A stretch of DNA of 64,000 nt. Source: a virus. The position numbers and the translations under genes are program-made. The DNA is taken from the IMG/VR virus record IMGVR_UViG_3300042396_000450, positions 32,001 through 96,000 of that record. The stretch is one strand, 5' to 3'. Below the pieces are notes generated by a model, which made no database searches, was not told the origin of the DNA, and saw only the letters and a program-made list of their open reading frames with translations. How positions within the stretch are numbered: the stretch's first letter is position 1; every line of letters begins with the position of its first letter. This document shows positions 1-64,000 of the stretch, piece after piece.

Positions 1-1
1 A

Positions 2-283
2 AATGACACAGGAACAACCAGAAGTTCCTACGCTATAGATTTAGCGGCATTAATTGAGATATATGGTGGTGTTGAGAATGCACTACTACTAGTTAACTCA
101 CTAGATGATCTGGAGATACATGATCTGATTAATCAGACAACTGAGTTACGTAAAGATCCATCAGTTCGAGATGCTGAGGAAGTAGAAAGAGATTGGAATG
201 ATTATGTTATTAATAATGATCTAGATCAGGAGATAATCGTAGACGGTAAGAAAACAAGTATAAATCAATTAATGGGGTTCTAA
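2..283 (+). CDS. 3' part of a gene directly upstream of the tape measure gene (possible tail assembly chaperone)
   Basis: Open frame from the window edge (NDTGTTRSSYAIDLAALIEIYGG...SINQLMGF). Its TAA overlaps the TMP ATG (TAATG). Function inferred from position only. Confidence 0.55.
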   Translation, partial: NDTGTTRSSYAIDLAALIEIYGGVENALLLVNSLDDLEIHDLINQTTELRKDPSVRDAEEVERDWNDYVINNDLDQEIIVDGKKTSINQLMGF

Positions 284-3200
284 TGGATCAATATAATCAA
301 GACGTTAACATTAACTTCCAAGGTGAAGATAATATAAGTGGAGTTATTGATAAAGTTAATGAGAAAGTTGGTTCATTACAATTCAAGATAATGGCACTTA
401 ACATAGGGTTAGGTGCATTTGGTAAACAGTTATTTACTAACTCTGATAACTTAGCTAAGTTTACTAAGGTTCTTGGTACAACTGATGTTCTATTAAATAA
501 GACATTTGCAGTAACTGGAGTAGTTAAAGTATTCTCAATACTAGGAACTGGTATTAATGATGCGAAAGCTAACTTAGATAGATTTAATGATGGATTGAAA
601 GCAATGCAAGCTAGTGGACTTGATATTGGCATTATTACGCAATTCACGCAATTACAAGATGCAGTATTAGGAAGTCGTAATGCTCTAGATTCATTTAGTT
701 TAACTGCATTAACTACATTTAATAGATTCAATAAAGTTAAATCAGAAGTAGCTACATTGTTTCCTGAGAATGATCCATTTATTAAGAATCTATCTACTAG
801 TATTCAGAAACTAGTTAATGAGGATCTTAAAAATGCAGTAACTAGTATTGACGCATTAAAAGCTAGTTATGAAGCTGCGTCGTCTGGTTTTACTGAAGCT
901 GCTGATAACCAAGCTGTAATGACAGCAGGACTTAAATTAGCTAAAGCTGGTGGTGCTGATACTGGAGCAACTATGAAGGTACTTGCTCAAACTATTAGTG
1001 CTTATAATCTGAGTGCTGGTGATGCAACTAAAGTTAGTGCAGTTCTAAATCAAACTGTACAATTAGGTGTAACTACAATACCAGAATTAAGTAATGGTTT
1101 TGCTCAAGCAGCAGTAACAGCTAACGCAGCTAAGATTAAATTGCAAGAGTTAGGTGCTGCTGTAGCAACATTAACATTAAAAGGTTTTGACACAAACAGT
1201 GCATTAACAGGTATTGAATCATTATCGCGCGTAATTATCAGCAAAACTCCTCAAGCTGCTGCTGCATTGCGAGAATTACGTGATGAAGGTGGTAAACCAA
1301 TTAGATTTGACGTTAGTGAAATAAAAGCTAAAGGTCTTACTAAAGCAATACAGGATTTAAATATAGCAGCTAAGGGTAACGTTGAAGTAATTCGTGAAAT
1401 AATTGCAGATTCTACTTCTTATAATACTTTCTTAGCATTAGCAGCTAATAACTCTGAGAAATTGGGTGAATTTACTCAGAAGATGTTTGATGTTAGTAAA
1501 ACAGGTGAAGTTGCACGTAAAGCATTAGATAGTGTATTTGGAATTAAATTAAATAACCAAGCTGAAACATTCGATGCAATTGTAAATAGAATAACTGAAC
1601 AATTCATACAATTTGGTGAACAGTTAGCTCCATTCTTTGACACTGGAGTTAAAGCATTAGAAACGTTCACTAAAACATTATCTGGAATTAGTCCAGAAAT
1701 GAAGAAGACTATAGCATCAATATTGCTAGGTCAATTAGCATTTAATAAAGTAACTGATACTATTGGTATTTTAGTTGGAACTATAACTAAAGCATTCTTA
1801 GCATATCAAGGTTTGCGAGTAACCTTGATGTTCATGAATGGAACTATAGGTGAACAGTTCAACTTAATTAATGGATTAATTAAAACTAAAGCAGGATTAG
1901 TTCCCGTAATTAAACAGTTAATGGGATTTGATCAATCACATCTATTAATACAAACTAAATTAAATACAGTTACTAAAACTAGGGGTGAATTGCTTAAAGC
2001 TGTATTTACTGGAGAAGGTGATAGATTAACTAACCTTAAACAATTAGTTGGTTTAGAGAAACAATATGAACTTAATGTAGGTGAGTTAAACAAAACATTA
2101 GATGGTAGAAATAAGATACTTGATAATCAAGTAGATAAAGTTAATGGAGTTATTAAAGCAACGGCTAAAGTAAAGGATGCTGAAGCTACAGCTAACTCTA
2201 TTAAACAAGAAGGTCTACAACTATTAGATGAGTTAGAGATATCTAATGCTAAACAACTTGATATTAAAACTAAATTAATTAAGGTAGAAGATGATCTTAA
2301 ATTAGGTGGTTCTAATACTGTTGCATTACAGAAGGAATCAATACTACTTAATAATCAATTAACTAATTCACTTGATGAACAACAACAACTACAAGAGTTA
2401 ATTAACGTAAATAACGTTAAGTATGGTGATGCAACTAAAGCATTAGTAACATCAGAACTCGCACTTGATTCAACTAGACTTGCAGCTAAGGAAAGACTTA
2501 GTGTTATAGTTACTAAACAATTAGCTATTGAACAACTGCAAGCTAACTTAACTATCTATAATGAGAAAGCAGTTAAGTTATCTACTGCTGCTGAGTTATT
2601 AAGAACTAAAGCTAAAGTTGATTCTGCCAACGCTTCTATTTTCTTACAACGTGCAGAGTTTCTACAAACTAAATCAACTGAATATGCAACGTTAGCAACT
2701 ACAACTCAAACTGCTATTATCGCTGGTAATGCAGAAGTTAGAAAACTTAAAATAGCAGCATCATTAGCAGAACAAGTTGCTGATGGTAATTTAATTAAAG
2801 TACAAGTAGGTTTAGGTACTAGTTACATTGCTAATAGTTTACTAACGAGAATACTGTTCTTCGATATTACTAATTTAGCTGGAGCTACTAAAGCAGTTAG
2901 TGTTGCAGGAACTGGATTTGCAGGTGTAATTGGTGGTTTATGGACAACATCAATTGGTATAGCTAGTGCAACATTAAGATTCCTAGATGCTCAACTTACA
3001 ACACTGTATCTTAAATTAGCTCCATTTACATTAGCGTTAGCTCCCATAGCAGTAGCATTAGGATTAATTGGTACTATTGGTTATGAAGCATTCTTCGGAA
3101 TGACAGGTCAATTAAATAACTTAAATAAAGAATTAAAAGAATTAGATAAACAAGGACAACTTAATTTAATACGTGAATTAGATAAATTACAAATTAATAA

Positions 3201-6200
3201 ACAACTTAATGAATCAGAACAGAAGAGATTACAACTATTGAAAGAATCAGTAAGTGTAGCTAAAGAAGCTGATGAAAGTTCTAAAGGTGTTATGGATCGT
3301 GTGGGCGATTTTAATAATACTATAGAAAAGTTTAATGCAACTAAAATTATATTTAATGGTATTATCAGTGGATTTGGTAAAGTTATTAATTTATTTAGAG
3401 CAGATGCTGTAGTAAAAGTTCTTGATGATATAGATGTTGCATCATTAAAAACTCGTGATTCTATTAATGAATTAACTAAATCAACTAAGAAACTTCAATT
3501 GGGATTTACTGGAATTGAAGAAGTAGATAAATTAATTAAGCAAGGTAAAATACTTAGCGCAACAGACATAGATAAAATTGCTAATGAAGCTAAAGTTGCA
3601 ACTAAGAGAACTGAATTAGAAATATCAATTAATGAAAATAAAATTAAGGCAGTTAGTGAACAACTTAAAGATTTCGATAAGTTAAGTATTGAAGAACGTA
3701 AACAAGCTAGTGACCACGAAAAACAATTAGATACACATCGTACAATATTAGAAACTGCTAATGATAAATTGAAAGATGTATTAAGTAAGAAAAAAGAGAT
3801 AGATAAGGCGCGAATAGAATATCAAACTCAACAGAACATATTACTTAAGCGCGTATTAGATAATAATCTGGAAATAGAAAAAGGTAGCACTACTATAGAA
3901 GGTGATCAAGGAGCTAACGCACTTCAAACTAGAATGAAGAAGGGACTTAGATTGGCGCAAACTGATCTAGAACAATATCGTCGTCAAGTTAAAGCAACAT
4001 TAGATGGAACTGGTGAATATCTTGATGCTAATAATAAGAAGGTTAAAATTGACGTAACTGATATGACTGATTACGTTAATAAATTTGACACTAATGTTAA
4101 TGGAGTTATTAGTAGTATTGATCAGTTATATCAAGTTAATGGTACTAGTGCAACTGAAGCAGCTAAAACACTTAAAGCTGTATTAGATACTAATAAACAA
4201 GAGATGAATATAACTGATTATATTAATGGAATTAACCAAGCTATAGGTTACATGAGAGATGGAAGTAAAGTAACAATAGACTTACTTAACTTAGAAGGTG
4301 AAACTCGACGGGCTATGTTAGATAGTGGAGTTACATCAACTAGAGAAACAAATGCTGCGATACGTAAGTTAAATGCAGCTAAGTTAGAAGAGGAAATTAA
4401 TAATCAGAAACAACTAATTGAATTTACTAAAGCTACATCTGGTGCAGATCAGAAGAAGTTAGATGCTGCTAAGTTAAAGTTACTTGAACAACAACTAGCT
4501 GCACAACAACGTGATAATCTTAAAGCTGAATTAGATGAAAGATTTAAACAACAACAAGTAGCATTAGATAGAGAACAAGAGTTAATTAAGTTAGATAAAG
4601 CTAAACGTCTTATTAGTGAAGAAGAATATAACAATAAGATAGCTGAGGATACTAAACGTAACTTAGATTTAAAACGTAAACAACTACTACAGGAACTAGA
4701 GTTAAATAAAAATGATTTAGAGAAAACTAAGTCTATTAATAATCAATTACTAGGAATTGATGTACAACAACAAGAGTTAATAACATCTAATTTAGAACGT
4801 GCAATTAATGTACGATCTAAAAAACGTGAATTAGAGTTAACTAGAGAACAAGCTTTAGTTGTTTTGAATAGAAGTAAGTTCTTAACTACTGAAGAACAAT
4901 CTATCAGAGATATAGATGTGGTAAGAAAAAAGGAGATATTAAATAAACAACTATCTCTTAATGAACAACTTAAGTTAGTTGAACATGATAAAACTAAACA
5001 GACGGAAATACAGAATCAATTACTTAATCTACAGTTAGATTATCAGAAGATAATAACTGATAATTTAGAACGTGAGTTTACTAAACGTAGTAAACTCATT
5101 GAAAATGCCGCGAATAGAACTAAGTTAGTTTACCGTGAATTAACTAACACCATTGATAATAATGTAGCATCACTTAACGAAGAGAATAAGATAATAGATA
5201 GTCGTAATAAGTTAACATCATCTACACTTGAAAATGAAAGTGCGCGATTAACTAACTCACTTAAAGTAACTAACGATATTGAGAAACGTGCTGCTATTGA
5301 AACTAAGATAGCTCAACTGCGCGAATCTAATCGTGTAGTTACAGATGCTACTGAACAACGTAGTTTAATTAATCAACAGAAGTTAATTGAATTATCATTG
5401 CAGAAACAACAAATAGAGTTAGATAGTCGGCGCAATGATGCTAATAATAACAGTAAGTTAATACAACTTGAGTTAGAGAAAGCTATTAAACAGAAGAGAA
5501 ATAAAGAAGATATAGATGCAATTAAAATTAGATTAGATGCTAATAAACAAGAACAATTAGCTATCACTAAACAGAATGAGTTACTAGATGTAACTAAACG
5601 TAATCAAAGTGAGATTAATAGTAATGCAAGTAGAGAACTAGAGATTAGACAACGTATAGGTAGAGAAGGTGGATTGCTCGATCTAGAGATAACTAAACAA
5701 AATGAGAAAATAGCTAGGTATGAGAAGATTGCACAACTGGCAAATCTAGAAGCTACAATTGCAGAAACTAATGCTAATAAAATGCAATTAGCTGGTGATC
5801 TACAAATTAAAAATTACCAAATGCGATTAGACCTTCTTAATAAACAAGCTGAATTAGAACAACAGCATCAAGATAATACACAACGTATGTTTAAGATGGC
5901 TGAGGGATTAGCAGTAAGTGATTATCAGAAACGTAAGTTAGCAGAACAAGCTGCTAAACAAGAGTTACTTAACCTTAATAAGAAACATCAAATAGAACGT
6001 GATATATTAGCTATTCAAATTAAGATGAATGAACTAGCTCTAATTAAAAGTGAGTTAGATCAAAAGAGTGCCGAAAAGAAATTAGCAGCAGAACTTAAAG
6101 TACAAGAAGCTGAAACAGCTAAAGTATTAAAGAGTAGAACTGCAACTGATGAAGAGAAGAAAGGATCATTAGCAACATTAGATGCTAAGAAGTTTGCATA

Positions 6201-6708
6201 TCAAGCTAAGTTAGAAGAACGTCCTATATTAGAACAGCAAGCAGAATTAAATAGATATACTAATACTATTCAAAAGGCTGCATTAGATAATAAACAACGT
6301 AATGAAACTCAAGATAAGACCGTTGCAGTTGCTAAATCTACATTTACTACTGCTGATGATCGTGCCATTTATCGGGCATTAATGAATAATCTAAGAGGAG
6401 ATAGACGTGAGTTAGATAACACTCGTATTAATTTCAGTCAGGAGAAGTTATCCAACTTATTTTCTTACCCTAATAGTAATGTCAACTTAGAAAGACCTAA
6501 CTTTGATTCAAATAGTGGTAAGTCTAAATCAAGTAATAGTAAGTTAAATAAAGATGTAGTTATTAACTTTAATCCAACTACTAATATTGAAGTTAAAGGT
6601 AATGCTGATGTTAAGGAGTTCTCTAAACAACTTAATAGTGAAAGTGATAAGTGGATTAAGGGACTTCATGAAACACTTCGTAAAGTTAACACTGAATTAG
6701 GTAACTAA
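283..6708 (+). CDS. Phage tail tape measure protein (TP901-like core plus long coiled coil)
   Basis: 2141 aa. Ala/Gly-rich TMP core (ASYEAASSGF...AGLKLAKAGGAD...LNQTVQLGVTTIPELS), hydrophobic mid segments, and a long E/K/Q/L coiled-coil C-terminus. Confidence 0.92.
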   Translation: MDQYNQDVNINFQGEDNISGVIDKVNEKVGSLQFKIMALNIGLGAFGKQLFTNSDNLAKFTKVLGTTDVLLNKTFAVTGVVKVFSILGTGINDAKANLDRFNDGLKAMQASGLDIGIITQFTQLQDAVLGSRNALDSFSLTALTTFNRFNKVKSEVATLFPENDPFIKNLSTSIQKLVNEDLKNAVTSIDALKASYEAASSGFTEAADNQAVMTAGLKLAKAGGADTGATMKVLAQTISAYNLSAGDATKVSAVLNQTVQLGVTTIPELSNGFAQAAVTANAAKIKLQELGAAVATLTLKGFDTNSALTGIESLSRVIISKTPQAAAALRELRDEGGKPIRFDVSEIKAKGLTKAIQDLNIAAKGNVEVIREIIADSTSYNTFLALAANNSEKLGEFTQKMFDVSKTGEVARKALDSVFGIKLNNQAETFDAIVNRITEQFIQFGEQLAPFFDTGVKALETFTKTLSGISPEMKKTIASILLGQLAFNKVTDTIGILVGTITKAFLAYQGLRVTLMFMNGTIGEQFNLINGLIKTKAGLVPVIKQLMGFDQSHLLIQTKLNTVTKTRGELLKAVFTGEGDRLTNLKQLVGLEKQYELNVGELNKTLDGRNKILDNQVDKVNGVIKATAKVKDAEATANSIKQEGLQLLDELEISNAKQLDIKTKLIKVEDDLKLGGSNTVALQKESILLNNQLTNSLDEQQQLQELINVNNVKYGDATKALVTSELALDSTRLAAKERLSVIVTKQLAIEQLQANLTIYNEKAVKLSTAAELLRTKAKVDSANASIFLQRAEFLQTKSTEYATLATTTQTAIIAGNAEVRKLKIAASLAEQVADGNLIKVQVGLGTSYIANSLLTRILFFDITNLAGATKAVSVAGTGFAGVIGGLWTTSIGIASATLRFLDAQLTTLYLKLAPFTLALAPIAVALGLIGTIGYEAFFGMTGQLNNLNKELKELDKQGQLNLIRELDKLQINKQLNESEQKRLQLLKESVSVAKEADESSKGVMDRVGDFNNTIEKFNATKIIFNGIISGFGKVINLFRADAVVKVLDDIDVASLKTRDSINELTKSTKKLQLGFTGIEEVDKLIKQGKILSATDIDKIANEAKVATKRTELEISINENKIKAVSEQLKDFDKLSIEERKQASDHEKQLDTHRTILETANDKLKDVLSKKKEIDKARIEYQTQQNILLKRVLDNNLEIEKGSTTIEGDQGANALQTRMKKGLRLAQTDLEQYRRQVKATLDGTGEYLDANNKKVKIDVTDMTDYVNKFDTNVNGVISSIDQLYQVNGTSATEAAKTLKAVLDTNKQEMNITDYINGINQAIGYMRDGSKVTIDLLNLEGETRRAMLDSGVTSTRETNAAIRKLNAAKLEEEINNQKQLIEFTKATSGADQKKLDAAKLKLLEQQLAAQQRDNLKAELDERFKQQQVALDREQELIKLDKAKRLISEEEYNNKIAEDTKRNLDLKRKQLLQELELNKNDLEKTKSINNQLLGIDVQQQELITSNLERAINVRSKKRELELTREQALVVLNRSKFLTTEEQSIRDIDVVRKKEILNKQLSLNEQLKLVEHDKTKQTEIQNQLLNLQLDYQKIITDNLEREFTKRSKLIENAANRTKLVYRELTNTIDNNVASLNEENKIIDSRNKLTSSTLENESARLTNSLKVTNDIEKRAAIETKIAQLRESNRVVTDATEQRSLINQQKLIELSLQKQQIELDSRRNDANNNSKLIQLELEKAIKQKRNKEDIDAIKIRLDANKQEQLAITKQNELLDVTKRNQSEINSNASRELEIRQRIGREGGLLDLEITKQNEKIARYEKIAQLANLEATIAETNANKMQLAGDLQIKNYQMRLDLLNKQAELEQQHQDNTQRMFKMAEGLAVSDYQKRKLAEQAAKQELLNLNKKHQIERDILAIQIKMNELALIKSELDQKSAEKKLAAELKVQEAETAKVLKSRTATDEEKKGSLATLDAKKFAYQAKLEERPILEQQAELNRYTNTIQKAALDNKQRNETQDKTVAVAKSTFTTADDRAIYRALMNNLRGDRRELDNTRINFSQEKLSNLFSYPNSNVNLERPNFDSNSGKSKSSNSKLNKDVVINFNPTTNIEVKGNADVKEFSKQLNSESDKWIKGLHETLRKVNTELGN

Positions 6709-6751
6709 CGTAGCCACTGATATAATAAGTGTAATTAATAAGTGATTAAAT

Positions 6752-7477
6752 ATGTTTATTTTAAATGATGTTGATTTAAGTAACTATGGTAGAGGTAGAG
6801 ATCGTGTTAAACGTAAAAGTAGAGGTAACTTATTACGTAATGCTGCAATTGGAGTTGGTGGATTAGCAGTTGCAGGTGGATTAGGTTATTTAGCATTAAG
6901 AGGTAAAGGTAAAGCAGTAACTAAAACTCCCGTAACTACAGTTAGTAAACCTAAATATAAAACAAATTATTTTGGTTTAAATGAAGATAACCCTATAACT
7001 TTACCTGATAATATATCAGCTAGACAACTTGAGTTAGCGAAACGGGGTAATCTAAAAGCATTAGGTATTAAAGGTAAAGAAGCTAATACTCAAAGTGTTA
7101 CTAATAGATTAAATTATTTATTTTATGGTGAAAATAAAGGTAGGGGTAAATTAAAGTTTAATAATATAAATGAAGTTAAAAATTTAATTAGAAAACGACG
7201 TAAAGATATTATAGGAAATCAAAAAGAAAGCTATCTTAAATATGTAAAAGATGTAAAAAAACATAATAATTTATTTAGTTCCGATTCAATAATGCGACAA
7301 AAAATTAATTCGTATAATCAATATAAAAAACAAAATTTATCAATTGAACAATCAATGCAAAATAAAAATATGAAAGATCAAAGAGATAAAATAACAGATG
7401 TAACTCAAAAAGTTCCAGGTGAGAAATATTACTACTATAGTCGCAACAATAATAATGTAATTAATTTAATAACGTAA
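6752..7477 (+). CDS. Highly basic protein with one hydrophobic Gly-rich segment (possible virion internal protein)
   Basis: GRGRDRVKRKSR followed by AAIGVGGLAVAGGLGYLAL. K/R-rich. Preceded by TGATATAAT (extended -10-like). Confidence 0.6.
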   Translation: MFILNDVDLSNYGRGRDRVKRKSRGNLLRNAAIGVGGLAVAGGLGYLALRGKGKAVTKTPVTTVSKPKYKTNYFGLNEDNPITLPDNISARQLELAKRGNLKALGIKGKEANTQSVTNRLNYLFYGENKGRGKLKFNNINEVKNLIRKRRKDIIGNQKESYLKYVKDVKKHNNLFSSDSIMRQKINSYNQYKKQNLSIEQSMQNKNMKDQRDKITDVTQKVPGEKYYYYSRNNNNVINLIT

Positions 7478-7497
7478 GAAAAATAGGATAACTAATC

Positions 7498-8121
7498 ATG
7501 TATCAATTTAGTATTTCAATTCCTCTAATTAAATGTTACGTTCGCAATGAATATCTATTTAACTTAGAATCTGGTTATGGTGAATTTACTCCAGTTGTTG
7601 TGTTCGGGTTAACTAGTTTAACTGGACGTGCAATTGGATTTCACATAATGACTAATGGTGGCGCACAAATAGCACGAGTTCCAATTAGTGCATTAGTTAG
7701 TAGAGTTGATGCAAATAACTTAAATCTTGATTGGTTACAATTATGGGATTGTTTCAGTTATCAAACTCAAGTTGTTTCTTACGATTATCTGAAGGAAATG
7801 AAATGTAAGGTTCTACTTAAAGATAAGAACTGGTATCAAGGTGAATATGTATTTACTATTGATTGGATAGGTGGTGATTGGGCAGAAGAAGCTAGTGATT
7901 ATAAATGTGGACATCTAATTAAATTAGATAATGGATGTTATGCAATTCAACCTAATAATCGTATCTATTGGTTAGGTGATCCATCATTCATAACAGAACC
8001 ATTAACTGAGTTTCCTGGTTATAAGATTAATACTCATAATTGGAAGTGCGAGAATCAAGATAAATGGGTAACTGAGAATACAGATAATTATTTTTATCAT
8101 ATTGACAAAGTTGAAGAATAG
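7498..8121 (+). CDS. Conserved phage hypothetical protein
   Basis: 207-aa ORF with motifs typical of a widespread phage family (CYVRNEYL, LQLWDCFSY, GEYVFTIDW, LDNGCYAIQPNNRI). Confidence 0.7.
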   Translation: MYQFSISIPLIKCYVRNEYLFNLESGYGEFTPVVVFGLTSLTGRAIGFHIMTNGGAQIARVPISALVSRVDANNLNLDWLQLWDCFSYQTQVVSYDYLKEMKCKVLLKDKNWYQGEYVFTIDWIGGDWAEEASDYKCGHLIKLDNGCYAIQPNNRIYWLGDPSFITEPLTEFPGYKINTHNWKCENQDKWVTENTDNYFYHIDKVEE

Positions 8122-8130
8122 AGTTATAGT
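8102..8130 (+). promoter_or_regulatory. Sigma70-type promoter for the ncRNA/tRNA transcript
   Basis: TTGACA (8102-8107), 17-nt spacer, TATAGT (8125-8130). Confidence 0.75.
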
Positions 8131-8136
8131 AACTAA

Positions 8137-8276
8137 TGTTAGACGTAGGTACTCCTTGATATACTAGCAGAATATCCGACCCTACGTTATGATATTACTA
8201 GGAGTTAATTACTAACTCAAAGAGTTATCAAGTTATCATAACTGTTAGTCGGTGAAACATTAAGGATAACTCTCCA
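8137..8276 (+). ncRNA. Candidate structured non-coding RNA / tRNA leader
   Basis: No ORF called. Helices ACGTAGG/CCTACGT, ACTCCT/AGGAGT (crossing the first, pseudoknot-like) and AGAGTTATC/GATAACTCT followed by CCA. Lies between the promoter and the tRNA. Confidence 0.45.
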
Positions 8277-8277
8277 A

Positions 8278-8351
8278 CCAAACCTGGGCTAATGGTAAGC
8301 CGCCTCTTTTGGGAAGAGGACATCATGAAAGTTCAATTCTTTCGGTTTGGA
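8278..8351 (+). tRNA. tRNA-Pro(UGG)
   Basis: Acceptor stem CCAAACC/GGTTTGG plus A73. D arm GGCT-AATGGTA-AGCC. Anticodon arm CCTCT-TTTGGGA-AGAGG. T arm GAAAG-TTCAATT-CTTTC. CCA not encoded. Confidence 0.93.
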
Positions 8352-8376
8352 TTGTTTGTGACATATATTGCCTCCT

Positions 8377-8406
8377 AACTCAAGTATTAGCGTACTTGAG
8401 TTTTTT
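8377..8406 (+). terminator. Intrinsic terminator after the tRNA
   Basis: CTCAAGTA-ttagcg-TACTTGAG followed by TTTTTT. Confidence 0.85.
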
Positions 8407-8413
8407 ATTATCC

Positions 8414-8442
8414 TTGTCATTTTGAAATAAAGGTACTATACT
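8414..8442 (+). promoter_or_regulatory. Sigma70-type promoter for 8470
   Basis: TTGTCA, 17-nt spacer, TATACT. Confidence 0.6.
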
Positions 8443-8469
8443 TTAAACAGTAGTCACAAGGTTAATAAT

Positions 8470-9324
8470 ATGAGTGAGATAACTTACGCACAATCTTATA
8501 TTGGTGAAGATGATATTGAATTGTATGTAACTAACGATGGTAAAGTTACAGGAGTTAGTCTATCAGGACTTGCTAAATTATGTGGTGTAACTAGAAAAGC
8601 AATAAGTCAAGTTACTAACAGCTTAACAGCACCCGGAACGAATACATACCCGAAATCGCTAGAACCCTTAGCTGGTAAGGTTTTTAACCCGGAAGTAACT
8701 GGAGAACGAGGTGCAAAAATAGTAATGGAAGATGTTGCAATTAGAATAGTTGAGTATTACGCTTATGAATCTAGAGTTAAAACAGATGTAGCTAAAACTA
8801 ATTTTCGTTTGTTAGCACAGAAAGGTTTAAATGCTTATATTAAAGAACTTACACCAACTGATAATGTAACATCAGTTAACTTAAATGACATTCAGAATAC
8901 ATTAACTCAACTTCTATTAAAGGTAGATGAGAATAATAAACAACTACTTGAGAATCAACAGATAGTAGTTGAATATAAACAACTTAGAAATACAACAGTT
9001 ACTATTATTCCAGGAGTAGATAAATTATTAAACGATTATTTAGAATTAGATAGTGATTTAACATTAACATCTAGTGATAGAATACCTTTAACTAAATGGT
9101 TAGAAGTTGAGAAAGGTTGTACATTAGATAGAAAAACACTACATAAGTTAGCTCACTTAGTTAGTGGTGCTTATAAGTCAACCACAAATAAAGAACCAGT
9201 TAGAGGTACATTTGTTAAACGTATTGTTAATGGTAAGAAAAAAGTACAAGCTAATACTTGTTTATATTCGTCAGATGAATTTCCAATATTAGAGATGGCA
9301 TTTAATAATTTAATGGGGGTTTAA
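8470..9324 (+). CDS. Antirepressor-like DNA-binding protein (paralogue of 31711)
   Basis: LYVTNDGKVTGVSLSGLAKLCG aligns with FYISNDGKQTGISISGLERLLG of 31711. Shared C-terminal WL..KG..L...HLV...YK..T.K.P block. Confidence 0.65.
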   Translation: MSEITYAQSYIGEDDIELYVTNDGKVTGVSLSGLAKLCGVTRKAISQVTNSLTAPGTNTYPKSLEPLAGKVFNPEVTGERGAKIVMEDVAIRIVEYYAYESRVKTDVAKTNFRLLAQKGLNAYIKELTPTDNVTSVNLNDIQNTLTQLLLKVDENNKQLLENQQIVVEYKQLRNTTVTIIPGVDKLLNDYLELDSDLTLTSSDRIPLTKWLEVEKGCTLDRKTLHKLAHLVSGAYKSTTNKEPVRGTFVKRIVNGKKKVQANTCLYSSDEFPILEMAFNNLMGV

Positions 9325-9327
9325 GTT

Positions 9328-9714
9328 ATGAATAATCAATTAGTTAAGTTAAGTAAAAAAAATAATATAGTAGCGGCATTTATTGAACATTACAAATTAG
9401 GATTAATAGATTACAATGTAATGCTAAAACAACTAACGTTAACTTTATGGGAAGTTACAAACACATTAATTGATGAATTTAAGTTACGTAAAGTAATTGA
9501 TCCAATTCAATTAGTTAAATTAGATGATGTTCAAATTGAGTTAGAATACCTCTACTTAATTAACTACATTCAACCTCATTTAGAATGTTTAGCTATCTAT
9601 ATGAAATCACATGAGGTAGAAGTAAACACAATTAAAAGTTATATTATTAATAACGATAACTTAAATGAAGTTAATATTGATGATATAACTATGTTAAATA
9701 ACTTACTATTTTAA
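9328..9714 (+). CDS. Hypothetical protein
   Basis: 128-aa ORF in tandem with 8470. Confidence 0.55.
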   Translation: MNNQLVKLSKKNNIVAAFIEHYKLGLIDYNVMLKQLTLTLWEVTNTLIDEFKLRKVIDPIQLVKLDDVQIELEYLYLINYIQPHLECLAIYMKSHEVEVNTIKSYIINNDNLNEVNIDDITMLNNLLF

Positions 9715-9719
9715 ACAAC

Positions 9720-9854
9720 ATGATTAACAACAAATTAACTGGTACTTTAGTTACAGATAAACTAGTACCTCTATATGATAAAGATAACAAGTTAATAGGT
9801 TACTTTAATAATCCATTAGCAGATCCTAAGTTAGTTAAAGAAGTATTTAAATAG
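9720..9854 (+). CDS. Small hypothetical protein (44 aa)
   Basis: MINNKLTGTLVTDKLVPLYDKDNKLIGYFNNPLADPKLVKEVFK. Ends just before a terminator. Confidence 0.45.
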   Translation: MINNKLTGTLVTDKLVPLYDKDNKLIGYFNNPLADPKLVKEVFK

Positions 9855-9858
9855 ATAA

Positions 9859-9894
9859 AATAAATCCACTAGCAATTAAGTTAGTGGATTTATT
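9859..9894. terminator. Bidirectional terminator between convergent gene blocks
   Basis: AATAAATCCACTA...TAGTGGATTTATT inverted repeat. Confidence 0.7.
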
Positions 9895-9968
9895 AGTATG
9901 TTATTTATCTCGTCTGTTAAGCTTCGCCATTAACAATAGATAAACTAATCTAGATATGCCATTATATC

Positions 9969-10148
9969 TCATACGTAACTAACTCTAACTATCTCACAGT
10001 TAACATATCTACTTTTAATTACATTACCAGCTAACTGATGATTACACTTCTCACGATTAACAGTTACATTAACTAACTCATTAGCACCAATACACCAATG
10101 TCCATCTGATTTAAGATAGTTAAATTTAACATCATATTGTTCAATCAT
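9969..10148 (-). CDS. Small hypothetical protein (59 aa)
   Basis: MIEQYDVKFNYLKSDGHWCIG...RVSYV. ATGA overlap with the dps stop. Confidence 0.5.
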   Translation of the reverse strand: MIEQYDVKFNYLKSDGHWCIGANELVNVTVNREKCNHQLAGNVIKSRYVNCEIVRVSYV

Positions 10149-10684
10149 TGCAAGTGCTTCTCTATTAAATAAACAAACTTAATTAACGTAGCTGCTAATT
10201 CTAATAATGTATTAGCATTAACTCTATCACCATTATCATCTAAATCATTACTACAATCAGTAACTTCTTTAATAACGTAAGAAAATAGAGTAGCTAGTTT
10301 AGTGAGACATTCATTACTATCACTACAACAACTGATAATATCAACGTTAGATAACTCAGTTGTATTACAACTAATAGTAGCATTACCTCCAAATGCTACT
10401 ATAACTTCAGCAATAACATCAACATAACTATCTAACTCACTTTGAATATCATCTAACATACTATGAACTGCTTTAAAGTTCATACCTTTAATGTTCCAAT
10501 GACTTATTCTAGTTAAGTTACGTAAATCAAACAGTAGATTAAGTAACTCACTTAACTTAGTTACAGAATGGGTGCGGATCTCAGGACTAATTAATAAACT
10601 AGTTACATTAGGAGTATTAGTAACTGTAGTTGCTGCAAATGTAGATAATCTTCTGTTAGCTAATGCTTCTTTAATCTTATTCAT
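10145..10684 (-). CDS. dps: Dps-family ferritin-like DNA protection protein
   Basis: SHWNIKGMNFKAVHSMLDD...YVDVIAE...FGG ferroxidase signature. Confidence 0.88.
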   Translation of the reverse strand: MNKIKEALANRRLSTFAATTVTNTPNVTSLLISPEIRTHSVTKLSELLNLLFDLRNLTRISHWNIKGMNFKAVHSMLDDIQSELDSYVDVIAEVIVAFGGNATISCNTTELSNVDIISCCSDSNECLTKLATLFSYVIKEVTDCSNDLDDNGDRVNANTLLELAATLIKFVYLIEKHLQ

Positions 10685-11160
10685 CTATTGTCACCACTAC
10701 CTTTTAATGTGTTGTTTACATCACGTTTAGTTAACTTAGCTACGTTAATCTCAATTAACTCTTCTGTAGTTAAATTAAGTTGTTTTAATTCATTTATTAT
10801 AAAGTCATGATAACTAAGCAGTGTAAATACACAATCAGTTGTATTATTATCACCTCTATATAGTCGCTTTAAAAATCCCGCTAACTGCAATGATAATTCA
10901 CTAACTGATAATAAATTATCAAACTCAAATTTTAAAGCTGATTTTAATGGAGGAAATCCTACTTTATTTAAAGCTAATACTAAATAAGCTAGTACGTCAC
11001 CTAACTCTTTTTTCTTACTTAACTCATCATCTGCTAAATTATATTCATTAAGTTCTTCTATTAATCCTGCAATATAAACAGTCAATTTGCTTCGCTCATC
11101 TGCAATTGCATACTTATTACTAAATTCAATTAACCAAGTTGAGTATTCATTTAAGTTCAT
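10681..11160 (-). CDS. MazG-like NTP pyrophosphohydrolase
   Basis: GLIEELNE...KKELGDVLAY, and a C-terminal INVAKLTKR...LKGSGDNR typical of phage MazG. Confidence 0.8.
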   Translation of the reverse strand: MNLNEYSTWLIEFSNKYAIADERSKLTVYIAGLIEELNEYNLADDELSKKKELGDVLAYLVLALNKVGFPPLKSALKFEFDNLLSVSELSLQLAGFLKRLYRGDNNTTDCVFTLLSYHDFIINELKQLNLTTEELIEINVAKLTKRDVNNTLKGSGDNR

Positions 11161-11663
11161 ATAATTTCACTAATAAGTCCTAATTCTAAAGCTTGTTGTG
11201 CAGTTAAATATGTATCTTTCAACATCATATTGCTAGTTAACTTAGTGTCTTTATAACACTCCATACAATATGACTCTAATTTATCCCACCAATCAATTAC
11301 ATTCTTAGTTCCAGTTAAATCATGCTTAATACTACCTCTTAATTCATGTACCATAAATGTTGTATAACTACTACACTTACTAGTAGCTGCACATAATAAT
11401 AATGTACCACCACTAGCTACATAACCTTCTGCAATAATAGTTATATTAAGTGAACTACGTTTAATAACTTCATACATCTTAAGTGAACTAGTTACACATC
11501 CACCATAACAATCTAGATAAATAGTAATTGATTTATCAGCAGATGATTTTAAATTAGATTCTAATTCACGCAATAGATAAACAAACTTAGTTGATGATAA
11601 GTTATTAATGTTTCCAGTAAAATATAAATCAGTACCTTTATAGAAGCATTCAAATTCGGACAT
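11157..11663 (-). CDS. clpP: ClpP-like protease
   Basis: ITIYLDCYGG, GYVASGG (catalytic Ser), FMVHE (His), DTYLTAQQALELGLISEI. Confidence 0.85.
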   Translation of the reverse strand: MSEFECFYKGTDLYFTGNINNLSSTKFVYLLRELESNLKSSADKSITIYLDCYGGCVTSSLKMYEVIKRSSLNITIIAEGYVASGGTLLLCAATSKCSSYTTFMVHELRGSIKHDLTGTKNVIDWWDKLESYCMECYKDTKLTSNMMLKDTYLTAQQALELGLISEII

Positions 11664-11799
11664 TATCTACCTCATTTATTAACTTAGTTAACTTATCTTC
11701 AATAATAACTACACTATCATCATCATCTACACATCTCATCTACACTAAACCATTCTAATTCTATTACTTGTTTCTTACTCATACTTGTTACACTTGTAA

Positions 11800-12312
11800 T
11801 TGACGGAGTTATACACTTTAATTAACATGACTTGCGAATTATCAACAACTAGTTTAATCAAGAATCTATATATAGAATGTCAAACACCTATATTAGATCA
11901 ATTCAGCATAACTAATAGAGCTACATTTAATAGTGTTAGTTATTTAGTTATTCCAGTTATATCATCTAATTATACTAGATTATTAACCGAACGATCAGAA
12001 TTAGTAGATACATTAAATACCGCATTTATTAGACCTAAACCTGTGCGAGTTGGATTTACTGTACGTATAGTTAACAATGATTGGAATGTACATCGTTGTC
12101 TAGAGTTTCTAGCTATTAGTAGTGTTACTAGTAGTTACAATAACTATATTCCAGTAACTGTAATTGATTATGTGCGACCTGAAGTAACTGATGCTACTGC
12201 TACAGTTCGTAAAGGTATGCTAACTTTATCTGCTGGTAATGGTAGAACTGGTAACTATACTGAAGATTATGAGATTACATTTAATGAAATAACTAAACGA
12301 GTGATAATGTAA
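11800..12312 (+). CDS. Putative tail protein (true start probably ATG 11828)
   Basis: Late-strand ORF before a large beta-rich structural gene. Confidence 0.45.
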   Translation: MTELYTLINMTCELSTTSLIKNLYIECQTPILDQFSITNRATFNSVSYLVIPVISSNYTRLLTERSELVDTLNTAFIRPKPVRVGFTVRIVNNDWNVHRCLEFLAISSVTSSYNNYIPVTVIDYVRPEVTDATATVRKGMLTLSAGNGRTGNYTEDYEITFNEITKRVIM

Positions 12313-12329
12313 AGGACAAAGTCAACATT

Positions 12330-14993
12330 ATGTTTATTCTTACTAATACAGATTTACCGGAATTAGCAACTACATACTATAACAGTTGTATTAATAGCAT
12401 TCTTAAACAATCAACTAGTTTAACTAATAGTGGTTTAATATCGAAGCTATTTAGTAATGTAACTACAACTATTACAACTGTAACTGCGAATAATAATGGA
12501 ACATACGAATTAACTACAGATACATTACCTGATTTAATAACAACTACAAATGGAACATTCACATTAGCTAAGGATATTAATAACCCTGTTAATGGTGAGT
12601 TTATTTACATTAATAATAAAGTAGTTATTTATAGTGCAGTTAATTTAATTAATGTAACTGTATTTAGTTCACCAATAGTTAATTCACTTAGAATACCTAC
12701 TATAAATGGATTAGCAGGATTGCCAGTTCTATCTAACATAACTATTAGTGAATCATTTCAAGATCATCCAACTGCATCTATTAGTTTAGTTACTAGCGTT
12801 AATTACATTGCTCAAGTTAGAAGTCTATTTAGAGTAAGTAGTTTATTTAATCTCAGTAAATATCAGTTTGTAGTTAATAGTTATAATGAAGAGTTATCTA
12901 GTGATGATGATATATTAAGAGTTAATATTAACCTGCGCGGAAAATGGGATAACTATGTTAATTATCCAATAGCACTTAATAATACAACTGATATTAACAA
13001 TAACTTTCAAGATCCAGAATGTTCAATTGATGCAACTGAAATAGCTAAAACTAAGAAGTACGTAACTATTAATGAAGTTGCTGCTAAAAGTGGAGCTAGG
13101 ATAACTGGCATTGAAGGAACTGTAATTGTAGATAAATCAGATAATAATGCAACTGTAACATTAGGTAGTTTAATTAATGAATACCTTGATATTAATTCTG
13201 CATTTGTTGATTACAATAAACCTGATGTAATAGTATGTAGAAAACTTAATGCTGTTACTAGTTGGACATATAATAGTGATAAGATATTAAGTAACTTTAA
13301 TACTACTATTAATCGTAATTTACCATTACCAATTAACGGTAGTTACGGATCAATCAATAACAACATCAGTTACACATCGTTAGTTCCAACAACTATAACT
13401 AATCGTGTAACATCACTAACTGCTGAAAATACATTTATCATTCCATATCCAACTATCTACAATTACACAACTCCTGATAACTTTAATGACGCTGGTAATA
13501 TAGTTATTGAGGAAGCAACTAAGGATATACAATCTAAGTTTGAAAATCGTAAACCAGTTAAACGTACTTATATTAAAGGTGATTTAGATGCAGCAACTTG
13601 TCCATCTAACATAACTAGACTTAAAACACTTGATCTTAATCATGATAAGAGTGGTGTAACTAAAACTATCATAGATATAACTGAAGAAGATAATAATCCA
13701 ATAAGTGAAGTTACGCGACGTTATGGATTTGCATATACAGCATGGGATATAACATTAATTAGTGGTGAAAGTATTGAATTAGATAGTGCTGCTACTAATT
13801 GGTGGACACTAATTGAAGAAACTAAAACTACATATAACTATGATAATAAAACTGGATATCTACTTGGTTATGATTTAACTGGACGTAAACTAATTCGCGC
13901 CAATATAGAAGGTGATGATAGATATACTCAAGAATATCAACTTGCAGTTAACGATGGTGAAACTCCATCTAGTGCGGATACTGCAACTTATAACACTTAT
14001 CAATTTAAGTTTGTTCGTGTTACAGGAGCTAAGAGATATGAGTTAGCTCAACATAGAGATTACTATCGTCAATTTGGACAACAATCTAAGTTTATTAAAC
14101 AATGCAATAAAGATGGTTCTAGTAGTTATGTAGCAGATCCAACTTATATTGAACCTATGTTTGTAATAGCTGAAGCAGAACAATATAGTTGTTTCTTAAG
14201 TGTTGATAATCCACTTAATTTAGAACGCGAATCAGGAGATCCAGTTGAACCACCATTAACTAGTGGTCAGGAGACATATAATAGAACATTCCTTAAAATA
14301 CTATCATCTAAGAATAGTGCTAAACAACAGAACTTCCGTAGTGACTATCAAGGTGAAGACACTTATATCTCATATACAAGTAACTTTACATCACAAGATC
14401 CTGGATTTCGTGCAGTTACTGAAGAAACAAGTAGTTCAACTAATACAGGAATACCACCTGTACATACTCGTAAACCACCTAAATATGAATTAATTGAACC
14501 TAAGAAAGAAGAAGATAAAGTTACTAATAATTATAGATATGTTTATTGGACAACCCCTTATACTGGTGGTTATCCTAGAACTGGTAGTTATAACTTCGAT
14601 AAAGCTAAGAATATAAATGAAGTAACTGCTGCTGTTAATAATCAACTTAGAATAGATGATATTAGAAATACATTAACATCAACTATGACTATTCCATATA
14701 ACGATAGTATTACAACTGGAGATAAAGTAACTGTTATATTTAATGGTTTACAATGTCGAAGACGAGTAGTTAGTATAACTCATTCTATAGAACAAGAGGT
14801 TACTAATGTTGGTATTGAAACTACAGCAGTAACTAATTTAACTATGGGTATTGATAGAGATATTAGTGTTAGTAGTAAAAAAGAAAAGATAGTTAAACCC
14901 GTTAAACCAACACCTAAAACCCCATCTGATGTTTATGCTGAAGGATTTAAATTAGGTTCATTATTACCAAATACACTAGGACGTGGATCATGA
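12330..14993 (+). CDS. Putative baseplate hub / tail tip protein
   Basis: 887 aa, T/N/S-rich. C-terminal TMTIPYNDSITTGDKVTV...RVVSITHSI resembles hub-protein ends. Confidence 0.55.
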   Translation: MFILTNTDLPELATTYYNSCINSILKQSTSLTNSGLISKLFSNVTTTITTVTANNNGTYELTTDTLPDLITTTNGTFTLAKDINNPVNGEFIYINNKVVIYSAVNLINVTVFSSPIVNSLRIPTINGLAGLPVLSNITISESFQDHPTASISLVTSVNYIAQVRSLFRVSSLFNLSKYQFVVNSYNEELSSDDDILRVNINLRGKWDNYVNYPIALNNTTDINNNFQDPECSIDATEIAKTKKYVTINEVAAKSGARITGIEGTVIVDKSDNNATVTLGSLINEYLDINSAFVDYNKPDVIVCRKLNAVTSWTYNSDKILSNFNTTINRNLPLPINGSYGSINNNISYTSLVPTTITNRVTSLTAENTFIIPYPTIYNYTTPDNFNDAGNIVIEEATKDIQSKFENRKPVKRTYIKGDLDAATCPSNITRLKTLDLNHDKSGVTKTIIDITEEDNNPISEVTRRYGFAYTAWDITLISGESIELDSAATNWWTLIEETKTTYNYDNKTGYLLGYDLTGRKLIRANIEGDDRYTQEYQLAVNDGETPSSADTATYNTYQFKFVRVTGAKRYELAQHRDYYRQFGQQSKFIKQCNKDGSSSYVADPTYIEPMFVIAEAEQYSCFLSVDNPLNLERESGDPVEPPLTSGQETYNRTFLKILSSKNSAKQQNFRSDYQGEDTYISYTSNFTSQDPGFRAVTEETSSSTNTGIPPVHTRKPPKYELIEPKKEEDKVTNNYRYVYWTTPYTGGYPRTGSYNFDKAKNINEVTAAVNNQLRIDDIRNTLTSTMTIPYNDSITTGDKVTVIFNGLQCRRRVVSITHSIEQEVTNVGIETTAVTNLTMGIDRDISVSSKKEKIVKPVKPTPKTPSDVYAEGFKLGSLLPNTLGRGS

Positions 14994-15160
14994 ACGACTA
15001 TATGAAGTTACTAGAAGATGAGTTAAGAAGACTAGTTAAGAATAAGGTTACAGTTAATGTAGTTAATAGTAATTATGTTATTGATGTTAGAGGTAAACAA
15101 ATAACTGTACCTCTAACAAATACAACAACCGTAAGAAAAAATAGTATTAAGAGTAAGTAG
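14990..15160 (+). CDS. Small protein resembling the N-terminus of 19930
   Basis: MNDYMKLLEDELRRLVKNKV versus MNERKLIDEIKRLVNNDV. ATGA overlap with 12330. Confidence 0.5.
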   Translation: MNDYMKLLEDELRRLVKNKVTVNVVNSNYVIDVRGKQITVPLTNTTTVRKNSIKSK

Positions 15161-15566
15161 CGTCCTCGTATTTAAACCTACTATAATAACGTTCCTCTAC
15201 TATATGTTTCTCACTATTTAATACACCATGTAATTTAATATTTCCCTCTTTAATTTGTTGATCTAATGCTAATTTAAGTAAAACTAAATCTATGTTATGT
15301 TTAGTAACTAGTTCATCTAAGGTATAACCTTTAGGTAAACTAGCTTCTTTTAACTGTAATTTAAATAGATCAAGTAATACTGGTTGCACATAATCACTAT
15401 GGCGTAATAAATAGGCGCGATTAATTGATTGTTCTATTTCTAATTTAAGCGTCTCTTCTTTTTTCTTACATTCATAAAGTTCATTTAATTGAGTTAAATA
15501 AACTGGTTTATTATCAACTAATGTTAGTTGAAGTAGTTCATTGATTGCTTTATCTAGGTTATTCAT
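15147..15566 (-). CDS. Hypothetical protein (possible winged-helix C-terminus)
   Basis: 139-aa ORF, coupled to the upstream gene by ATGA. Confidence 0.55.
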   Translation of the reverse strand: MNNLDKAINELLQLTLVDNKPVYLTQLNELYECKKKEETLKLEIEQSINRAYLLRHSDYVQPVLLDLFKLQLKEASLPKGYTLDELVTKHNIDLVLLKLALDQQIKEGNIKLHGVLNSEKHIVEERYYSRFKYEDATYS

Positions 15567-15814
15567 AGTGCGTTAAGTATGTCAAGGTAACTAACAAGTT
15601 TAATATCAGTAATAACATCTGGTAGATCACAGAATCTCACATTTAAATAATCTTCAACTAATCCATAATAACGTACTGTATTATAACCATTAGCTTTTAA
15701 ATAAATACCAATATTGTGTAGTGTAGCTGTTCTATCAGGTAATCCTTCTAATGGTGGTAATTTACCATTTAAAACATTATTAATAACGTCGCTAACTTGT
15801 TGTTTAGTTATCAT
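15563..15814 (-). CDS. Small protein with C-terminal tag (VSYLDILNAL)
   Basis: Shares its C-terminal motif with 15811, 25859, 56407, 56679 and 59706. Confidence 0.7.
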   Translation of the reverse strand: MITKQQVSDVINNVLNGKLPPLEGLPDRTATLHNIGIYLKANGYNTVRYYGLVEDYLNVRFCDLPDVITDIKLVSYLDILNAL

Positions 15815-16059
15815 AGTTTATCTAATATGTCAAGGTAACTAAGTTGTGGTAATTCTTTAACAGCAGATAGATTTATTATTTCTACATTACAAGTTTTCTC
15901 TAACCAAGCTATTGTAGTCATATTAAATGGGTTAGCTATAGCGGACATTTGATTATAAGTACGTCCACTTAATCTAATTGATGTAGGTCTATTACCACTT
16001 TCTTTATAAGAACATCGAATTAAATTGCGGATATATGATTGAGCTTCTTGTAAGTTCAT
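15811..16059 (-). CDS. Small protein with C-terminal tag (PQLSYLDILDKL)
   Basis: Same C-terminal motif family. Confidence 0.7.
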   Translation of the reverse strand: MNLQEAQSYIRNLIRCSYKESGNRPTSIRLSGRTYNQMSAIANPFNMTTIAWLEKTCNVEIINLSAVKELPQLSYLDILDKL

Positions 16060-16095
16060 ATATTATAATTACTCATATACACTATTTTCTTACTC

Positions 16096-19000
16096 ATGAC
16101 AACAACCTATAGTTCGGGTAAATTACAACTTACATTTAATTCAGGTAATGTATCTGTAGTTAATGGTTCAGGTAACTTAGGAGTTACAGGAACTTACTAT
16201 ATCTCTATTCAAGGTCGGAATCTAATTGGACTTAATCTGAATAGTACATTAGTTCCAGTTACTTTAACTACAACATCTACATTAACTATAACATTACCAT
16301 CATTAGCTAGTGGTGAAACTTGGTCTGACATAGTTATATCAGCATCAACTACTAATAACGTATCTGCCTTAACTCAAGTAATGGTAGTTAATAGTGCTGA
16401 TTTTAATTCGCCAGTTATATTAACTAGTGTTGAGTTGTTCAAGCTAACTACACTTGCTCGTACTGTAGCTAACTCTGCTGCATTACCAGCAACACCAATT
16501 CAGGGACTTATAAGATACATAACTAACCTCAACTACTACTATGAATACGATGAATACAGTACAGCAACTGTAGATAACTTAACTGTATTAACTGCAACTA
16601 CTGGTAGATGGCTTAGAGTAGGTGCAATTAGTACGTATATAACTGATACTACAGCTACAGATGGATGTGATCAAGATGTTCGCACACCTAATCTAATTGT
16701 TAATGCACCATCATATACTTGTGATGGTAGTAAAGGTGATGGAGTTACCTTCTGGTTACGTAATGAATTTAGCACTATTATTTCAAGTGGAACTAGAATT
16801 AGTTGTACTGTGCGATTATTTGAGGAAGATAAATCTCAATTGTTCGATAGTCTCCTAATACTAGAACTACTTGGTTATGTTAATTTAATAACTGGAGTAT
16901 TAGATGCTTCAGTTAGTAGTGGTGAAGTAACTTATCAACCTCGTAGTCAATGGTTAACATTACCAGAGGATCTCGACATTGGTTATGCTGCTGTAGTTAG
17001 AGTTAGTCCTAAATTCACCATTACTGATTTAGATAACAATGTTCCATATCTAGCTAACTTAACTACATACGTTACATTTGCTCCAACTAGCGGTATCTAT
17101 ACTCCTGGTGTATTCGGCAACTTAATTTACAACGAATATGATAAGTGGCGCATTTATTCTGATGTTGGACTTAGTGTAATTAAGAGTAAGGGTAGTGGAA
17201 TAGTTAATAATTATGAACTTAATGATATATCCGCCGAAACTATAACAGGGTTAAGTTCTAATACCGCCAACCAGTATATTTTTCTTACTAGTAATGGTAC
17301 TTCGTTCGCATCAACTACTAGTTCATTCGTTAGTGCAGTTAAGCGATGTGTAGTTAGTACAGTTAATGGTATAGGAACTCCAGTTAGTTATGGTAGCTTC
17401 GCGTTAAATAACACTAAGAAGTTATCTGTAACTGTTAATTATCCAACTAGTGTTAGAAGTAATTATCCTGATGCTCTTATTGCAGGTTCTAGTAAAGGTA
17501 AGTTTAATGCAACTAATGTTGTTATCTATATTAAGAATAGTAGTAATGCCGTATTCGTAACTGAAGTTAACATAACTCCATCTGCTAGTAATGATGTTTA
17601 TGTACTTAATTATAGTGACTTTACTAGTTCTACATTAGCAACACCATCTAGTAATTATGGTTTATATACACCATTAAGTGTAACTACTTCAACTCCATCT
17701 AACAGTAGTACATTTCCTACTGGTAGTTATGAAGTGTTTGTTGCATTTAAATACACTGGAGTTGTTACAGTTATTGATCATAGTGTTAGTGAGTTATATG
17801 AGATAACAAGTAACCTGAGTGAGTTATTCTCAACTAGTGCAACAGTATGGTATAGCGATAATGGTGTTCCTAGTAGTTTAATTGGTGAAGATGGTTCATA
17901 TTATCTTAATTATGATAATGCTAATATTTATAAGAAGGTTAATGATACTTGGAGTTTAGATGGAAATATTAGTGTTATTTCACCTTCATTTACTACTATT
18001 GCAGTTAGTGGACAAAGTAATGTAGTTGCAGATCAAACTAATGATAGTTTAACTCTAGTTGCAGGAACTGGTATTACATTAACTACTAATGCCACAACCG
18101 ATGCTATTACTATTACTGGAACTAGCGTCACTAATACATTTAGTACAATAACTGTAGCTGGACAATCTGATATAGTTGCTGATAATGGAACTGATACATT
18201 AACTATTGCTGCTGGTAGTGGTATTACCTTAACTACAAATTCTGCTACTGATACATTAACTATCGCAGGAACTGCTGTTAGTAATACATTTAGTACAATT
18301 GCAGTTAGTGGTCAATCTGATGTAGTAGCTGATAGTGCCAGTGATACTATTACGTTAGTTGCTGGAACTGGAATGACTATTACAACTAACACCACTACAG
18401 ATACTATTACTTTTGAAAGTAGTGGTGTTAATGTTGATGTTACGCGAACTTCTACAATGTCTAATAGTATTGGAACTGGTAGTAAGACGTTTACTTATAC
18501 TGCTAGTTCTAACTTAGGATGGTTAGTTAGTACGAGATTGCGTGCTGCGTATGATGTTTCTAACTATATGGAAGGTGTAGTTACTGCTGTTAGTAGTACC
18601 TCAGTTACTATTACATCAGATAATGCAGTTGGTAGTGGAACTTATACTAGTTGGAACATAACAATAGCTGGAGATAAAGGTTCTACTGGAAGTGCTGGTA
18701 GTTTAAATGCCGCATCTGGATTTATATTAACTCCTGTTGGAAGTCCCATTACTACATCAACTAACGAAGTTGGTTTCTATGTCGATAGCACTGATAACTT
18801 ATTTAAAACTAGAGACGTTAATAATGGTACAGTTAGAACATTAGCATCATTAAATAGAGTTCAAGCATTTACTCAAACACAATATGCTACACCTGTTATT
18901 AATAATTCTGCTACTGGGACAGTAACTTTAGACGGTAGTGCTAGTAATGTTTTCATACTAACTCTAACTGGAAACCTGACTCTGACCATGAACAACATTC

Positions 19001-19197
19001 AAGTTGGAGCAACTTATATCATCTACTTAATTCAAGATGAAACTGGTAGTAGAACTATTACACTTGATGCTATATTTAAACGATTAACTGGTGATACAAC
19101 TACAGTTAATACAACAGCTAATAAAGTTAATATGTTAACTGGAGTAGCTAGATCATCTAGTGCAATTACATTAGCTCCTATATCAGTTGAGGTTTAA
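16096..19197 (+). CDS. Tail fibre / baseplate-associated structural protein
   Basis: 1033 aa, T/S/G-rich. Contains three 50-aa repeats, GVPSSLIGEDGSYYLN, and a fibre-type C-terminal module (QDETGSRTITL). Confidence 0.8.
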   Translation: MTTTYSSGKLQLTFNSGNVSVVNGSGNLGVTGTYYISIQGRNLIGLNLNSTLVPVTLTTTSTLTITLPSLASGETWSDIVISASTTNNVSALTQVMVVNSADFNSPVILTSVELFKLTTLARTVANSAALPATPIQGLIRYITNLNYYYEYDEYSTATVDNLTVLTATTGRWLRVGAISTYITDTTATDGCDQDVRTPNLIVNAPSYTCDGSKGDGVTFWLRNEFSTIISSGTRISCTVRLFEEDKSQLFDSLLILELLGYVNLITGVLDASVSSGEVTYQPRSQWLTLPEDLDIGYAAVVRVSPKFTITDLDNNVPYLANLTTYVTFAPTSGIYTPGVFGNLIYNEYDKWRIYSDVGLSVIKSKGSGIVNNYELNDISAETITGLSSNTANQYIFLTSNGTSFASTTSSFVSAVKRCVVSTVNGIGTPVSYGSFALNNTKKLSVTVNYPTSVRSNYPDALIAGSSKGKFNATNVVIYIKNSSNAVFVTEVNITPSASNDVYVLNYSDFTSSTLATPSSNYGLYTPLSVTTSTPSNSSTFPTGSYEVFVAFKYTGVVTVIDHSVSELYEITSNLSELFSTSATVWYSDNGVPSSLIGEDGSYYLNYDNANIYKKVNDTWSLDGNISVISPSFTTIAVSGQSNVVADQTNDSLTLVAGTGITLTTNATTDAITITGTSVTNTFSTITVAGQSDIVADNGTDTLTIAAGSGITLTTNSATDTLTIAGTAVSNTFSTIAVSGQSDVVADSASDTITLVAGTGMTITTNTTTDTITFESSGVNVDVTRTSTMSNSIGTGSKTFTYTASSNLGWLVSTRLRAAYDVSNYMEGVVTAVSSTSVTITSDNAVGSGTYTSWNITIAGDKGSTGSAGSLNAASGFILTPVGSPITTSTNEVGFYVDSTDNLFKTRDVNNGTVRTLASLNRVQAFTQTQYATPVINNSATGTVTLDGSASNVFILTLTGNLTLTMNNIQVGATYIIYLIQDETGSRTITLDAIFKRLTGDTTTVNTTANKVNMLTGVARSSSAITLAPISVEV
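17989..18423 (+). repeat. Three tandem 150-nt (50-aa) fibre repeats
   Basis: F[TS]TI[AT]V[SA]GQS[ND][VI]VAD...D[ST][LI]T[LI][VA]AG[TS]G[IM]T[LI]TTN..TD begins at 17989, 18139 and 18289. Confidence 0.9.
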
Positions 19198-19199
19198 TC

Positions 19200-19892
19200 A
19201 TGTTTACTTTTCCAGTTGGTTTTTTTAATCCTATTGTTAGTGGTGGTGTAGATCCTTTTGCCGCAAACGTAGCTCTATTTCTGAAAGGCAATGGATCTAA
19301 TGGTAGTACAAATATCATTGACAGTTCACCAAATCCTAAAACAATTTCTGTTTTTGGCACTGCTCAAATTAGTACAGCGCAAAGTAAATATGGTGGGAGT
19401 AGTTTGTTTTCGACAGATACAACTTTGGGTAGCTTTGTACAAGCAACTACTACAATAAACTTGTCAAACTATACATTTGAAGTCTGGATATACCAGACAG
19501 TAGTATCTGATTGGACTTTATTTGCTGGTAGTATGCTTGGGGACGTTGATTTTAGTATTAATGGAAGTCAAATAAGAATAGGTAGAACAAACGTATCATG
19601 GGATATTACAACAAATGTAGCATTCACTTACAATACATTTCAACATATTGCTTTTTCTCGTTCTAATTATACTCAAAAAATATTTCTAAACGGATTAGAA
19701 GTATTTAGCAGTAATTATGAAATCCCACTTACAGCAACAAATCCTAGAGTAATGTGTACCAGAGATAATTATCAGGGGACGTTTGTTAGACAATTGTATG
19801 GTGGTTATGTAGATTCAGTTAGGTTAACTGATTCTGTTGGCAGGTATACTACTACTTTTAACCCTGAAACTGACACTTACTTGAATGTTTAA
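19200..19892 (+). CDS. LamG / concanavalin A-like domain virion protein (candidate receptor binding)
   Basis: VALFLKGNGSNGSTNIIDSS, AQISTAQSKYGGSSL, YTFEVWIY, FQHIAFSR...KIFLNG, GYVDSVRLT. Confidence 0.8.
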   Translation: MFTFPVGFFNPIVSGGVDPFAANVALFLKGNGSNGSTNIIDSSPNPKTISVFGTAQISTAQSKYGGSSLFSTDTTLGSFVQATTTINLSNYTFEVWIYQTVVSDWTLFAGSMLGDVDFSINGSQIRIGRTNVSWDITTNVAFTYNTFQHIAFSRSNYTQKIFLNGLEVFSSNYEIPLTATNPRVMCTRDNYQGTFVRQLYGGYVDSVRLTDSVGRYTTTFNPETDTYLNV

Positions 19893-19929
19893 TTATGAAA
19901 TTTGCTCAACAACTACTATCTAACTTATT

Positions 19930-20823
19930 ATGAACGAACGTAAATTAATAGATGAAATTAAACGCTTAGTTAACAATGATGTAATTATTGGTTACTATAA
20001 TGGAACTACATTTACTGACGATAATGGTAAAACATACGCTTCCAGCTATTTAGTAACTAATAATTCTCCTATTGGTAGAGGATTCATAGTTCCATATGAA
20101 GGTAAATGGTTAGTTGTAGTAGCTAATAATAATCAAGAGGTAAGAAAAAATATAATAACTAGTAGAAGGAAGATAAGTATTGAAGATAAACCTAAACTTA
20201 CTATTGATTATTTACTAGTTAACCCATTAATTAAATATGCTGGGACTATCATACCAGTAAATAACACATTTTATACAATTAGAGATAACAAATGGAAAAA
20301 GTATGAATTACCAGAAATAAGAGGATACTTAAATTATTATATTGATAGTAACTATGTTGTTATAAAAGGTGATGAAAAGGATGAGAGATTTAATCAATTA
20401 ATCGTTTTAAAAGATGACGTATTTACAACCTATACATATCCAGAAGAACTTCCTGTATTAAAAACATGGCGCAAAGATTTTTTTAATACTTATGATAAGT
20501 ATAAGGACTTTTATATTTATGGTAATCCTAGTAGTGGTATTAGTAAGATATTTACAGGGCGACAAAATAGATTATATAAATTATCCGGTATAAATGTAGA
20601 TTTTTTTTATGGATCTTCACGTTTAGATGACATTATTGAAGCATTAAGTTTAGAACAATCTATTAATCTAAATATTGTTTCATGTCGTTTTACTGAGGAT
20701 GACATTACTAATTGTAGGAAAGAACCATTTAAAGTGAAAAGTCCTAAATTAGATACTAATATTATTTCTCCTGAAGAAGTAAACAAACAAACTATTGTTA
20801 GCACTTATATTAAATTTCAATGA
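19930..20823 (+). CDS. Hypothetical late-strand protein
   Basis: 297-aa ORF coupled to the portal gene by ATGA. Confidence 0.55.
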   Translation: MNERKLIDEIKRLVNNDVIIGYYNGTTFTDDNGKTYASSYLVTNNSPIGRGFIVPYEGKWLVVVANNNQEVRKNIITSRRKISIEDKPKLTIDYLLVNPLIKYAGTIIPVNNTFYTIRDNKWKKYELPEIRGYLNYYIDSNYVVIKGDEKDERFNQLIVLKDDVFTTYTYPEELPVLKTWRKDFFNTYDKYKDFYIYGNPSSGISKIFTGRQNRLYKLSGINVDFFYGSSRLDDIIEALSLEQSINLNIVSCRFTEDDITNCRKEPFKVKSPKLDTNIISPEEVNKQTIVSTYIKFQ

Positions 20824-22061
20824 ATAACCATTATCTGTCATCTCAAATAACTGGATTAACTACTAACATTGTTCAAGAGTTAGTAAGTCCACATAAACAC
20901 ACAATCCGCGATTATGAATCCATACTTCGTAATCCCTGGGCTAAGGAATGCTGTAATATTAAATCACTCAGAGCAACTGTAACTATAGGTGATTATCAGA
21001 ATAAGAATAAAGAACATCAGGACTTCATACTTGATGCTATAGCTAATATGGATGGCACATTATCTGACATAGTAGGACGATTATGTAGTGCTATGCCATT
21101 TGGACATAGCAGTGCTGAAATAGCATTTAAACCAATACGTTCATTTGGTAAGACTCGCTACACACTGAAGGGAATTAATCTACTCGATCCTAAGAGAGTG
21201 CGTTATGCTGGTGCTGCTGGTAAATTAACTCATATTCGATATAACGATGGGATTCGTGCATTATGGATTCCTTATAACAAGTGTCTTCATATTACTAACG
21301 GATTAGTTACTAACTATAACGAACGTACTGCTTATGGTGATCCAGAGTGCGAAACAGCCTATCCATACGTCAAACTATACGAGATTATATTCAGTGAAAT
21401 GGCGGTTAGTGCTAAGACACTTGCGGTAGGTATATTACTAGGTCGTGCTGATACTGAGAATACTGTTTACTTACAAAATAAAGATGGTAGTCAATACATA
21501 GACGTTAGAACTGGTAAACCTGTAGCTATTAGTGCTGTAGCTAACCTAGCTGAACAGTTTCAGAACCTTGAAACTCACAGTCATATAGTTACCGATAAAC
21601 GTAATGAAGTTAGTGCCTTACAGATACCAGCAGGTGAACAGTTCTGGAATCTCGCAGAATCTATGTTGCGTAAGAATATATTTGCTGCATTTGGTGTACC
21701 TAGTATGGTGCTTGACGAAGGTAGTGGCGGTATTGCAACTGCTACACTCAGTGTTAAACATTTGTCAATTCTAGATAGTACAGTTGAAGCAACAGTTAAG
21801 AAGATTAGAGATCAACTGATTGAGAAAGTTATACGTCCACTTATTATATGGAACTATGGTGTTCAAGATGATTATGGTAGCTTCGCAGTTACTAATGTTA
21901 ATGATCCGACTCAGGAGAGCGCACAGATACAAAACTTCATAACTGCATTTACTACACAAGTAATACCCATGACTGATCTAGAAGCAATGAATAAGTTTCG
22001 TGAGTTGATGAAATTATCACCAACTACAGAAGTTAGTCAGCCGGAGACTCAAAGCTATTAA
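20820..22061 (+). CDS. Portal protein (DUF935 / Mu gp29-like)
   Basis: SAMPFGHSSAEI, YGDPECETAYPY, QLIEKVIRPLIIWNYG; 413 aa. Confidence 0.75.
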   Translation: MNNHYLSSQITGLTTNIVQELVSPHKHTIRDYESILRNPWAKECCNIKSLRATVTIGDYQNKNKEHQDFILDAIANMDGTLSDIVGRLCSAMPFGHSSAEIAFKPIRSFGKTRYTLKGINLLDPKRVRYAGAAGKLTHIRYNDGIRALWIPYNKCLHITNGLVTNYNERTAYGDPECETAYPYVKLYEIIFSEMAVSAKTLAVGILLGRADTENTVYLQNKDGSQYIDVRTGKPVAISAVANLAEQFQNLETHSHIVTDKRNEVSALQIPAGEQFWNLAESMLRKNIFAAFGVPSMVLDEGSGGIATATLSVKHLSILDSTVEATVKKIRDQLIEKVIRPLIIWNYGVQDDYGSFAVTNVNDPTQESAQIQNFITAFTTQVIPMTDLEAMNKFRELMKLSPTTEVSQPETQSY

Positions 22062-22368
22062 CTAAACTTTGCTTCTTACTTAATTTATTATTTAATCGCT
22101 CATGTAGATCATTTATAGAATCTTTATAAAATTTAAGTTCGTCCTTAAGTGAATCTACTGTATCCTGGGTATCCTGAATATTATACATACTTATAACCTT
22201 GTTTAATTGCATATTGAGCAGTTGCATAACCATCTAATTCCTTCTATCATGAGTTCCATCTCCTATCAATATAACTCCTTATTCTTTCAAAACTCTGACC
22301 AACGTAGAATCTAAGTGCTTCACGTAATTGATCAGGAGTTATATTAGGTATTGTTGATATAACCACAT

Positions 22369-23169
22369 TTATAAAATACCAAGAGCTACTAGTTCATTGT
22401 ATAACACTTCTATATTACATTGATAATAAGTATAGTGAGAACCACTTCCACCATAATAGTCATCTTCATGAATTTCACCCATTGAGCAGCTAATCGCATA
22501 TAACTTCTTATAGGTAAGAAAACTAATGGTCGGATCTATGCTAGTAATGAGATTATCAAATGCCTCAAAGTTAGCTAATGGTTCATCTCCATCATAGTAT
22601 GTAATATCGTCATCCCAACAGTTACCACTACTACCACCAGTAAACCAACTATCTGATTTAAAATATGGTTGATTAATGGTACAACCTAGATTATATTTAT
22701 CTGCAAACACTAACCAATCTGGTTTAACTGCAACTTTATGTAACTTCATCGTTGTATTCTCAAATAGAAATTTAAATTCATCTAAGTTAGGTACATCTAG
22801 AGGTAATGTCTTAATACTAAATGCACTAGAGATATCACGTCTATTAACATCATTAATTAAACACTGATTACGATTCTCTTCCCAGTAATGTATCTCTATC
22901 TCAGTTAACTCTTTATTCTTAACTAGTGCATTAATAACTAGAGTTAATTGTTCATTAGTGTGAATTAAACCATCAATAATAAATGTATCAGTTATATAAC
23001 GAATATAGTTATCTAACCTAGTTAACTTATTAACTGCATTCTTCTTATAACGTTTAAGTAGATCATCAAAATCAATATGTCTAATACGTTTATTATTAGA
23101 TGATTCTAGTTCCTTCGCAAATGTAGTTTTCCCACTACTCGGCAATCCCATCAATATTAATACTTTCAT
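22369..23169 (-). CDS. P-loop kinase (AAA_33-like) with C-terminal extra domain
   Basis: ILMGLPSSGKTT, FIIDG. Confidence 0.7.
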   Translation of the reverse strand: MKVLILMGLPSSGKTTFAKELESSNNKRIRHIDFDDLLKRYKKNAVNKLTRLDNYIRYITDTFIIDGLIHTNEQLTLVINALVKNKELTEIEIHYWEENRNQCLINDVNRRDISSAFSIKTLPLDVPNLDEFKFLFENTTMKLHKVAVKPDWLVFADKYNLGCTINQPYFKSDSWFTGGSSGNCWDDDITYYDGDEPLANFEAFDNLITSIDPTISFLTYKKLYAISCSMGEIHEDDYYGGSGSHYTYYQCNIEVLYNELVALGIL

Positions 23170-23620
23170 CTTTAATGTATGTAATTACAATAGCTGTTGC
23201 ATCTGCACTATGAGAACTCGTAAACTTAGTAGTAGTTCCTAGATACTCATTAACTGAGTTACTAATCATAGCTTTATCAGCTTTACCAGTTCCAGTTACT
23301 ACTAACTTAATATGTTTAGGAGTGTAACTATAAATAGACATGGATTTTAGTCTACTTAATACTTCAAATATACCAATGGCGCGATTTAGGCGTTCTCCAT
23401 TGTTACCGCGACCTAGAAATACTGGTGCTTCGTATATCAGAGTATCTGGTGAATGCTCCGTCAATAACTTCTGATATTGGTGATAAATATGAACTAACTT
23501 ATCGGAATCATCAGGTTGAGTTGCTGTTATTTCTCCAGTAGAGATAATCTTATTAACATCGGTATCGAATACACAATAACCGATGTTAACAATGCCGGGA
23601 TCTATGCCAATTAATATCAT
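23135..23620 (-). CDS. ruvC: Holliday junction resolvase RuvC
   Basis: IGIDPG...GY, IYEAP, YTPKHIKLVVTGTGKADK, HSADATA. Confidence 0.9.
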   Translation of the reverse strand: MILIGIDPGIVNIGYCVFDTDVNKIISTGEITATQPDDSDKLVHIYHQYQKLLTEHSPDTLIYEAPVFLGRGNNGERLNRAIGIFEVLSRLKSMSIYSYTPKHIKLVVTGTGKADKAMISNSVNEYLGTTTKFTSSHSADATAIVITYIKDESINIDGIAE

Positions 23621-23637
23621 GATTATAGTTAACTTAA

Positions 23638-24129
23638 CTACATCAATAATAACTCTATATTAACTGGAGTGTAGTTAACGCATTCTACAGATACACATTT
23701 AAACAACTTAGAGTCGTGTGTAGTTATTGAGTTATGAAGATGTCCATGTACATTGATGAAGTTAACTCTACTTACTGGTTTGTGAGTTAGAAGTACATTA
23801 GTTAAGTTAACCTCTAGTTCTAACTCATTATAGACATCGAGGAAACCAACATTCTTAAACCATGTATTAGTGTGACCTTTATCATGATTGCCACGAATTA
23901 GATACTTACTGCCATTTAGTTGATCCATTATTAACTTAGTGTCGCGGAATCCAGCAAACGTAACATCACCTAAGTTATATACTATGTCATCATCATTAAC
24001 TACACTATTCCAATTGCTGATAATTACATCGTGCATATCACCAGTAGTTAGAAATGGTCTATTGCAATACTCAATTACCTTATGATGAAATAGATGTAAA
24101 TCACTAATTACGTAAATCATAATCTGCAA
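23638..24129 (-). CDS. Calcineurin-like metallophosphoesterase
   Basis: SDLHLFH, LGDV, RGNHD, THKP, HGHLH. Confidence 0.88.
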   Translation of the reverse strand: MQIMIYVISDLHLFHHKVIEYCNRPFLTTGDMHDVIISNWNSVVNDDDIVYNLGDVTFAGFRDTKLIMDQLNGSKYLIRGNHDKGHTNTWFKNVGFLDVYNELELEVNLTNVLLTHKPVSRVNFINVHGHLHNSITTHDSKLFKCVSVECVNYTPVNIELLLM

Positions 24130-24583
24130 ACGTTATGTTATCTAATTTAACTTGATTAATTAATGTCCAGTTACTCCAATCCAAATTAAGATATCTATCA
24201 CCATTAACTACATTATAAGTATGAGTAATAAATAACTTAGTTACATGAGGTAACAGCGTAGCATAGATACTAGATCCACCTATTATCCAGATAGGTTTGT
24301 TATATGATCTAGCTACACTGATTGCAGTATTAATATCACTGATGAAGAATGTCTCAGATTCGTTAGTAGTCAATCCCTTGTCGCGCGTAATGATGATATT
24401 AACGCGGTTAGGAAGCTTCCTAGAGCGTAGATCACCTCTGAAGGTATTAGCTCCCATTATGACTACTCCACCTGTTGTGAGTGCCTTAAAACGCTGCATA
24501 TCGGCACAGTCATAATTAACTAATTTGCCGCCATTACCAATGCAGTTATTGAGAGATATATTAGCTATTAGATTCATAATCAA
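24104..24583 (-). CDS. folA: Dihydrofolate reductase
   Basis: IGNGGKL, DMQRFKALTTG..VIMG, LPNRVNIIITR, WIIGGSSIY, GDRY. Confidence 0.9.
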   Translation of the reverse strand: MIMNLIANISLNNCIGNGGKLVNYDCADMQRFKALTTGGVVIMGANTFRGDLRSRKLPNRVNIIITRDKGLTTNESETFFISDINTAISVARSYNKPIWIIGGSSIYATLLPHVTKLFITHTYNVVNGDRYLNLDWSNWTLINQVKLDNITFADYDLRN

Positions 24584-25500
24584 TTCCTTTGTCTAGTTAT
24601 CCACTGTAATATTGTATTAATTTTAGTATCAGGTTCTACAGCTTTAATTAAATCAGCAATATCTTTATTTGATAAACTTACATTTTCATCATAAATCTGT
24701 TTTCTTACCTCTGATTTATTTTTATATTCATTAGGATCTACTTGCCATTCAATACTTCCATTTTCTAATTTAAAGATGTAATTTGTTTCATCTATTTGTT
24801 CAATGTTATTTTTAATTTGATATAAGCGTTTAATTTTCTTATTAGGAGATGGTTGATCTAATGCCCAAATAATTTCAGGATATTGAACTATACCACTAAA
24901 ACCGCGTACCGATCTAGTAGTGTATTTATTATCCTTAATTTCACTCTTGTTAACTAATTGAGTAAATACAACTGCAATATTATATTTAAGAGCGATAGTA
25001 GCAAACCATTGTAGACAAGGTAGAACTTGACACGTATTTTCATCAACAATATTAAATCCAGATAACGAATCAACTATTAATAGTTCAATGTTTTCTGATT
25101 CAATAATCTTTTCAATTAATTCAATATCATCACTAACGTTATATGTAACTATCTCTAGTGGATTTTTAGGTGTAATGTAGTTGTTTCTACTACCACCTAA
25201 TAAATCAATACGTTTAACGAATGATTTAATACGACCTTCTGTATCAATAATTAATACTCTACCTGTATCTTTAATTTCATAATCTTCTCTAGGTAAAAAT
25301 GGTATATTACTAGTTATTGATAAACTAGCACCAACTAGACACCAACTTTTACCAATACCACCTTCAGCAACTACAGCACTAACACGACCTTTAGGAAATA
25401 AACCTCCTATATATTCAACTTCTACATTTTCAACTTCAAGATTCATAACAGTGTGTCGTAAACTTGGAATATATAGACTTTCAACAAATACATCATTCAT
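24580..25500 (-). CDS. RecA-fold AAA_25 / RepA-like ATPase
   Basis: GRVSAVVAEGGIGKS, VLIIDTE, LLIVDSL. Confidence 0.75.
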   Translation of the reverse strand: MNDVFVESLYIPSLRHTVMNLEVENVEVEYIGGLFPKGRVSAVVAEGGIGKSWCLVGASLSITSNIPFLPREDYEIKDTGRVLIIDTEGRIKSFVKRIDLLGGSRNNYITPKNPLEIVTYNVSDDIELIEKIIESENIELLIVDSLSGFNIVDENTCQVLPCLQWFATIALKYNIAVVFTQLVNKSEIKDNKYTTRSVRGFSGIVQYPEIIWALDQPSPNKKIKRLYQIKNNIEQIDETNYIFKLENGSIEWQVDPNEYKNKSEVRKQIYDENVSLSNKDIADLIKAVEPDTKINTILQWITRQRN

Positions 25501-25597
25501 CTTATTAAGGGTTTATATGTTGTATATGATTAATTATAAACTACAACATTGTCAGGGGTGGATAGGAAATGTTGTAAATAAAATAATTAAGTATTAT

Positions 25598-25750
25598 TTA
25601 AGATTCATAATTCATAATAATACAGGTAAGTAAGAAAAAAGGTAGGGCGATTTCAACACTTGTATAATCTGATGCTAAGTATCTATCCGCCACTCCAAAC
25701 ATGAATCCGCCAGTTAGTAATGTGAAACTAATCCATCTCAGTTGTTTCAT
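25598..25750 (-). CDS. Small two-helix membrane protein (50 aa)
   Basis: MKQLRWISFTLLTGGFMFGVADRYLASDYTSVEIALPFFLLTCIIMNYES. Confidence 0.45.
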   Translation of the reverse strand: MKQLRWISFTLLTGGFMFGVADRYLASDYTSVEIALPFFLLTCIIMNYES

Positions 25751-25858
25751 CTGATTAATGTATCCAATCTAATAATTCATTACAAGTAATAACACCGTTA
25801 CATTGATAAACGTAGTTAAGTTATCTAAAGTACCACTTAACTTACATCAAGTTATCTA

Positions 25859-26269
25859 TCATAGTGCATTTAATATTGATTCATATGTAACAGGTGTATC
25901 ATCATCATCATCTAATTCATTATCACCATCAAAGTCATCTAATATTTTTTCTAATTCAGCATACATATTATGATATTGATCGTAATCTTTATTACGTTTA
26001 GCTGCTTTTAGTAAATCATAGAAACTAGTGTATTTAGAATTAATAACATAGTCTACATAATCATAAGCCTCACTATCATCATTTAACCATTCTCGTAATT
26101 CATCATAACTATAATTATAACTACCGCAAGTGTCGTCATTAGCAATAATATCAAGCATTCTATCATCTGAATCATAGAATGATATATTACTACCTAATTG
26201 ATAATATAACTCTTGTGCTTTATCAGTAGATCTACTAGATAAATATGCTGCAAATTCATAAATGTCCAT
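25859..26269 (-). CDS. Acidic protein with C-terminal tag variant (PVTYESILNAL)
   Basis: D/E/Y-rich, with an acidic linker before the tag. Confidence 0.65.
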   Translation of the reverse strand: MDIYEFAAYLSSRSTDKAQELYYQLGSNISFYDSDDRMLDIIANDDTCGSYNYSYDELREWLNDDSEAYDYVDYVINSKYTSFYDLLKAAKRNKDYDQYHNMYAELEKILDDFDGDNELDDDDDTPVTYESILNAL

Positions 26270-26370
26270 GTTATTACCTCTAATTAAAATAACCCTAGTT
26301 AATGTTAACTAAGGTTATATGATGTCTATTTAAGTGATGTTATTTAAGTCGTTCTGCTACGCGAAGTTGA

Positions 26371-27345
26371 TTAATATCCTCCTACCACTGTAATATCACC
26401 ACGTAATGTTGGATGATGTTGATAATCATTAATTACAAAGTCATCAATAACGAAGTCTTGCAAATACCGTTGACCTCTATCTCTAATAGTTAAAGTAGGT
26501 AACGTATAGGGAACTCTAGTTAATTGCTCATTAACTTGTTCAACATGGTCACTATAGATGTGATGATCAGCAGTTGCAATAACTAACTCACCTGGTTCAT
26601 ATCCAGTACATTTAGCATACATAGATAGAAGTAGTGCATACTGAGCGATGTTATACGCGCCACCGAGGAATAAATCCCAACTGCGTAGGTATAACATTAT
26701 ACTTAACTTACCATTACTTACATTGACTGAGTAGTGAGTATGACAAGCTGGAAGTATTACTGATTCATTACCACATTTATAAGCCATTGAATAAACAGTA
26801 GTTGGATTCCAATAACTTACAAGAAAAGACTTACGATCAGGTGTCTTTTTAATTCCATCAATTACAAATCTAGTTTGATCTAGTGTACTATATCTGTACT
26901 CAGAATCTATTTGGGTAGACCAATAATGTGTATATTCCCAACTTGTACTATTACTATAATGAAGTGGAATAATTTCGCTAGTAATAACACCATCATCAAC
27001 TAACTGTTGCCATTGTTTGGTTAACTCAACTGTATTATCAGCAGTTAACTTAACACCTTTATTACGCCAATACTGTTTAGCACCCCATTCATCCCAGATA
27101 GTACACTTAACATTATGTAACTTAACTACATCATTGCTACCATCTATAAACCACAACATCTCATTGAATGCTGATTTATAAAATGTACGTTTAGTAGTTA
27201 ATAGTGGAAATCCATCTGATAGATTAAATCTAACTAAACCACCAAATCTACTAATAATATATTTGTCATCATGACCATATATATTTTTTCTTACGCCATT
27301 ATCAATTACATCTTGTAGCAGGTTCAAAAATTGTTGTTCTGACAT
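26371..27345 (-). CDS. thyA: Thymidylate synthase
   Basis: FPLLTTK, IWDEW, LPACH, RSWDLFLG..YNIAQY, HIYSDH. Confidence 0.95.
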   Translation of the reverse strand: MSEQQFLNLLQDVIDNGVRKNIYGHDDKYIISRFGGLVRFNLSDGFPLLTTKRTFYKSAFNEMLWFIDGSNDVVKLHNVKCTIWDEWGAKQYWRNKGVKLTADNTVELTKQWQQLVDDGVITSEIIPLHYSNSTSWEYTHYWSTQIDSEYRYSTLDQTRFVIDGIKKTPDRKSFLVSYWNPTTVYSMAYKCGNESVILPACHTHYSVNVSNGKLSIMLYLRSWDLFLGGAYNIAQYALLLSMYAKCTGYEPGELVIATADHHIYSDHVEQVNEQLTRVPYTLPTLTIRDRGQRYLQDFVIDDFVINDYQHHPTLRGDITVVGGY

Positions 27346-27641
27346 AATCCAGCTTTCCTTACTTGAATATTATTGTTAATTAAATACTGTAATCCTTCTA
27401 ACTTAGAGTGTTCATTGAAGTAAACAACTCTTCTAATACCTTTATTTACAATTTCTCTAGCACAGTAAATACATGGAGAATAACTAATAAATAAATCATC
27501 TCCTGGTGTAGCTAATTGTAATCCTATTTCTTCAGCATGATAATATTGACATCCAATAACTTCATTAATTGCTTTCATTAAAAACAACTTATGATTATCA
27601 TGTAATACATCAAATCCACCACCTGTTATAAGTGTAACCAT
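27324..27641 (-). CDS. Truncated dCMP deaminase carrying a cytidylyltransferase-like N-terminal stub
   Basis: HAE...SPCIYC deaminase motifs. N-terminal GGFDVLHDNH resembles the GxFDxxHxGH (HIGH) motif. Confidence 0.65.
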   Translation of the reverse strand: MVTLITGGGFDVLHDNHKLFLMKAINEVIGCQYYHAEEIGLQLATPGDDLFISYSPCIYCAREIVNKGIRRVVYFNEHSKLEGLQYLINNNIQVRKAGLCQNNNF

Positions 27642-27691
27642 ACTAACTCCTAAATAAAAGTGTTAGTTAATATTAACTAACACTAAATATC

Positions 27692-28351
27692 TTATTTAAT
27701 TAACTCTTGAAAGTCTACACTATCCCAGATTAATCTAGTAGTACCATAATAATAATCATAGTTATTACTATAGTAGTTAAACATCTTATTTAATAACTCA
27801 CTATCTAACTCAGTTAAACCTAACTTAGTTAACGTAGAACGACATAACTTAGTTGCTCTAGTTACATCTTTCTGATCATCTACAATTACTTCTACTTCAC
27901 ATAATCCACCGTAACCTGCATTAATATCAACACAGATATTAAACTTATCAGTCTTATATTCACGTCTACATCTACTCCATTTAGATTGATATGTTAAACC
28001 TAGACTTAATAGTATGTTATCTAACTCATGTAATGATTCACCTCTAATTAGTTCTTTCTCTACACGAACTACACCATTATCAGCATCTTCAGTATTGTAT
28101 TTGAAAATTAATAGTGTACCACCTTTATCGTCATATCTAGTTCTAATAGCTAACTTAGATGTAGTTAGTAATTCATTCTTAAATGACAGATTTAGTTTAT
28201 CTGCTAATTTAACAAGACTCTCCTCTGTGTAAGAAAAATAGTGGTTAAGTTGATTGCTATCTACAATATCTACATTTGGATATAACGTAATGATGCGAGA
28301 TTTAAGATCATCAACATCACTAACTAATGCTTTAACTTCTACTTCAATCAT
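27692..28351 (-). CDS. CYTH-domain (class IV adenylate cyclase / triphosphatase-like) protein
   Basis: N-terminal EVEVK, RTR, RREY, EVE. Confidence 0.82.
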   Translation of the reverse strand: MIEVEVKALVSDVDDLKSRIITLYPNVDIVDSNQLNHYFSYTEESLVKLADKLNLSFKNELLTTSKLAIRTRYDDKGGTLLIFKYNTEDADNGVVRVEKELIRGESLHELDNILLSLGLTYQSKWSRCRREYKTDKFNICVDINAGYGGLCEVEVIVDDQKDVTRATKLCRSTLTKLGLTELDSELLNKMFNYYSNNYDYYYGTTRLIWDSVDFQELIK

Positions 28352-28354
28352 TTA

Positions 28355-28882
28355 TCAATTACCTATTACTTGTACTAAACCGCGATAACTTTGACGTGCA
28401 TCATTAAGTGCATTATGAATTGGTAACTCATTCTCTAATCGCTCATAATAATCAGGTAAATTACGAGCTAATCTAAATGAAGTTACATCTAATAATGGAT
28501 ATGGTGAAAATTCCATTATTGAGTCAAATTCAACCCATGTTTCCAGTGCTAATGTAATGAAGTTAGTTTCAACTGGAAATGGAACATCTGCAAATAACTT
28601 AATGTTAGGATATCTCTTATTTAAATCAATCCAATCATAGATAAAATCCCTAGTTAATTCTTCACTATTAGATTCACCTAGATGTGGTGTTACATTAACT
28701 TCAATCCAATCTACATCTTTTTTCTTACCTACACGTTTAGCATACTTATAATTAGCTTCAGAATACTTGTATATTTCCTCAATTACATTACCATTACTAT
28801 CTCCAATTACAATACCATAACTGAAGGCATCACCATATAAACCCATTGATTCAACATCTAATACCGCAACAATGTAACTCAT
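28355..28882 (-). CDS. DEDDh 3'-5' exonuclease
   Basis: LDVESMG...HNALNDA. Confidence 0.78.
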   Translation of the reverse strand: MSYIVAVLDVESMGLYGDAFSYGIVIGDSNGNVIEEIYKYSEANYKYAKRVGKKKDVDWIEVNVTPHLGESNSEELTRDFIYDWIDLNKRYPNIKLFADVPFPVETNFITLALETWVEFDSIMEFSPYPLLDVTSFRLARNLPDYYERLENELPIHNALNDARQSYRGLVQVIGN

Positions 28883-28884
28883 GT

Positions 28885-29127
28885 TTATTTACCTATGTTA
28901 GCTCTTAATTGTTTACATTGCTTAGTGTAATAGTTATCTGGAAATACACAATCTTCTAATTTAAGATTAACTGTATTAACTCTAACTCGACTAAACGTTA
29001 ATGTAGTAACTACACCTAATATAAATAAGATAACTAATAATAAGTTATTAGGTGTAGTAGGTTTATTAATACTAAGCTTCTTAATAAACTTAAATGTAGA
29101 TTCTAAATCATCATCTATTTTACTCAT
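28885..29127 (-). CDS. Small membrane protein
   Basis: LLLVILFILGVVTTLTF hydrophobic helix. Confidence 0.55.
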   Translation of the reverse strand: MSKIDDDLESTFKFIKKLSINKPTTPNNLLLVILFILGVVTTLTFSRVRVNTVNLKLEDCVFPDNYYTKQCKQLRANIGK

Positions 29128-29683
29128 ACAAGTCCTCCACTATTTTTCTTACCTTATCACGTAATTCCTCTATTGTACCACTATTATCAATATAATATTG
29201 AGTTGGTACGAATGACCAATCATCTAATTTAATGTCCAGGTCAGTTGATTTAGTTTCACCTCTCCCATCTATGTGAAGTAACACTAACTCATAATCTAGT
29301 AACTTCAATAACTCTAACTCCGTTTGGTTGCGACAATCAACTATAGCTACATTACCTATAATAGAGTTAATGACATTCTTAGTTGCACCAGGAACTAGAT
29401 AGTTACCACCTGGATAGAGTGACTTAAATACATGAAAGAAGTTGTACATTAAATCATTGTAGGTAAATGATTCTAAGTTACCTGTAACTGGATTAACTAC
29501 AGGTTTAACTCTAAACTCCTTATCATCTAAACTACCTCTATCTAAACCTAACCAATCTTCTAATGGTGTTTTAAATGCACGACTAAACTTAACTATAGTT
29601 AGAGGAACTAATTCACTCAGTAGTTCAGCTACTGTATCCTTACCTGCATCAGACTTATCAGACCAAACTATAAATAACTTCAT
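29120..29683 (-). CDS. Deoxynucleoside monophosphate kinase-like protein
   Basis: AGKDTVA, F...K, IVDCRNQTE, IDNSGTIEEL. Confidence 0.72.
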   Translation of the reverse strand: MKLFIVWSDKSDAGKDTVAELLSELVPLTIVKFSRAFKTPLEDWLGLDRGSLDDKEFRVKPVVNPVTGNLESFTYNDLMYNFFHVFKSLYPGGNYLVPGATKNVINSIIGNVAIVDCRNQTELELLKLLDYELVLLHIDGRGETKSTDLDIKLDDWSFVPTQYYIDNSGTIEELRDKVRKIVEDLYE

Positions 29684-29684
29684 T

Positions 29685-30770
29685 ATGCCAACTTTATTAG
29701 GACGTATTTTAATTAATCGTCAATTACCAAGCAAAGGTCAATTACTACAGGCTACAGCAAACAGAGCTAAATCTTTCATTAAAAATCCAATTAATACATT
29801 AAAAGAGGGATTAAATACTCATAAAACTGCTAATAATATCGCAAATAATCAAAGCACTATTATTGGTAGAACTTTAATCAATCGTCAATTACCCGGTAAA
29901 CGTGAGATACTTCAATCTGCGGGTAATGCAATTAAATCCGTTGTTAAAAATCCAATTCAAGCAGTTAAATCTGGATTAGCTAGAGATAAATTAGCTGTTC
30001 AAAAATGGGGATATCATACTGGACAAACTCGCGGACAAACAGCTATTAACCTTGGTAAACATATAGCTAGTGGAGTTTATAAAGGTGGAGGTAAGGATAT
30101 GCTAGTTAATACTGGTGGATTAATTGGCAGTATTAAGGGTGCAGCAATCGGCGGTAAAATAGGTTCACTAGCTGGAGATTGGGCTGGTGCAGCTACAGCA
30201 CGTAAAGGGTTAGACGATCTTGAAGCTACTCGTAACGCATTTAAGATTCGCAATAACCCTAACTTTCAGAAACAACCACTTAACGTTAAAGCTCGCATAC
30301 TAGCTAAACGCGCATCTGGTTATGCTAAGGCGAATAAGAAGGGATTTAATAGCGAACTTAAACAAGATACTATTGGTTGGGGTATTGGTAATAGTACTGC
30401 TGGTGCACTAGCTAATGTTGCACCAGCAGTACCATTTAAAGGTGCAGCAGTAGCAATGAAAACAACTAAACCTGTATATAAGGGTTTTCGTGTTGCTAAG
30501 AGAATAGCTACTACTAATACACCTAAGATTGGTAGAGTTAAAGCTCTACGTACTGGCATTACTAAGGGTGCTACATCTACTGGTAGAACTCTTCGACGTA
30601 ATCTAAATCCTGCTAGAGCAGTTAAAACAGGACTTAATAGAGAGAAGACTATGTATAACAGTGTTAATAATAGTCTATCTAAATTACCTCGTGTTCCAGC
30701 AGGAGTTAGTTTCAATAACTCTTATTTATTATGTGACTTTAATGTATCTACTATTAAATATAGGAGATAG
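29685..30770 (+). CDS. Very basic protein with an internal duplication (possible virion core / DNA-binding protein)
   Basis: Two copies of T..GR.LINRQLP.K...LQ...N..KS..KNPI...K.GL. Rich in K/R/A/G with very few acidic residues. Confidence 0.65.
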   Translation: MPTLLGRILINRQLPSKGQLLQATANRAKSFIKNPINTLKEGLNTHKTANNIANNQSTIIGRTLINRQLPGKREILQSAGNAIKSVVKNPIQAVKSGLARDKLAVQKWGYHTGQTRGQTAINLGKHIASGVYKGGGKDMLVNTGGLIGSIKGAAIGGKIGSLAGDWAGAATARKGLDDLEATRNAFKIRNNPNFQKQPLNVKARILAKRASGYAKANKKGFNSELKQDTIGWGIGNSTAGALANVAPAVPFKGAAVAMKTTKPVYKGFRVAKRIATTNTPKIGRVKALRTGITKGATSTGRTLRRNLNPARAVKTGLNREKTMYNSVNNSLSKLPRVPAGVSFNNSYLLCDFNVSTIKYRR

Positions 30771-30852
30771 ATGATGATAGGTGCTGCAATTAAAAACGTT
30801 AATATTACTGCAACACTATCACTACCTGGAATGTCATTAAAAAATAACTCAA

Positions 30853-31038
30853 TTAGTTGTCGTCGCATGGGAACACATCCTTACAATAAGTCCAATTAAG
30901 TACATTTTGTTCAATAACTTCTAAATCAGAGTCTATCCATCTGTAATCTATATATTTAGCTAATAGATATATTTTCTTACCGCTTTCATATTCTATTTGA
31001 ACTAAACATTCATCAGTTGTATCAGGTAACTTATTCAT
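30853..31038 (-). CDS. Small hypothetical protein
   Basis: 61 aa, overlaps the end of the HD gene. Confidence 0.5.
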   Translation of the reverse strand: MNKLPDTTDECLVQIEYESGKKIYLLAKYIDYRWIDSDLEVIEQNVLNWTYCKDVFPCDDN

Positions 31039-31624
31039 CTTGCACTAATCCTCTCTTAATTCCTTCAGTAATACAATACTCAGTTATATAGCTGTATTCA
31101 GGTAACATCTCATCAATGTACACAGCTATCTTATTTCTAATTGATGAAGCACTAACTTGTTTCCACATCGGTGGAGCAGTACCATTAACTAGATGAGAAT
31201 AGACCAGCATACTACCAGCTAATTTATCAATAGCTTTAGCATACTTAGCTTCAATAGTTAACTGGTTCTTAAATTCATACCATAGATTAGAATACTCAGC
31301 TATGAGAGATGATTCAAGGTAAGAAAAAAGGTTGAGTGCCGCCAATTCCTCTTGAGTATCGTGTTCATCAGTATGGTCATCAAAGTTTACATCACCCGCA
31401 TTTATTTCACCTAGATCGTGTACTAGACATAACTTAATGATGTGCAGTAGTTGATCATTAGTTACTCGGTCATCTAGCATAGTTACACACATCATAACCA
31501 TAGTAAACGTATGTTCAGCTACATTCTCACGTCTACTACCAGTTACATTCATTATCTGACGTACTGTATCTACTGATGCGGCGGATTTGAGGATGAAGTC
31601 AATTGTCATAAGTTCCTTTAACAT
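31031..31624 (-). CDS. HD-domain hydrolase (YfbR-like 5'-deoxynucleotidase)
   Basis: RRENVAEHTF, LVHDLGE, EAKYAKAIDK. Confidence 0.85.
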   Translation of the reverse strand: MLKELMTIDFILKSAASVDTVRQIMNVTGSRRENVAEHTFTMVMMCVTMLDDRVTNDQLLHIIKLCLVHDLGEINAGDVNFDDHTDEHDTQEELAALNLFSYLESSLIAEYSNLWYEFKNQLTIEAKYAKAIDKLAGSMLVYSHLVNGTAPPMWKQVSASSIRNKIAVYIDEMLPEYSYITEYCITEGIKRGLVQDE

Positions 31625-31710
31625 TACTTGTTATTTCTAACTATTTATGTTTATAATGAAAAAGACAGCGAGTAAACTGTCTTATCATTTATATATTGAG
31701 TTGATTAACT

Positions 31711-32562
31711 ATGGACATTGTAACACCTGTTAAGTCTGATAATGGAATTACCTTTTATATTTCCAATGATGGTAAACAAACAGGAATTAGCATATCAGGA
31801 TTAGAACGGTTACTAGGGTTAAGTGAAAAGGGGAGTTTATTTTCTGGTAAGAATAAATTAATGGAAGATTGTCAAAATGGGACTCCCCGCGAAACAATAC
31901 CAGAATCTCTACAACCTATATGGGGTAAGGTTTTCAACACCTCCGCGCTAGGATCTGATAATGCAATGATTATCACTGAAGAAGCTGCTGTAACAATTAT
32001 TAGTTATTACGCAATTGAACGTAAAAATATAACAGCTACTAAGTCATTATTTCTTTTTGCTAAACAAGGTTTTAATTGTTGGGTTAAAGAAATTACACAT
32101 TTTACAGTAGAAGAACAAGACAATGAGATATTGCGTACTTTACGCAAACTAGATCAAAATTTAGAAATAGTTAAAACTAAAGTAGAAAAACTAGAACGTC
32201 TTGATGGTATTACTGTAACTTTATATCCAGGAGCTAAACATATTAATGATGGATTAGCATCAACTAATCAATTAATGCTAATAGATGATTGTCTTTATTC
32301 TGGTAAAGATTGGTTAACATCTAAAGGTGTTAAATTAACTAGAGGTGGTTATATTAGCTTTGGACATCTAGTAGCTCAAACCTATAAAACATTAACAGGT
32401 AAAAATCCTCAAATTAAATATGTTACTAAACCTCGCAAAAATAAACCTAATAAAACAGTTAAAGTTAAAGAAGGTTGGGGTTATCGTAATATTGACTTCT
32501 ATATAATGGAAGCAGCTTATGAGAAGTTTAAAGATAAGATGTTTCCTAATATAGAAGATTAA
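31711..32562 (+). CDS. Antirepressor-like DNA-binding protein (paralogue of 8470)
   Basis: Full-length similarity to 8470 (PESLQPIWGKVFN versus PKSLEPLAGKVFN). Confidence 0.65.
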   Translation: MDIVTPVKSDNGITFYISNDGKQTGISISGLERLLGLSEKGSLFSGKNKLMEDCQNGTPRETIPESLQPIWGKVFNTSALGSDNAMIITEEAAVTIISYYAIERKNITATKSLFLFAKQGFNCWVKEITHFTVEEQDNEILRTLRKLDQNLEIVKTKVEKLERLDGITVTLYPGAKHINDGLASTNQLMLIDDCLYSGKDWLTSKGVKLTRGGYISFGHLVAQTYKTLTGKNPQIKYVTKPRKNKPNKTVKVKEGWGYRNIDFYIMEAAYEKFKDKMFPNIED

Positions 32563-32572
32563 ATAACTTATT

Positions 32573-32599
32573 AAGAGGTGTTAATTACACCTCTTTTTT
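32573..32599 (+). terminator. Intrinsic terminator at a convergent junction
   Basis: AAGAGGTG-ttaatta-CACCTCTT then TTTT. Confidence 0.8.
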
Positions 32600-32603
32600 A
32601 TTG

Positions 32604-33272
32604 TTAGTTATTAAATAAGTAAACACATCTATCAGTACCAATCGCAACTTCTAGAACTTTATTATCTTCATAATCAGTTCTATTAGATATTGAACATATC
32701 TCCATGTTAGTTGCCGCATGAATTACATCAACTGTTCTAGTTGAATAACTTGGTAATCTATCACTATCTTCAGTTCTAGTTTCACCAAGTAACTTAGTTA
32801 ATATACGTTGTATTGATGGTATAACTAACGTTGAATAATCCATCTTAGTATTAGATGAATAGATAATTTGAAACTCAAGTTGATAGAACTCTTTAAGTCT
32901 CATATTACTAACTGTTTTATCTTGTTCAATTCTAAATGACTTACCATGTTGCCATACAACTAGAGGTAATCTAACCTTACGTTTATTATGTGGATTTAAT
33001 AAGTGTTCTGCATAGACATAACTACCCATTGTAGTTTCTGGACGTAGAGTTAAGTCATCTAATTGAAATACATCATCGCTAGTATAGTTAGCGTTAATTA
33101 AATTAGATGGAGTTAATAATGGTGCTTCAACTTGAATTAACTCAAATGCACTATTGGCGGATTTAAGTGTTGTAGTTAACTCACTTACAATTAGATTTTT
33201 AATACTATCGCGTAATAGTATCTCTTCTTGTGACCAGAACATTAAACCATTGACATTATATAGATTCTGCAT
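32604..33272 (-). CDS. Stand-alone class II aminoacyl-tRNA synthetase catalytic core (GlyRS-like)
   Basis: LRPETT, motif 2 QHGKSFRIE...RLKEFYQLEFQ, EICSIS.R, motif 3 EVAIGTDR. No anticodon-binding domain. Confidence 0.8.
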   Translation of the reverse strand: MQNLYNVNGLMFWSQEEILLRDSIKNLIVSELTTTLKSANSAFELIQVEAPLLTPSNLINANYTSDDVFQLDDLTLRPETTMGSYVYAEHLLNPHNKRKVRLPLVVWQHGKSFRIEQDKTVSNMRLKEFYQLEFQIIYSSNTKMDYSTLVIPSIQRILTKLLGETRTEDSDRLPSYSTRTVDVIHAATNMEICSISNRTDYEDNKVLEVAIGTDRCVYLFNN

Positions 33273-33273
33273 A

Positions 33274-33663
33274 TTAATTCTGTATTAACTCTACTAACTG
33301 ATGGAAATAACTAACACATTCATCTAGTCCCGCACTATGACCTAACTCATAACACTTACCCCACAGTTGACGTGATTTAGTGTCATCTTCTAATCCATAT
33401 TGAGTTAGTAATTCAATATAAGCTAACTTTTCTTTATCAATTAATGTAGGTATATTAAGTTCGCGCATTTCAAATACACTAGTTTTTCTTACCTGTTTAT
33501 CTTTATCAAATAACCATTCAACACGAACAAACTCTTTATCTGCTATTAATACATCTGCTTCTACAACATTGTATTTTTCATAGCGAGTAATCTGTTCAGC
33601 GTTCAATTCAATTTGATATAGTTTACCTTCGTATTCAAATGTTAAGTTCATATAATTCTCCAA
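33274..33663 (-). CDS. Hypothetical protein
   Basis: 129 aa, with a C-terminal YELGHSAG motif. Confidence 0.55.
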   Translation of the reverse strand: MENYMNLTFEYEGKLYQIELNAEQITRYEKYNVVEADVLIADKEFVRVEWLFDKDKQVRKTSVFEMRELNIPTLIDKEKLAYIELLTQYGLEDDTKSRQLWGKCYELGHSAGLDECVSYFHQLVELIQN

Positions 33664-33709
33664 TTGTGTAAGGTGGCAACAACTATTATGTTATTAACCA
33701 CCTGATTGT

Positions 33710-34363
33710 TTATTTGACTATTTGACCTTGCCAGTATTCTTGACTATCGTAATCACCAGATAACAGTGATTCCATTCTAGTAGTTAACCAGATAAATGTA
33801 GATAATCTATTAAGGAAACCGCTGTAAGCGTTAATTGCAATAATAACTTGTTGTGCATGAATTGGATCATCAACTAACAACTCCATTAAATTATTAACTA
33901 CTAACTCATGATTACGCCACGTAGTGAATGCACGTTCTACATCACGTATTCTAATTCTAATTGCATCTAACTTAATGTATTTAATCTTATTGTGAATAAT
34001 GAAATCAGATGCTTCTCCTATTTGTTTATCTAACTTAAGTTCATTAACTAACGATTCTAATTCATCATTAAATTCAATAGATAAGTTGTGTTTAGTAGAA
34101 TCACCTTTCATAAAACAGAAACTACTAATACTAAAGCTATTAACTTTAAGCCAGTTGAGTTGTTCAAGTAGCTTATTGTATTTAATATCAAAGGTATTTA
34201 ATACTTCAGTTATTAAATTATTAAGATGTTCAATTTCACTGTAGATTAAACAACTTGGATCATCTTTACGAACAATATGACCATTCATTAAAGGAGATAA
34301 ACCACGATCTCCATGTCCGTTTTTATATGTGGCAGTTATACGTTTATTCATCTTATCGGACAA
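33710..34363 (-). CDS. PduO-type ATP:cob(I)alamin adenosyltransferase-like protein
   Basis: GDRGLSPLMNG..VRKDD, EIEHLN, RIRIRDVER and LNRLS match PduO motifs. Adjacent to the class II RNR. Confidence 0.7.
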   Translation of the reverse strand: MSDKMNKRITATYKNGHGDRGLSPLMNGHIVRKDDPSCLIYSEIEHLNNLITEVLNTFDIKYNKLLEQLNWLKVNSFSISSFCFMKGDSTKHNLSIEFNDELESLVNELKLDKQIGEASDFIIHNKIKYIKLDAIRIRIRDVERAFTTWRNHELVVNNLMELLVDDPIHAQQVIIAINAYSGFLNRLSTFIWLTTRMESLLSGDYDSQEYWQGQIVK

Positions 34364-36552
34364 GCTCCTGTTGAACAGCTACTATCTAACGATTGTTCTT
34401 CATACTTATTCTCAATTTTAGCTAATATTTCGATTAACTCTGTTTCAGTTAACTTAACATTAAATAGATTGTGATATTCGTATTCTGTAATTGGTTCATA
34501 CGGCATTAATGGATATGATGCTTTACCATCGCTAATTGGATCAAATCTAGGTAGAAATGAAACACCTATAATGTCATTCCAATTATCATTTATCCAATTT
34601 GCGGCAATATCATATTCATCTGGAGCTAATGTAATAGTAGCTGATATGTTATGACCTCTATCAGCATAATTAACTTGAGCTAACTTATATCGTTCTAATT
34701 GATCTATGGCAGATTCATCAATAGCTCTAATTGTGGTATTAGTTTTAATTGGGAATGTAAAAACCCAAGTAGTACATTCACTGGCAAATAAACTATCACC
34801 TTGATTGTTTTCAGGAACTGGAGTTAATCCTAGATTTAATAATACTCTAGCTAGTGGATCTGTTTTACTAAATCTAACTCGACGTAAGTAATAAGGTGAA
34901 TATGCTCTATGAATACCCGATGAAACAGTAGGTAATTGACTAATAGTACCTTCAGGTTTCATTAACGTAACTCTAGTGCTTCTATTAATACCAAGATAAT
35001 TATGATATTCATTTGCAGCATTAATAGCTATTAGTTTAACCCATTTAAAATAGTATTCTTGTTGTTCTGTATCCCATTCTAGTAGATCAAAAGCATCCAT
35101 TAAACCAGTCATAGATACACCAAGTAATCTATCTCTCTTCTGAAGTTCATCCCATCTTGGATGCCACTGTGTAGCAGTAGTTTGACGTGAACCAATTCTA
35201 GTAATAAGTTCAATTGTTTTCTTACCTAATTCCCAATTATATTCCCATTTCTTAGTTTTCTTATTAAAATATACGTGAGCTTTAACGTTCTTAGTTGTGA
35301 GATTACATGACTGTCCATCGTCTAAACCCGCTTCGGCACAAGGATTTGTTCCAGCGATAGGTGATTCTGCTAATAAGTTCGCATTACCTATAATCCAGAA
35401 TCCAGGTTCTCCATTTGATTTAATTGATGTCATTACATCTTTAATTTTATCTAATCCAGGATTCTCGTAAAACAATATAGAGTTGTTTGACATTGATCTA
35501 ATAGCTCTATACTGAACTTTATCTGGATCATCATATAGGTTCAACTTAGCTGTAATAAAATTATTATCATTAGCATCACCTAATCCAATTTCAGCAGTTC
35601 TACGAACGCCACCTGACACTACGTTTAATCCAATTGAATTAGCTATATCAAGTACACCAACTGAATCTAATACACCATTACAACGTTTAATAATCATTAA
35701 TATGTTATTAAACATCTCCAATAGAGCTTTATGTCCACTAGCTCTACCACCAAATGTTTTAATTAACGTTCCTTCAGGACGAATTAAATTGTAATTAAAC
35801 GTAATCGTCTTAATATTAGAATAAGTTAATAAGTGTAAGAAACAACGTAGAGCATTACACCAATCTTCTTTACTATCACCAATAGTTAACTTAGCGTTAG
35901 TGTAAGTAGATAAATCTTCATTAATAAAGTTATCATCATCATTAATAATAGATTTAGGACTTAAATAAATGTAATTAGGATTAATATCATCTTTAGTTAA
36001 TACTAAATGACTTCCATCTTCATCATCTTTTAAATAAAAGTAATCATCATGTTTAATTGTAATATCAGGATTAAACTTAGGTAATTTACTAATGTATTTA
36101 TTTTCAACACTAAATCCAGTTCCTGCTCCAATTAATAACCAATAGAAGATTTCACTAAATGCACTTAAATTATCAATTACTTTAAATGTACAATTCCAAC
36201 TACTACTAGGATCTTTAGTTGTTTGAGGTGTTCCCGCAGTCCATAATGATCTACCACTTGGAAACCCTCGCATATTAAACATCATCTCAAATAAAGATTC
36301 TGCTTCTTTTTTCTTACTATCATCAGATGAAATATTATCTAATGATAATGAGTATTCAATATTACGAAGAATTGTTTCACACCATTTCTCACGTCTATTT
36401 AATTCTTTAATAAATCTACTGTAAGTGCGTAAGAAAACAGGTAATCCTAGTTCACCAAAGGGAGGTTCTAATAAAATGTATTTAGAATAAAAATCCCAAG
36501 TAATATATTGGGGCGCAATCAAATTGTAGTAGTCTTTGGTATTAATTGTCAT
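34348..36552 (-). CDS. nrdJ: Adenosylcobalamin-dependent (class II) ribonucleotide reductase
   Basis: RTYSR, GRSLW, NC.F, VVSGGVRRTAEI, TNPCAE, CNL, KPEGTISQL, and the C-terminal redox pair CSTGACPIR. Confidence 0.92.
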   Translation of the reverse strand: MTINTKDYYNLIAPQYITWDFYSKYILLEPPFGELGLPVFLRTYSRFIKELNRREKWCETILRNIEYSLSLDNISSDDSKKKEAESLFEMMFNMRGFPSGRSLWTAGTPQTTKDPSSSWNCTFKVIDNLSAFSEIFYWLLIGAGTGFSVENKYISKLPKFNPDITIKHDDYFYLKDDEDGSHLVLTKDDINPNYIYLSPKSIINDDDNFINEDLSTYTNAKLTIGDSKEDWCNALRCFLHLLTYSNIKTITFNYNLIRPEGTLIKTFGGRASGHKALLEMFNNILMIIKRCNGVLDSVGVLDIANSIGLNVVSGGVRRTAEIGLGDANDNNFITAKLNLYDDPDKVQYRAIRSMSNNSILFYENPGLDKIKDVMTSIKSNGEPGFWIIGNANLLAESPIAGTNPCAEAGLDDGQSCNLTTKNVKAHVYFNKKTKKWEYNWELGKKTIELITRIGSRQTTATQWHPRWDELQKRDRLLGVSMTGLMDAFDLLEWDTEQQEYYFKWVKLIAINAANEYHNYLGINRSTRVTLMKPEGTISQLPTVSSGIHRAYSPYYLRRVRFSKTDPLARVLLNLGLTPVPENNQGDSLFASECTTWVFTFPIKTNTTIRAIDESAIDQLERYKLAQVNYADRGHNISATITLAPDEYDIAANWINDNWNDIIGVSFLPRFDPISDGKASYPLMPYEPITEYEYHNLFNVKLTETELIEILAKIENKYEEQSLDSSCSTGACPIR

Positions 36553-36558
36553 AGTTAT

Positions 36559-36783
36559 TTAATCTTCAGTTGTTTCAATTACAATAGCTTCTTTCAATTT
36601 AATTAATTCAGCAATCAATTTATCTTGAGATTCACATTCAATAAACTCTTCTTTCCAATTTCTTATACGTTTAATTACGAAGAAATCTTTACTAATAGCA
36701 ATGATACTTATCCATCCATTAGTAATTAGTAAGTTAACTTCTTCTAGTAATTCTAATGCTTTATCTAACATGATTAATTCCAT
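36559..36783 (-). CDS. Hypothetical protein
   Basis: 74-aa ORF within the operon. Confidence 0.5.
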   Translation of the reverse strand: MELIMLDKALELLEEVNLLITNGWISIIAISKDFFVIKRIRNWKEEFIECESQDKLIAELIKLKEAIVIETTED

Positions 36784-37556
36784 CCAAATATGTATTCAAT
36801 AGCTAACTTAATTAATGGTATGTGTTTAGCAGTATACAATGAATTACCATTAAGTTTAAATAGTGGTTGTTGTTGTGATAGATTAAGCCACGCTGATACG
36901 AGTTGTCCCGCTCTTATACGTTGACCTTTATCTAAGTTAATTGCATGATCAAGTAAGTAATCCTTCAATATAAATGATTCTGTAGTTTCCTCAATTAACT
37001 GAAACTCTTGTAATGCTTTATCTAAACCAGGATATAGATTTAATACTTCCTGTAGCGCATTATGTTGATTATTTAATTGAGTTATTTGTTCATCTTTAAC
37101 TACATTACTTTCAATTAGATATTTAACTTGATCAGAATAATCAGTTTTAATTTGAGTTACTGATTTAGTTAATTCAGCTATTGCAGATAATAACACATCT
37201 TTAGTATCTGAAACATAATACCCTTGTTTTCTTACACTAGGAAGAATCACCTCAGCTACATAATTTGTAAATGCTTCAGCTTCAGGTTTATTACTACGGA
37301 ATGCAATTTTATAAACACCAGGTTCATTTATTAACCAAGTGTTATTAGGTATTTGTACTAGGCCAGAAGTTTCCTGAGATGATACATCATCATACTGAGC
37401 CTTCCATACGTCACTAATTTTATCTAATGATTGAGAACCTGTCCATGCAATATCTAATGCCTTGAACACATCAGCAGCTACAAACCAGGGATTGCTATCA
37501 ATCTCAACTACTCTAACTTGATTATATTGAAAATTAAACAACTGTAATTCTGACAT
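36774..37556 (-). CDS. BRO-N domain antirepressor-like protein
   Basis: FNFQYNQVRVV...PWFVAADV, INEPGVY...SNKPEAEAF...EVILPSVRKQGYY. Confidence 0.88.
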   Translation of the reverse strand: MSELQLFNFQYNQVRVVEIDSNPWFVAADVFKALDIAWTGSQSLDKISDVWKAQYDDVSSQETSGLVQIPNNTWLINEPGVYKIAFRSNKPEAEAFTNYVAEVILPSVRKQGYYVSDTKDVLLSAIAELTKSVTQIKTDYSDQVKYLIESNVVKDEQITQLNNQHNALQEVLNLYPGLDKALQEFQLIEETTESFILKDYLLDHAINLDKGQRIRAGQLVSAWLNLSQQQPLFKLNGNSLYTAKHIPLIKLAIEYIFGWN

Positions 37557-37630
37557 AAATAAAATCTCTGTAAGGTAAGAAAAAAAGGATTTAGTATTTA
37601 AATTATTATTGATTTCATGTATAAAACATA

Positions 37631-37912
37631 TTATTCACTTAACTTCTTATCTAATTTATTTAACTTACTATCAATAACTACTTCTAAATCATCATTAGTT
37701 ATTTCAAGCATCATCATTAACTGATTAAGCATTATCATTACATCAGCTAATTCATTTTTAACTTCATAAATGTCAAATTTACCATAACGTAAATGTTGTA
37801 CTTCTAATGATAACTCAGTTAACTCTTCTACTACTTTAATTAACTGTACATCATTACCCCATTTATCTAATGCTTGTTTACATAGAGATAACATTCTTTC
37901 TTTAACATCCAT
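37631..37912 (-). CDS. MazG-like nucleotide pyrophosphohydrolase
   Basis: QLIKVVEELTEL...ELADVMIM. Confidence 0.78.
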   Translation of the reverse strand: MDVKERMLSLCKQALDKWGNDVQLIKVVEELTELSLEVQHLRYGKFDIYEVKNELADVMIMLNQLMMMLEITNDDLEVVIDSKLNKLDKKLSE

Positions 37913-37970
37913 AATTAATGAACTCCAATTAAGGTAATAGAGTCAGGATTTAACTGACTCTTAAACTAAG

Positions 37971-38267
37971 TTATTTAAACAACACTAACTTAACTAAACT
38001 AAACCAGTTCAAGTAGTATCTATACTTAAACTTAGTATCTGTAGCATTAAGTAACTTAACTAAGTTAAATCCAGTTAAATGAAACTCAATTAACTCACGT
38101 CTAGTTAACTCATTAATAAGTAGATAACTTAACTTGAAGTTAACTAACTTATGTAATAACTCACTATTATTAGTTAATGAATATCTAACATTCTAATCAA
38201 CGTTATTACCATCACTATCATAGAATAGTGTTGTTGAATTAATGGCGGGATTAAGTGTAACTATCAT
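37971..38267 (-). pseudogene. 98-codon gene interrupted by one TAG
   Basis: ATG 38267 is coupled to the upstream stop. In-frame TAG at 38193-38195. The frame stays open to TAA 37971. Confidence 0.55.
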
Positions 38268-38578
38268 ACGCTTGTAATATCTCCAGTTTCTAAATCAATG
38301 TAATAAAAGTCATTATTAGTTTGATTGTTAATTAAGTATTTGTCTACCGCATCATTAATGTAAACATCATTAACAGTTATACCAACATATTCATCTAAAA
38401 CTAAGTTATCTGGATTACCCAAATACATCCATTTAAGAATCTGATTAAATAGATTAACTGTAAAATCTATGTCGGTTGTACATTTATCATGCCATTGTTT
38501 TCTTACATAAATTTCACGTAATACATATTTAGGTGTTTCTGGATATATCGTCCTATTAAACTTAAAACCTATTTTCAT
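38264..38578 (-). CDS. Hypothetical protein
   Basis: 104-aa ORF. Confidence 0.55.
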   Translation of the reverse strand: MKIGFKFNRTIYPETPKYVLREIYVRKQWHDKCTTDIDFTVNLFNQILKWMYLGNPDNLVLDEYVGITVNDVYINDAVDKYLINNQTNNDFYYIDLETGDITSV

Positions 38579-38614
38579 AATAACAGAGCTAGGGATTTCC
38601 TAGCTCACTAAGTT

Positions 38615-39196
38615 CTACATTACTGATTTAATTGCAGCTACAATATAAGCTACATCATTATCAGCATAGCGATATCTTTTATCATAAACCTTATTACCTT
38701 TAATGGGTGATCTACCTTTGCTGACGCGATACACAGTTGCAGTACGTCTTGTAACTTGATTAACTTGTAATTGAGTTAGCGCGAACCCATTATCACGAAT
38801 ATAGTCTTGTGCAGTTACTGGATCATGAGTTATGTTAGCATCAGTTATTTCAGTGATTCCAGGATGCTCATAGCTTGCGCCATCATAACTAGTTAAAGGT
38901 AATTCACGTTTAACTCTAAATGATTCTACAATTAATGTATTAACTTCATTCTTATTCTGACGTTTAGTTAACCCAGTTAATAGTACAGCTTGTTGTTTAT
39001 TGAATAAATAGTAGATGTTACCACCCTTACCTGTACTCTGTTTAGCTATAGTTACTTTACTTAATTCACCATAGAACTCAAACTTAGTTAAGTTAACTCT
39101 AACTAACTTACGAACATGATCATGAGTAATATTAAGTGTGTTAGCTAGAACACGACTATCTACAGTTAGAATACCATTGTTATTAACTAGTTGCAT
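38615..39196 (-). CDS. Rha-family phage regulatory protein
   Basis: LTVDSRVLA..L...H..V..L, YYLFNKQQA.LL. Confidence 0.72.
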   Translation of the reverse strand: MQLVNNNGILTVDSRVLANTLNITHDHVRKLVRVNLTKFEFYGELSKVTIAKQSTGKGGNIYYLFNKQQAVLLTGLTKRQNKNEVNTLIVESFRVKRELPLTSYDGASYEHPGITEITDANITHDPVTAQDYIRDNGFALTQLQVNQVTRRTATVYRVSKGRSPIKGNKVYDKRYRYADNDVAYIVAAIKSVM

Positions 39197-39293
39197 AACT
39201 CTAAATTTCTTAAGTGACTTTAATTGACGTTAGTTATTGATGTTAGTTAAGTTAGTTTAGTGACATAACTTAGGTCGTGGTAACTAAATACTA

Positions 39294-39518
39294 TTAGTGA
39301 TCTTTGTTCATCCAATAGTTATCATCTTTCTGGATCATAAAGAACTCATTTATAAGTACCATTTTACCGCTACTTACATCGTATACCCTAATGAAATCAT
39401 AGTCGTCACTATAATTATCTATTTAATCTTGTATTAAATGAAAGTCATTAGTGATGAACTTTAAACCACTTGTCGCACCAGGAGAATACTGATTGTAAGC
39501 AAATAATAAATATTGCAT
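39294..39518 (-). pseudogene. 74-codon gene interrupted by one TAA
   Basis: MQYLLFAYNQYSPG...LIQD*IDNYSDDYDFIRVYD..., with the stop at 39423-39425. Confidence 0.55.
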
Positions 39519-39546
39519 AATTATTTCACCATTTTTCTTACCTTAA

Positions 39547-40983
39547 TTAATCGTTTTCAAATTCAACAGTTAAATTATCTTCATCGTCTATTAAACTATT
39601 TAAGTCATCAGCAGCATCTCCAGTTACTGTACTAACTACAGTACCATCTTCTTCAACAATATTAATAGTTACGTTCATATCGTTAATTAATCCTATCTTA
39701 GTTATTTCACGTATTGTTCGATTGATGTAGTGATCATAATTAATGTTGTGGTCATCAGCATCATAATAATCATTGAACAATGTTACTACATTACCACTAG
39801 CATATACAACTTCTTTCTCACCTTGATACTCGATTGTCTCATATACAGCAGGTATATTAACTCTATCGGATACCTTAGTTGTGAAGTTCTTCATACGACC
39901 ACTAGCGGGATTAATGCGTCGTTCTGTCTCATATACAGCAGGAATTATGATGCGTTCACTAACTAATCTCTTCTCCCTCTTAGTACCTATAGTGACCTTC
40001 TTGAGTATGATATCGCGTCCAGTAGGATTACTCACAAAGAATCTGAGTGTCTTCTGTAACTCAGTTCGTTCAGTTACTAATCCATCTTCAATTAGATAGG
40101 AGTAATTAGTAAACTGACTACCTACTTTCTGACTAATACAGAAGTCATATATGTCCTTGTGACCTCGAATAAAGTCATTTGGATGTATTCCTTCTAAATA
40201 ATATTTCTGCAAGGCTAGAGCTACAATTGGAGCATCAAAGCCCTTAAGAATACCGTTAATTGGAAGATACTTACCATTACTGCTAGGTAAATCGTAAGAA
40301 AAAAGAGGTTCAAGTGTTGCTCCCTGTGGAACGAAACTACCCTTAATCTTAACTGTACCGTCAGTTTTACGCGCTAAATAATTATTGACATCTCGGCGTA
40401 CATATAAATCATACTCAGCATATTTAAAAGTAAACTTAGTTTCAGTTTCCCATTCCTCAATAATTGACTTAACTGAATCTACTTCTAACTTATGGATGTA
40501 CAACAATATACCATCTGTATTAACAGATATGATATTGTGGTTAGCTAAATGTAACCGTTCTATTATCTGTAATAGAAATAGTTGATTGTTAACAGTTGTT
40601 TTGTAAGTACATAACAAATCACTTAAAAGGAAATTAGCGTATCCAAACAAACCAAAACACGAATTGAGCGATATCTTGAGTCCGTACTCTAATGCAGCAT
40701 ATATTACACTTTCTTTCTTACGTTTATTATATGCCTTACGATCATTAAGTGCATCAAGTAATGTCTCAATAAATAATTCTAAATCTAAGTGTTCTGGTGC
40801 AATACCGTAGTTAATAATAGCTGATGGGTAAAATGAGAAGATATCCGCATCTAATAATACGTAGTCGTTTTCAGCTTTGAATATCCCTGGTTTATCAACA
40901 CTATGTAAACCTCCAAGCCCAAGTTGGATTGTTAAATCACCTATTGTTACGGGTGGTAATTTAAGATCAAAGTTTTTACTCAT
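39547..40983 (-). CDS. Family B DNA polymerase, polymerase half
   Basis: GLGGLHS, DIFSFYP, KISLNSCFG, NTDG, DVNNY, KIKG. Confidence 0.88.
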   Translation of the reverse strand: MSKNFDLKLPPVTIGDLTIQLGLGGLHSVDKPGIFKAENDYVLLDADIFSFYPSAIINYGIAPEHLDLELFIETLLDALNDRKAYNKRKKESVIYAALEYGLKISLNSCFGLFGYANFLLSDLLCTYKTTVNNQLFLLQIIERLHLANHNIISVNTDGILLYIHKLEVDSVKSIIEEWETETKFTFKYAEYDLYVRRDVNNYLARKTDGTVKIKGSFVPQGATLEPLFSYDLPSSNGKYLPINGILKGFDAPIVALALQKYYLEGIHPNDFIRGHKDIYDFCISQKVGSQFTNYSYLIEDGLVTERTELQKTLRFFVSNPTGRDIILKKVTIGTKREKRLVSERIIIPAVYETERRINPASGRMKNFTTKVSDRVNIPAVYETIEYQGEKEVVYASGNVVTLFNDYYDADDHNINYDHYINRTIREITKIGLINDMNVTINIVEEDGTVVSTVTGDAADDLNSLIDDEDNLTVEFEND

Positions 40984-41774
40984 GTTAGCTTTATCTCTTT
41001 TAATTGAGTTAGATATTCCTGAAGTTGCGGTGTCTTAAATGTAATAGCTGGATTAATTACATCCTTGAAATCAATAGTCTTTCTAACTGTCCTACCATAC
41101 TTAATCTTCTTAACATCAATATTAGGATTCTTAGCTTTAACTTTATCAACATATAACTTACGGAATAATTCCTTACCTATTCCAGAATCACTTAAACTAT
41201 TTAGATTAAGCTTATAACTCTCACTTAATAACTCACGCATCTCTAGTCGAGGTTTAAGATACTCAAGTACCTTATAAGTTATATCAAGATCATTCTTGTT
41301 GTAATCAATAAGTAAGTTAAGTTGATCTGGTCTAACTTCATCTAGATAATGTATGGGTAAATCTTGTATTCTATGATGTTTAAGATTAACTCCACACATC
41401 TTGAGCGACGTGGTGTTAAATCCAGCACGTAGAACTTCTAATACATCGTAAGAAACAAAGGGGAGGTCATACCTATATGGATTGCGGTCGCCATTAATTA
41501 GAGTTTGTGCAAATTCCCACAATTCTAACTTACTGATATTAGGATGACGTAAAAGATGCACTAATACAGCATCGTCAAAGTTCCATCCATTGAAGCTAAT
41601 TAATATAGAATTAGTTGCAATGAAGTTAGCTAAATCGCGCCTATCATCAGTATCGTCATACCATAGATAAGTCTTATATTCACTAGTTGCAAGTGAATAA
41701 GTAGTTAAGCAAAATAGGTTCTTGTATATCTCAATATCATATACATAACCATTGTCATATAATTTCTCTAACAT
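40980..41774 (-). CDS. Family B DNA polymerase, 3'-5' exonuclease half
   Basis: YDIEIY.N.F, FNGWNFD, SLK, YNKNDL. Confidence 0.85.
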   Translation of the reverse strand: MLEKLYDNGYVYDIEIYKNLFCLTTYSLATSEYKTYLWYDDTDDRRDLANFIATNSILISFNGWNFDDAVLVHLLRHPNISKLELWEFAQTLINGDRNPYRYDLPFVSYDVLEVLRAGFNTTSLKMCGVNLKHHRIQDLPIHYLDEVRPDQLNLLIDYNKNDLDITYKVLEYLKPRLEMRELLSESYKLNLNSLSDSGIGKELFRKLYVDKVKAKNPNIDVKKIKYGRTVRKTIDFKDVINPAITFKTPQLQEYLTQLKEIKLT

Positions 41775-41877
41775 ACTAGTCCCATATTATAAAGTTCTTA
41801 TCTTCGTGATCATAAACCTTACTAAACAACTTAAATTGCGGCGTATCATTAATTGCGCCATCTAATGAAGTTAAAAC

Positions 41878-42216
41878 TTATGAAGGTTCTACCAACCATA
41901 TATTATCTACAACTATTGGTGTTTTTAAATGAATGGGAATGTCATCTTCGTCGTCCCATTCATAGTTAATTAAAGTAATATTGATATTATCATTCTCAAT
42001 TACTATGTCATAATATCCATCTAAATCATCATTAATTGAACACGTTAACTTACTATCAATAATGCTGCAACAATTAAGTTTGATAAAACTATCATCATCT
42101 AACTGTAGTTTAAATAAATCACAGTGTAATTCAACTCTATTGATTGATGTAAGAAAAATAAGTAACTTATCAACTACTTCTTTTAATTGTTTAATTATAG
42201 ACATGGATATTTCCAA
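41878..42216 (-). CDS. Hypothetical protein
   Basis: 112-aa ORF. The frame continues about 35 codons past the TAA. Confidence 0.5.
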   Translation of the reverse strand: MEISMSIIKQLKEVVDKLLIFLTSINRVELHCDLFKLQLDDDSFIKLNCCSIIDSKLTCSINDDLDGYYDIVIENDNINITLINYEWDDEDDIPIHLKTPIVVDNIWLVEPS

Positions 42217-42416
42217 TTCATGTACTTAACGTAATCATCTTTAGTAACTTCAGTTGTTAATACTAAGTCACCTTCTGCAAATTCATTAATGTTATCTCCA
42301 GTAATAACACTAATACTATAACTACCATCTTCGTAATCGTATCTAACGTACATAAAGTTTCACCTATGAAAAAGCCCGCGATTAACGGGCTAACTAATTT
42401 ATGTGATTGATGAGAA

Positions 42417-42935
42417 CTACATCTCTTTTTTCTTACGCAATATAGGTTTTTCAATTAATTGTGTTTCGTAAATTAAGCTACTATCAATAATCTCAAGTCG
42501 TTTACCATTAACAGTAGCATTAATATCATATAACTTTAATACTGCATTACCATCACTAACACGTCCATTGAGTTTAATAGTTTGATAATTTCTACCATAC
42601 TGTAATCTAACAATTAGATAGTTATGATTGAGATTCTCAAATATTACCCTACCAATAATGTTAACTACATCTAGTTCTACATTAGGTTGATCAATAACTC
42701 TACCAATTATAGTGAATGATAGATATGGAGTTTGTGTATCACTCTGATTATAGATAGCTACATTATTAGTATTAGGTACTAAAATTAGTTCATTGCTTTC
42801 AGCCAAGTCTAGTTCATCATTATCTACTAGATATTGTACTTCTTGACTCAGTGTACATGGATAAGTGCTGCCAAATGCAGTTAGTGTACCGTTACAATAA
42901 GTCGCTGTCGTGATTACTCGTGCTTTCTGTTTCAT
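42417..42935 (-). CDS. Hypothetical protein
   Basis: 172-aa ORF downstream of the helicase. Confidence 0.6.
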   Translation of the reverse strand: MKQKARVITTATYCNGTLTAFGSTYPCTLSQEVQYLVDNDELDLAESNELILVPNTNNVAIYNQSDTQTPYLSFTIIGRVIDQPNVELDVVNIIGRVIFENLNHNYLIVRLQYGRNYQTIKLNGRVSDGNAVLKLYDINATVNGKRLEIIDSSLIYETQLIEKPILRKKKEM

Positions 42936-44679
42936 ATAGATTCAAGTGTTCCGGTTTAAATGTTCTATCGGGCATATTGTCTAGTGTAATCATGTGATAA
43001 CTATTCTCCCTATCTACTTTTCTAAATTCAATGTTGATTACTTTATTTATAATAGCAGGTTCTTCTATAACTTGTACAGTATCTCCTACTTTAAATTCAC
43101 ATGGGTTTAGTAATAACACAAGTTTATTACGTTCATCATTAGTTAACTTAGCTTGAACGTCTTTACGCTCGGTAATAGTAAGTGATTTAACCAGTTCTTT
43201 AACTGCATCAACTCCATCATCAATAGCTGCAACTAACTTAACTTTAATTACTTCTAACTCACTTTGATATAACGCTGCTACACGTTCTTTCTCTTCAGCT
43301 TTATATTTCTTATCTGCCTCAGCTTCTAGATATACAGTCATCCATGATTCTCCACTACTATCAATAGCATATATAAATGCTCTGTTATTACCGACATAAC
43401 GTATGATACCTTCAGTAGATGTCATATCGTTGAGTCGCTTAACTACATCATTACGAGATGCGGCAGTTAGTTCGACTATATCATTAAGTGTTAACCCATA
43501 GACTTTAACCTCAGTATCCTCTACATCAACTTCATCACGCCATTGTTCCCATCGTTCAAATAATAATCGCAGTATTTGATTCTGTAATTCAATATTCTCA
43601 ATTGATAATACTGATTCCTTAAGTACCTTAAAGTACCAATAGTTAGCTTCATCTTTCTCGAATAATAAACTTAACTTAATAGGTTCACCATCACGAGGTA
43701 TGGTGTGAACATTAACAGTACCATCATCAGCAGCAAACATACTCCATACACCATCATTAGCGCGAGTTAAGGCACTAGATCCTGCCACACCATTCATCAT
43801 ACCAGTACGATTATTAGCGTTAGCCATCTTAGTATTATGGTGCAGTAGAAGAATACTGAATCCATGTTCCTGAGCTAATGATTGTAACTTATAGAGCGCA
43901 CTTGGTACTTCAGGACTATATTCTGTATAACCTGATACCTTGAGACTAGCCGCTAATGTATCAATAATAATAAGATTGATATTCTTCTCTTTAACTATAT
44001 CTAGTATCTTAGTTTGATCTAATACAATATCTACATTACGAGTTACTATTAACTTCTCACTATTAATGAGTTCCTTATATAACTCAGGTTCTTCTAACTC
44101 AAGTAACTGTAAACCGTGATCATAGATACGAGTTATAGTAGTACCATCAATAGGTTCTTCGTTCTCAATAAATAGAACATTGCCCGCAGTAGATTCTCTA
44201 TTGAGAAATGGTGTACCTCTAGCTACAGCAACCGCCGCATGAGTAGCTAAATTAGTTTTCCCTACCTTTGGACTAGCAACTACCATTATGAGTTGACCAA
44301 ATTTAAGTAGTCCCTTAAATATCCATTGAGTAGCTTTATCTTTACGTAAGTTAAGTAACTCAGCTAACGTATAGAGTTTGATCTCTTGTTGCTCTACGCT
44401 ATATACTTGAATTAACTGTTCAATGTCTTTCTTATCTGTTACAAACTTAGACATCCATTCAGTTAATTGAGCTTTAATTCTCTTCTGTTTAAGTAATGAT
44501 TCACAACTTGTCATTACAGCAATACGTTTACGAAATTCACTTTCTAATAGTGTATTAAAATCAGTTTCTATTTCATCTGGTGTTTTATCATAATCAGAAC
44601 AATCTCGATGAATTACCTCGTCTCTAAGTTGCGGTGTTAGTTCCAACAACATCTGTAAATAAATGTTGTAATCTTGCAT
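42892..44679 (-). CDS. Replicative helicase-like RecA-fold ATPase (AAA_25 / RepA)
   Basis: VVASPKVGKT, VLFIENE, IIIDT, LLHHNTK, GSSAL. Follows the primase gene. Confidence 0.82.
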   Translation of the reverse strand: MQDYNIYLQMLLELTPQLRDEVIHRDCSDYDKTPDEIETDFNTLLESEFRKRIAVMTSCESLLKQKRIKAQLTEWMSKFVTDKKDIEQLIQVYSVEQQEIKLYTLAELLNLRKDKATQWIFKGLLKFGQLIMVVASPKVGKTNLATHAAVAVARGTPFLNRESTAGNVLFIENEEPIDGTTITRIYDHGLQLLELEEPELYKELINSEKLIVTRNVDIVLDQTKILDIVKEKNINLIIIDTLAASLKVSGYTEYSPEVPSALYKLQSLAQEHGFSILLLHHNTKMANANNRTGMMNGVAGSSALTRANDGVWSMFAADDGTVNVHTIPRDGEPIKLSLLFEKDEANYWYFKVLKESVLSIENIELQNQILRLLFERWEQWRDEVDVEDTEVKVYGLTLNDIVELTAASRNDVVKRLNDMTSTEGIIRYVGNNRAFIYAIDSSGESWMTVYLEAEADKKYKAEEKERVAALYQSELEVIKVKLVAAIDDGVDAVKELVKSLTITERKDVQAKLTNDERNKLVLLLNPCEFKVGDTVQVIEEPAIINKVINIEFRKVDRENSYHMITLDNMPDRTFKPEHLNLYETESTSNHDSDLL

Positions 44680-45457
44680 ATAGAAGTTCCTTTATATTAT
44701 GTGTACCTACCAAATCAGCTATATCACCACCATCATCAGATGTAACATCATCAAGAGGTACAAGATAAAATGGTTTACCAAGTGACCATGCTACATATTT
44801 AATTAAGTCAGATTTAACTTTACCGATTTTATCATTATCTGGAAGATAAATAATTCCAGTTATATGAGGATTACTTAACTGTGCGAATAGATAATTATTA
44901 CTCCATCCAAATGAAGGGGGTGATAGTGTTAACCATCCAGTAATTGAACTAACTATATCTGCACATTTCTCACCTTCAGCAATTAAAACACTACCATTAG
45001 TTATGTATCTTTGATTAAATAGACTTGTATTCTTACCTCTACCATATATCCATTGATTACCAACCTTATATTTAGGAAACAATTGCTTACTACCACCACT
45101 ATCAACTCGTTCAACAATAAATTCATCAGAGTAAGAAAAATAAGTGATGCGGCGATCTCCTATTTGATATTGTTTAGCTAACTGATAATGGGGCGGACTA
45201 ACCATGAGTGCATCAAACTTAGTTATTGTAGGTTGTTTAATAACTAATGTTGATGGCGTAATTATGCCACTAGAACTAGATAAACCAAGAGCTGTTCTAA
45301 TTTGAGCAGTTGAACAATTCTCAGTTACACATAAGTATGCCCAATCTAGTTTCTTATACTTTAATTTGCCACCACAACTAGGACACTTATAACATATCTC
45401 AGTTGTTAATTCACTTAATATTTCTAACTTACAATCAGCTAGATTAAATTTAGGCAT
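44624..45457 (-). CDS. DNA primase (Zn finger plus TOPRIM)
   Basis: CPSC...C..C, IAEGEKCAD, LPDND..G, GDIAD. Confidence 0.82.
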   Translation of the reverse strand: MPKFNLADCKLEILSELTTEICYKCPSCGGKLKYKKLDWAYLCVTENCSTAQIRTALGLSSSSGIITPSTLVIKQPTITKFDALMVSPPHYQLAKQYQIGDRRITYFSYSDEFIVERVDSGGSKQLFPKYKVGNQWIYGRGKNTSLFNQRYITNGSVLIAEGEKCADIVSSITGWLTLSPPSFGWSNNYLFAQLSNPHITGIIYLPDNDKIGKVKSDLIKYVAWSLGKPFYLVPLDDVTSDDGGDIADLVGTHNIKELLYARLQHLFTDVVGTNTAT

Positions 45458-45458
45458 A

Positions 45459-45659
45459 TTAAATTAAGTCTATTATGTATTGAGTTAAGTTTTCAATAGT
45501 AACTTCATCTTTATCACCATCTAATAACTGCTGATAACAAACTGAAATTTCAGTTTGTAAGTCTTCTAAGTCGTTAAAAGTTGTATGACTTAATCTTAAA
45601 TCAGCAAAGCGTAAACAACTTGATAATAATACTTCTAATTGATCTTTACTTATGTGCAT
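45459..45659 (-). CDS. Hypothetical protein
   Basis: 66-aa ORF. Confidence 0.5.
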   Translation of the reverse strand: MHISKDQLEVLLSSCLRFADLRLSHTTFNDLEDLQTEISVCYQQLLDGDKDEVTIENLTQYIIDLI

Positions 45660-45951
45660 GATGAACTACTCCATGTATTGTTAACCTATGTTCTATATCA
45701 CCTTTATAATCAATTAGAGTTACTAGAACTTCATCTCCTTCAAGTACCATATCTATAATGTAGTTATTATATGATGAACTTAATTGAAATAAGTCATACG
45801 TCTTATCTTTAATTAACTTAACTAACTTATCTAAATGTTCTTCTAATTCAGGTGTTAATTGCATAATACTTCTCAATGTAATTTCTATCTTTAGTAAACT
45901 CAGGTATTTCATTATCAATAATCCAACTACTTCTAGTTGTATCACCGACAT
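45646..45951 (-). CDS. Hypothetical protein (true start probably MQLTPE near 45864)
   Basis: The 5' part of the called ORF overlaps the Thg1 gene. Confidence 0.45.
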   Translation of the reverse strand: MSVIQLEVVGLLIMKYLSLLKIEITLRSIMQLTPELEEHLDKLVKLIKDKTYDLFQLSSSYNNYIIDMVLEGDEVLVTLIDYKGDIEHRLTIHGVVHHAHK

Positions 45952-46576
45952 TATAATAACTTTTAACTACACATCTACCACGTTTATTTGAAGTAGATAA
46001 ATCATTCCAGTTATAGCCTTGTTGAAAACATAACTCTTGTACTTCACTTGTTTTCTTACCTTGAAGTTGTTTATGTGGTATTAGAGATTGACCTAGTGTA
46101 TTAATTGAATTTCTAACTTGATCTTTCTGTCTCCAGATAAAGTAATTACATACATCAGATTCAGGTATATTAAAACTTCTACTATCAAAATAAGCACGTT
46201 TAATATCACCATTCCAAATTAAGTTACTATTAACTGTAAATTCAACACTTGCAATAGCGGCACTTATTGATTCTATTTTAGATTGATTATAGTTAAACCA
46301 TGCTTCACTAGTTATCTCTTTATAGTCATGTAATAGTAAACTTATTTCATCTGATTGAATATAAGCAACTTGTACATCTTGAATTTCCTCACATAACTTA
46401 ATAGCTGTTAAATTCATAACATTAATTAAGTTAGCATCAAACTTATTCTTCAATGGTTTAGTGTATGTATGAAACGCTTTACCATCGAGACGTATGATAA
46501 CAGGTGTACGTCTAGTTAAATAGTGAGTACATCTACTCTCGTAATAACCTTTAATTCTATCTCCAAGTGAATCCAT
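45848..46576 (-). CDS. tRNA(His) guanylyltransferase Thg1-like protein
   Basis: IIRLDGKAFH, YIQSDEIS, FDSR, YFIWRQ.D..RNS. Confidence 0.93.
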   Translation of the reverse strand: MDSLGDRIKGYYESRCTHYLTRRTPVIIRLDGKAFHTYTKPLKNKFDANLINVMNLTAIKLCEEIQDVQVAYIQSDEISLLLHDYKEITSEAWFNYNQSKIESISAAIASVEFTVNSNLIWNGDIKRAYFDSRSFNIPESDVCNYFIWRQKDQVRNSINTLGQSLIPHKQLQGKKTSEVQELCFQQGYNWNDLSTSNKRGRCVVKSYYNVGDTTRSSWIIDNEIPEFTKDRNYIEKYYAINT

Positions 46577-46613
46577 AATAGTACAGGGGTTAATTAACCC
46601 CTAGTTAAAGTGT

Positions 46614-47051
46614 TTAATTATTAAGTAACTTAGTTATCTCATCTAACTCTAATTGAGTTTTAAGATCCGCACTCATTAAGTTATTTAGACGTTTCTCTAA
46701 TGTAGCCAACTCACTCTTCTTCGTACTGATACTTAATCTACTTAATCTAGTTTTAAGATCAATTGTCCATTCATTTAATGTGTAACCTAGATAAGTAAAC
46801 TTATTATCTAAACCTAATATTTCAGTTGCTCTAGTGTGCATAACTTCTTTATTAAGTAAGAAAACAAGTATGTCTAGTATTTGTTGTTCATTTGCAGTTT
46901 GAATATTAACAATAGCATTAGCATCAACAAACCATTTAAATGCACAATTAGTAACCCAATTAGGTTTAACTTCAAGTGCCGCGATTTCAGCTTTCTTCTT
47001 ATTTACGATATCGAGTAATTCTTGAACTTTAATATCAGACATATGTTTCAC
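46614..47051 (-). CDS. Conserved phage hypothetical protein (coiled coil)
   Basis: 145 aa; W.TNC and Y.GY...W..D pattern. Confidence 0.6.
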   Translation of the reverse strand: MKHMSDIKVQELLDIVNKKKAEIAALEVKPNWVTNCAFKWFVDANAIVNIQTANEQQILDILVFLLNKEVMHTRATEILGLDNKFTYLGYTLNEWTIDLKTRLSRLSISTKKSELATLEKRLNNLMSADLKTQLELDEITKLLNN

Positions 47052-48061
47052 TATCCTTGAATGTATTGTTTACCGTTAACTAAATGAACTACTAAATCAG
47101 AATAGTTCATTAATAAATCATCTTTAGTTACTGTTATGTATTTATCATGACAACTAACTTCATTTGTGTTAACTGCATTGTTACTAACTGTAATTAACTT
47201 ACAGTAACTTAACACAACGTAATCTGAAATTAATGGAAGATAACCCTGTAGATAATAACCATAGATATGACCATTAATCTCTTTATATACATAACGTTTA
47301 TCATTAGTAGGAGTTAATTGAGTTAGAGATACATGACTTATAAGAGATATGTTTTTACTACAGTTCATTATCTCTAGTAAGTCAACATAGTTATCTACAG
47401 GTAACTCACTTAACCTAACTGATAAACTAGTTAATCCAGTTAGAGGAACTAACTTATTATTATCATCAATAAACACATATCTCTTAACTAAGTCATAACT
47501 AAAATCACACCAGTTGTAATCATACCAATCATACTTACCAAGATAAGTTAAGTTAACTTGCTTTTTAGTTTGATAGATACATCCAGGTATTAAATCCCGC
47601 ACACCTATTTTCTTACCTTGAAGAGATGTGAATTGATTGGCAGCTTTATACTCTTCACAGTTAGCTGGTAGTAATACTAATTCCTTACCATCCCAAGCAT
47701 AGATAAACTCACCTTCTAACTCTCGCTTATTGCAGTTAGTATTCATTAATATGAATAGTAGATTAGATGGTGTTATCTCAAATTCAAATCCTCTATCATC
47801 GTATACTCGAATCATTGATCTACCACTTGAATAGTGTGACCAACTATCTCTAGTTACATCCTTATTTAGAATGAAACCAGATCGAGGAGTATTATCTAAC
47901 TCTAATGTAGGGATAGTCGTATCTATCCAACCATTAAATGACTTCTCTTTGCGTAACTTACCAGTAGCATCATAGTAGATGATATAAGCTAATTGCTTAG
48001 TGAAACATTCACTTCTAACTTGAAATCCAACTTTAATCCGCGATGGTATGAATAGCTGCAT
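47051..48061 (-). CDS. Conserved phage hypothetical protein
   Basis: LAYIIYYD..GKLRKEKSF..W, RVYD.RGFEFEIT..NL. Confidence 0.65.
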   Translation of the reverse strand: MQLFIPSRIKVGFQVRSECFTKQLAYIIYYDATGKLRKEKSFNGWIDTTIPTLELDNTPRSGFILNKDVTRDSWSHYSSGRSMIRVYDDRGFEFEITPSNLLFILMNTNCNKRELEGEFIYAWDGKELVLLPANCEEYKAANQFTSLQGKKIGVRDLIPGCIYQTKKQVNLTYLGKYDWYDYNWCDFSYDLVKRYVFIDDNNKLVPLTGLTSLSVRLSELPVDNYVDLLEIMNCSKNISLISHVSLTQLTPTNDKRYVYKEINGHIYGYYLQGYLPLISDYVVLSYCKLITVSNNAVNTNEVSCHDKYITVTKDDLLMNYSDLVVHLVNGKQYIQG

Positions 48062-48713
48062 TATTAACCTCTAAATAATTAACGGAATCTTTTAGACGTA
48101 AGAAAAAAGTAGAGATGTGGTTTATTACTTCATCTAAATCGGTAGATACACAACTGTCAATTGTATTTCCTATTTCGTCATCAATATCAGACATTGAATT
48201 AATATATAGTATGAATTTACGATTATCATGAAAATGATAAATTCGTAAATTTATAGATTTGAATGAAGTTTTAAATTGAATACAATTAAGTTCATTATTT
48301 TCAGTAAACCACGTTAAATTAAACGCACTATCTAACTTATCTTTAATTACAGTTACTTCATCATCAGTTATTTTATTTAACTTATCTCTAGTTAACTTAA
48401 CTGTAGTTCTATGTGATTTGATTACACTAGCTAAATCATTTAGATATTTATCTACTCCATCTAAATCATGTTGTAGATCGTAATTAACTCGTCTTTCTAA
48501 TAACTCAAATAAGTTATCACTTTTAAAGTAAGCTACATTATCTTCATCTACTTCAATACTAGTTGCGGGATTATGTCCTATCTCATTAATCCACATAACA
48601 CCATTATCTTCAATGGTTAATATTACTTTATCTCCAGGATAGAATGAGTAATCTACATCTTCACCTCGACATTCAGGTAAATTACGTAATACTATTGCAT
48701 TGTAAACTTGCAT
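48033..48713 (-). CDS. Hypothetical protein
   Basis: 226-aa ORF. Confidence 0.6.
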   Translation of the reverse strand: MQVYNAIVLRNLPECRGEDVDYSFYPGDKVILTIEDNGVMWINEIGHNPATSIEVDEDNVAYFKSDNLFELLERRVNYDLQHDLDGVDKYLNDLASVIKSHRTTVKLTRDKLNKITDDEVTVIKDKLDSAFNLTWFTENNELNCIQFKTSFKSINLRIYHFHDNRKFILYINSMSDIDDEIGNTIDSCVSTDLDEVINHISTFFLRLKDSVNYLEVNNAAIHTIAD

Positions 48714-48715
48714 AA

Positions 48716-49183
48716 TTAATTTCCTACAACTACTTCTATTTCATGTAACGTTAAACCACTTAATGTCTCAAATTGCTCACGTTTATCATAAGGTAATTTA
48801 ATGCGGCAACTCATACTTCTACTTCTGTCTGCTAACCTATCATCACCCCATACAATATAACTAGTTAATTCTCCGTTACATTTAACTAACGCAATTATAA
48901 ATCGCGCAGACTTATCCTTAGTTAGCGCAATTCCATCTAAGTCATGATAACTAGTTCTATCGAAGTTAATATTTTCAAGTCCTTTTGATTTAGCTATCTC
49001 ATATAACTCAGCTAACTTAACTTGTACTTCAATATCATCAAACTTAAGTAATGTAAAGTAGAGATTAAATACATAATCTCTAGTTACATCATCTGAATCA
49101 ATGTAAACGTACTTATCTTGATAGTAGATATTAATGAATGGATTACCTGGATGATTGTGAATGTATTGGTATGAATATGTCAT
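48716..49183 (-). CDS. Hypothetical protein
   Basis: 155-aa ORF. Confidence 0.6.
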   Translation of the reverse strand: MTYSYQYIHNHPGNPFINIYYQDKYVYIDSDDVTRDYVFNLYFTLLKFDDIEVQVKLAELYEIAKSKGLENINFDRTSYHDLDGIALTKDKSARFIIALVKCNGELTSYIVWGDDRLADRSRSMSCRIKLPYDKREQFETLSGLTLHEIEVVVGN

Positions 49184-49193
49184 GTTACTATTC

Positions 49194-50006
49194 CTATTTA
49201 ACTAAATCTACTCGTTCTCCTAGAAACCCATATCGTTCAGCTTCAGTTTCCATTTGTTCCCAATCGAACTTAGCATTATCATAGTAGCAATTAACTAAGT
49301 TCTTCATTTTATCCCAATAGAACATTACAGCATCATCATTAAGATAATAGATAAATGGTGATCTGCAAGTTTCAGTAACTCCAATAATATATGCGTTACT
49401 TACTTCATGAATGCAATTAGTACGTTGATTTATAGCAGCACAATAAGCAGATAATTGTAAGTAGTACCCAATTAGAGGATAATACTTACCACCATCTTTA
49501 GTTTGTGCAACTGGATATTTAGCTCTATTCCAGTTTTTCCAGTCCGCCACTGAATTAGATGAAGTAATAACCCCACTATCTCTACCAATGAACTTAGTGG
49601 TATCTACATTGCCGCACATATCGTATGTACCAGCAAATCCACGTCCAGTAGCTTCATCTACCCAATATGTCTTCTCTTCAACAGCTATGGGAGTTATGAA
49701 ATCAAGTACAGGTAGAAACTTATTGAAGAATACATCATCACTTGTTTGAGTTACGCTTGTTTTCTTACTCTTATAATAATCCTCGATTAATTTATGTACC
49801 TCAGTACCACGAGTTGCAGCAGTCTGTGTTATTTTATTAGCTTCAGCTTCACCTACACTAGCACGCCATTTAAGTAATCCCTCTTTAGGTTTAGCGTAGT
49901 TAATTAATGTAGTAACTGATTTAAATTTCTTAGTTGTTCCATCTAATTGATATGAACGACCTTCTACTTCATCATTTATTTGAGTTAACATATTAGTCTT
50001 ATACAT
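49194..50006 (-). CDS. PD-(D/E)XK exonuclease
   Basis: SVTT, RGTEVH, AGTYD, ADWK, LQLSAY. Confidence 0.85.
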   Translation of the reverse strand: MYKTNMLTQINDEVEGRSYQLDGTTKKFKSVTTLINYAKPKEGLLKWRASVGEAEANKITQTAATRGTEVHKLIEDYYKSKKTSVTQTSDDVFFNKFLPVLDFITPIAVEEKTYWVDEATGRGFAGTYDMCGNVDTTKFIGRDSGVITSSNSVADWKNWNRAKYPVAQTKDGGKYYPLIGYYLQLSAYCAAINQRTNCIHEVSNAYIIGVTETCRSPFIYYLNDDAVMFYWDKMKNLVNCYYDNAKFDWEQMETEAERYGFLGERVDLVK

Positions 50007-50032
50007 ATTAAATATAAGACTAATATATCACA

Positions 50033-50371
50033 TTACTTGGATTCTAAATGGAAATTATGAAATATACCAAGACGACCTATATCGTAAGAAACAGAGATGG
50101 ATGACTTAGTTAATAAATCACCAAATTCACTGTAACTAACTTGATATTCATGTCGTTCATTAGTATCATCAACAACTACAATAGTGTACTTATCTGAACA
50201 ACTTTCACCTAGATAGTTACCGCTACCATCGGAGTTAGGTGTACATGATTCCTCATGCCACTTATCAACTAGTACACCATTAATATTAGTGTGAGTTAAT
50301 TCAGATGCGTCAATTGCAGTACAACTAAATACAGTTAATATTACTATTATTAGATTTAGTATTAGTTACAT
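50033..50371 (-). pseudogene. Signal-peptide / lipoprotein-like gene with a stop at codon 2
   Basis: ATG TAA, then LILNLIIVILTVFSC..., open for about 110 codons. The ATG overlaps the SSB stop. Confidence 0.55.
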
Positions 50372-50790
50372 TAATAACCACCACTAACATCTTCTTGTTG
50401 TTTAGCTACATTAGGCATTACTTTAGCTAGATGAAAGAAGTGATTAACCTTAGTATCTTTATATGCTTTACCTTCATATTCGCGTACTCCATTAGTAATC
50501 ATGCCATGGAATACAACATTATTACCCTTCTTGAATACTAACTTCTCAGATGGTGGTTTCTCAATAGCATCTAGAAACTCAGTAGATGCGCCACCGTTAT
50601 CCCAGATTGTGAGATCATAAAAATCTACAATGTTCTCATAATCACCCGCTTCATTTTTCTTACTTCCTGCGTTAGCTGCAATCTTAATCTTTGCAGTACG
50701 CTTCTCACCTTTAGGCTCAATAACAATATCTGCTACTAAACGTCCAGCAATTGTAGATTCAGTACCAGATAGATAAAATTGATAAGCCAT
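50371..50790 (-). CDS. ssb: Single-stranded DNA-binding protein
   Basis: IAGRLVAD, IAAN, DFYDLTIW, KKGNNVVFHG OB-fold pattern. Next to the exonuclease. Confidence 0.75.
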   Translation of the reverse strand: MAYQFYLSGTESTIAGRLVADIVIEPKGEKRTAKIKIAANAGSKKNEAGDYENIVDFYDLTIWDNGGASTEFLDAIEKPPSEKLVFKKGNNVVFHGMITNGVREYEGKAYKDTKVNHFFHLAKVMPNVAKQQEDVSGGY

Positions 50791-50881
50791 GATTCTTTGT
50801 TCCTTATTTAACTTTGTCGTTTGTTGTGCTTAGTCACCCCGCACGATGTTACTTCAACTATATTACCACAATAATCTAAAA

Positions 50882-51139
50882 TTACATGGGACTATGACGA
50901 CTAGGTCGATAATACTTCTTATACCAAGTTATTAGTGTTGTTTTAACCCACTCACATTCAGTAGCGTTATTACAGGCAGCTTTACTAGCAGCAAAGTCAA
51001 TTAACATTGCTTCAGTTATTTCATCAGGTACAAAGTAATGATCACATAATACATCAGCAATGTATTTCAATACTGCGGGATTATTATGTTCTGCAACTAC
51101 ACTAAATAGAAAGTATTGAATTGGTAATGTTATCTTCAT
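50882..51139 (-). CDS. Hypothetical protein
   Basis: 85-aa ORF. Confidence 0.5.
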   Translation of the reverse strand: MKITLPIQYFLFSVVAEHNNPAVLKYIADVLCDHYFVPDEITEAMLIDFAASKAACNNATECEWVKTTLITWYKKYYRPSRHSPM

Positions 51140-51142
51140 AAT

Positions 51143-51943
51143 TTAAATATCCAATATAGTTCTTAATGCACAATCTAGATAATTAACTTGGTTGCCTGTA
51201 TAAACGTATTGACATTTACTATTACGTGTAGGTTGTCCAAAACTACCACATCTAACAAACTGAGGAGCGCGTTTACTTAATGTAGTGGCATGAGTTAAGC
51301 TAACTCCTTTATGATTAAGATATTCAACTACCGTAAAACTAACATCATCTGAATAATTATGTTCTAACTCTGCATCAATTACATCTTTAATACCAGGATT
51401 ATTAATGTGAGCTTCTTCAATAGCATCTAACTTAGTTGTTCTAGATAATAGTTGTTTATTAGTTTCTTCTTGTTGTGTTAACTTCTCGTTCATTGAGTTA
51501 ATCATCTTCATCATTTCAAATAACATCTGATTCTGATTAATGTTATCTAATGTTTGATTATTATATTCCTCATCTGATTTAATTACGTTAAATGCTGTAT
51601 CACATAGACGATTAATAGTTTCTTCTGTACCAGCAGCTAATAACGCTTGAGCTAAGGTATTACCTTTATTAGCCCAATATGTCCAGTAAGAAACAATAAG
51701 TTTAATAGGTACAGCGTTAAATTTAATACCAGGTCTACTGTCAATTTCAACTTCGACAAGGCTGGAATCCTTATGTGGTAAAGCTTCTGAGGATTTACCT
51801 GCTAAAAATTCGTTAAGGCTTGCAGGACGTTTATTTATTGATAATCCAGCTTGAGTTTGACTAAGTTTATACGTACCATCAGAAAGCATAAATACTTCTA
51901 AATCAACTGAACCGTATTTAATCGTAGTTCTTGTAGCTTTCAT
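51143..51943 (-). CDS. Antirepressor-like DNA-binding protein
   Basis: LEVFMLSDGTYKLSQTQ N-terminus. Coiled coil, PG motif and YL..KG C-terminal block as in 8470/31711. Confidence 0.62.
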   Translation of the reverse strand: MKATRTTIKYGSVDLEVFMLSDGTYKLSQTQAGLSINKRPASLNEFLAGKSSEALPHKDSSLVEVEIDSRPGIKFNAVPIKLIVSYWTYWANKGNTLAQALLAAGTEETINRLCDTAFNVIKSDEEYNNQTLDNINQNQMLFEMMKMINSMNEKLTQQEETNKQLLSRTTKLDAIEEAHINNPGIKDVIDAELEHNYSDDVSFTVVEYLNHKGVSLTHATTLSKRAPQFVRCGSFGQPTRNSKCQYVYTGNQVNYLDCALRTILDI

Positions 51944-51947
51944 TTGT

Positions 51948-52223
51948 TTAATTCCTAATTAATGTAAATGTGAGACTAGTAAGAAAAATAGACTCCTTGG
52001 GAATGGCTGAAATGCCTGTGGTTGTCGCCTCCGCAGAAATGTGGAAGTCTAATTCCTCCACAAAACCACAATTTAGTAATGCTCTTTTACCTGTAGATTT
52101 ATCATATCATGATAACCATGTCCAAGCATCTTCAAAATCAATTGGAAATTCTACTTCAGATTCAAGTAACTGTAATGCTAAATCTTGATTAAATTTAATT
52201 CTGTTTTCATCATTTACTTGCAT
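51948..52223 (-). pseudogene. Antirepressor-like (FPIDFEDAW.WL) gene remnant with internal TGA
   Basis: MQVNDENRIKFNQDLALQLLESEVEFPIDFEDAWTWLS*YDKSTGKRALL..GFVEELDF, with the stop at 52107-52109. Confidence 0.65.
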
Positions 52224-52422
52224 CCCATGTAATATCAGTTGACTTAGCATTACTTATCATTTGATTATGCAATTGGGTTATTTCATCACCTATTTTACAT
52301 ATATCGTATTGAAAATTAGTGTCTTTTTCACTATTCCAAACAAGATCAGAAATTACACAATTCTGTTTGTCTAATAGTTCAAGTATCTTAATTAATATCT
52401 CTTGTGTTTCCATGTGTTTCAC
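52210..52422 (-). CDS. Hypothetical protein
   Basis: 70-aa ORF. Confidence 0.5.
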   Translation of the reverse strand: MKHMETQEILIKILELLDKQNCVISDLVWNSEKDTNFQYDICKIGDEITQLHNQMISNAKSTDITWDASK

Positions 52423-52741
52423 CTATTACACTAGTTAATTCAATAATGTTCGCGCAATTAACTTAGTTCCATAGTTAGGAACTAGATATTTAGTAACGTA
52501 GTAATAACCACTGTATTAATACAACAGTTATTGCTACGCCGTCATTAATTAGTAACTGATGTTCTAATTAAATATTGTGTTTCTCCATTTCCCAAACACG
52601 GTCATATACAGCTTGTAATTCATCAGGTACATCATTATTATTATTCATAGCCTGAACCCAATTAGATAATGTATCTAATGCTTCATACATATCAGTTTGT
52701 TGCAATTGATTTAATTGCTCTAATTGATGATTACTTAACAA

Positions 52742-52987
52742 TTAAACAACTCTAACACCTTTTAACTTATCAATTAACTTATTATCTATATCATAATTTA
52801 GATAATCAGACACTTGTTCACTTAATACATCTAATTCTCCAACTAAACTAGCTAAATGAGATAAGTATCTTAACTTATCGTTAGTTGTAGTACCAATTCT
52901 ATCTACATTAGCTAAGTTAGCAATAGATGTAGCAAACTTAGATATTGCATTTAATGTAACTTCAAGTTGATTATCGTTCTCTATCAT
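52742..52987 (-). CDS. Hypothetical protein
   Basis: 81 aa; MIENDNQL..T N-terminus. Confidence 0.55.
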   Translation of the reverse strand: MIENDNQLEVTLNAISKFATSIANLANVDRIGTTTNDKLRYLSHLASLVGELDVLSEQVSDYLNYDIDNKLIDKLKGVRVV

Positions 52988-53835
52988 TAGAAATTAACTC
53001 CATGTCCTACGTTAATAGTGAATAGTCCATTATCCCGCCACATTCTTAATACCTGTGGTCTATCATCAATTACAGCATGAACATTATAAACATTCTTGAT
53101 ATACGCTTCATATATCTCCTGTTTAACTACACTATCCTTACGTTGATCAAGTTCAGCACGCATATACAACGCATCATATCTAATGTTATGTTTATCTAAC
53201 CAACTAATAGTCTGATCTTTCCAAGTATCCTTACGTCCTGATACTAATACTATTTTATTACTTGGATAATACGACTTATATAACTCATAGACTGGTTCAT
53301 TAAGTAGGTCATCCTCGCACGTACTAGCATCATAGGGATTACGACCATTAAGTAGACTTAGAGTACCGTCAAGGTCAATTATGACGCAATCTGGAAGACC
53401 TTCTATTCTAGCTGCACTAGGAGGATCAACATACAGATATTTATCGTACATACCACGAATAACAGCTTCACCTACTGAGTTAGTTCGAGTTAGATCACGT
53501 TTAATGCACTCAGATAGAGGAACGGTAAGAAAACTATCATTGATGATTAATTCAGCTTTACCTTCAATTAATGCGGCAATTCTAGTCTTATGCTTTGGAC
53601 AAAGGTGCGTATTATCAAGTATCACATTATACCCATTACTAAGTGCCTCTAGTATTAGTAATTCCTCACATTGAATAACAAACTTCTCATTTTTCTTACT
53701 GTATACGCCGTTGTCCATCATGGTGCGAATATCGTCTTTATTAATACGCTTCCATCCAGGTACATCGGTAACTAATTGTATAGCGTATGTAGTTTTACCA
53801 GATCCAGGTAAGCCAACTGTCATAATTACTTGCAT
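52987..53835 (-). CDS. pseT: Polynucleotide 5'-kinase / 3'-phosphatase (T4 PseT-like)
   Basis: GLPGSGKTT...RINKDDIR kinase, and DLDGT...SGR...DDR HAD phosphatase. Confidence 0.93.
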   Translation of the reverse strand: MQVIMTVGLPGSGKTTYAIQLVTDVPGWKRINKDDIRTMMDNGVYSKKNEKFVIQCEELLILEALSNGYNVILDNTHLCPKHKTRIAALIEGKAELIINDSFLTVPLSECIKRDLTRTNSVGEAVIRGMYDKYLYVDPPSAARIEGLPDCVIIDLDGTLSLLNGRNPYDASTCEDDLLNEPVYELYKSYYPSNKIVLVSGRKDTWKDQTISWLDKHNIRYDALYMRAELDQRKDSVVKQEIYEAYIKNVYNVHAVIDDRPQVLRMWRDNGLFTINVGHGVNF

Positions 53836-54902
53836 AATTTCATCAACTCCTCAAAATTCTTTAACAACAACTTAGATAGTGCTTCTTTAACTGACTTACT
53901 ATGACCATCTCTAATTGAGAATAGGATAACTTTCCATTTGATGTTAGAGATAGCTATTGCAAACTGTTTCTTATCGGTGATTTTAGCGAACTCATTTAAA
54001 TCATGTTCAATTAACTCACATAACTTATTGTATTTAGTTAAGTAGTTATTGTAGATGCTACTAAATTCATGGAAGTAACTGATAAACTCATTACCTTCAC
54101 CTGTTCTAACTAACTCTAATATGTCACGTTTGGTAACGCTTGATTTAATCCTATGATATTTAACATAATCATCGTGTTTTAATTTAACTCGTTTCCAAGT
54201 ACACCATTCTACTATTACATAACCTTCATTATGTAATCCATCTAACTTAACTAACTCATCTCTAACTTCATCTATAGTTAAACCATATTCAAGATAGTCA
54301 ACTAACTTAAACGAAGTGAACTTAGGTTGTGCTATCGACTCCTCACGTAATGTAGTTCTATTTCTAACTCCAATTAAAGTTAATGAGTTACTACTATGTG
54401 ATACAACTACTGGATTAAATGGTGTACATAACTCAAACATATACGTATAGTTAACATCAAAGTCATCTAATTTATATGATTCTTGCATAAATACAGTCCA
54501 TGCAAGTTCAGCAAATGTAACACTATAATCAAGTATAGTTCCACCAGCATCAGGAGATCCAGTAGTTGCAACTAACCATTCATCATTGTAGTAATACATA
54601 ATGATTAGACTGCCATCTAACTTCTTATAAGCATAAGAGTTATCGAAGTCTATTTCTGCTGCACATGATTCACCATAGTTATAGAATCTATCAAATGGAT
54701 ATGCTACAACATTCCAATCATTAGCTTCATCTAATATTAATCCGCGACATTCAGTTACTATTGGATGATAATAGGGTGATGTAACATTCCAATAACATAA
54801 TCCAACTAGATTAGGATATTTAGTATGTCGTCTAACTTGTATTCCTAATTCGGCGGTTAAGTCTTTTAATGACTTAGTTCGGAGATATTCTTGTACTAGC
54901 AT
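53826..54902 (-). CDS. RNA ligase (T4 Rnl1-like)
   Basis: ECRGLI, PFDRFYN, KLDGSL, FEL, EGYVI, RVKLK. Confidence 0.9.
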   Translation of the reverse strand: MLVQEYLRTKSLKDLTAELGIQVRRHTKYPNLVGLCYWNVTSPYYHPIVTECRGLILDEANDWNVVAYPFDRFYNYGESCAAEIDFDNSYAYKKLDGSLIIMYYYNDEWLVATTGSPDAGGTILDYSVTFAELAWTVFMQESYKLDDFDVNYTYMFELCTPFNPVVVSHSSNSLTLIGVRNRTTLREESIAQPKFTSFKLVDYLEYGLTIDEVRDELVKLDGLHNEGYVIVEWCTWKRVKLKHDDYVKYHRIKSSVTKRDILELVRTGEGNEFISYFHEFSSIYNNYLTKYNKLCELIEHDLNEFAKITDKKQFAIAISNIKWKVILFSIRDGHSKSVKEALSKLLLKNFEELMKLCK

Positions 54903-55123
54903 ATTGGTTGAATAAAGTTATCCCAACTACGATTTATTGAATAATTATCAGCTATATGTTTTAATTGTCGCTTAGTTTGTTGTCTGATTCTATGACGAAT
55001 GTTACAAAGACGAGATTGATTATAATATCTATTATCATTTGGACAACTTCCAAACTTAATTAACACGCGTTTATTGTTAATCATCATTAAAAAGTGCAGC
55101 TATTACTAACTGCACTAACTAAG

Positions 55124-55366
55124 TTAAATTTCGCTAACTACATCATATCTAGATTTAAAAGAATTGTATCTTCTAGGTTCTAGATGAAATGATGGTAACT
55201 CTATTAATCCACGACATTCATGATAGACATAATTAGGACTTGATTGGCGAGATTCTACAACATGGATAACCTTAAATCCCGCATCATAAATTAATATAAG
55301 TCTATATGGATTGCCGGATCTATCGTTATTACGACTAATTACTTGATATGCTACAGCATCGTTCAT
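55124..55366 (-). CDS. Hypothetical protein
   Basis: 80 aa; ND.SGNP.R. Confidence 0.55.
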   Translation of the reverse strand: MNDAVAYQVISRNNDRSGNPYRLILIYDAGFKVIHVVESRQSSPNYVYHECRGLIELPSFHLEPRRYNSFKSRYDVVSEI

Positions 55367-56193
55367 ACAGGAATCTTCTTAGTTGCAGGTACAACTGGTA
55401 ATGGATTACTACCTAATGATGTGAATATCTTATCCCAATGTACAGTTAACTCTTTAGTTGTTGGATCTAATTCACTAATCACAAATTCACTATTACGTAA
55501 ATGTTCACTTCTAGCACCAGTAGCAATATTAGATTCATCAGTAAGAAAACTAATTATATTCTGATTCTTATTTTTCTTACTACGATACATATACCCAATA
55601 GCATCGGCGTTAGCTACTGTGTATAATTTAAGACTTCCTGTTAACTGAATATCCTTCACATCTAACTCTGTTTTCTCATCAGACGTTACTTTAATGTGAC
55701 CACTGAGAATAAGAGCTTTACCTGCTAAACCTTTAAATGGTTCAACGATGTCAATAAATGCCCGTCTAAGTAGACCATAACCAGCACCTTTAGGTAACTC
55801 AGTTACATCCTTTCCCGTGAAGTTCTTACCAATAGGCGACTTCTTATACTCGAATGTAGCCTTAGCAAGAGCAAGTGCTTCAATTGCAGTTAATGTATCA
55901 AGTGCAATGTAATCATATATGGGTTTACCAGCTTTAACGTTTTCAGCTTTAATTAACTTAGCTGTTTCTTCTAATAATGAACCTAAACCAGTACCGCTAG
56001 TAGCAGCTTCTTTGCGTAAGTTAAGTTTAGTACCATCATAATATTCACTACCATCTTCTAGGTCAATAAGTAGACTATTAGGTAATTTAAGTAAATTTGA
56101 CGACTTACCTATTTTGGTATTACTTAGTAACACTAAAATACGTGGATCTGTATTAGCTGCAACTGTACTTGTTCTTGGTAATATTAAAGCCAT
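55363..56193 (-). CDS. AAA_24 / Sak4-like ssDNA-annealing ATPase
   Basis: KIGKS, LLIDLEDGS, IALDTLT, GAGY..LR, ILSGH, ADAIGY. Confidence 0.8.
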   Translation of the reverse strand: MALILPRTSTVAANTDPRILVLLSNTKIGKSSNLLKLPNSLLIDLEDGSEYYDGTKLNLRKEAATSGTGLGSLLEETAKLIKAENVKAGKPIYDYIALDTLTAIEALALAKATFEYKKSPIGKNFTGKDVTELPKGAGYGLLRRAFIDIVEPFKGLAGKALILSGHIKVTSDEKTELDVKDIQLTGSLKLYTVANADAIGYMYRSKKNKNQNIISFLTDESNIATGARSEHLRNSEFVISELDPTTKELTVHWDKIFTSLGSNPLPVVPATKKIPV

Positions 56194-56200
56194 GATAAAT

Positions 56201-56407
56201 CTATCCTAATTGTTCTAAATAAACTGGTTCAACTACGTCATTAATCTTAACTAAAGTACATTTAACATTTAGTGCTAATTGTATTTCAGCTACTTCACCA
56301 TATAATACCACACTTTCAACAGTAGCTGTAGTATTTAGAAAGTGAACTCTATCGCCTTTAGTTAAGGTTTGACCATATTCACGTAACACGGTTGTCATTA
56401 TCCACAT
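56201..56407 (-). CDS. Hypothetical protein
   Basis: 68-aa ORF. Confidence 0.5.
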   Translation of the reverse strand: MWIMTTVLREYGQTLTKGDRVHFLNTTATVESVVLYGEVAEIQLALNVKCTLVKINDVVEPVYLEQLG

Positions 56408-56682
56408 TAGAGTTTCTCCAGTATGTCAAGGTAATTTAATTGAGGTTCATTAGTATCAGGTAACTCATTATATATATGCCACTCTACATCTTCAAAATGT
56501 CTATCAAAGTCATTTTCTAATTCATCCTCATTGTCTTCTAAATCAGAAAAATCAGCAGATATCCTCCTAACACTGTAATGATTTATTTGAGCTTGAGTTA
56601 ATCTATTATCTATTTCCTCAATATTTCCACCATATACATTATGTTCAATCATCCAATCTCTAATATCTTTTTTAGTTATCAT
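56407..56682 (-). CDS. Small acidic protein with C-terminal tag (PQLNYLDILEKL)
   Basis: Tandem paralogue of 56679. Confidence 0.75.
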   Translation of the reverse strand: MITKKDIRDWMIEHNVYGGNIEEIDNRLTQAQINHYSVRRISADFSDLEDNEDELENDFDRHFEDVEWHIYNELPDTNEPQLNYLDILEKL

Positions 56683-56930
56683 AATTTATCCAGTATGTCA
56701 AGATAGTTAATAGTAGGTTCACCGTCTGGTAAATTGTTATAAATACTATTTCCGATCTCTCTAAAGTAAGCATCAAACTTAGATTCCCAATTATCATCAA
56801 AGTTACATGATATACTTCTAAGTGTTGTATCACCTTTATCTCTTAGTCGTTTGTCTACTTTTTGAACACAATCAACATTATATACATTGTTATTAATCAT
56901 CCAGTCTCTAACATCTTTCTTAGTAAACAT
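56679..56930 (-). CDS. Small protein with C-terminal tag (PTINYLDILDKL)
   Basis: MFTKKDVRDWM versus MITKKDIRDWM. Immediately downstream of clpS. Confidence 0.75.
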   Translation of the reverse strand: MFTKKDVRDWMINNNVYNVDCVQKVDKRLRDKGDTTLRSISCNFDDNWESKFDAYFREIGNSIYNNLPDGEPTINYLDILDKL

Positions 56931-56932
56931 AC

Positions 56933-57205
56933 TTATCTCTCAACAGTTACAGTTAAACCTTCAGCTACCAATTGATCTCTACTTAATTCAGCAAACGGTT
57001 CGGTATATTCTCCTATTAGAGCTTTACCATTAAGATGAGCATCCATCATAATTTGATAACTCTTATCATTACTGAATCCCATAACACTACTTAATATCTC
57101 TACTACAACTTCAGCAGGAAATATGCTGTCATCATGTAGAATCAACTTAACCATTGGAGCATTGTTAACAAATGTAAATGGCTCTCTATCTAATACTGCA
57201 TTCAT
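56933..57205 (-). CDS. clpS: ClpS adaptor
   Basis: KLILHDD...EVVVEIL...IMMDAHLNGKALIG.Y...AE...L...GLTVTVE. Confidence 0.85.
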   Translation of the reverse strand: MNAVLDREPFTFVNNAPMVKLILHDDSIFPAEVVVEILSSVMGFSNDKSYQIMMDAHLNGKALIGEYTEPFAELSRDQLVAEGLTVTVER

Positions 57206-57552
57206 GATAAAGTCTCCTCGTAATTGTTTAATGCTACTTGATATACGAATAATGCAGCTATTTGACCACGTAATACTGCATTACGATTAATTATCCATTG
57301 TTGATAATCAATTTCAATGTAATCTAGAGCAGGATCACTAGATTCTAATCGGAGTTGATGAAGACGATGATCTGCATTACGTTGAGCTATTTGTAATTCA
57401 ATATCTCGAATTAAATACTCACATTTAAGTATGGCAGTTCGGAGTCTACTTAATGTTAGAAATTTAGGAAACTCTGTCCAATTGATAGTTTTAATGTCTA
57501 GAAAGCGAGGGATTTTGATGCGTTGGTCTGTTCCAGTTGTAGTAGTAACCAT
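57202..57552 (-). CDS. Hypothetical protein
   Basis: 116-aa helical ORF. Confidence 0.55.
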   Translation of the reverse strand: MVTTTTGTDQRIKIPRFLDIKTINWTEFPKFLTLSRLRTAILKCEYLIRDIELQIAQRNADHRLHQLRLESSDPALDYIEIDYQQWIINRNAVLRGQIAALFVYQVALNNYEETLS

Positions 57553-58958
57553 GATATGACAGCCTCAATTCGTGTTTTAATAGTTGGATATTTGTCAGGT
57601 GTCGTGTTGTTGAATGATTTACATTGAACTAATCTCCAATCAGTTATATTATCAGTTCTAGAATATTTACCTTGAGTAAATTCACAAGTAAATCTATACT
57701 TATCAATCCTAATACTGAAGATGCGGCGATTCTCATTAAGTGAATTAGAATAACCACCTACACAGTGATTATTGTATCTACCTTCATCTAGTAACTGAAA
57801 TGACGTAACTAACTCAATTACTTCACATTCTAGGTAATGTCTATTAATTGGTAATGGAGTTACAAGTACCTTATTTAATCTAGTTTTAGCAGAGTTAATT
57901 TTTTCAGTTATCTTTAACTTAATTAAATCAATACATAGAGAATCCGAATAAAAGTCATTCTCCAATATACCGATAACCCATTTACCTTCAACAGTAACTA
58001 GATTCTCAATGAACTTAAATAACTCTAATTGTTTATCTAGATTAAGATACTTAAACCAATTAGTAATTTCATAATGTTCATTAGTAAACTTACCTAATCG
58101 CGCCAATTGAGTTTTCCAACCTTTTGGAAGAGTAAGAAAATAGGTATCATTAGTTATGCAAGCATTACATAACGTGTAGTATTTAAGTAACTCTAACCAT
58201 TGTTCCTTCTGATGCTTCTTAACTCCATTACCATATAGTCGTTGAAATACTATGTTCCAGTGTTTATCATTAAATGCTAATGACTTTAACTCAGGTATTA
58301 CATAATTAGAAATAACTTCAATTGGTTTAGTATCAACTAATTTAAAGTAATTAGATATCAAATTCAACTCATCTTCATTAATAAATGATGGTACTTTAAT
58401 AGCTGTTGGAGCATACCGTGGATTAATATGTGCGATATAACCAACTATCTTATCTACATCTAAATAAGCATCGGGATATTGACGTTTCTTCTTCAGTAAT
58501 CTAAATAAAGTAAATTTAGAGGTATTGAAGTTAACTACTTCTATTTGTCGTGTTACTAGAAATGCCGCAAATTCTGGTCTATATATTAATTGTTTAGTAG
58601 CTAGATCAATACCAATCATGCAACAATTAATATCGAATGTGTCAATGACATTAGTTAGTTTACTATTAATTGAATAAATATCAACATAGTTAATATTATC
58701 AACTCTACTAACATTAAAGATTGTAAAATGCTTATCTTGGTAATATAAGTTTTTAATTTTATGAGTTGTTCGATAATAGTCACAATTTTCTTGTATAACT
58801 AATCTAAATACATCTATATCACCATACTCTGATTTAAGTCCAGTTACTGCACTATATACAATAGATGCAATTGCTCCACCAGCTACAACACCTTCATTTG
58901 GTAGTTCTGGTAATTGAGATAGAATAAAGTCACTTGTGATAGTATCTAAAGTCATCAT
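57498..58958 (-). CDS. Nucleotidyltransferase (CCA/poly(A)-polymerase-like head) fused to a PcfJ-like domain
   Basis: VAGGAI...GDIDVF, FDINCC; C-terminal L..EG...NHCVGGY...IFSIR. Confidence 0.7.
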   Translation of the reverse strand: MMTLDTITSDFILSQLPELPNEGVVAGGAIASIVYSAVTGLKSEYGDIDVFRLVIQENCDYYRTTHKIKNLYYQDKHFTIFNVSRVDNINYVDIYSINSKLTNVIDTFDINCCMIGIDLATKQLIYRPEFAAFLVTRQIEVVNFNTSKFTLFRLLKKKRQYPDAYLDVDKIVGYIAHINPRYAPTAIKVPSFINEDELNLISNYFKLVDTKPIEVISNYVIPELKSLAFNDKHWNIVFQRLYGNGVKKHQKEQWLELLKYYTLCNACITNDTYFLTLPKGWKTQLARLGKFTNEHYEITNWFKYLNLDKQLELFKFIENLVTVEGKWVIGILENDFYSDSLCIDLIKLKITEKINSAKTRLNKVLVTPLPINRHYLECEVIELVTSFQLLDEGRYNNHCVGGYSNSLNENRRIFSIRIDKYRFTCEFTQGKYSRTDNITDWRLVQCKSFNNTTPDKYPTIKTRIEAVISWLLLQLEQTNASKSLAF

Positions 58959-58994
58959 AATTAAAATGGGGTAAATTAATTACCCCAACTAAGG

Positions 58995-59459
58995 TTACTC
59001 TATGTCTAATAAATCATCTACATCTTCTACTACATCTTCTGCAACTGGAACATCAGTTAATTGATTTACAACTAATGCAAGTGATTCACCTTTAGTTTTC
59101 CAATCAACTAAACTACTAATTAACTTCAATAACTCAACATTAGTATAATTAAGTTCCTTAAACTCATCAACTATACGTGTTGAAGCATTCATAACTTCAG
59201 GATATAATGTGAGTATTGCTGCTAGTATTAATTCAAACTTACTCTTAATGTCAGTACCACATGACTCAGCATACTTGAGGATACCTGTTTTACTACGTTT
59301 AGGAACACCTGCTATTAAGGCTGCTATCTTTTTTCTAGTTTCATCATCCAATCCCAACTCAACCAATGAATTTTCTATGTTATTAGCCACGATTGATTTC
59401 TCCAAAATTATAAGTGATCTTGCGCCTATCCTATCTGCTGCTGTTACGGGAATCGGCAC
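58995..59459 (-). CDS. Hypothetical protein (start possibly GTG 59390)
   Basis: Acidic C-terminal tail. Overlaps a + strand gene head-to-head. Confidence 0.55.
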   Translation of the reverse strand: MPIPVTAADRIGARSLIILEKSIVANNIENSLVELGLDDETRKKIAALIAGVPKRSKTGILKYAESCGTDIKSKFELILAAILTLYPEVMNASTRIVDEFKELNYTNVELLKLISSLVDWKTKGESLALVVNQLTDVPVAEDVVEDVDDLLDIE

Positions 59460-59730
59460 TTATTTTCTTACCCGTAACAATAATGGTGATAAACTATCTC
59501 AACGTGAATACGACTATATAACTCAAGAGCGTAATCGTATTCAAGTATTAATAAATGATGAAATAACTCAGATACGTAAAGATAAGGATGAATTACGTAC
59601 TGAATTGATTGAGATACGTAATAAGTTAACTGAGTTAGAGAAAGTTGAAGATGAATGTCAACTTAAACTATATCAGGCTCAAGTTATTATTACTCAACTA
59701 CGGGATCATAACGCATCTAATATGTCTTGA
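59377..59730 (+). CDS. Membrane-anchored coiled-coil protein (holin/antiholin-like architecture)
   Basis: MLLATIDFSKIISDLAPILSAAVTGIGTYFL, then a coiled coil. The 5' extension to 59209 looks like antisense shadow. Confidence 0.5.
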   Translation: MLLATIDFSKIISDLAPILSAAVTGIGTYFLTRNNNGDKLSQREYDYITQERNRIQVLINDEITQIRKDKDELRTELIEIRNKLTELEKVEDECQLKLYQAQVIITQLRDHNASNMS

Positions 59731-59857
59731 TAACTAACATTAGATGATGTAACATTATCATCTAATAAATCAGCGTATGTTAGATGAAGATAATCCCGTA
59801 AATCTTCTCTATACTTATACCTACTCGTCGAAAATATCCACCTTCAAACTTAGTCAT
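59706..59857 (-). pseudogene. Frameshifted small gene with C-terminal tag (VSYQDILDAL)
   Basis: MTKFE, then a 1-nt shift into WIFSTSRYKYREDLRDYLHLTYADLLDDNVTSSNVSYQDILDAL. Confidence 0.55.
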
Positions 59858-59860
59858 AAG

Positions 59861-60367
59861 TTACCAATCATAAGAATCCTCTGGGTTATTGAAACACCGA
59901 AAGATATGATCTTCCTCTGCATCATAACCATTTAAATCCTCATGTATTACTTGACATTCACGGTTATTACCTGAATACCACACTTTAACATTTACTACAC
60001 GTCGCATTTGTAATCGATCATTAATCACATAAATAATTTGTCCAATTTTAGGTATCCAGAACTTATCTGATACATTAACCGTTCTACATCTATCTCGCCA
60101 ACTAACAGCATCAGATTTATTATGATATAACTTTCCTTGAAATTTCCAAGCTGGAACTTCTTCAATGTCACCGAGATTATTAGCATAGTAAATATCATTA
60201 GTTAGATACTTAGCTATGTTAACTAACTCATTATATTCATTGTAGTTAGCTATCTTGAATGTATTAAGTTTATCAGGATCTATCACATCACCTCGTAATA
60301 GTCCATTGAATATAATAGCAGCTAACTCAGTATCAACACAACGATCAATAACAGGTCTATAATCCAT
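59861..60367 (-). CDS. Hypothetical protein
   Basis: 168-aa ORF. Confidence 0.55.
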   Translation of the reverse strand: MDYRPVIDRCVDTELAAIIFNGLLRGDVIDPDKLNTFKIANYNEYNELVNIAKYLTNDIYYANNLGDIEEVPAWKFQGKLYHNKSDAVSWRDRCRTVNVSDKFWIPKIGQIIYVINDRLQMRRVVNVKVWYSGNNRECQVIHEDLNGYDAEEDHIFRCFNNPEDSYDW

Positions 60368-60664
60368 AATACACTCCAGGTTTAGGTAAATCTCTATCAG
60401 GTAATCCAGTTATAATTGTAATTATCTCTAAATCAATACTAGGTATATAATTACTTAAATACATAGAATTACATGACTTAAATGCTGTAAATAAATCAAT
60501 TTCTCTATTAAAGAACTTATCATCTACAGGTAAGAAACATAGGATTGATAATCATCTTCTTGTTCTAAACATAATGCTAGATGTTTAACACCGTTATAAT
60601 TAACAATTCCCATCATTAAAAAATCATACCATTCAGTATCTAATTGATATAGTAGTTTATTCAT
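60357..60664 (-). pseudogene. About 102-codon gene broken by a 1-nt deletion
   Basis: MNKLLYQLDTEWYDFLMMG...YV / FLPVDDKFFN...PGVYYGL. Adding one base to GTAAGAAAC at about 60535 restores both the frame and the motif. Confidence 0.55.
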
Positions 60665-61433
60665 TCCAGTAATCGTACTCATTAATTGCTAATTTAGAAA
60701 CAGTTTCAACTACAGCCGCCAAATCACACTGGTATAAATTGCTACATGATAGGCTGTTCAACTCAAGTACATGATAACTACCATTGGCGAAACATACATC
60801 TACTGTATAGATATCATCTGGACACCAAGTTAATTCATTTAATATTGATTGAAGATATTCAATTGCTGCGTTAGATGTTACATTTGTTTCAATTGGCAGA
60901 TATTGAGATCCTGCAACGATAGTATTACCAGTAACTACAAATCTCCACTCCCAATCTACTTTTTTAACTGGTGAACTAATAACTAGTAACTCAGGATGGA
61001 GATTCAACTTAATGAACTCATCTCTAGTATAAGTTCCACCATTAAACTCCTTGAATCCAATATCAGGTCGAACAAATAATCTATCAGCATACCATCGTCT
61101 AATTAACTCAGATCCTGACATCATGGTGTAATTGGTATTCAACATATACTTACCCCAGTAAGCATAATATGTTGAACAATTAAAGTTATCACGGTTACAA
61201 TATGTGCCAGGAATCCATAGTGTGTACTCCACTTCACTACTTACATTAAGTGAACCTCTGAATATAACTGGTTGACTTAGTAGTTTAGTATATCGTTGAT
61301 TACGTGCTATATCGTCAACGTAGTAATCATGCTTATAATCAATCTCAATCACATTATGACCTTGTTTTCTTACCTCTTCAATAAGTTGAACTTCGTTATC
61401 AAATATACCATGTTCAATAACCCAAGTGACCAT
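60657..61433 (-). CDS. ATP-grasp domain protein (DUF4343 / R2K-like)
   Basis: LFVRP...K.F.G, EWRFVV, YTVDV, VLELN...S.LY. Confidence 0.8.
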   Translation of the reverse strand: MVTWVIEHGIFDNEVQLIEEVRKQGHNVIEIDYKHDYYVDDIARNQRYTKLLSQPVIFRGSLNVSSEVEYTLWIPGTYCNRDNFNCSTYYAYWGKYMLNTNYTMMSGSELIRRWYADRLFVRPDIGFKEFNGGTYTRDEFIKLNLHPELLVISSPVKKVDWEWRFVVTGNTIVAGSQYLPIETNVTSNAAIEYLQSILNELTWCPDDIYTVDVCFANGSYHVLELNSLSCSNLYQCDLAAVVETVSKLAINEYDYWNE

Positions 61434-61435
61434 AA

Positions 61436-61627
61436 TTATTCTCCTAATGGATAAATGTCATCTAAAAACACTAACTTAACCCAATACATATCTAATGTAA
61501 GATCCTTAGTTATTGATACTACATCAGCATAAGTACCCCAGAAATAAACATAACCAGTATCTAATAACCTGAGAGCTTCTGACTCAGTAAGAAAAATAGT
61601 TATGGTTCTGATTGATGTAAATATCAT
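61436..61627 (-). CDS. Hypothetical protein
   Basis: 63-aa ORF. Confidence 0.45.
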   Translation of the reverse strand: MIFTSIRTITIFLTESEALRLLDTGYVYFWGTYADVVSITKDLTLDMYWVKLVFLDDIYPLGE

Positions 61628-61968
61628 GAGTTTAAGTAATCATATTCTTCCCAATACTTATCTCTGAATTTATAAAGTATCTCTAAATTTTCATTACCGT
61701 AATCACCTAATGACAACACTCTATTAATAGTATATTGCCAATGATGAGCTTTATCATAATAAGGTGTTATTTTAATGTGACAGTAACATCCATCAACTGC
61801 AACATCATATATCTGATTAGCTAATATCCAAGTGTCACGATGGGCTAATTTAGCTGCATTATGAGAATCCATACAATCTTGATAGTTTGTATAACTTTCA
61901 TATTCAACATCATATAACAATCGTATTATCTCTTGTATCTTATTCCACTTAACATCATTACTTAACAT
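61624..61968 (-). CDS. Hypothetical protein
   Basis: 114-aa ORF. Confidence 0.55.
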   Translation of the reverse strand: MLSNDVKWNKIQEIIRLLYDVEYESYTNYQDCMDSHNAAKLAHRDTWILANQIYDVAVDGCYCHIKITPYYDKAHHWQYTINRVLSLGDYGNENLEILYKFRDKYWEEYDYLNS

Positions 61969-62371
61969 ATTTAACCTGCTTAATAATGTAAATAACTACA
62001 CATAGAATCATTATGGCGGGAATAATATGGATGGCGCGATCTACACACAACTTATTATGTATGTTGACATACTGCCAAGATAGACTAACAAATAAACTTG
62101 GTATGCCTATATCTATTAGTATCTCAACTATGTGAAGTAGTGATCTGTATAAGCTTGACTTCCGCGAGTTATCGTATTCACGTTGAATCTCTAACCAGTA
62201 ATGTTCATCATGTCCTAATAGTATAGCTAGATGTTTAGCTAGATATTCATTAATTGGTTTAACACCTTCAATAGTAAGTAATATGTCTGATTCACTATAT
62301 CCAGTTGATTTAGCTATCTGAGATATAGTTACATTACTATTTATTATTGTTGTTCCAAGTTTATCGTTCAT
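61958..62371 (-). CDS. HigA-like HTH domain fused to two hydrophobic helices
   Basis: SQIAKSTG.S...I.G.KPI...A..L...LG....YWLEIQ.EYD. Confidence 0.68.
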   Translation of the reverse strand: MNDKLGTTIINSNVTISQIAKSTGYSESDILLTIEGVKPINEYLAKHLAILLGHDEHYWLEIQREYDNSRKSSLYRSLLHIVEILIDIGIPSLFVSLSWQYVNIHNKLCVDRAIHIIPAIMILCVVIYIIKQVKYVK

Positions 62372-62594
62372 AATTACTCCCTATACATTCTGTTACCCGT
62401 AGAACTATAACCAATTTAAGTGCATCTACTATTAAATCAACTAACCATTCATCTACATCAACAACTAGATTGTACCAATTAACATTATCACTTGATGTTT
62501 GAACAACCCAATCTTGATATACAGATGGCTTCCTTGACACATCTATTTTTCTTACGTACTTTATATCTTCTCTATTCATCAGAATCTTCTCCAT
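62361..62594 (-). CDS. Hypothetical protein
   Basis: 77-aa ORF. Confidence 0.5.
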   Translation of the reverse strand: MEKILMNREDIKYVRKIDVSRKPSVYQDWVVQTSSDNVNWYNLVVDVDEWLVDLIVDALKLVIVLRVTECIGSNYER

Positions 62595-62790
62595 TAAGAA
62601 ATTGAGTTAATGTTGCATTAGGATAATGCTTTTTACAATCTTTATAAGCTTGATATTTGCTGTATTTAGCAGGAGAATATTTAACTTCAGATTTATCGTC
62701 TATTGCAAATACATATTGAATCATATTATTAAGCGGGCTATTAACCCGCACTACTCTAACCTTCTTTAACGAATGGATAATTAAAATCAA
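62572..62790 (-). CDS. Hypothetical protein (start probably MIQYVF)
   Basis: Short ORF. Confidence 0.4.
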   Translation of the reverse strand: MILIIHSLKKVRVVRVNSPLNNMIQYVFAIDDKSEVKYSPAKYSKYQAYKDCKKHYPNATLTQFLNGEDSDE

Positions 62791-63901
62791 TACGACCTTC
62801 TCTCATAGCTGCAATATCCCATCGTTCAGTTGTATTGCAAGTGAAGATTGTAATGATTTGAGGTAAACGAGTTTGTTCAAATGGTGTAATAGCTGTATAG
62901 ACATTACCATCTAACCAAGATAACATCTTCTCAGTTGCGCCATCATTATTAGATGTCCGACTTGGAGCTATGTTATCTGCATCATTAACAACTATGGCTA
63001 TTTTAGATAGGTATGCTGGAGGTGTAAAACTTCTCATACTAGCACTATCCATGTTGATGATGATGTAACCTAGTTTAGATAACACTTCCTTACAATAGGA
63101 GTTACTCCAACTAGTTTTACCAACACCGGGTTCTCCAGTTAATATTACATTGAGTTTATTAATCTCACCTAACTCAAGTTGTTTAACTTTATCATTAATA
63201 ACATTAGTTAATTCAGCATTATTAACGAAACTACTTAATTCATAGTTAGCATTAGGATAACCAATTTGATAATTATCACTTGTTATATAAGCTGCTAAAT
63301 TAGATGCAGCTTTATCAATGTAACTATGTAATGTAGTTTCATCAGCAAAACTAACTCTAATACGCGGATTGTCCCCATATTGAGTATGGATAATACACGT
63401 TGCGTTATCCCATTTAACTTCGATAGTTCCAACTAAAGTTAACTTAGCAACATCTACATTAACATCATGTGATAGAAATACTCTACGACTATCATCCCAT
63501 ACGTATTGAATAATACTATTAGGTAGACCAAGTAAATTAACTATTCGATAGATAATACTTAATTGAAGTAGGTCTAATATGTGAGGTTTATTATTGCTAT
63601 TATTAACCTTCCCAGTATTACGAGTTGTATCATCTACACTAATGTAGTAGAACCCACCTTCATCTTCGATATTACACTTACTAGTTTCAACGATGAACGT
63701 ATCCCAACTATCAGATACAGTTTCGCTAAATAGAGCAATAATATTAGCTATAGGATGTCTAGTTACATTGAACAATTCATTACTAACTGTAGATATAAAC
63801 TTACCTGCATTCCAGAGATTAATGCGCGATATATCAATCTCAGGAGTGAATATTTCCCAACCTTCAGCTACTAGTTGAGCAATTTCTGTTTGTTTAGACA
63901 T
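62756..63901 (-). CDS. AAA+ ATPase
   Basis: GEPGVGKT, VVNDAD, TCN, D.A..REGRID arginine-finger region. Confidence 0.82.
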   Translation of the reverse strand: MSKQTEIAQLVAEGWEIFTPEIDISRINLWNAGKFISTVSNELFNVTRHPIANIIALFSETVSDSWDTFIVETSKCNIEDEGGFYYISVDDTTRNTGKVNNSNNKPHILDLLQLSIIYRIVNLLGLPNSIIQYVWDDSRRVFLSHDVNVDVAKLTLVGTIEVKWDNATCIIHTQYGDNPRIRVSFADETTLHSYIDKAASNLAAYITSDNYQIGYPNANYELSSFVNNAELTNVINDKVKQLELGEINKLNVILTGEPGVGKTSWSNSYCKEVLSKLGYIIINMDSASMRSFTPPAYLSKIAIVVNDADNIAPSRTSNNDGATEKMLSWLDGNVYTAITPFEQTRLPQIITIFTCNTTERWDIAAMREGRIDFNYPFVKEG

Positions 63902-64000
63902 TTTAATTCCTTTTTCTTACGTTGTTTAAATAGTGACTTGAATTTGCGTCGTCTACTCATTAATCAATGATTCAAGTTTCTGTTTAGCTTCAACAGTTTT

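Follow-up and report, generated by a model that had tools for sequence, protein, structure and literature searches.

A nine-base word evenly spaced on each strand of a phage genome: very probably a selected signal, and possibly one for replisome start or loading

The stretch of 64,000 nucleotides analysed here (the window, positions 32001–96000 of the 111,623-bp phage genome G000, which is related to viruses infecting filamentous cyanobacteria) repeats the nine-base word GTAAGAAAA on both strands. This raises two questions. First, is the word a signal in its own right, or a product of chance, of coding or of the host? Second, if it is a signal, what reads it and for what act? The window holds 52 exact copies. 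Those on the plus strand, spanning 246–61595, number 24 as originally predicted, and start at 246, 3785, 4921, 7474, 9233, 10277, 15131, 20140, 22514, 25630, 28229, 31319, 36429, 37575, 40294, 42149, 45131, 46856, 48098, 51979, 53525, 55541, 58132 and 61587. Those on the minus strand, which read TTTTCTTAC on the plus strand and span 2639–63920, number 28 rather than the 25 first counted, and start at 2639, 6460, 11010, 15461, 16085, 17280, 24700, 27286, 28720, 29144, 30972, 33484, 35217, 36309, 37227, 38498, 39533, 42428, 46051, 47608, 49760, 50655, 53691, 55572, 59463, 61365, 62547 and 63912. The whole genome carries 87 copies (42 plus, 45 minus). The gap already remarked at about 11.0–15.1 kb lies at 11,018–15,131 and is the sole large gap in the window; with 4,121 bp, it is also the biggest in G000.

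The density of the word far exceeds every expectation calculated. Dinucleotide shuffles of the window gave 1.48 ± 1.29 copies with a maximum of 5, and Markov models of orders 0 to 4 predict 3.0, 2.8, 1.5, 1.3 and 2.5 copies in G000, against the 87 observed. A synonymous-codon shuffle, which retains all protein sequences and the codon usage of G000, gave 21.0 ± 3.0 copies (maximum 30), 13 of these ~21 being the intergenic copies that the procedure leaves unshuffled. Chance or composition as the origin of the density is ruled out by these three kinds of null, and the enrichment persists under the Markov and codon-aware corrections that the original prediction had named as decisive. Runs of at least four A, suspected to be scarce, reach 0.39 of the number that independent bases would give in G000, and 0.33 outside the word.

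The word is asymmetric and sharply bounded. Its one-mismatch variants stand at background (47 observed, ~48 expected), with the exception of GTAAGAAAC, found 9 times against 1.6 expected. The proposed 3′ extension is real and reads H-W-R-R, a weaker, purine-rich tail from which C is nearly absent; a site carries information over ~16 nt. In G000, 44 copies lie sense and 30 antisense within genes, and 13 are intergenic. A protein motif is rejected, since copies stand in both orientations and in each of the five stop-free frames. A promoter, ribosome-binding site or terminator is rejected as well, because orientation follows no rule and the sites have no hairpin nearby; the original prediction had excluded protein motifs, promoters and ribosome-binding sites from the variety of frames and orientations. 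Nor does the word force rare codons upon the genes, AGA, AAA and GTA all being common in G000. A full-text literature search for the words themselves returned no match, and searches for phage words that are over-represented or regularly spaced gave no account of such a pattern.

The arrangement of the copies becomes clear when each strand is considered by itself. In G000 each strand is evenly spaced, with about 2.6 kb per site, and the coefficient of variation (CV) of the spacing is 0.51 on the plus strand and 0.69 on the minus strand, compared with ~0.97 for random placement; in the complete relative G001 the values are 0.70 and 0.74, again versus ~0.97. The regularity that was to be looked for is thus found strand by strand. 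Permutation of the strand labels gave P = 0.0007 in G000, and in G001 no shuffle was equally regular. Same-strand pairs less than 400 bp apart are depleted (3 versus 13.3 expected in G000, 9 versus 31.6 in G001), whereas opposite-strand pairs at that distance are at chance (10 versus 13.6, and 41 versus 32.1). Rotating the sites of one strand against those of the other reproduces the combined pattern, and therefore the two strands are mutually independent; pairing or alternation across strands as a feature of its own is rejected, being explained by this rotation null. Plus and minus copies are interleaved over the whole of G000 with no point at which the skew switches. In the phage-like region of the Scytonema contig C247 the word is present and even spacing is absent. 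The per-strand spacing together with the same-strand repulsion indicates, as far as sequence can, that GTAAGAAAA acts in one orientation only, and the simplest way in which it could be so read is on unwound or single-stranded DNA.

This bears directly on one of the functions first suggested, namely duplex-DNA binding sites for a phage nucleoid, condensation, partition or packaging protein. The word is dispersed genome-wide without large gaps, its A-tract could bend DNA, and an HU-like gene is present. Such a binder, however, should be blind to strand, which disagrees with the regularity on each strand, the repulsion within a strand and the independence between strands; the even spacing of each strand alone disfavours a nucleoid or partition protein that simply binds the duplex. 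Moreover, the HU-like gene and the Bro-N and Rha antirepressor-like genes of the phage also occur in the related phage CL131, which is without the word. We consider this explanation quite improbable. The proposal that the antirepressor-like paralogues are the readers loses its support for the same reason, and no evidence was found linking the two basic proteins, also put forward as readers, to the word.

Comparison with relatives shows that the word is conserved at some sites and exchanged for another dialect at others. Two dialects exist, GTAAGAAAA and G-R-T-AGAAAA(A), and their distribution follows the TerL tree. In L053, a 90%-identical relative, only 1 change falls in 72 word positions against 7.3 expected (98.6% conserved; P ~0.006 by our own Poisson estimate), and 7 of the 8 covered copies are retained. 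The distant L009, of the same dialect, retains 2 of 8 mapped positions, and G001 shows its own dialect in the same orientation at 6 of 27 orthologous positions against 1.5 expected (P ~0.003 by our own binomial estimate). Four copies illustrate this. The minus-strand copy at 17280–17288, inside a gene for a 1033-aa structural protein, is kept in three lineages: position 49280 (minus) of G000 corresponds to 15120 (minus) of L009, with the same word, and to 51239 (minus) of G001, which reads AGATAGAAAAATAT. The plus-strand copy at 15131–15139, just downstream of the large terminase gene, is conserved in L009 at 13070 (plus). The minus-strand copy at 50655–50663, in the gene for an SSB-like protein, is the sole changed one among the eight covered in L053, and the orthologous position in G001, 82242 (minus), reads GGTAGAAAAA. 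At 20140–20148 on the plus strand, G000 has gagGTAAGAAAAaat (Q-E-V-R-K-N-I-I) and G001, at 54551 and in the same codon register, has gaaGGTAGAAAAaat (S-E-G-R-K-N-I-I), so that a Val/Gly difference tracks the dialect.

Is the word then borrowed from the host? Among 401 cyanobacterial genomes, none exceeded its own reversed-word control. Within the Scytonema assembly G003, high density of the sister word is confined to the phage-like 22–155 kb of contig C247, and the chromosome outside that region is not enriched. The reservation that the motif might be a known host repeat therefore does not hold for the genomes searched. The word is not common to the wider phage family either: only the palindrome HIP1 was found in CL131 (whole genome, 209 copies) and in PaV-LD and Nodularia phage 2AV2 (first 50 kb of each). 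A tie to the DNA-polymerase family is likewise rejected, 19 distant polymerase relatives in IMG/VR being without an iterated word. G000 itself has zero copies of HIP1 (GCGATCGC) and zero of CGATCG. These results also weigh on the idea that the word is a functionless by-product, either an iterated word of host type that the phage has copied or the trace of biased mutation or repair. CL131, by mirroring HIP1, and the Scytonema-associated phage region, which carries HIP1 at host-like density, speak for it; yet neither the 401 genomes nor the Scytonema chromosome offers an enriched model to copy, biased mutation would not yield even spacing or repulsion on each strand, and the one-mismatch variants are about as frequent as expected. 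We regard a by-product as very improbable indeed. The data themselves show that the word is enriched, evenly spaced strand by strand, owned by the phage, split into dialects and under purifying selection, and GTAAGAAAA is, with high probability, a selected, strand-specific signal owned by the phage. The core of the original prediction, a DNA-level cis site under selection, is thereby borne out by the nulls, the relatives and the host comparison. Its list of functions is narrowed by the strand specificity and by the change of dialect between sister lineages.

The genes shared by the phages that carry the word suggest where a reader might be sought. The clade-wide replication module consists of a DnaB-like helicase with an extra winged helix, a tandem-OB protein, PolA, an exonuclease and an SSB-like protein; no homologue of it was found in CL131. 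The helicase (42892–44679, minus strand; 595 aa; matches to PF13481 and PF03796) has an additional C-terminal module of a winged helix and a small β-barrel, placed at residues ~360–440 and 534–581 in an AlphaFold model (pLDDT 74) whose best Foldseek matches are DnaB. Its orthologues are present in G001, C247, LDNO (LDNO01000001.1) and L054, and none was found in CL131. The recognition helix of the winged helix (RLNDM) is identical across dialects, and no dialect-tracking residues were seen in this domain. Between the helicase and polymerase genes lies a 172-aa protein (42417–42935, minus) modelled as a tandem OB-fold (pLDDT 81), with the Thermus thermophilus two-OB SSB, 2cwa_A, as best structural match (Z 9.7, rmsd 3.6, 137 aligned) and conserved in G001 and C247 (44% identity); by its model it is probably a single-stranded-DNA-binding protein. 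The DNA polymerase (39547–41774, minus) is divided into an exonuclease part (40980–41774) and a polymerase part (39547–40983), both matching phrog_1252, which in G001 are fused as a single 698-aa ORF. The exonuclease (49194–50006, phrog_298) and the SSB-like protein (50371–50790, a weak match to PF00436), spanning 49194–50790 on the minus strand, are common to G001 and C247, and so is a RuvC-type Holliday-junction resolvase (23135–23620, minus; PF02075, 2.8e-19). A Sak4-like RecA-fold annealing protein is encoded at 55363–56193 (minus; phrog_124, PF13479). For primases, no match at E ≤ 1 was obtained in G000 with Prim-Pol (PF09250), DNA_primase_S (PF01896), DnaG_N (PF08275) or Toprim_2 (PF13155), and none in G001 with PF09250, PF08275 or PF13155; hence a known kind of sequence-reading primase is missing.

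The explanation that we favour, tentatively and at somewhat less than even confidence, is that the phage replisome uses GTAAGAAAA as a signal to start, or to (re)load for, discontinuous DNA synthesis; the replisome as reader, and priming or loading as the act, are what we infer from the pattern. On each strand, selection would hold a copy every 2.6 kb or so regardless of gene or frame, and the word would mark where priming occurs or where the DnaB-like helicase loads or pauses. With an even grid on both strands, the template of the lagging strand would always be near a usable site, whichever direction the fork takes, and the per-strand spacing fits the size of Okazaki fragments. The ~16-nt span of the site, free of nearby hairpins, and the shared replication module, not found in the word-less CL131, fit this reading as well. 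A replication protein of the phage would act as reader, the winged-helix/β-barrel module of the helicase being one candidate and the adjoining tandem-OB protein a second; alternatively, a host primase recruited by the DnaB-like helicase could read the word. Five points count against a replication reading: no primase was found, bacterial DnaG enzymes are not known to read more than trinucleotides, the RLNDM helix is invariant, phages that share only the polymerase family lack the word, and the C247 region is unevenly spaced. A more specific proposal, which we put forward as speculative and hold to be unlikely in all its parts together, is that a cyanophage clade with no recognisable primase writes a strand-by-strand replisome start or loading grid, read by the helicase module or the tandem-OB protein, and that word and reader co-evolve into the dialects GTAAGAAAA and G-R-T-AGAAAA.

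The missing primase can also be turned to a different account, in which the word directs a strand-specific chemical mark, that is, a programmed nick or a base modification on one of its strands. Programmed single-strand nicks occur in phage T5 and in phiKMV-like phages, and since no primase was found in G000 or G001, the 3′-OH ends of nicks would be a useful alternative that could also prime strand-displacement synthesis. The asymmetric word without a halo of one-mismatch variants would suit a mark, and G000 encodes nucleotide-metabolism proteins, namely a thymidylate-synthase-like protein of unusual length, DHFR, a dNMP kinase and an HD phosphohydrolase. On the other side, none of the three main DNA methyltransferase families (PF01555, PF02384, PF00145) gave a match in G000 or G001, and among the proteins scanned none could be recognised as a nickase, the HNH and GIY-YIG families lying outside the genome-wide search. 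Chemical marks, besides, need no even spacing, and the known nicks of T5 are confined to one strand. Paired nicks close together risk double-strand breaks, and therefore the lack of avoidance between opposite-strand copies 50 bp or less apart (5 versus 4.0 expected in G001) is weak evidence against T5-type nicks. Both the mark and its proposed use in priming seem to us decidedly doubtful.

A signal that is asymmetric, set out per strand and without a long gap on either strand is also what would be expected if a translocating helicase–nuclease, of host or phage, were switched by the word from degradation to recombination in one orientation, as by Chi. This would protect circularly permuted linear phage DNA, and aid circularisation or recombination-dependent replication. 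G001 closes on itself via an exact overlap of 127 bp, compatible with a permuted genome, and the exonuclease, the Sak4-like and SSB-like proteins and RuvC form a recombination set. Among 31 host-order genomes, 5–7 gave weak partial AddB-like matches. However, all characterised Chi words are, as far as we know, over-represented in their own hosts, whereas GTAAGAAAA is enriched in 0 of the 401 cyanobacterial genomes and the sister word is not enriched in the Scytonema chromosome beyond the phage-like region. RecC (PF04257) was found in none of 61 genomes from the order, nor in G003, which is also without an AddB-like match, and no sequence-reading nuclease was recognisable among the phage proteins scanned. 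A Chi-like signal is in our judgement unlikely, and its role in protecting or circularising the phage DNA unlikely to the same degree.

If the replisome-start reading is true, replication start points would be hard-wired in the genome of these phages, a constraint that we know of in no textbook model of replication, and start sites would override the choice of codon and even of amino acid, as the Val/Gly switch at 20140 suggests. To our knowledge, the principle of sequence-guided loading or priming has so far been seen only in double-stranded-DNA pumps (FtsK/KOPS) and nucleases (Chi). Whatever its reader, the word is a signature separating phage DNA from host DNA, and phage lineages from each other.

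Several known systems can be set beside GTAAGAAAA; no paper was found on genome-wide even spacing combined with dialect switching. Chi of RecBCD or AddAB resembles it in being short, asymmetric, active in one orientation, placed within genes in any frame and useful only within reach on the right strand. The differences are that none of the candidate host genomes searched has an excess of the present word, that neither RecC nor a clear AddB turned up in the host order, and that the word is A/T-rich, 9–11 nt long and ~3–4 times denser than Chi of E. coli, which occurs roughly once per 4.5 kb. The uptake sequences of Pasteurellaceae (USS) and Neisseriaceae (DUS), like the word here, occur at about one copy per kb, in both orientations and mostly in genes, are more evenly spaced than random, and form dialects in sister lineages, partly at orthologous positions. 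They belong, however, to the genome of the competent cell and are read on the duplex at its surface, whereas GTAAGAAAA is phage-confined, at background level in hosts and organised by strand. Primase sites, like GTAAGAAAA in the reading that we favour, are words of the template strand that would set the start points of Okazaki fragments, and the spacing here is Okazaki-sized; known primase words are shorter, though, at 3 nt or up to 8 nt, and none of the primase families searched was found in G000. The T7 gp4 primase, for example, recognises 5′-GTC-3′ with flank effects (PMC8599759). The KOPS/SRS sequences read by the γ domain of FtsK/SpoIIIE offer a different likeness, an asymmetric 8–9-mer together with a hexameric RecA-fold motor bearing a C-terminal winged helix, which here would be the DnaB-like helicase, judging from its model. 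KOPS, unlike GTAAGAAAA, are skewed towards dif and guide a pump of double-stranded DNA, while the present word is equally common in its two orientations throughout, and the motor in question is a replicative helicase. Finally, HIP1 is a highly iterated short word in cyanophage genomes of the same family, as in CL131, but it is a palindrome common to the host, whereas GTAAGAAAA is asymmetric and confined to the phage.

Exact copies of the nine-base word GTAAGAAAA number 52 in the window (24 on the plus strand and 28 on the minus strand), compared with 1.48 ± 1.29 in dinucleotide shuffles. The phage genome under study, G000, is a single contig of 111,623 bp (CheckV completeness 92%) that encloses the window as bases 32001-96000; the word is by far its commonest 9-mer, with 87 copies (42 plus, 45 minus). 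Markov models of order 0, 1, 2, 3 and 4 predict 3.0, 2.8, 1.5, 1.3 and 2.5 copies, respectively, and a synonymous-codon shuffle, which preserved all proteins and the genome codon usage, gave 21.0 ± 3.0 copies, 13 of which are the untouched intergenic ones. The enrichment claimed in the original prediction thus persists against both the Markov and the codon-aware null. The boundaries of the word are sharp. Its 27 one-mismatch variants total 47 copies, with about 48 expected, and the sole outlier among them is GTAAGAAAC (9 copies compared with 1.6 expected). On the 3′ side there is a weaker tail, H-W-R-R, in which C is nearly absent, and a purine (R) is favoured at position -1. The copies lie in sense (44), antisense (30) and intergenic (13) context and use all five stop-free frames, the codons within them are common ones in G000, and a search for hairpins beside the copies in G000 found none. 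The codon usage of this genome is extremely narrow, with TTA, GTT, ACT and AAT codons dominating, and the hexamer AGTTAA/TTAACT has 638 copies, about 8 times the independent-base estimate.

G000 is a distant relative of siphoviruses that infect filamentous cyanobacteria, its named kin being Aphanizomenon phage CL131, Planktothrix phage PaV-LD and Nodularia phages. Because CL131 (MG209611.1, 112.8 kb) is rich in the cyanobacterial iterated palindrome HIP1 (GCGATCGC, 209 copies) and holds GTAAGAAAA once, GTAAGAAAA was tested as a possible mirror of a host word. Among 401 cyanobacterial genomes its count never exceeded about two-fold that of the reversed-word control, and the top density was about 45 per Mb, compared with 780 per Mb in the phage; the possibility that the phage merely shares a host repeat is therefore not borne out in any of them. 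Chi-like control of a nuclease, which we rank second and consider unlikely, is opposed by this lack of enrichment in host genomes and by the failure to find a reader. A search of 61 genomes from the host order gave no RecC, and AddB-like matches in that order were weak and patchy.

A Scytonema assembly (Scytonema sp. NUACC26, 11.3 Mb) holds one contig, C247 (155,752 bp), that carries a relative with 45% TerL identity. Near zero over the first 10 kb of this contig, the sister word TAGAAAAA stays sparse until about 22 kb, in a stretch of 41-42% GC that contains a periplasmic-binding-protein gene, and from there to the end each 5 kb holds 2-10 copies, in most cases 5-8. The region from about 22 to 155 kb, some 130 kb, is phage-like, and cellular genes stand on the same contig; at the junction neither an integrase nor a tRNA could be recognised, and the region represents a prophage or else two sequences joined in assembly. 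Across the whole assembly GGTAGAAAAA has 153 copies, compared with 63 for the reversed-word control; among the first 100 matches listed, 80 are dispersed across contigs C1-C246 and at least 20 fall inside 34 kb of C247.

The word comes in dialects. Near-identical contigs (L004, L005, L052 and L055) keep the copies of G000, and the same word is used by two more distant relatives, L009 (LDNO01000001.1, 43% TerL identity; 12 copies per 22.9 kb) and L054 (39% helicase identity; 7 per 10.8 kb). The complete relative G001 (117,113 bp, a circular assembly via an exact 127-bp overlap) has GTAAGAAAA 3 times, AGATAGAAAAA 64 times, AGGTAGAAAAA 48 times and TAGAAAAA 172 times, a dialect also seen in L006 and L010; the dialect of C247 is G-[G/A/T]-T-AGAAAA. 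When aligned on GAAAA, every dialect reads G-N-N-A-GAAAA, with variation confined to the middle dinucleotide (TA, or R/D-T). The TerL tree agrees with the dialects, the G000 and LDNO clades sharing one and the G001 clade having the other, with C247 as a deep branch. No such word was found in CL131, in the first 50 kb of PaV-LD and of Nodularia phage 2AV2, or in 19 distant polymerase relatives. As for the assemblies themselves, the ‘direct terminal repeat’ of G001 in IMG/VR is the exact 127-bp overlap of the contig ends and resembles a k-mer overlap left by the assembler in a circular assembly more than it does a repeat physically present at the termini. L005 (IMGVR_UViG_3300034122_003121) follows G000 at 99% identity as far as 8330; its 5.6-kb tail (8330-13916, 36.6% GC) does not match G000 at the nucleotide level, lacks the word and has normal A-runs, and may be recently acquired foreign DNA or a chimeric assembly.

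Individual copies are under constraint as well. Between G000 and L053 (89.9% identity over 11.3 kb), 7 of the 8 covered copies are intact, and 1 of 72 word positions is changed, compared with 7.3 expected (Poisson estimate, P about 0.006). When the G000 copies were placed on G001 through protein alignments, 6 of 27 mapped positions held the G001 dialect in unchanged orientation, with 1.5 expected (binomial estimate, P about 0.003). At window position 20140, where G000 has GTA-AGA-AAA (V-R-K) and G001 has GGT-AGA-AAA (G-R-K), the encoded amino acid tracks the dialect, and a copy at 17280 is common to G000, L009 and G001. The majority of the remaining copies stand at other positions in relatives, and density and spacing are therefore better conserved than single positions.

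Pooled over both strands, the copies in G000 are more evenly spaced than random (CV 0.69 compared with 0.98, P = 0.0004), and the per-strand CVs are 0.51 (plus) and 0.69 (minus); the corresponding values for G001 are 0.70 and 0.74. Permutation of the strand labels (P = 0.0007 in G000; no shuffle equally regular in G001) demonstrates that the per-strand regularity exceeds what thinning of the combined positions would give. Orientations alternate above chance (P = 0.0008 and 0.0006), and rotating the sites of one strand against the other reproduces both this alternation and the combined CV, so that the two strands are mutually independent. Same-strand pairs at most 400 bp apart are depleted (3 compared with 13.3 expected in G000; 9 compared with 31.6 in G001), and opposite-strand pairs show no such avoidance (10 compared with 13.6 and 41 compared with 32.1, respectively). 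The regularity is a property of each strand; in the phage-like region of C247 it was sought and was absent. Binding sites for a duplex-binding nucleoid protein, one of the functions originally proposed, fit these strand data poorly and are improbable, and a by-product without function, which leaves the spacing unexplained, is more improbable still.

A-runs at least four bases long that lie outside the word have, relative to the independent-base expectation, a ratio of 0.33 in G000, 0.59 in G001, 0.95 in the phage region of C247, 1.43 in its host flank and 1.38 in CL131. The more regular the grid, the stronger the depletion, which suggests that near-cognate A-runs are harmful.

What, then, reads the word? 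Non-structural genes common to G000, G001 and C247, for which no homologue was found in CL131, comprise RuvC, DHFR, ClpS, ClpP, a family-A-like polymerase, an exonuclease, an SSB-like protein, a DnaB-like helicase, a 172-aa protein of no assigned family and two more small proteins of that kind. The helicase is modelled (pLDDT 74) as a DnaB match followed by a C-terminal winged helix and a small β-barrel, and the recognition helix of the winged helix is invariant across dialects. The adjoining 172-aa protein is predicted to be a tandem OB fold, its top match being the two-OB SSB of Thermus (Z 9.7). Primase families were sought in G000 and G001 without success. Two overlapping ORFs encode the DNA polymerase (window 39547-41774, minus strand), one carrying the exonuclease part and the other the polymerase part, where G001 has a single ORF of 698 aa. 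Also on the minus strand, the ClpP-like protease (11157-11663) and the ClpS adaptor (56933-57205) are kept in G001 and C247, and a Thg1-like tRNA-His guanylyltransferase (45848-46576), a polynucleotide kinase-phosphatase (52987-53835) and an RNA ligase (53826-54902) make up a tRNA/RNA repair set.

Nicks or modification at the word rank third, and we regard them as rather less probable than the Chi-like alternative; DNA methyltransferases of the three main families were sought in G000 and G001 and not found. A thymidylate-synthase homologue (26371-27345; 324 aa compared with a family model of 266 positions), DHFR (24104-24583), a dNMP kinase (29120-29683) and an HD 5′-deoxynucleotidase-like protein (31031-31624), all on the minus strand, may simply supply dTMP or may hint at a pyrimidine modification. 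The 32%-GC genome G000 has only 4 copies of GGCC and none of GGWCC, GGNCC, GAATTC, CTGCAG, GGATCC, CGATCG or HIP1, where for some of these avoided palindromes a rough independent-base estimate expects tens; such avoidance is consistent with a host that has many restriction systems.

The logic of a single orientation, a spacing of 1.7-2.6 kb per strand that is of the coverage type, and the ownership of the word by the phage, with co-evolution of its dialects, together indicate that the word is probably read on one strand, with coverage needed on each strand. We tentatively rank first, at somewhat less than even chances, that it would serve as a start or loading signal for the replisome, since the copies are spaced at about the size of Okazaki fragments and the genes specific to the clade belong to replication. 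This proposal has real weaknesses in that no primase was found and no residue was seen to track the dialect. Our literature search found no paper on GTAAGAAAA or on such a grid of evenly spaced words. The word TGTGGGCA, of a phage group with NrS-1-type primases, is named here beside crAss-like phages for comparison and not as evidence. HIP1 itself is present at 34 copies in 12.4 kb of a metagenomic relative, L012, and this count and that of CL131 imply that iterated words differ greatly between the branches of this phage family.

Follow-up and report, generated by a model that had tools for sequence, protein, structure and literature searches.

A conserved C-terminal peptide with helical residue spacing on small early proteins of an uncultured phage lineage

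Shared end-peptides that bring many clients to one hub are known from a few model phages, with the T4 clamp and the T7 polymerase as the examples. The T7 proteins gp2.5 and gp4, like the tails of bacterial SSB, carry an acidic run and an aromatic last residue and bind in an extended form. SspB bears a basic-hydrophobic C-terminal ClpX-binding (XB) peptide on a long flexible linker. C-terminal degrons such as ssrA are read by proteases that then remove the protein, and in the known degrons the last 3-5 residues suffice, with no constraint on the residues before them. In T4, the C-termini of gp43, gp33, and gp55 are acidic-hydrophobic, follow divergent flexible linkers, are interchangeable, and all bind one clamp (PMC2988020). 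Here we describe a peptide tag at the C-termini of six intact small early genes and one remnant in the genome of an uncultured phage (111,623 bp, ~112 kb), which we analyzed starting from a window of 64,000 nucleotides.

Five of the six intact tagged genes lie in the window, together with the remnant; one further gene lies outside it (Table 1). The first-pass annotation had reported six window open reading frames ending in one motif, and we confirmed this: all are on the minus strand and close with [STN]-Y-x-[DS]-I-L-x-x-L-stop. The pattern Y..IL..L is found nowhere else in the window in any of the six frames. A scan of the C-termini of the whole phage gene set, which the first-pass annotation had recommended, gave six intact genes with Y..IL..L out of 155, versus 0.005 expected, and 2000 shuffles produced at most one C-terminal copy. 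Internal copies in the same 155 called genes number zero, versus ~1.2 expected; every one of the seven copies, including the remnant, stands at the end of an open reading frame. The tagged set comprises six body types with lengths of 54-192 aa. A capsid-loading signal, which had also been suggested, finds no support, as the tagged genes sit on the minus strand amid early and replication genes.

Table 1. Positions of tagged genes and of other genes discussed in the text (window coordinates unless stated otherwise)
Feature	Position	Strand	Details
ClpP homologue, 168 aa	11157-11663	(-)	catalytic Ser, His, and Asp all present
Family B tagged gene, 83 aa	15563-15814	(-)	ends VSYLDILNAL; start overlaps stop of 15811-16059
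Family D tagged gene, 82 aa	15811-16059	(-)	ends LSYLDILDKL; orthologue P0044
Family E tagged gene, 136 aa, very acidic	25859-26269	(-)	ends VTYESILNAL
Split polymerase (family-A-like polymerase)	39547-40983 and 40980-41774		phrog_1252
Family A tagged gene, 91 aa	56407-56682	(-)	ends LNYLDILEKL; second gene downstream of clpS
Family A paralogue, tagged, 83 aa	56679-56930	(-)	ends INYLDILDKL; directly downstream of clpS
ClpS homologue, 90 aa	56933-57205	(-)	PF02617, E 8e-13, 48.4 bits versus a cut-off of 23
Family C tagged gene, remnant	59706-59857	(-)	ends VSYQDILDAL
R2K-clade ATP-grasp, predicted peptide/protein ligase	60657-61433	(-)	two genes upstream of family C remnant
AAA protein, PF00004	62756-63901	(-)	230-aa N-terminal region; candidate reader
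Additional tagged gene, outside the window	genome 104482-104646 (L001:8482-8646)	(-)	ends ...TSYKDILNLL

Among 33 sequences with 19 distinct tails, four residues, Y(-7), I(-4), L(-3), and L(0), do not vary; position -8 is always S, N, or T, and position -5 is D or S. The residue following the Tyr varies (L, Q, E, K, or T among the 19 distinct tails), and the tails finish in AL, KL, RL, or LL. Spacing of the invariant residues is i, i+3, i+4, i+7, and conservation extends over nine residues if position -8 is included. The helical hydrophobic moment of the tail, 0.47-0.66, clearly exceeds the value calculated for a strand. The proposal of a variable Pro/acidic linker ahead of a constant amphipathic C-terminal helix is supported, in that linker length and sequence differ among orthologues while the tail is fixed; family E, for example, has a D-rich linker whose length differs among orthologues. 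AF2 models of families A and E place a short terminal helix (residues 84-90 and 129-135, respectively) after an unstructured low-confidence stretch. Because both models are of low confidence (pLDDT 54 and 42) and too poor for fold search or comparison, the detached helix is suggestive at most. Two database sequences, P0028 and P0037, have additional residues beyond the tag; either a free C-terminus is not strictly needed or these sequences are faulty. A membrane-targeting helix was rejected, as the tail is net acidic.

Our preferred, although still tentative, explanation is that the tail is a tethered docking peptide for one common receptor. Each of these lineage-restricted small early proteins ends in a putative N-cap residue (S/T/N) followed by Y-x-(D/S)-I-L-x-x-L-COOH, which may fold into two amphipathic helical turns, Y, I/L, and L lining one face and acidic residues the other. 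The tethered helix would insert into a hydrophobic groove of one receptor, and the differing effector or binding bodies would thereby act at one place. Favoring this reading are the seven strictly terminal copies, the invariant residues under varying codons, the high helical moment, the tail that stays fixed behind changing linkers, the lack of body homology with the tail cut, the body swap in L016 (see below), and the resemblance to the T4 clamp-binding C-termini. The receptor could be a Clp component of host or phage, a hub protein of the host, or the phage AAA protein through its N-terminal region.

The alternative that conservation acts primarily on the DNA, with the gene ends serving as recombination handles or a regulatory site and the peptide as a by-product, draws on several features. 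The DNA core earlier described as common to four copies, TATGTCAAG, is present in the window at exactly four places, each within a tag, and CTTGACATA, which contains TTGACA, is also common to four copies. Tag Asp codons in this genome are GAC in 6 of 6 cases, though GAC accounts for 14% of Asp codons, and the junction ...GAT AAA YTA TGA TAA CTA AA is common to non-orthologous tandem pairs and also flanks a body swap (see below). However, the three copies without TTGACA retain the peptide, and the motif is always in frame at a constant distance to the stop. Tag codons differ between copies (TAC/TAT; CTT/TTA/CTG/CTA), and in the diverged relative L016, GAC to GAT, CTT to TTA, and CTG to TTG changes in the tag leave the residues intact. 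We find primary conservation of the DNA very improbable; on this comparative evidence, the tag peptide is maintained by selection at the protein level. The tags were separately considered as promoter or regulatory DNA and rejected: the tags with TTGACA are absent from the hits of a sigma-70 scan, three copies have no TTGACA, and promoter-like sites show no enrichment (41 versus 37.4 expected).

The bodies had been described as dissimilar, which holds in part. With the tail cut, hhalign finds no significant homology, in comparisons that rest on shallow alignments, and full-length homology of all bodies was likewise not detected. Families A (56407/56679, whose products are 50% identical), B (15563), and C (59706 type), however, share the N-terminal motif M-x-T-K-x-[QDE]. 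An N-terminal HMM applied to the genome finds A, B, and C only. These three families also have a common C-terminal module of ~30 residues, and a [FY]-x-x-L-P-D box lies 8-25 residues ahead of the tag in most copies. The first-pass annotation had named full-length homology within one fold as an outcome that would count against its interpretation; we find that A, B, and C share both termini and that D, E, and F share the tail alone.

The shared N-terminal motif and the shared C-terminal region with its box are what would be expected if the tagged genes were one fast-diverging paralogue family, in which the terminal helices form part of each protein's own fold or of an interface in homo- or hetero-oligomers, with no outside reader. 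Full-length hhalign comparisons point the same way, with probabilities of 87-94% for A-B, A-D, B-C, and B-D, as does the clear homology between the 15563 product and the body in the second slot after clpS in L016 (z 9.4). Yet the inter-family matches are confined to the last 12-30 residues and are gone when the tail is removed, and D, E, and F lack any N-terminal likeness. The variable-length linker parts the family E tail from its body, and the low-confidence AF2 models leave the tail unpacked. A single paralogue family is therefore, in our judgment, unlikely as an account of the whole set, although some members may be diverged paralogues, as A, B, and C share both the N-terminal motif and the C-terminal module.

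The suggestion of cassette shuffling is borne out for the bodies in L016, which carries a B-type body between constant ends in the second slot behind clpS. Both borders of the swap, namely the 5' junction and the 3' tag with its downstream DNA, are as in the 56407 slot of the window. Read from these aligned sequences, recombination exchanges bodies between conserved gene ends. The copy at 59706 is not the simple frameshift it was taken for. It is what was left of a larger gene after deletion of its middle at an ATTTTCG microhomology: a 25-codon open reading frame from an ATG near 59857 (MTKFEGG...) and, in a different frame, a start-less 45-codon stretch that ends in the tag. Intact family C counterparts of 84-192 aa are present in the relatives L010, L016, and P0043.

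The tagged proteins have no significant match in Pfam or PHROGs and no usable match in the ESM Atlas. Over its first 28 residues, family A matches T4-type RNase H (hhalign 94%), and the remainder gives only a weak match to it (z 4, one member). The idea that family A split off from the C-terminal part of a phage RNase H was rejected, the genome having no match to the FEN N-domain or RNaseH_C.

A profile search of 1.84 billion proteins places the tail in the same 6-7 gene families of one uncultured phage lineage only. Scans of IMG/VR and metagenomes returned close relatives only, and the known carriers all fall within one narrow clade. The contigs come from lakes. No relative was found among cultured phages by blastn and tblastn with the region, a tagged gene, or ClpS. 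In bacterial genomes, the tail pattern gave 21 matches, about the random expectation, none of which is a real gene end or related to this phage; these matches therefore provide no host clue and no mimicked host protein.

The first-pass annotation had linked the tag to Clp proteolysis. As it noted, two tagged genes (56679 and 56407) follow clpS directly, and the phage encodes both ClpP and an AAA protein. The link itself reduces to the adjacency of these two genes, as the other five copies lie elsewhere and clpP is 45 kb from clpS. The ClpS homologue has a short N-terminal extension and, as read from the translation, retains the HDD and H of the N-degron pocket. The genome encodes no Clp-type unfoldase, and no solved structure is detectably related to the AAA protein.

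Two protease-based explanations were weighed. In the first, also the leading suggestion of the first-pass annotation, the tagged proteins would be SspB-like adaptors: each body would bind a different host target, and docking of the tail on a Clp unfoldase, on ClpP, or on ClpS would deliver that target for degradation. Like SspB, the tagged proteins have a body, a flexible linker, and a short C-terminal peptide, and the two copies behind clpS are translationally coupled here and in L010-L016. We nevertheless give adaptors little credence, since the association is mere adjacency in one narrow clade, the acidic-hydrophobic tail differs from the basic LRVVK tail of SspB, the lack of an encoded unfoldase and of a solved-structure relative for the AAA protein applies here as well, and no related clpS was found in cultured phages.

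In the second, the tail would be a degron for ClpXP, ClpAP, Lon, or FtsH that clears early proteins on schedule, with the neighboring ClpS as a modulator. ClpS recognizes N-termini rather than C-termini. This argues against a degron despite the phage's possession of ClpS and of a ClpP with an intact triad. The tail does have the strictly C-terminal position, nonpolar end (AL, KL, LL), and preceding flexible linker of a degron, but its invariant residues span eight positions in helical spacing with an N-cap, compared with 3-5 for known degrons, and five of the seven copies lie away from the clp genes. We consider a degron rather unlikely.

The known protein-modifying ATP-grasp enzymes RimK, LysX, and TTL take acidic C-termini with a final Glu as substrates. 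An R2K.2/R2K.3-type ATP-grasp is encoded two genes from the family C copy, raising the idea that the tail is a handle for this or another C-terminus-modifying or ligating enzyme in a phage protein-tagging system. For enzymes of the R2K clade, ligation of peptides to proteins during phage-host conflict has been predicted (PMC4431377). The tail always ends in a free carboxylate, as such a handle would, but its last residue is Leu and not Glu, and we regard this role as highly improbable.

A more far-reaching reading, which we hold to be quite improbable, is that the tail is a virus-specific address code read by a single phage-controlled machine (AAA, ClpS/ClpP with a host unfoldase, or the R2K ligase), to which the swapped effector bodies would be delivered or by which they would be processed. 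If true, this would mean that a phage can organize host takeover in a manner not described before. A MoxR/vWA reader was rejected, as the partners of the two CobS-like ATPases have no vWA match.

Returning to the docking peptide, a reader, if found, would explain in one step what several orphan early genes do, yield a portable docking peptide, and show how phage effector sets diversify by cassette exchange.

Several described C-terminal peptides invite comparison. In HbYX tails, the Tyr is penultimate, and the HslU-type tail belongs to an AAA+ ATPase; an activating tail of either type was rejected, because in the phage tail the Tyr stands at -7, and the small carrier proteins contain no ATPase domain. 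In the bacterial beta-clamp motif (QL[SD]LF or QLxLxL), position 2 is a conserved Leu, positions 4-5 are a hydrophobic pair, and binding is in an extended form. Such a motif was likewise rejected, as the residue after the Tyr is variable in the phage tail and the invariant Y, I, L, and L are at i, i+3, i+4, and i+7. The E. coli FtsZ C-terminal peptide, DYLDIPAFLRK, is a hub-binding peptide that also follows a flexible linker, and it coincides with the tag in Y-L-D-I and in a Leu four residues after the Ile. FtsZ, however, conserves the Leu before the Asp and varies the Tyr, whereas the phage tag does the reverse, and mimicry of the FtsZ D-I-P-x-F-L core was rejected because its Pro and Phe occur in 0 of the 19 distinct tails.

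SspB resembles the phage proteins in the succession of body, flexible linker, and C-terminal peptide, as judged from sequence and the low-confidence models, and Clp components are encoded nearby; it differs in that the phage tail is acidic-hydrophobic, the proteins have no SspB homology, and a Clp unfoldase is not encoded. With T7 gp2.5, gp4, and SSB, the phage proteins share an acidic linker and a hydrophobic tip at the C-terminus, which here too would be a common partner handle. The phage tail, in contrast, is predicted to be an eight-residue N-capped helix ending in Leu, and its carriers are not recognizable as DNA-handling proteins.

The T4 gp43, gp33, and gp55 tails, borne by proteins of different function, are similar in being short and hydrophobic-acidic and in having a divergent flexible linker before them. 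A six-frame search of the whole genome (PF09116, PF02916, PF02767), a record that is ~92% complete by CheckV, leaving a small gap, gave no clamp of the gp45 or beta type at E<=10. Unlike in T4, the polymerase here has no tag, its two parts ending ...DNLTVEFEND and ...LTQLKEIKLT, and the invariant residues of the phage tag are in helical spacing. To the few examples from model phages, this uncultured lineage thus adds a new case with a sharply defined putative helix, selection at the protein level, and direct evidence, from gene sequences, of body exchange.

Listing every stop-to-stop frame of the window recovered six minus-strand frames ending Y-x-x-I-L-x-x-L, at the positions reported in the first-pass annotation; the pattern occurs nowhere else in the window, either terminally or internally. 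The window corresponds to positions 32001-96000 of one viral contig, and a scan of this whole contig (111,623 bp, 32% G+C, completeness approximately 92% by CheckV) added a seventh copy, ...TSYKDILNLL, beyond the window; the stop of this gene is read through in one database relative, P0037. Residue frequencies across the 155 called genes predict 0.005 tagged C-termini compared to six intact genes observed, and none of 2000 shuffles contained more than one. The DNA word TATGTCAAG has four occurrences in the window, all of them within tags.

Tagged gene families, grouped by body, and other features discussed (L001, part of the same contig outside the window)
Feature	Position	Strand	Remarks
Family A	56407 (56407-56682), 56679 (56679-56930)	-	
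Family B	15563	-	also second body after clpS in relative L016, and database protein P0042
Family C	59706 type	-	
Family D	15811	-	
Family E	25859	-	
Family F	L001:8482-8646 = genome 104482-104646	-	seventh copy; 54 aa, ends ...QPTSYKDILNLL
R2K-clade ATP-grasp	60657-61433	-	PF14243/PF18299; predicted protein or peptide ligase
Split DNA polymerase, phrog_1252	39547-41774	-	N-terminal part 264 aa, polymerase part 478 aa; stop/start overlap
Antisense ORF	59209-59730	+	160-173 aa
Acidic-tailed gene	58995-59459	-	154 aa, ends ...VEDVDDLLDIE
Four-gene island	9969-11663	-	in structural region
Two tandem AAA_5 pairs	L001:331-5143	-	
Possible tRNA-repair set	32604-33272, 45848-46576, 52987-54902, 57498-58958	-	

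We collected 33 distinct sequences, yielding 19 distinct 12-residue tails. Counting back from the terminal Leu, which itself never varies, the tails have Y at -7, I at -4, and L at -3 without exception. Only S, N, or T is found at -8; D (16 tails) or S (three) occupies -5; -2 is mostly D, N, or E; and -1 can be K, A, R, or L. Judged from sequence, this is the pattern expected of an N-capped, two-turn amphipathic helix, and the hydrophobic moment is 0.47-0.66 for a helix versus 0.05-0.43 for a strand. The tag follows a Pro/acidic linker whose length and sequence vary even between orthologues (in family A, for example, DTNEPQ, DGEPT, or DEPE; in family E, a run of 14-20 residues, most of them acidic), and in most copies an [FY]-x-x-L-P-D box is present 8-25 residues ahead of the tag. 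AlphaFold2 models are poor (pLDDT 54 for family A and 42 for family E). Both place a short helix over the tag (84-90 and 129-135, respectively) after a stretch with pLDDT <40, which is compatible with a tethered peptide but no proof of one.

With the last ten residues removed, pairwise scores were significant within families A and B and in no other pairing. Profile-profile comparisons linked A-B, A-D, B-C, and B-D at 87-94% probability, confined to the C-terminal 12-30 residues; once the tail was removed, no match was left except a weak one between A and B over the first 13 residues. An M-x-T-K-x-[QDE]-[IVFY] motif is common to the N-termini of families A, B, and C, and an HMM of this motif matched these three alone among the 155 genes, leaving D, E, and F unmatched. 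The first three families may therefore be diverged paralogues that retained both ends, whereas D, E, and F have only the tail in common. That all copies form one paralogous family with structural end helices seems rather unlikely.

The family A N-terminus (TKKDIRDWMIEH..., within the first 28 codons) matches a T4-type RNase H on an unrelated viral contig (L018:9416-10366) at 11 of 12 residues, in the helix ahead of the H3TH motif (hhalign 94%, E 1.5e-7 over 28 columns; remainder weakly matched). This match is partly ascertained, as the locus was found via the same motif. No FEN N-domain was found in this genome.

The first-pass annotation also proposed that the tag is shuffled as a cassette, and the second gene position downstream of clpS supports this. 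In L016, the diverged relative, clpS is followed by an A-type gene and then by a gene with a B-type body, whereas in the window the second position is occupied by an A-type body, with the B-type gene at a distance of 40 kb. DNA alignment of the L016 gene with the window 56407 position revealed a common 5' junction (...GAT ARA TTA TGA TAA CTA AA) and the same last 40 bases and downstream DNA; the L016 interior, as far as ATTCTGTGATTTACCAGATG, matches 15563 instead. The body has been replaced between conserved gene ends. The strict terminal position, the helical spacing of the invariant residues, the N-cap, the variable linkers, and the unlike, exchangeable bodies lead us to favor, tentatively and at slightly below even odds, a short docking motif read in all copies by one receptor.

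The 59706 copy had been described as frameshifted. It does consist of out-of-frame pieces, a 25-codon ORF (MTKFEGG...) and, after it in another reading frame, 45 codons lacking a start, but it is a deletion remnant rather than a simple frameshift: the gene is intact in relatives, where it encodes 84-93 aa (L010) or approximately 192 aa (L016; P0043). Three-way DNA alignment shows internal deletions nested among genomes at this locus, with that of the window fusing GAAGGTGGA to TATTTTCGACG at an ATTTTCG microhomology. The DNA 3' of the deletion is identical to that of L010, indicating a recent loss. The plus-strand ORF here, a hydrophobic segment followed by a coiled-coil-like region, is kept in relatives and lies antisense to both the predicted acidic-tailed gene and, over its final 25 bases, the family C tag.

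Selection acts on the tag peptide. The same residues are encoded by different codons between copies, and L016 tags differ from those of the window by GAC to GAT, CTT to TTA, and CTG to TTG with residues unchanged. The TTGACA word is missing from three copies; a promoter scan listed no TTGACA-containing tag as promoter-like, and promoter-like sites were not enriched. Asp at -5 is GAC in 6/6 copies (15563, 15811, 56407, 56679, 59706, and L001:8482), although only 14% of the Asp codons of the genome are GAC; in the L016 family C tag, all three bases of this codon are replaced to give TCA (Ser), and the sequence on either side is otherwise identical. Both observations may reflect tag DNA of common descent, or small gene conversions from one tag to another. 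As an account of the shared tag, a DNA-level element is very improbable.

Among 1.84 billion representative proteins, a profile built on the C-terminal 36 residues matched 12 at E<=0.001: 10 from the gene families found here and two long proteins that aligned over short segments. With three members as queries, word-indexed searches returned close relatives alone (55-96% identical); every contig recovered in scans of IMG/VR and metagenomes belonged to this lineage, and cultured phages yielded nothing similar. The 21 matches to the tail pattern in bacterial and archaeal genomes, approximately the chance number, included no genuine gene end, nothing related to this phage, and no host protein sharing the tail. 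Together, these searches indicate that the tag is private to one uncultured phage lineage.

All tagged copies lie amid early and replication genes. Two directly follow clpS; a Sak4-like AAA_24 ATPase, an RNA ligase, and PNKP are encoded nearby. The possible tRNA-repair set comprises class II aaRS-core-like and Thg1-like proteins, PNKP, a T4-type RNA ligase, and a protein of 486 aa with an N-terminus that by eye resembles a nucleotidyltransferase (GG...DIDVF). A ClpP homologue with Ser/His/Asp in place lies 45 kb from clpS, adjoining a ferritin-like gene; its island encodes ClpP (168 aa, intact triad, short N-terminus), a 159-aa unknown, the ferritin-like protein (179 aa), and a 59-aa ORF. That the tail is a degron we consider unlikely, and involvement of Clp quite unlikely; the latter is no better supported than other receptors because its whole basis is gene adjacency. 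An AAA protein with an uncharacterized N-terminal region and the R2K ATP-grasp both lie within a few kilobases of the family C copy. Protein targets are predicted for the R2K clade, with none named (PMC4431377), and there is only a slim chance that the tail is a handle for this ligase. Elsewhere, the two AAA_5 pairs each consist of a CobS/MoxR-like ATPase (391-392 aa) and, following it, a 381-432-aa partner ending SGGTYR(E/N)(K/H)I, in which no vWA domain was detectable.

Preference for a docking motif raises the question of precedent. The polymerase here is family-A-like and in two pieces. In T4, the C-termini of gp43, gp33, and gp55 are read by the clamp, whereas no clamp was detectable in this approximately 92% complete contig. 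These interchangeable hydrophobic-acidic C-termini behind divergent linkers (PMC2988020) are the closest architectural precedent for the tag.
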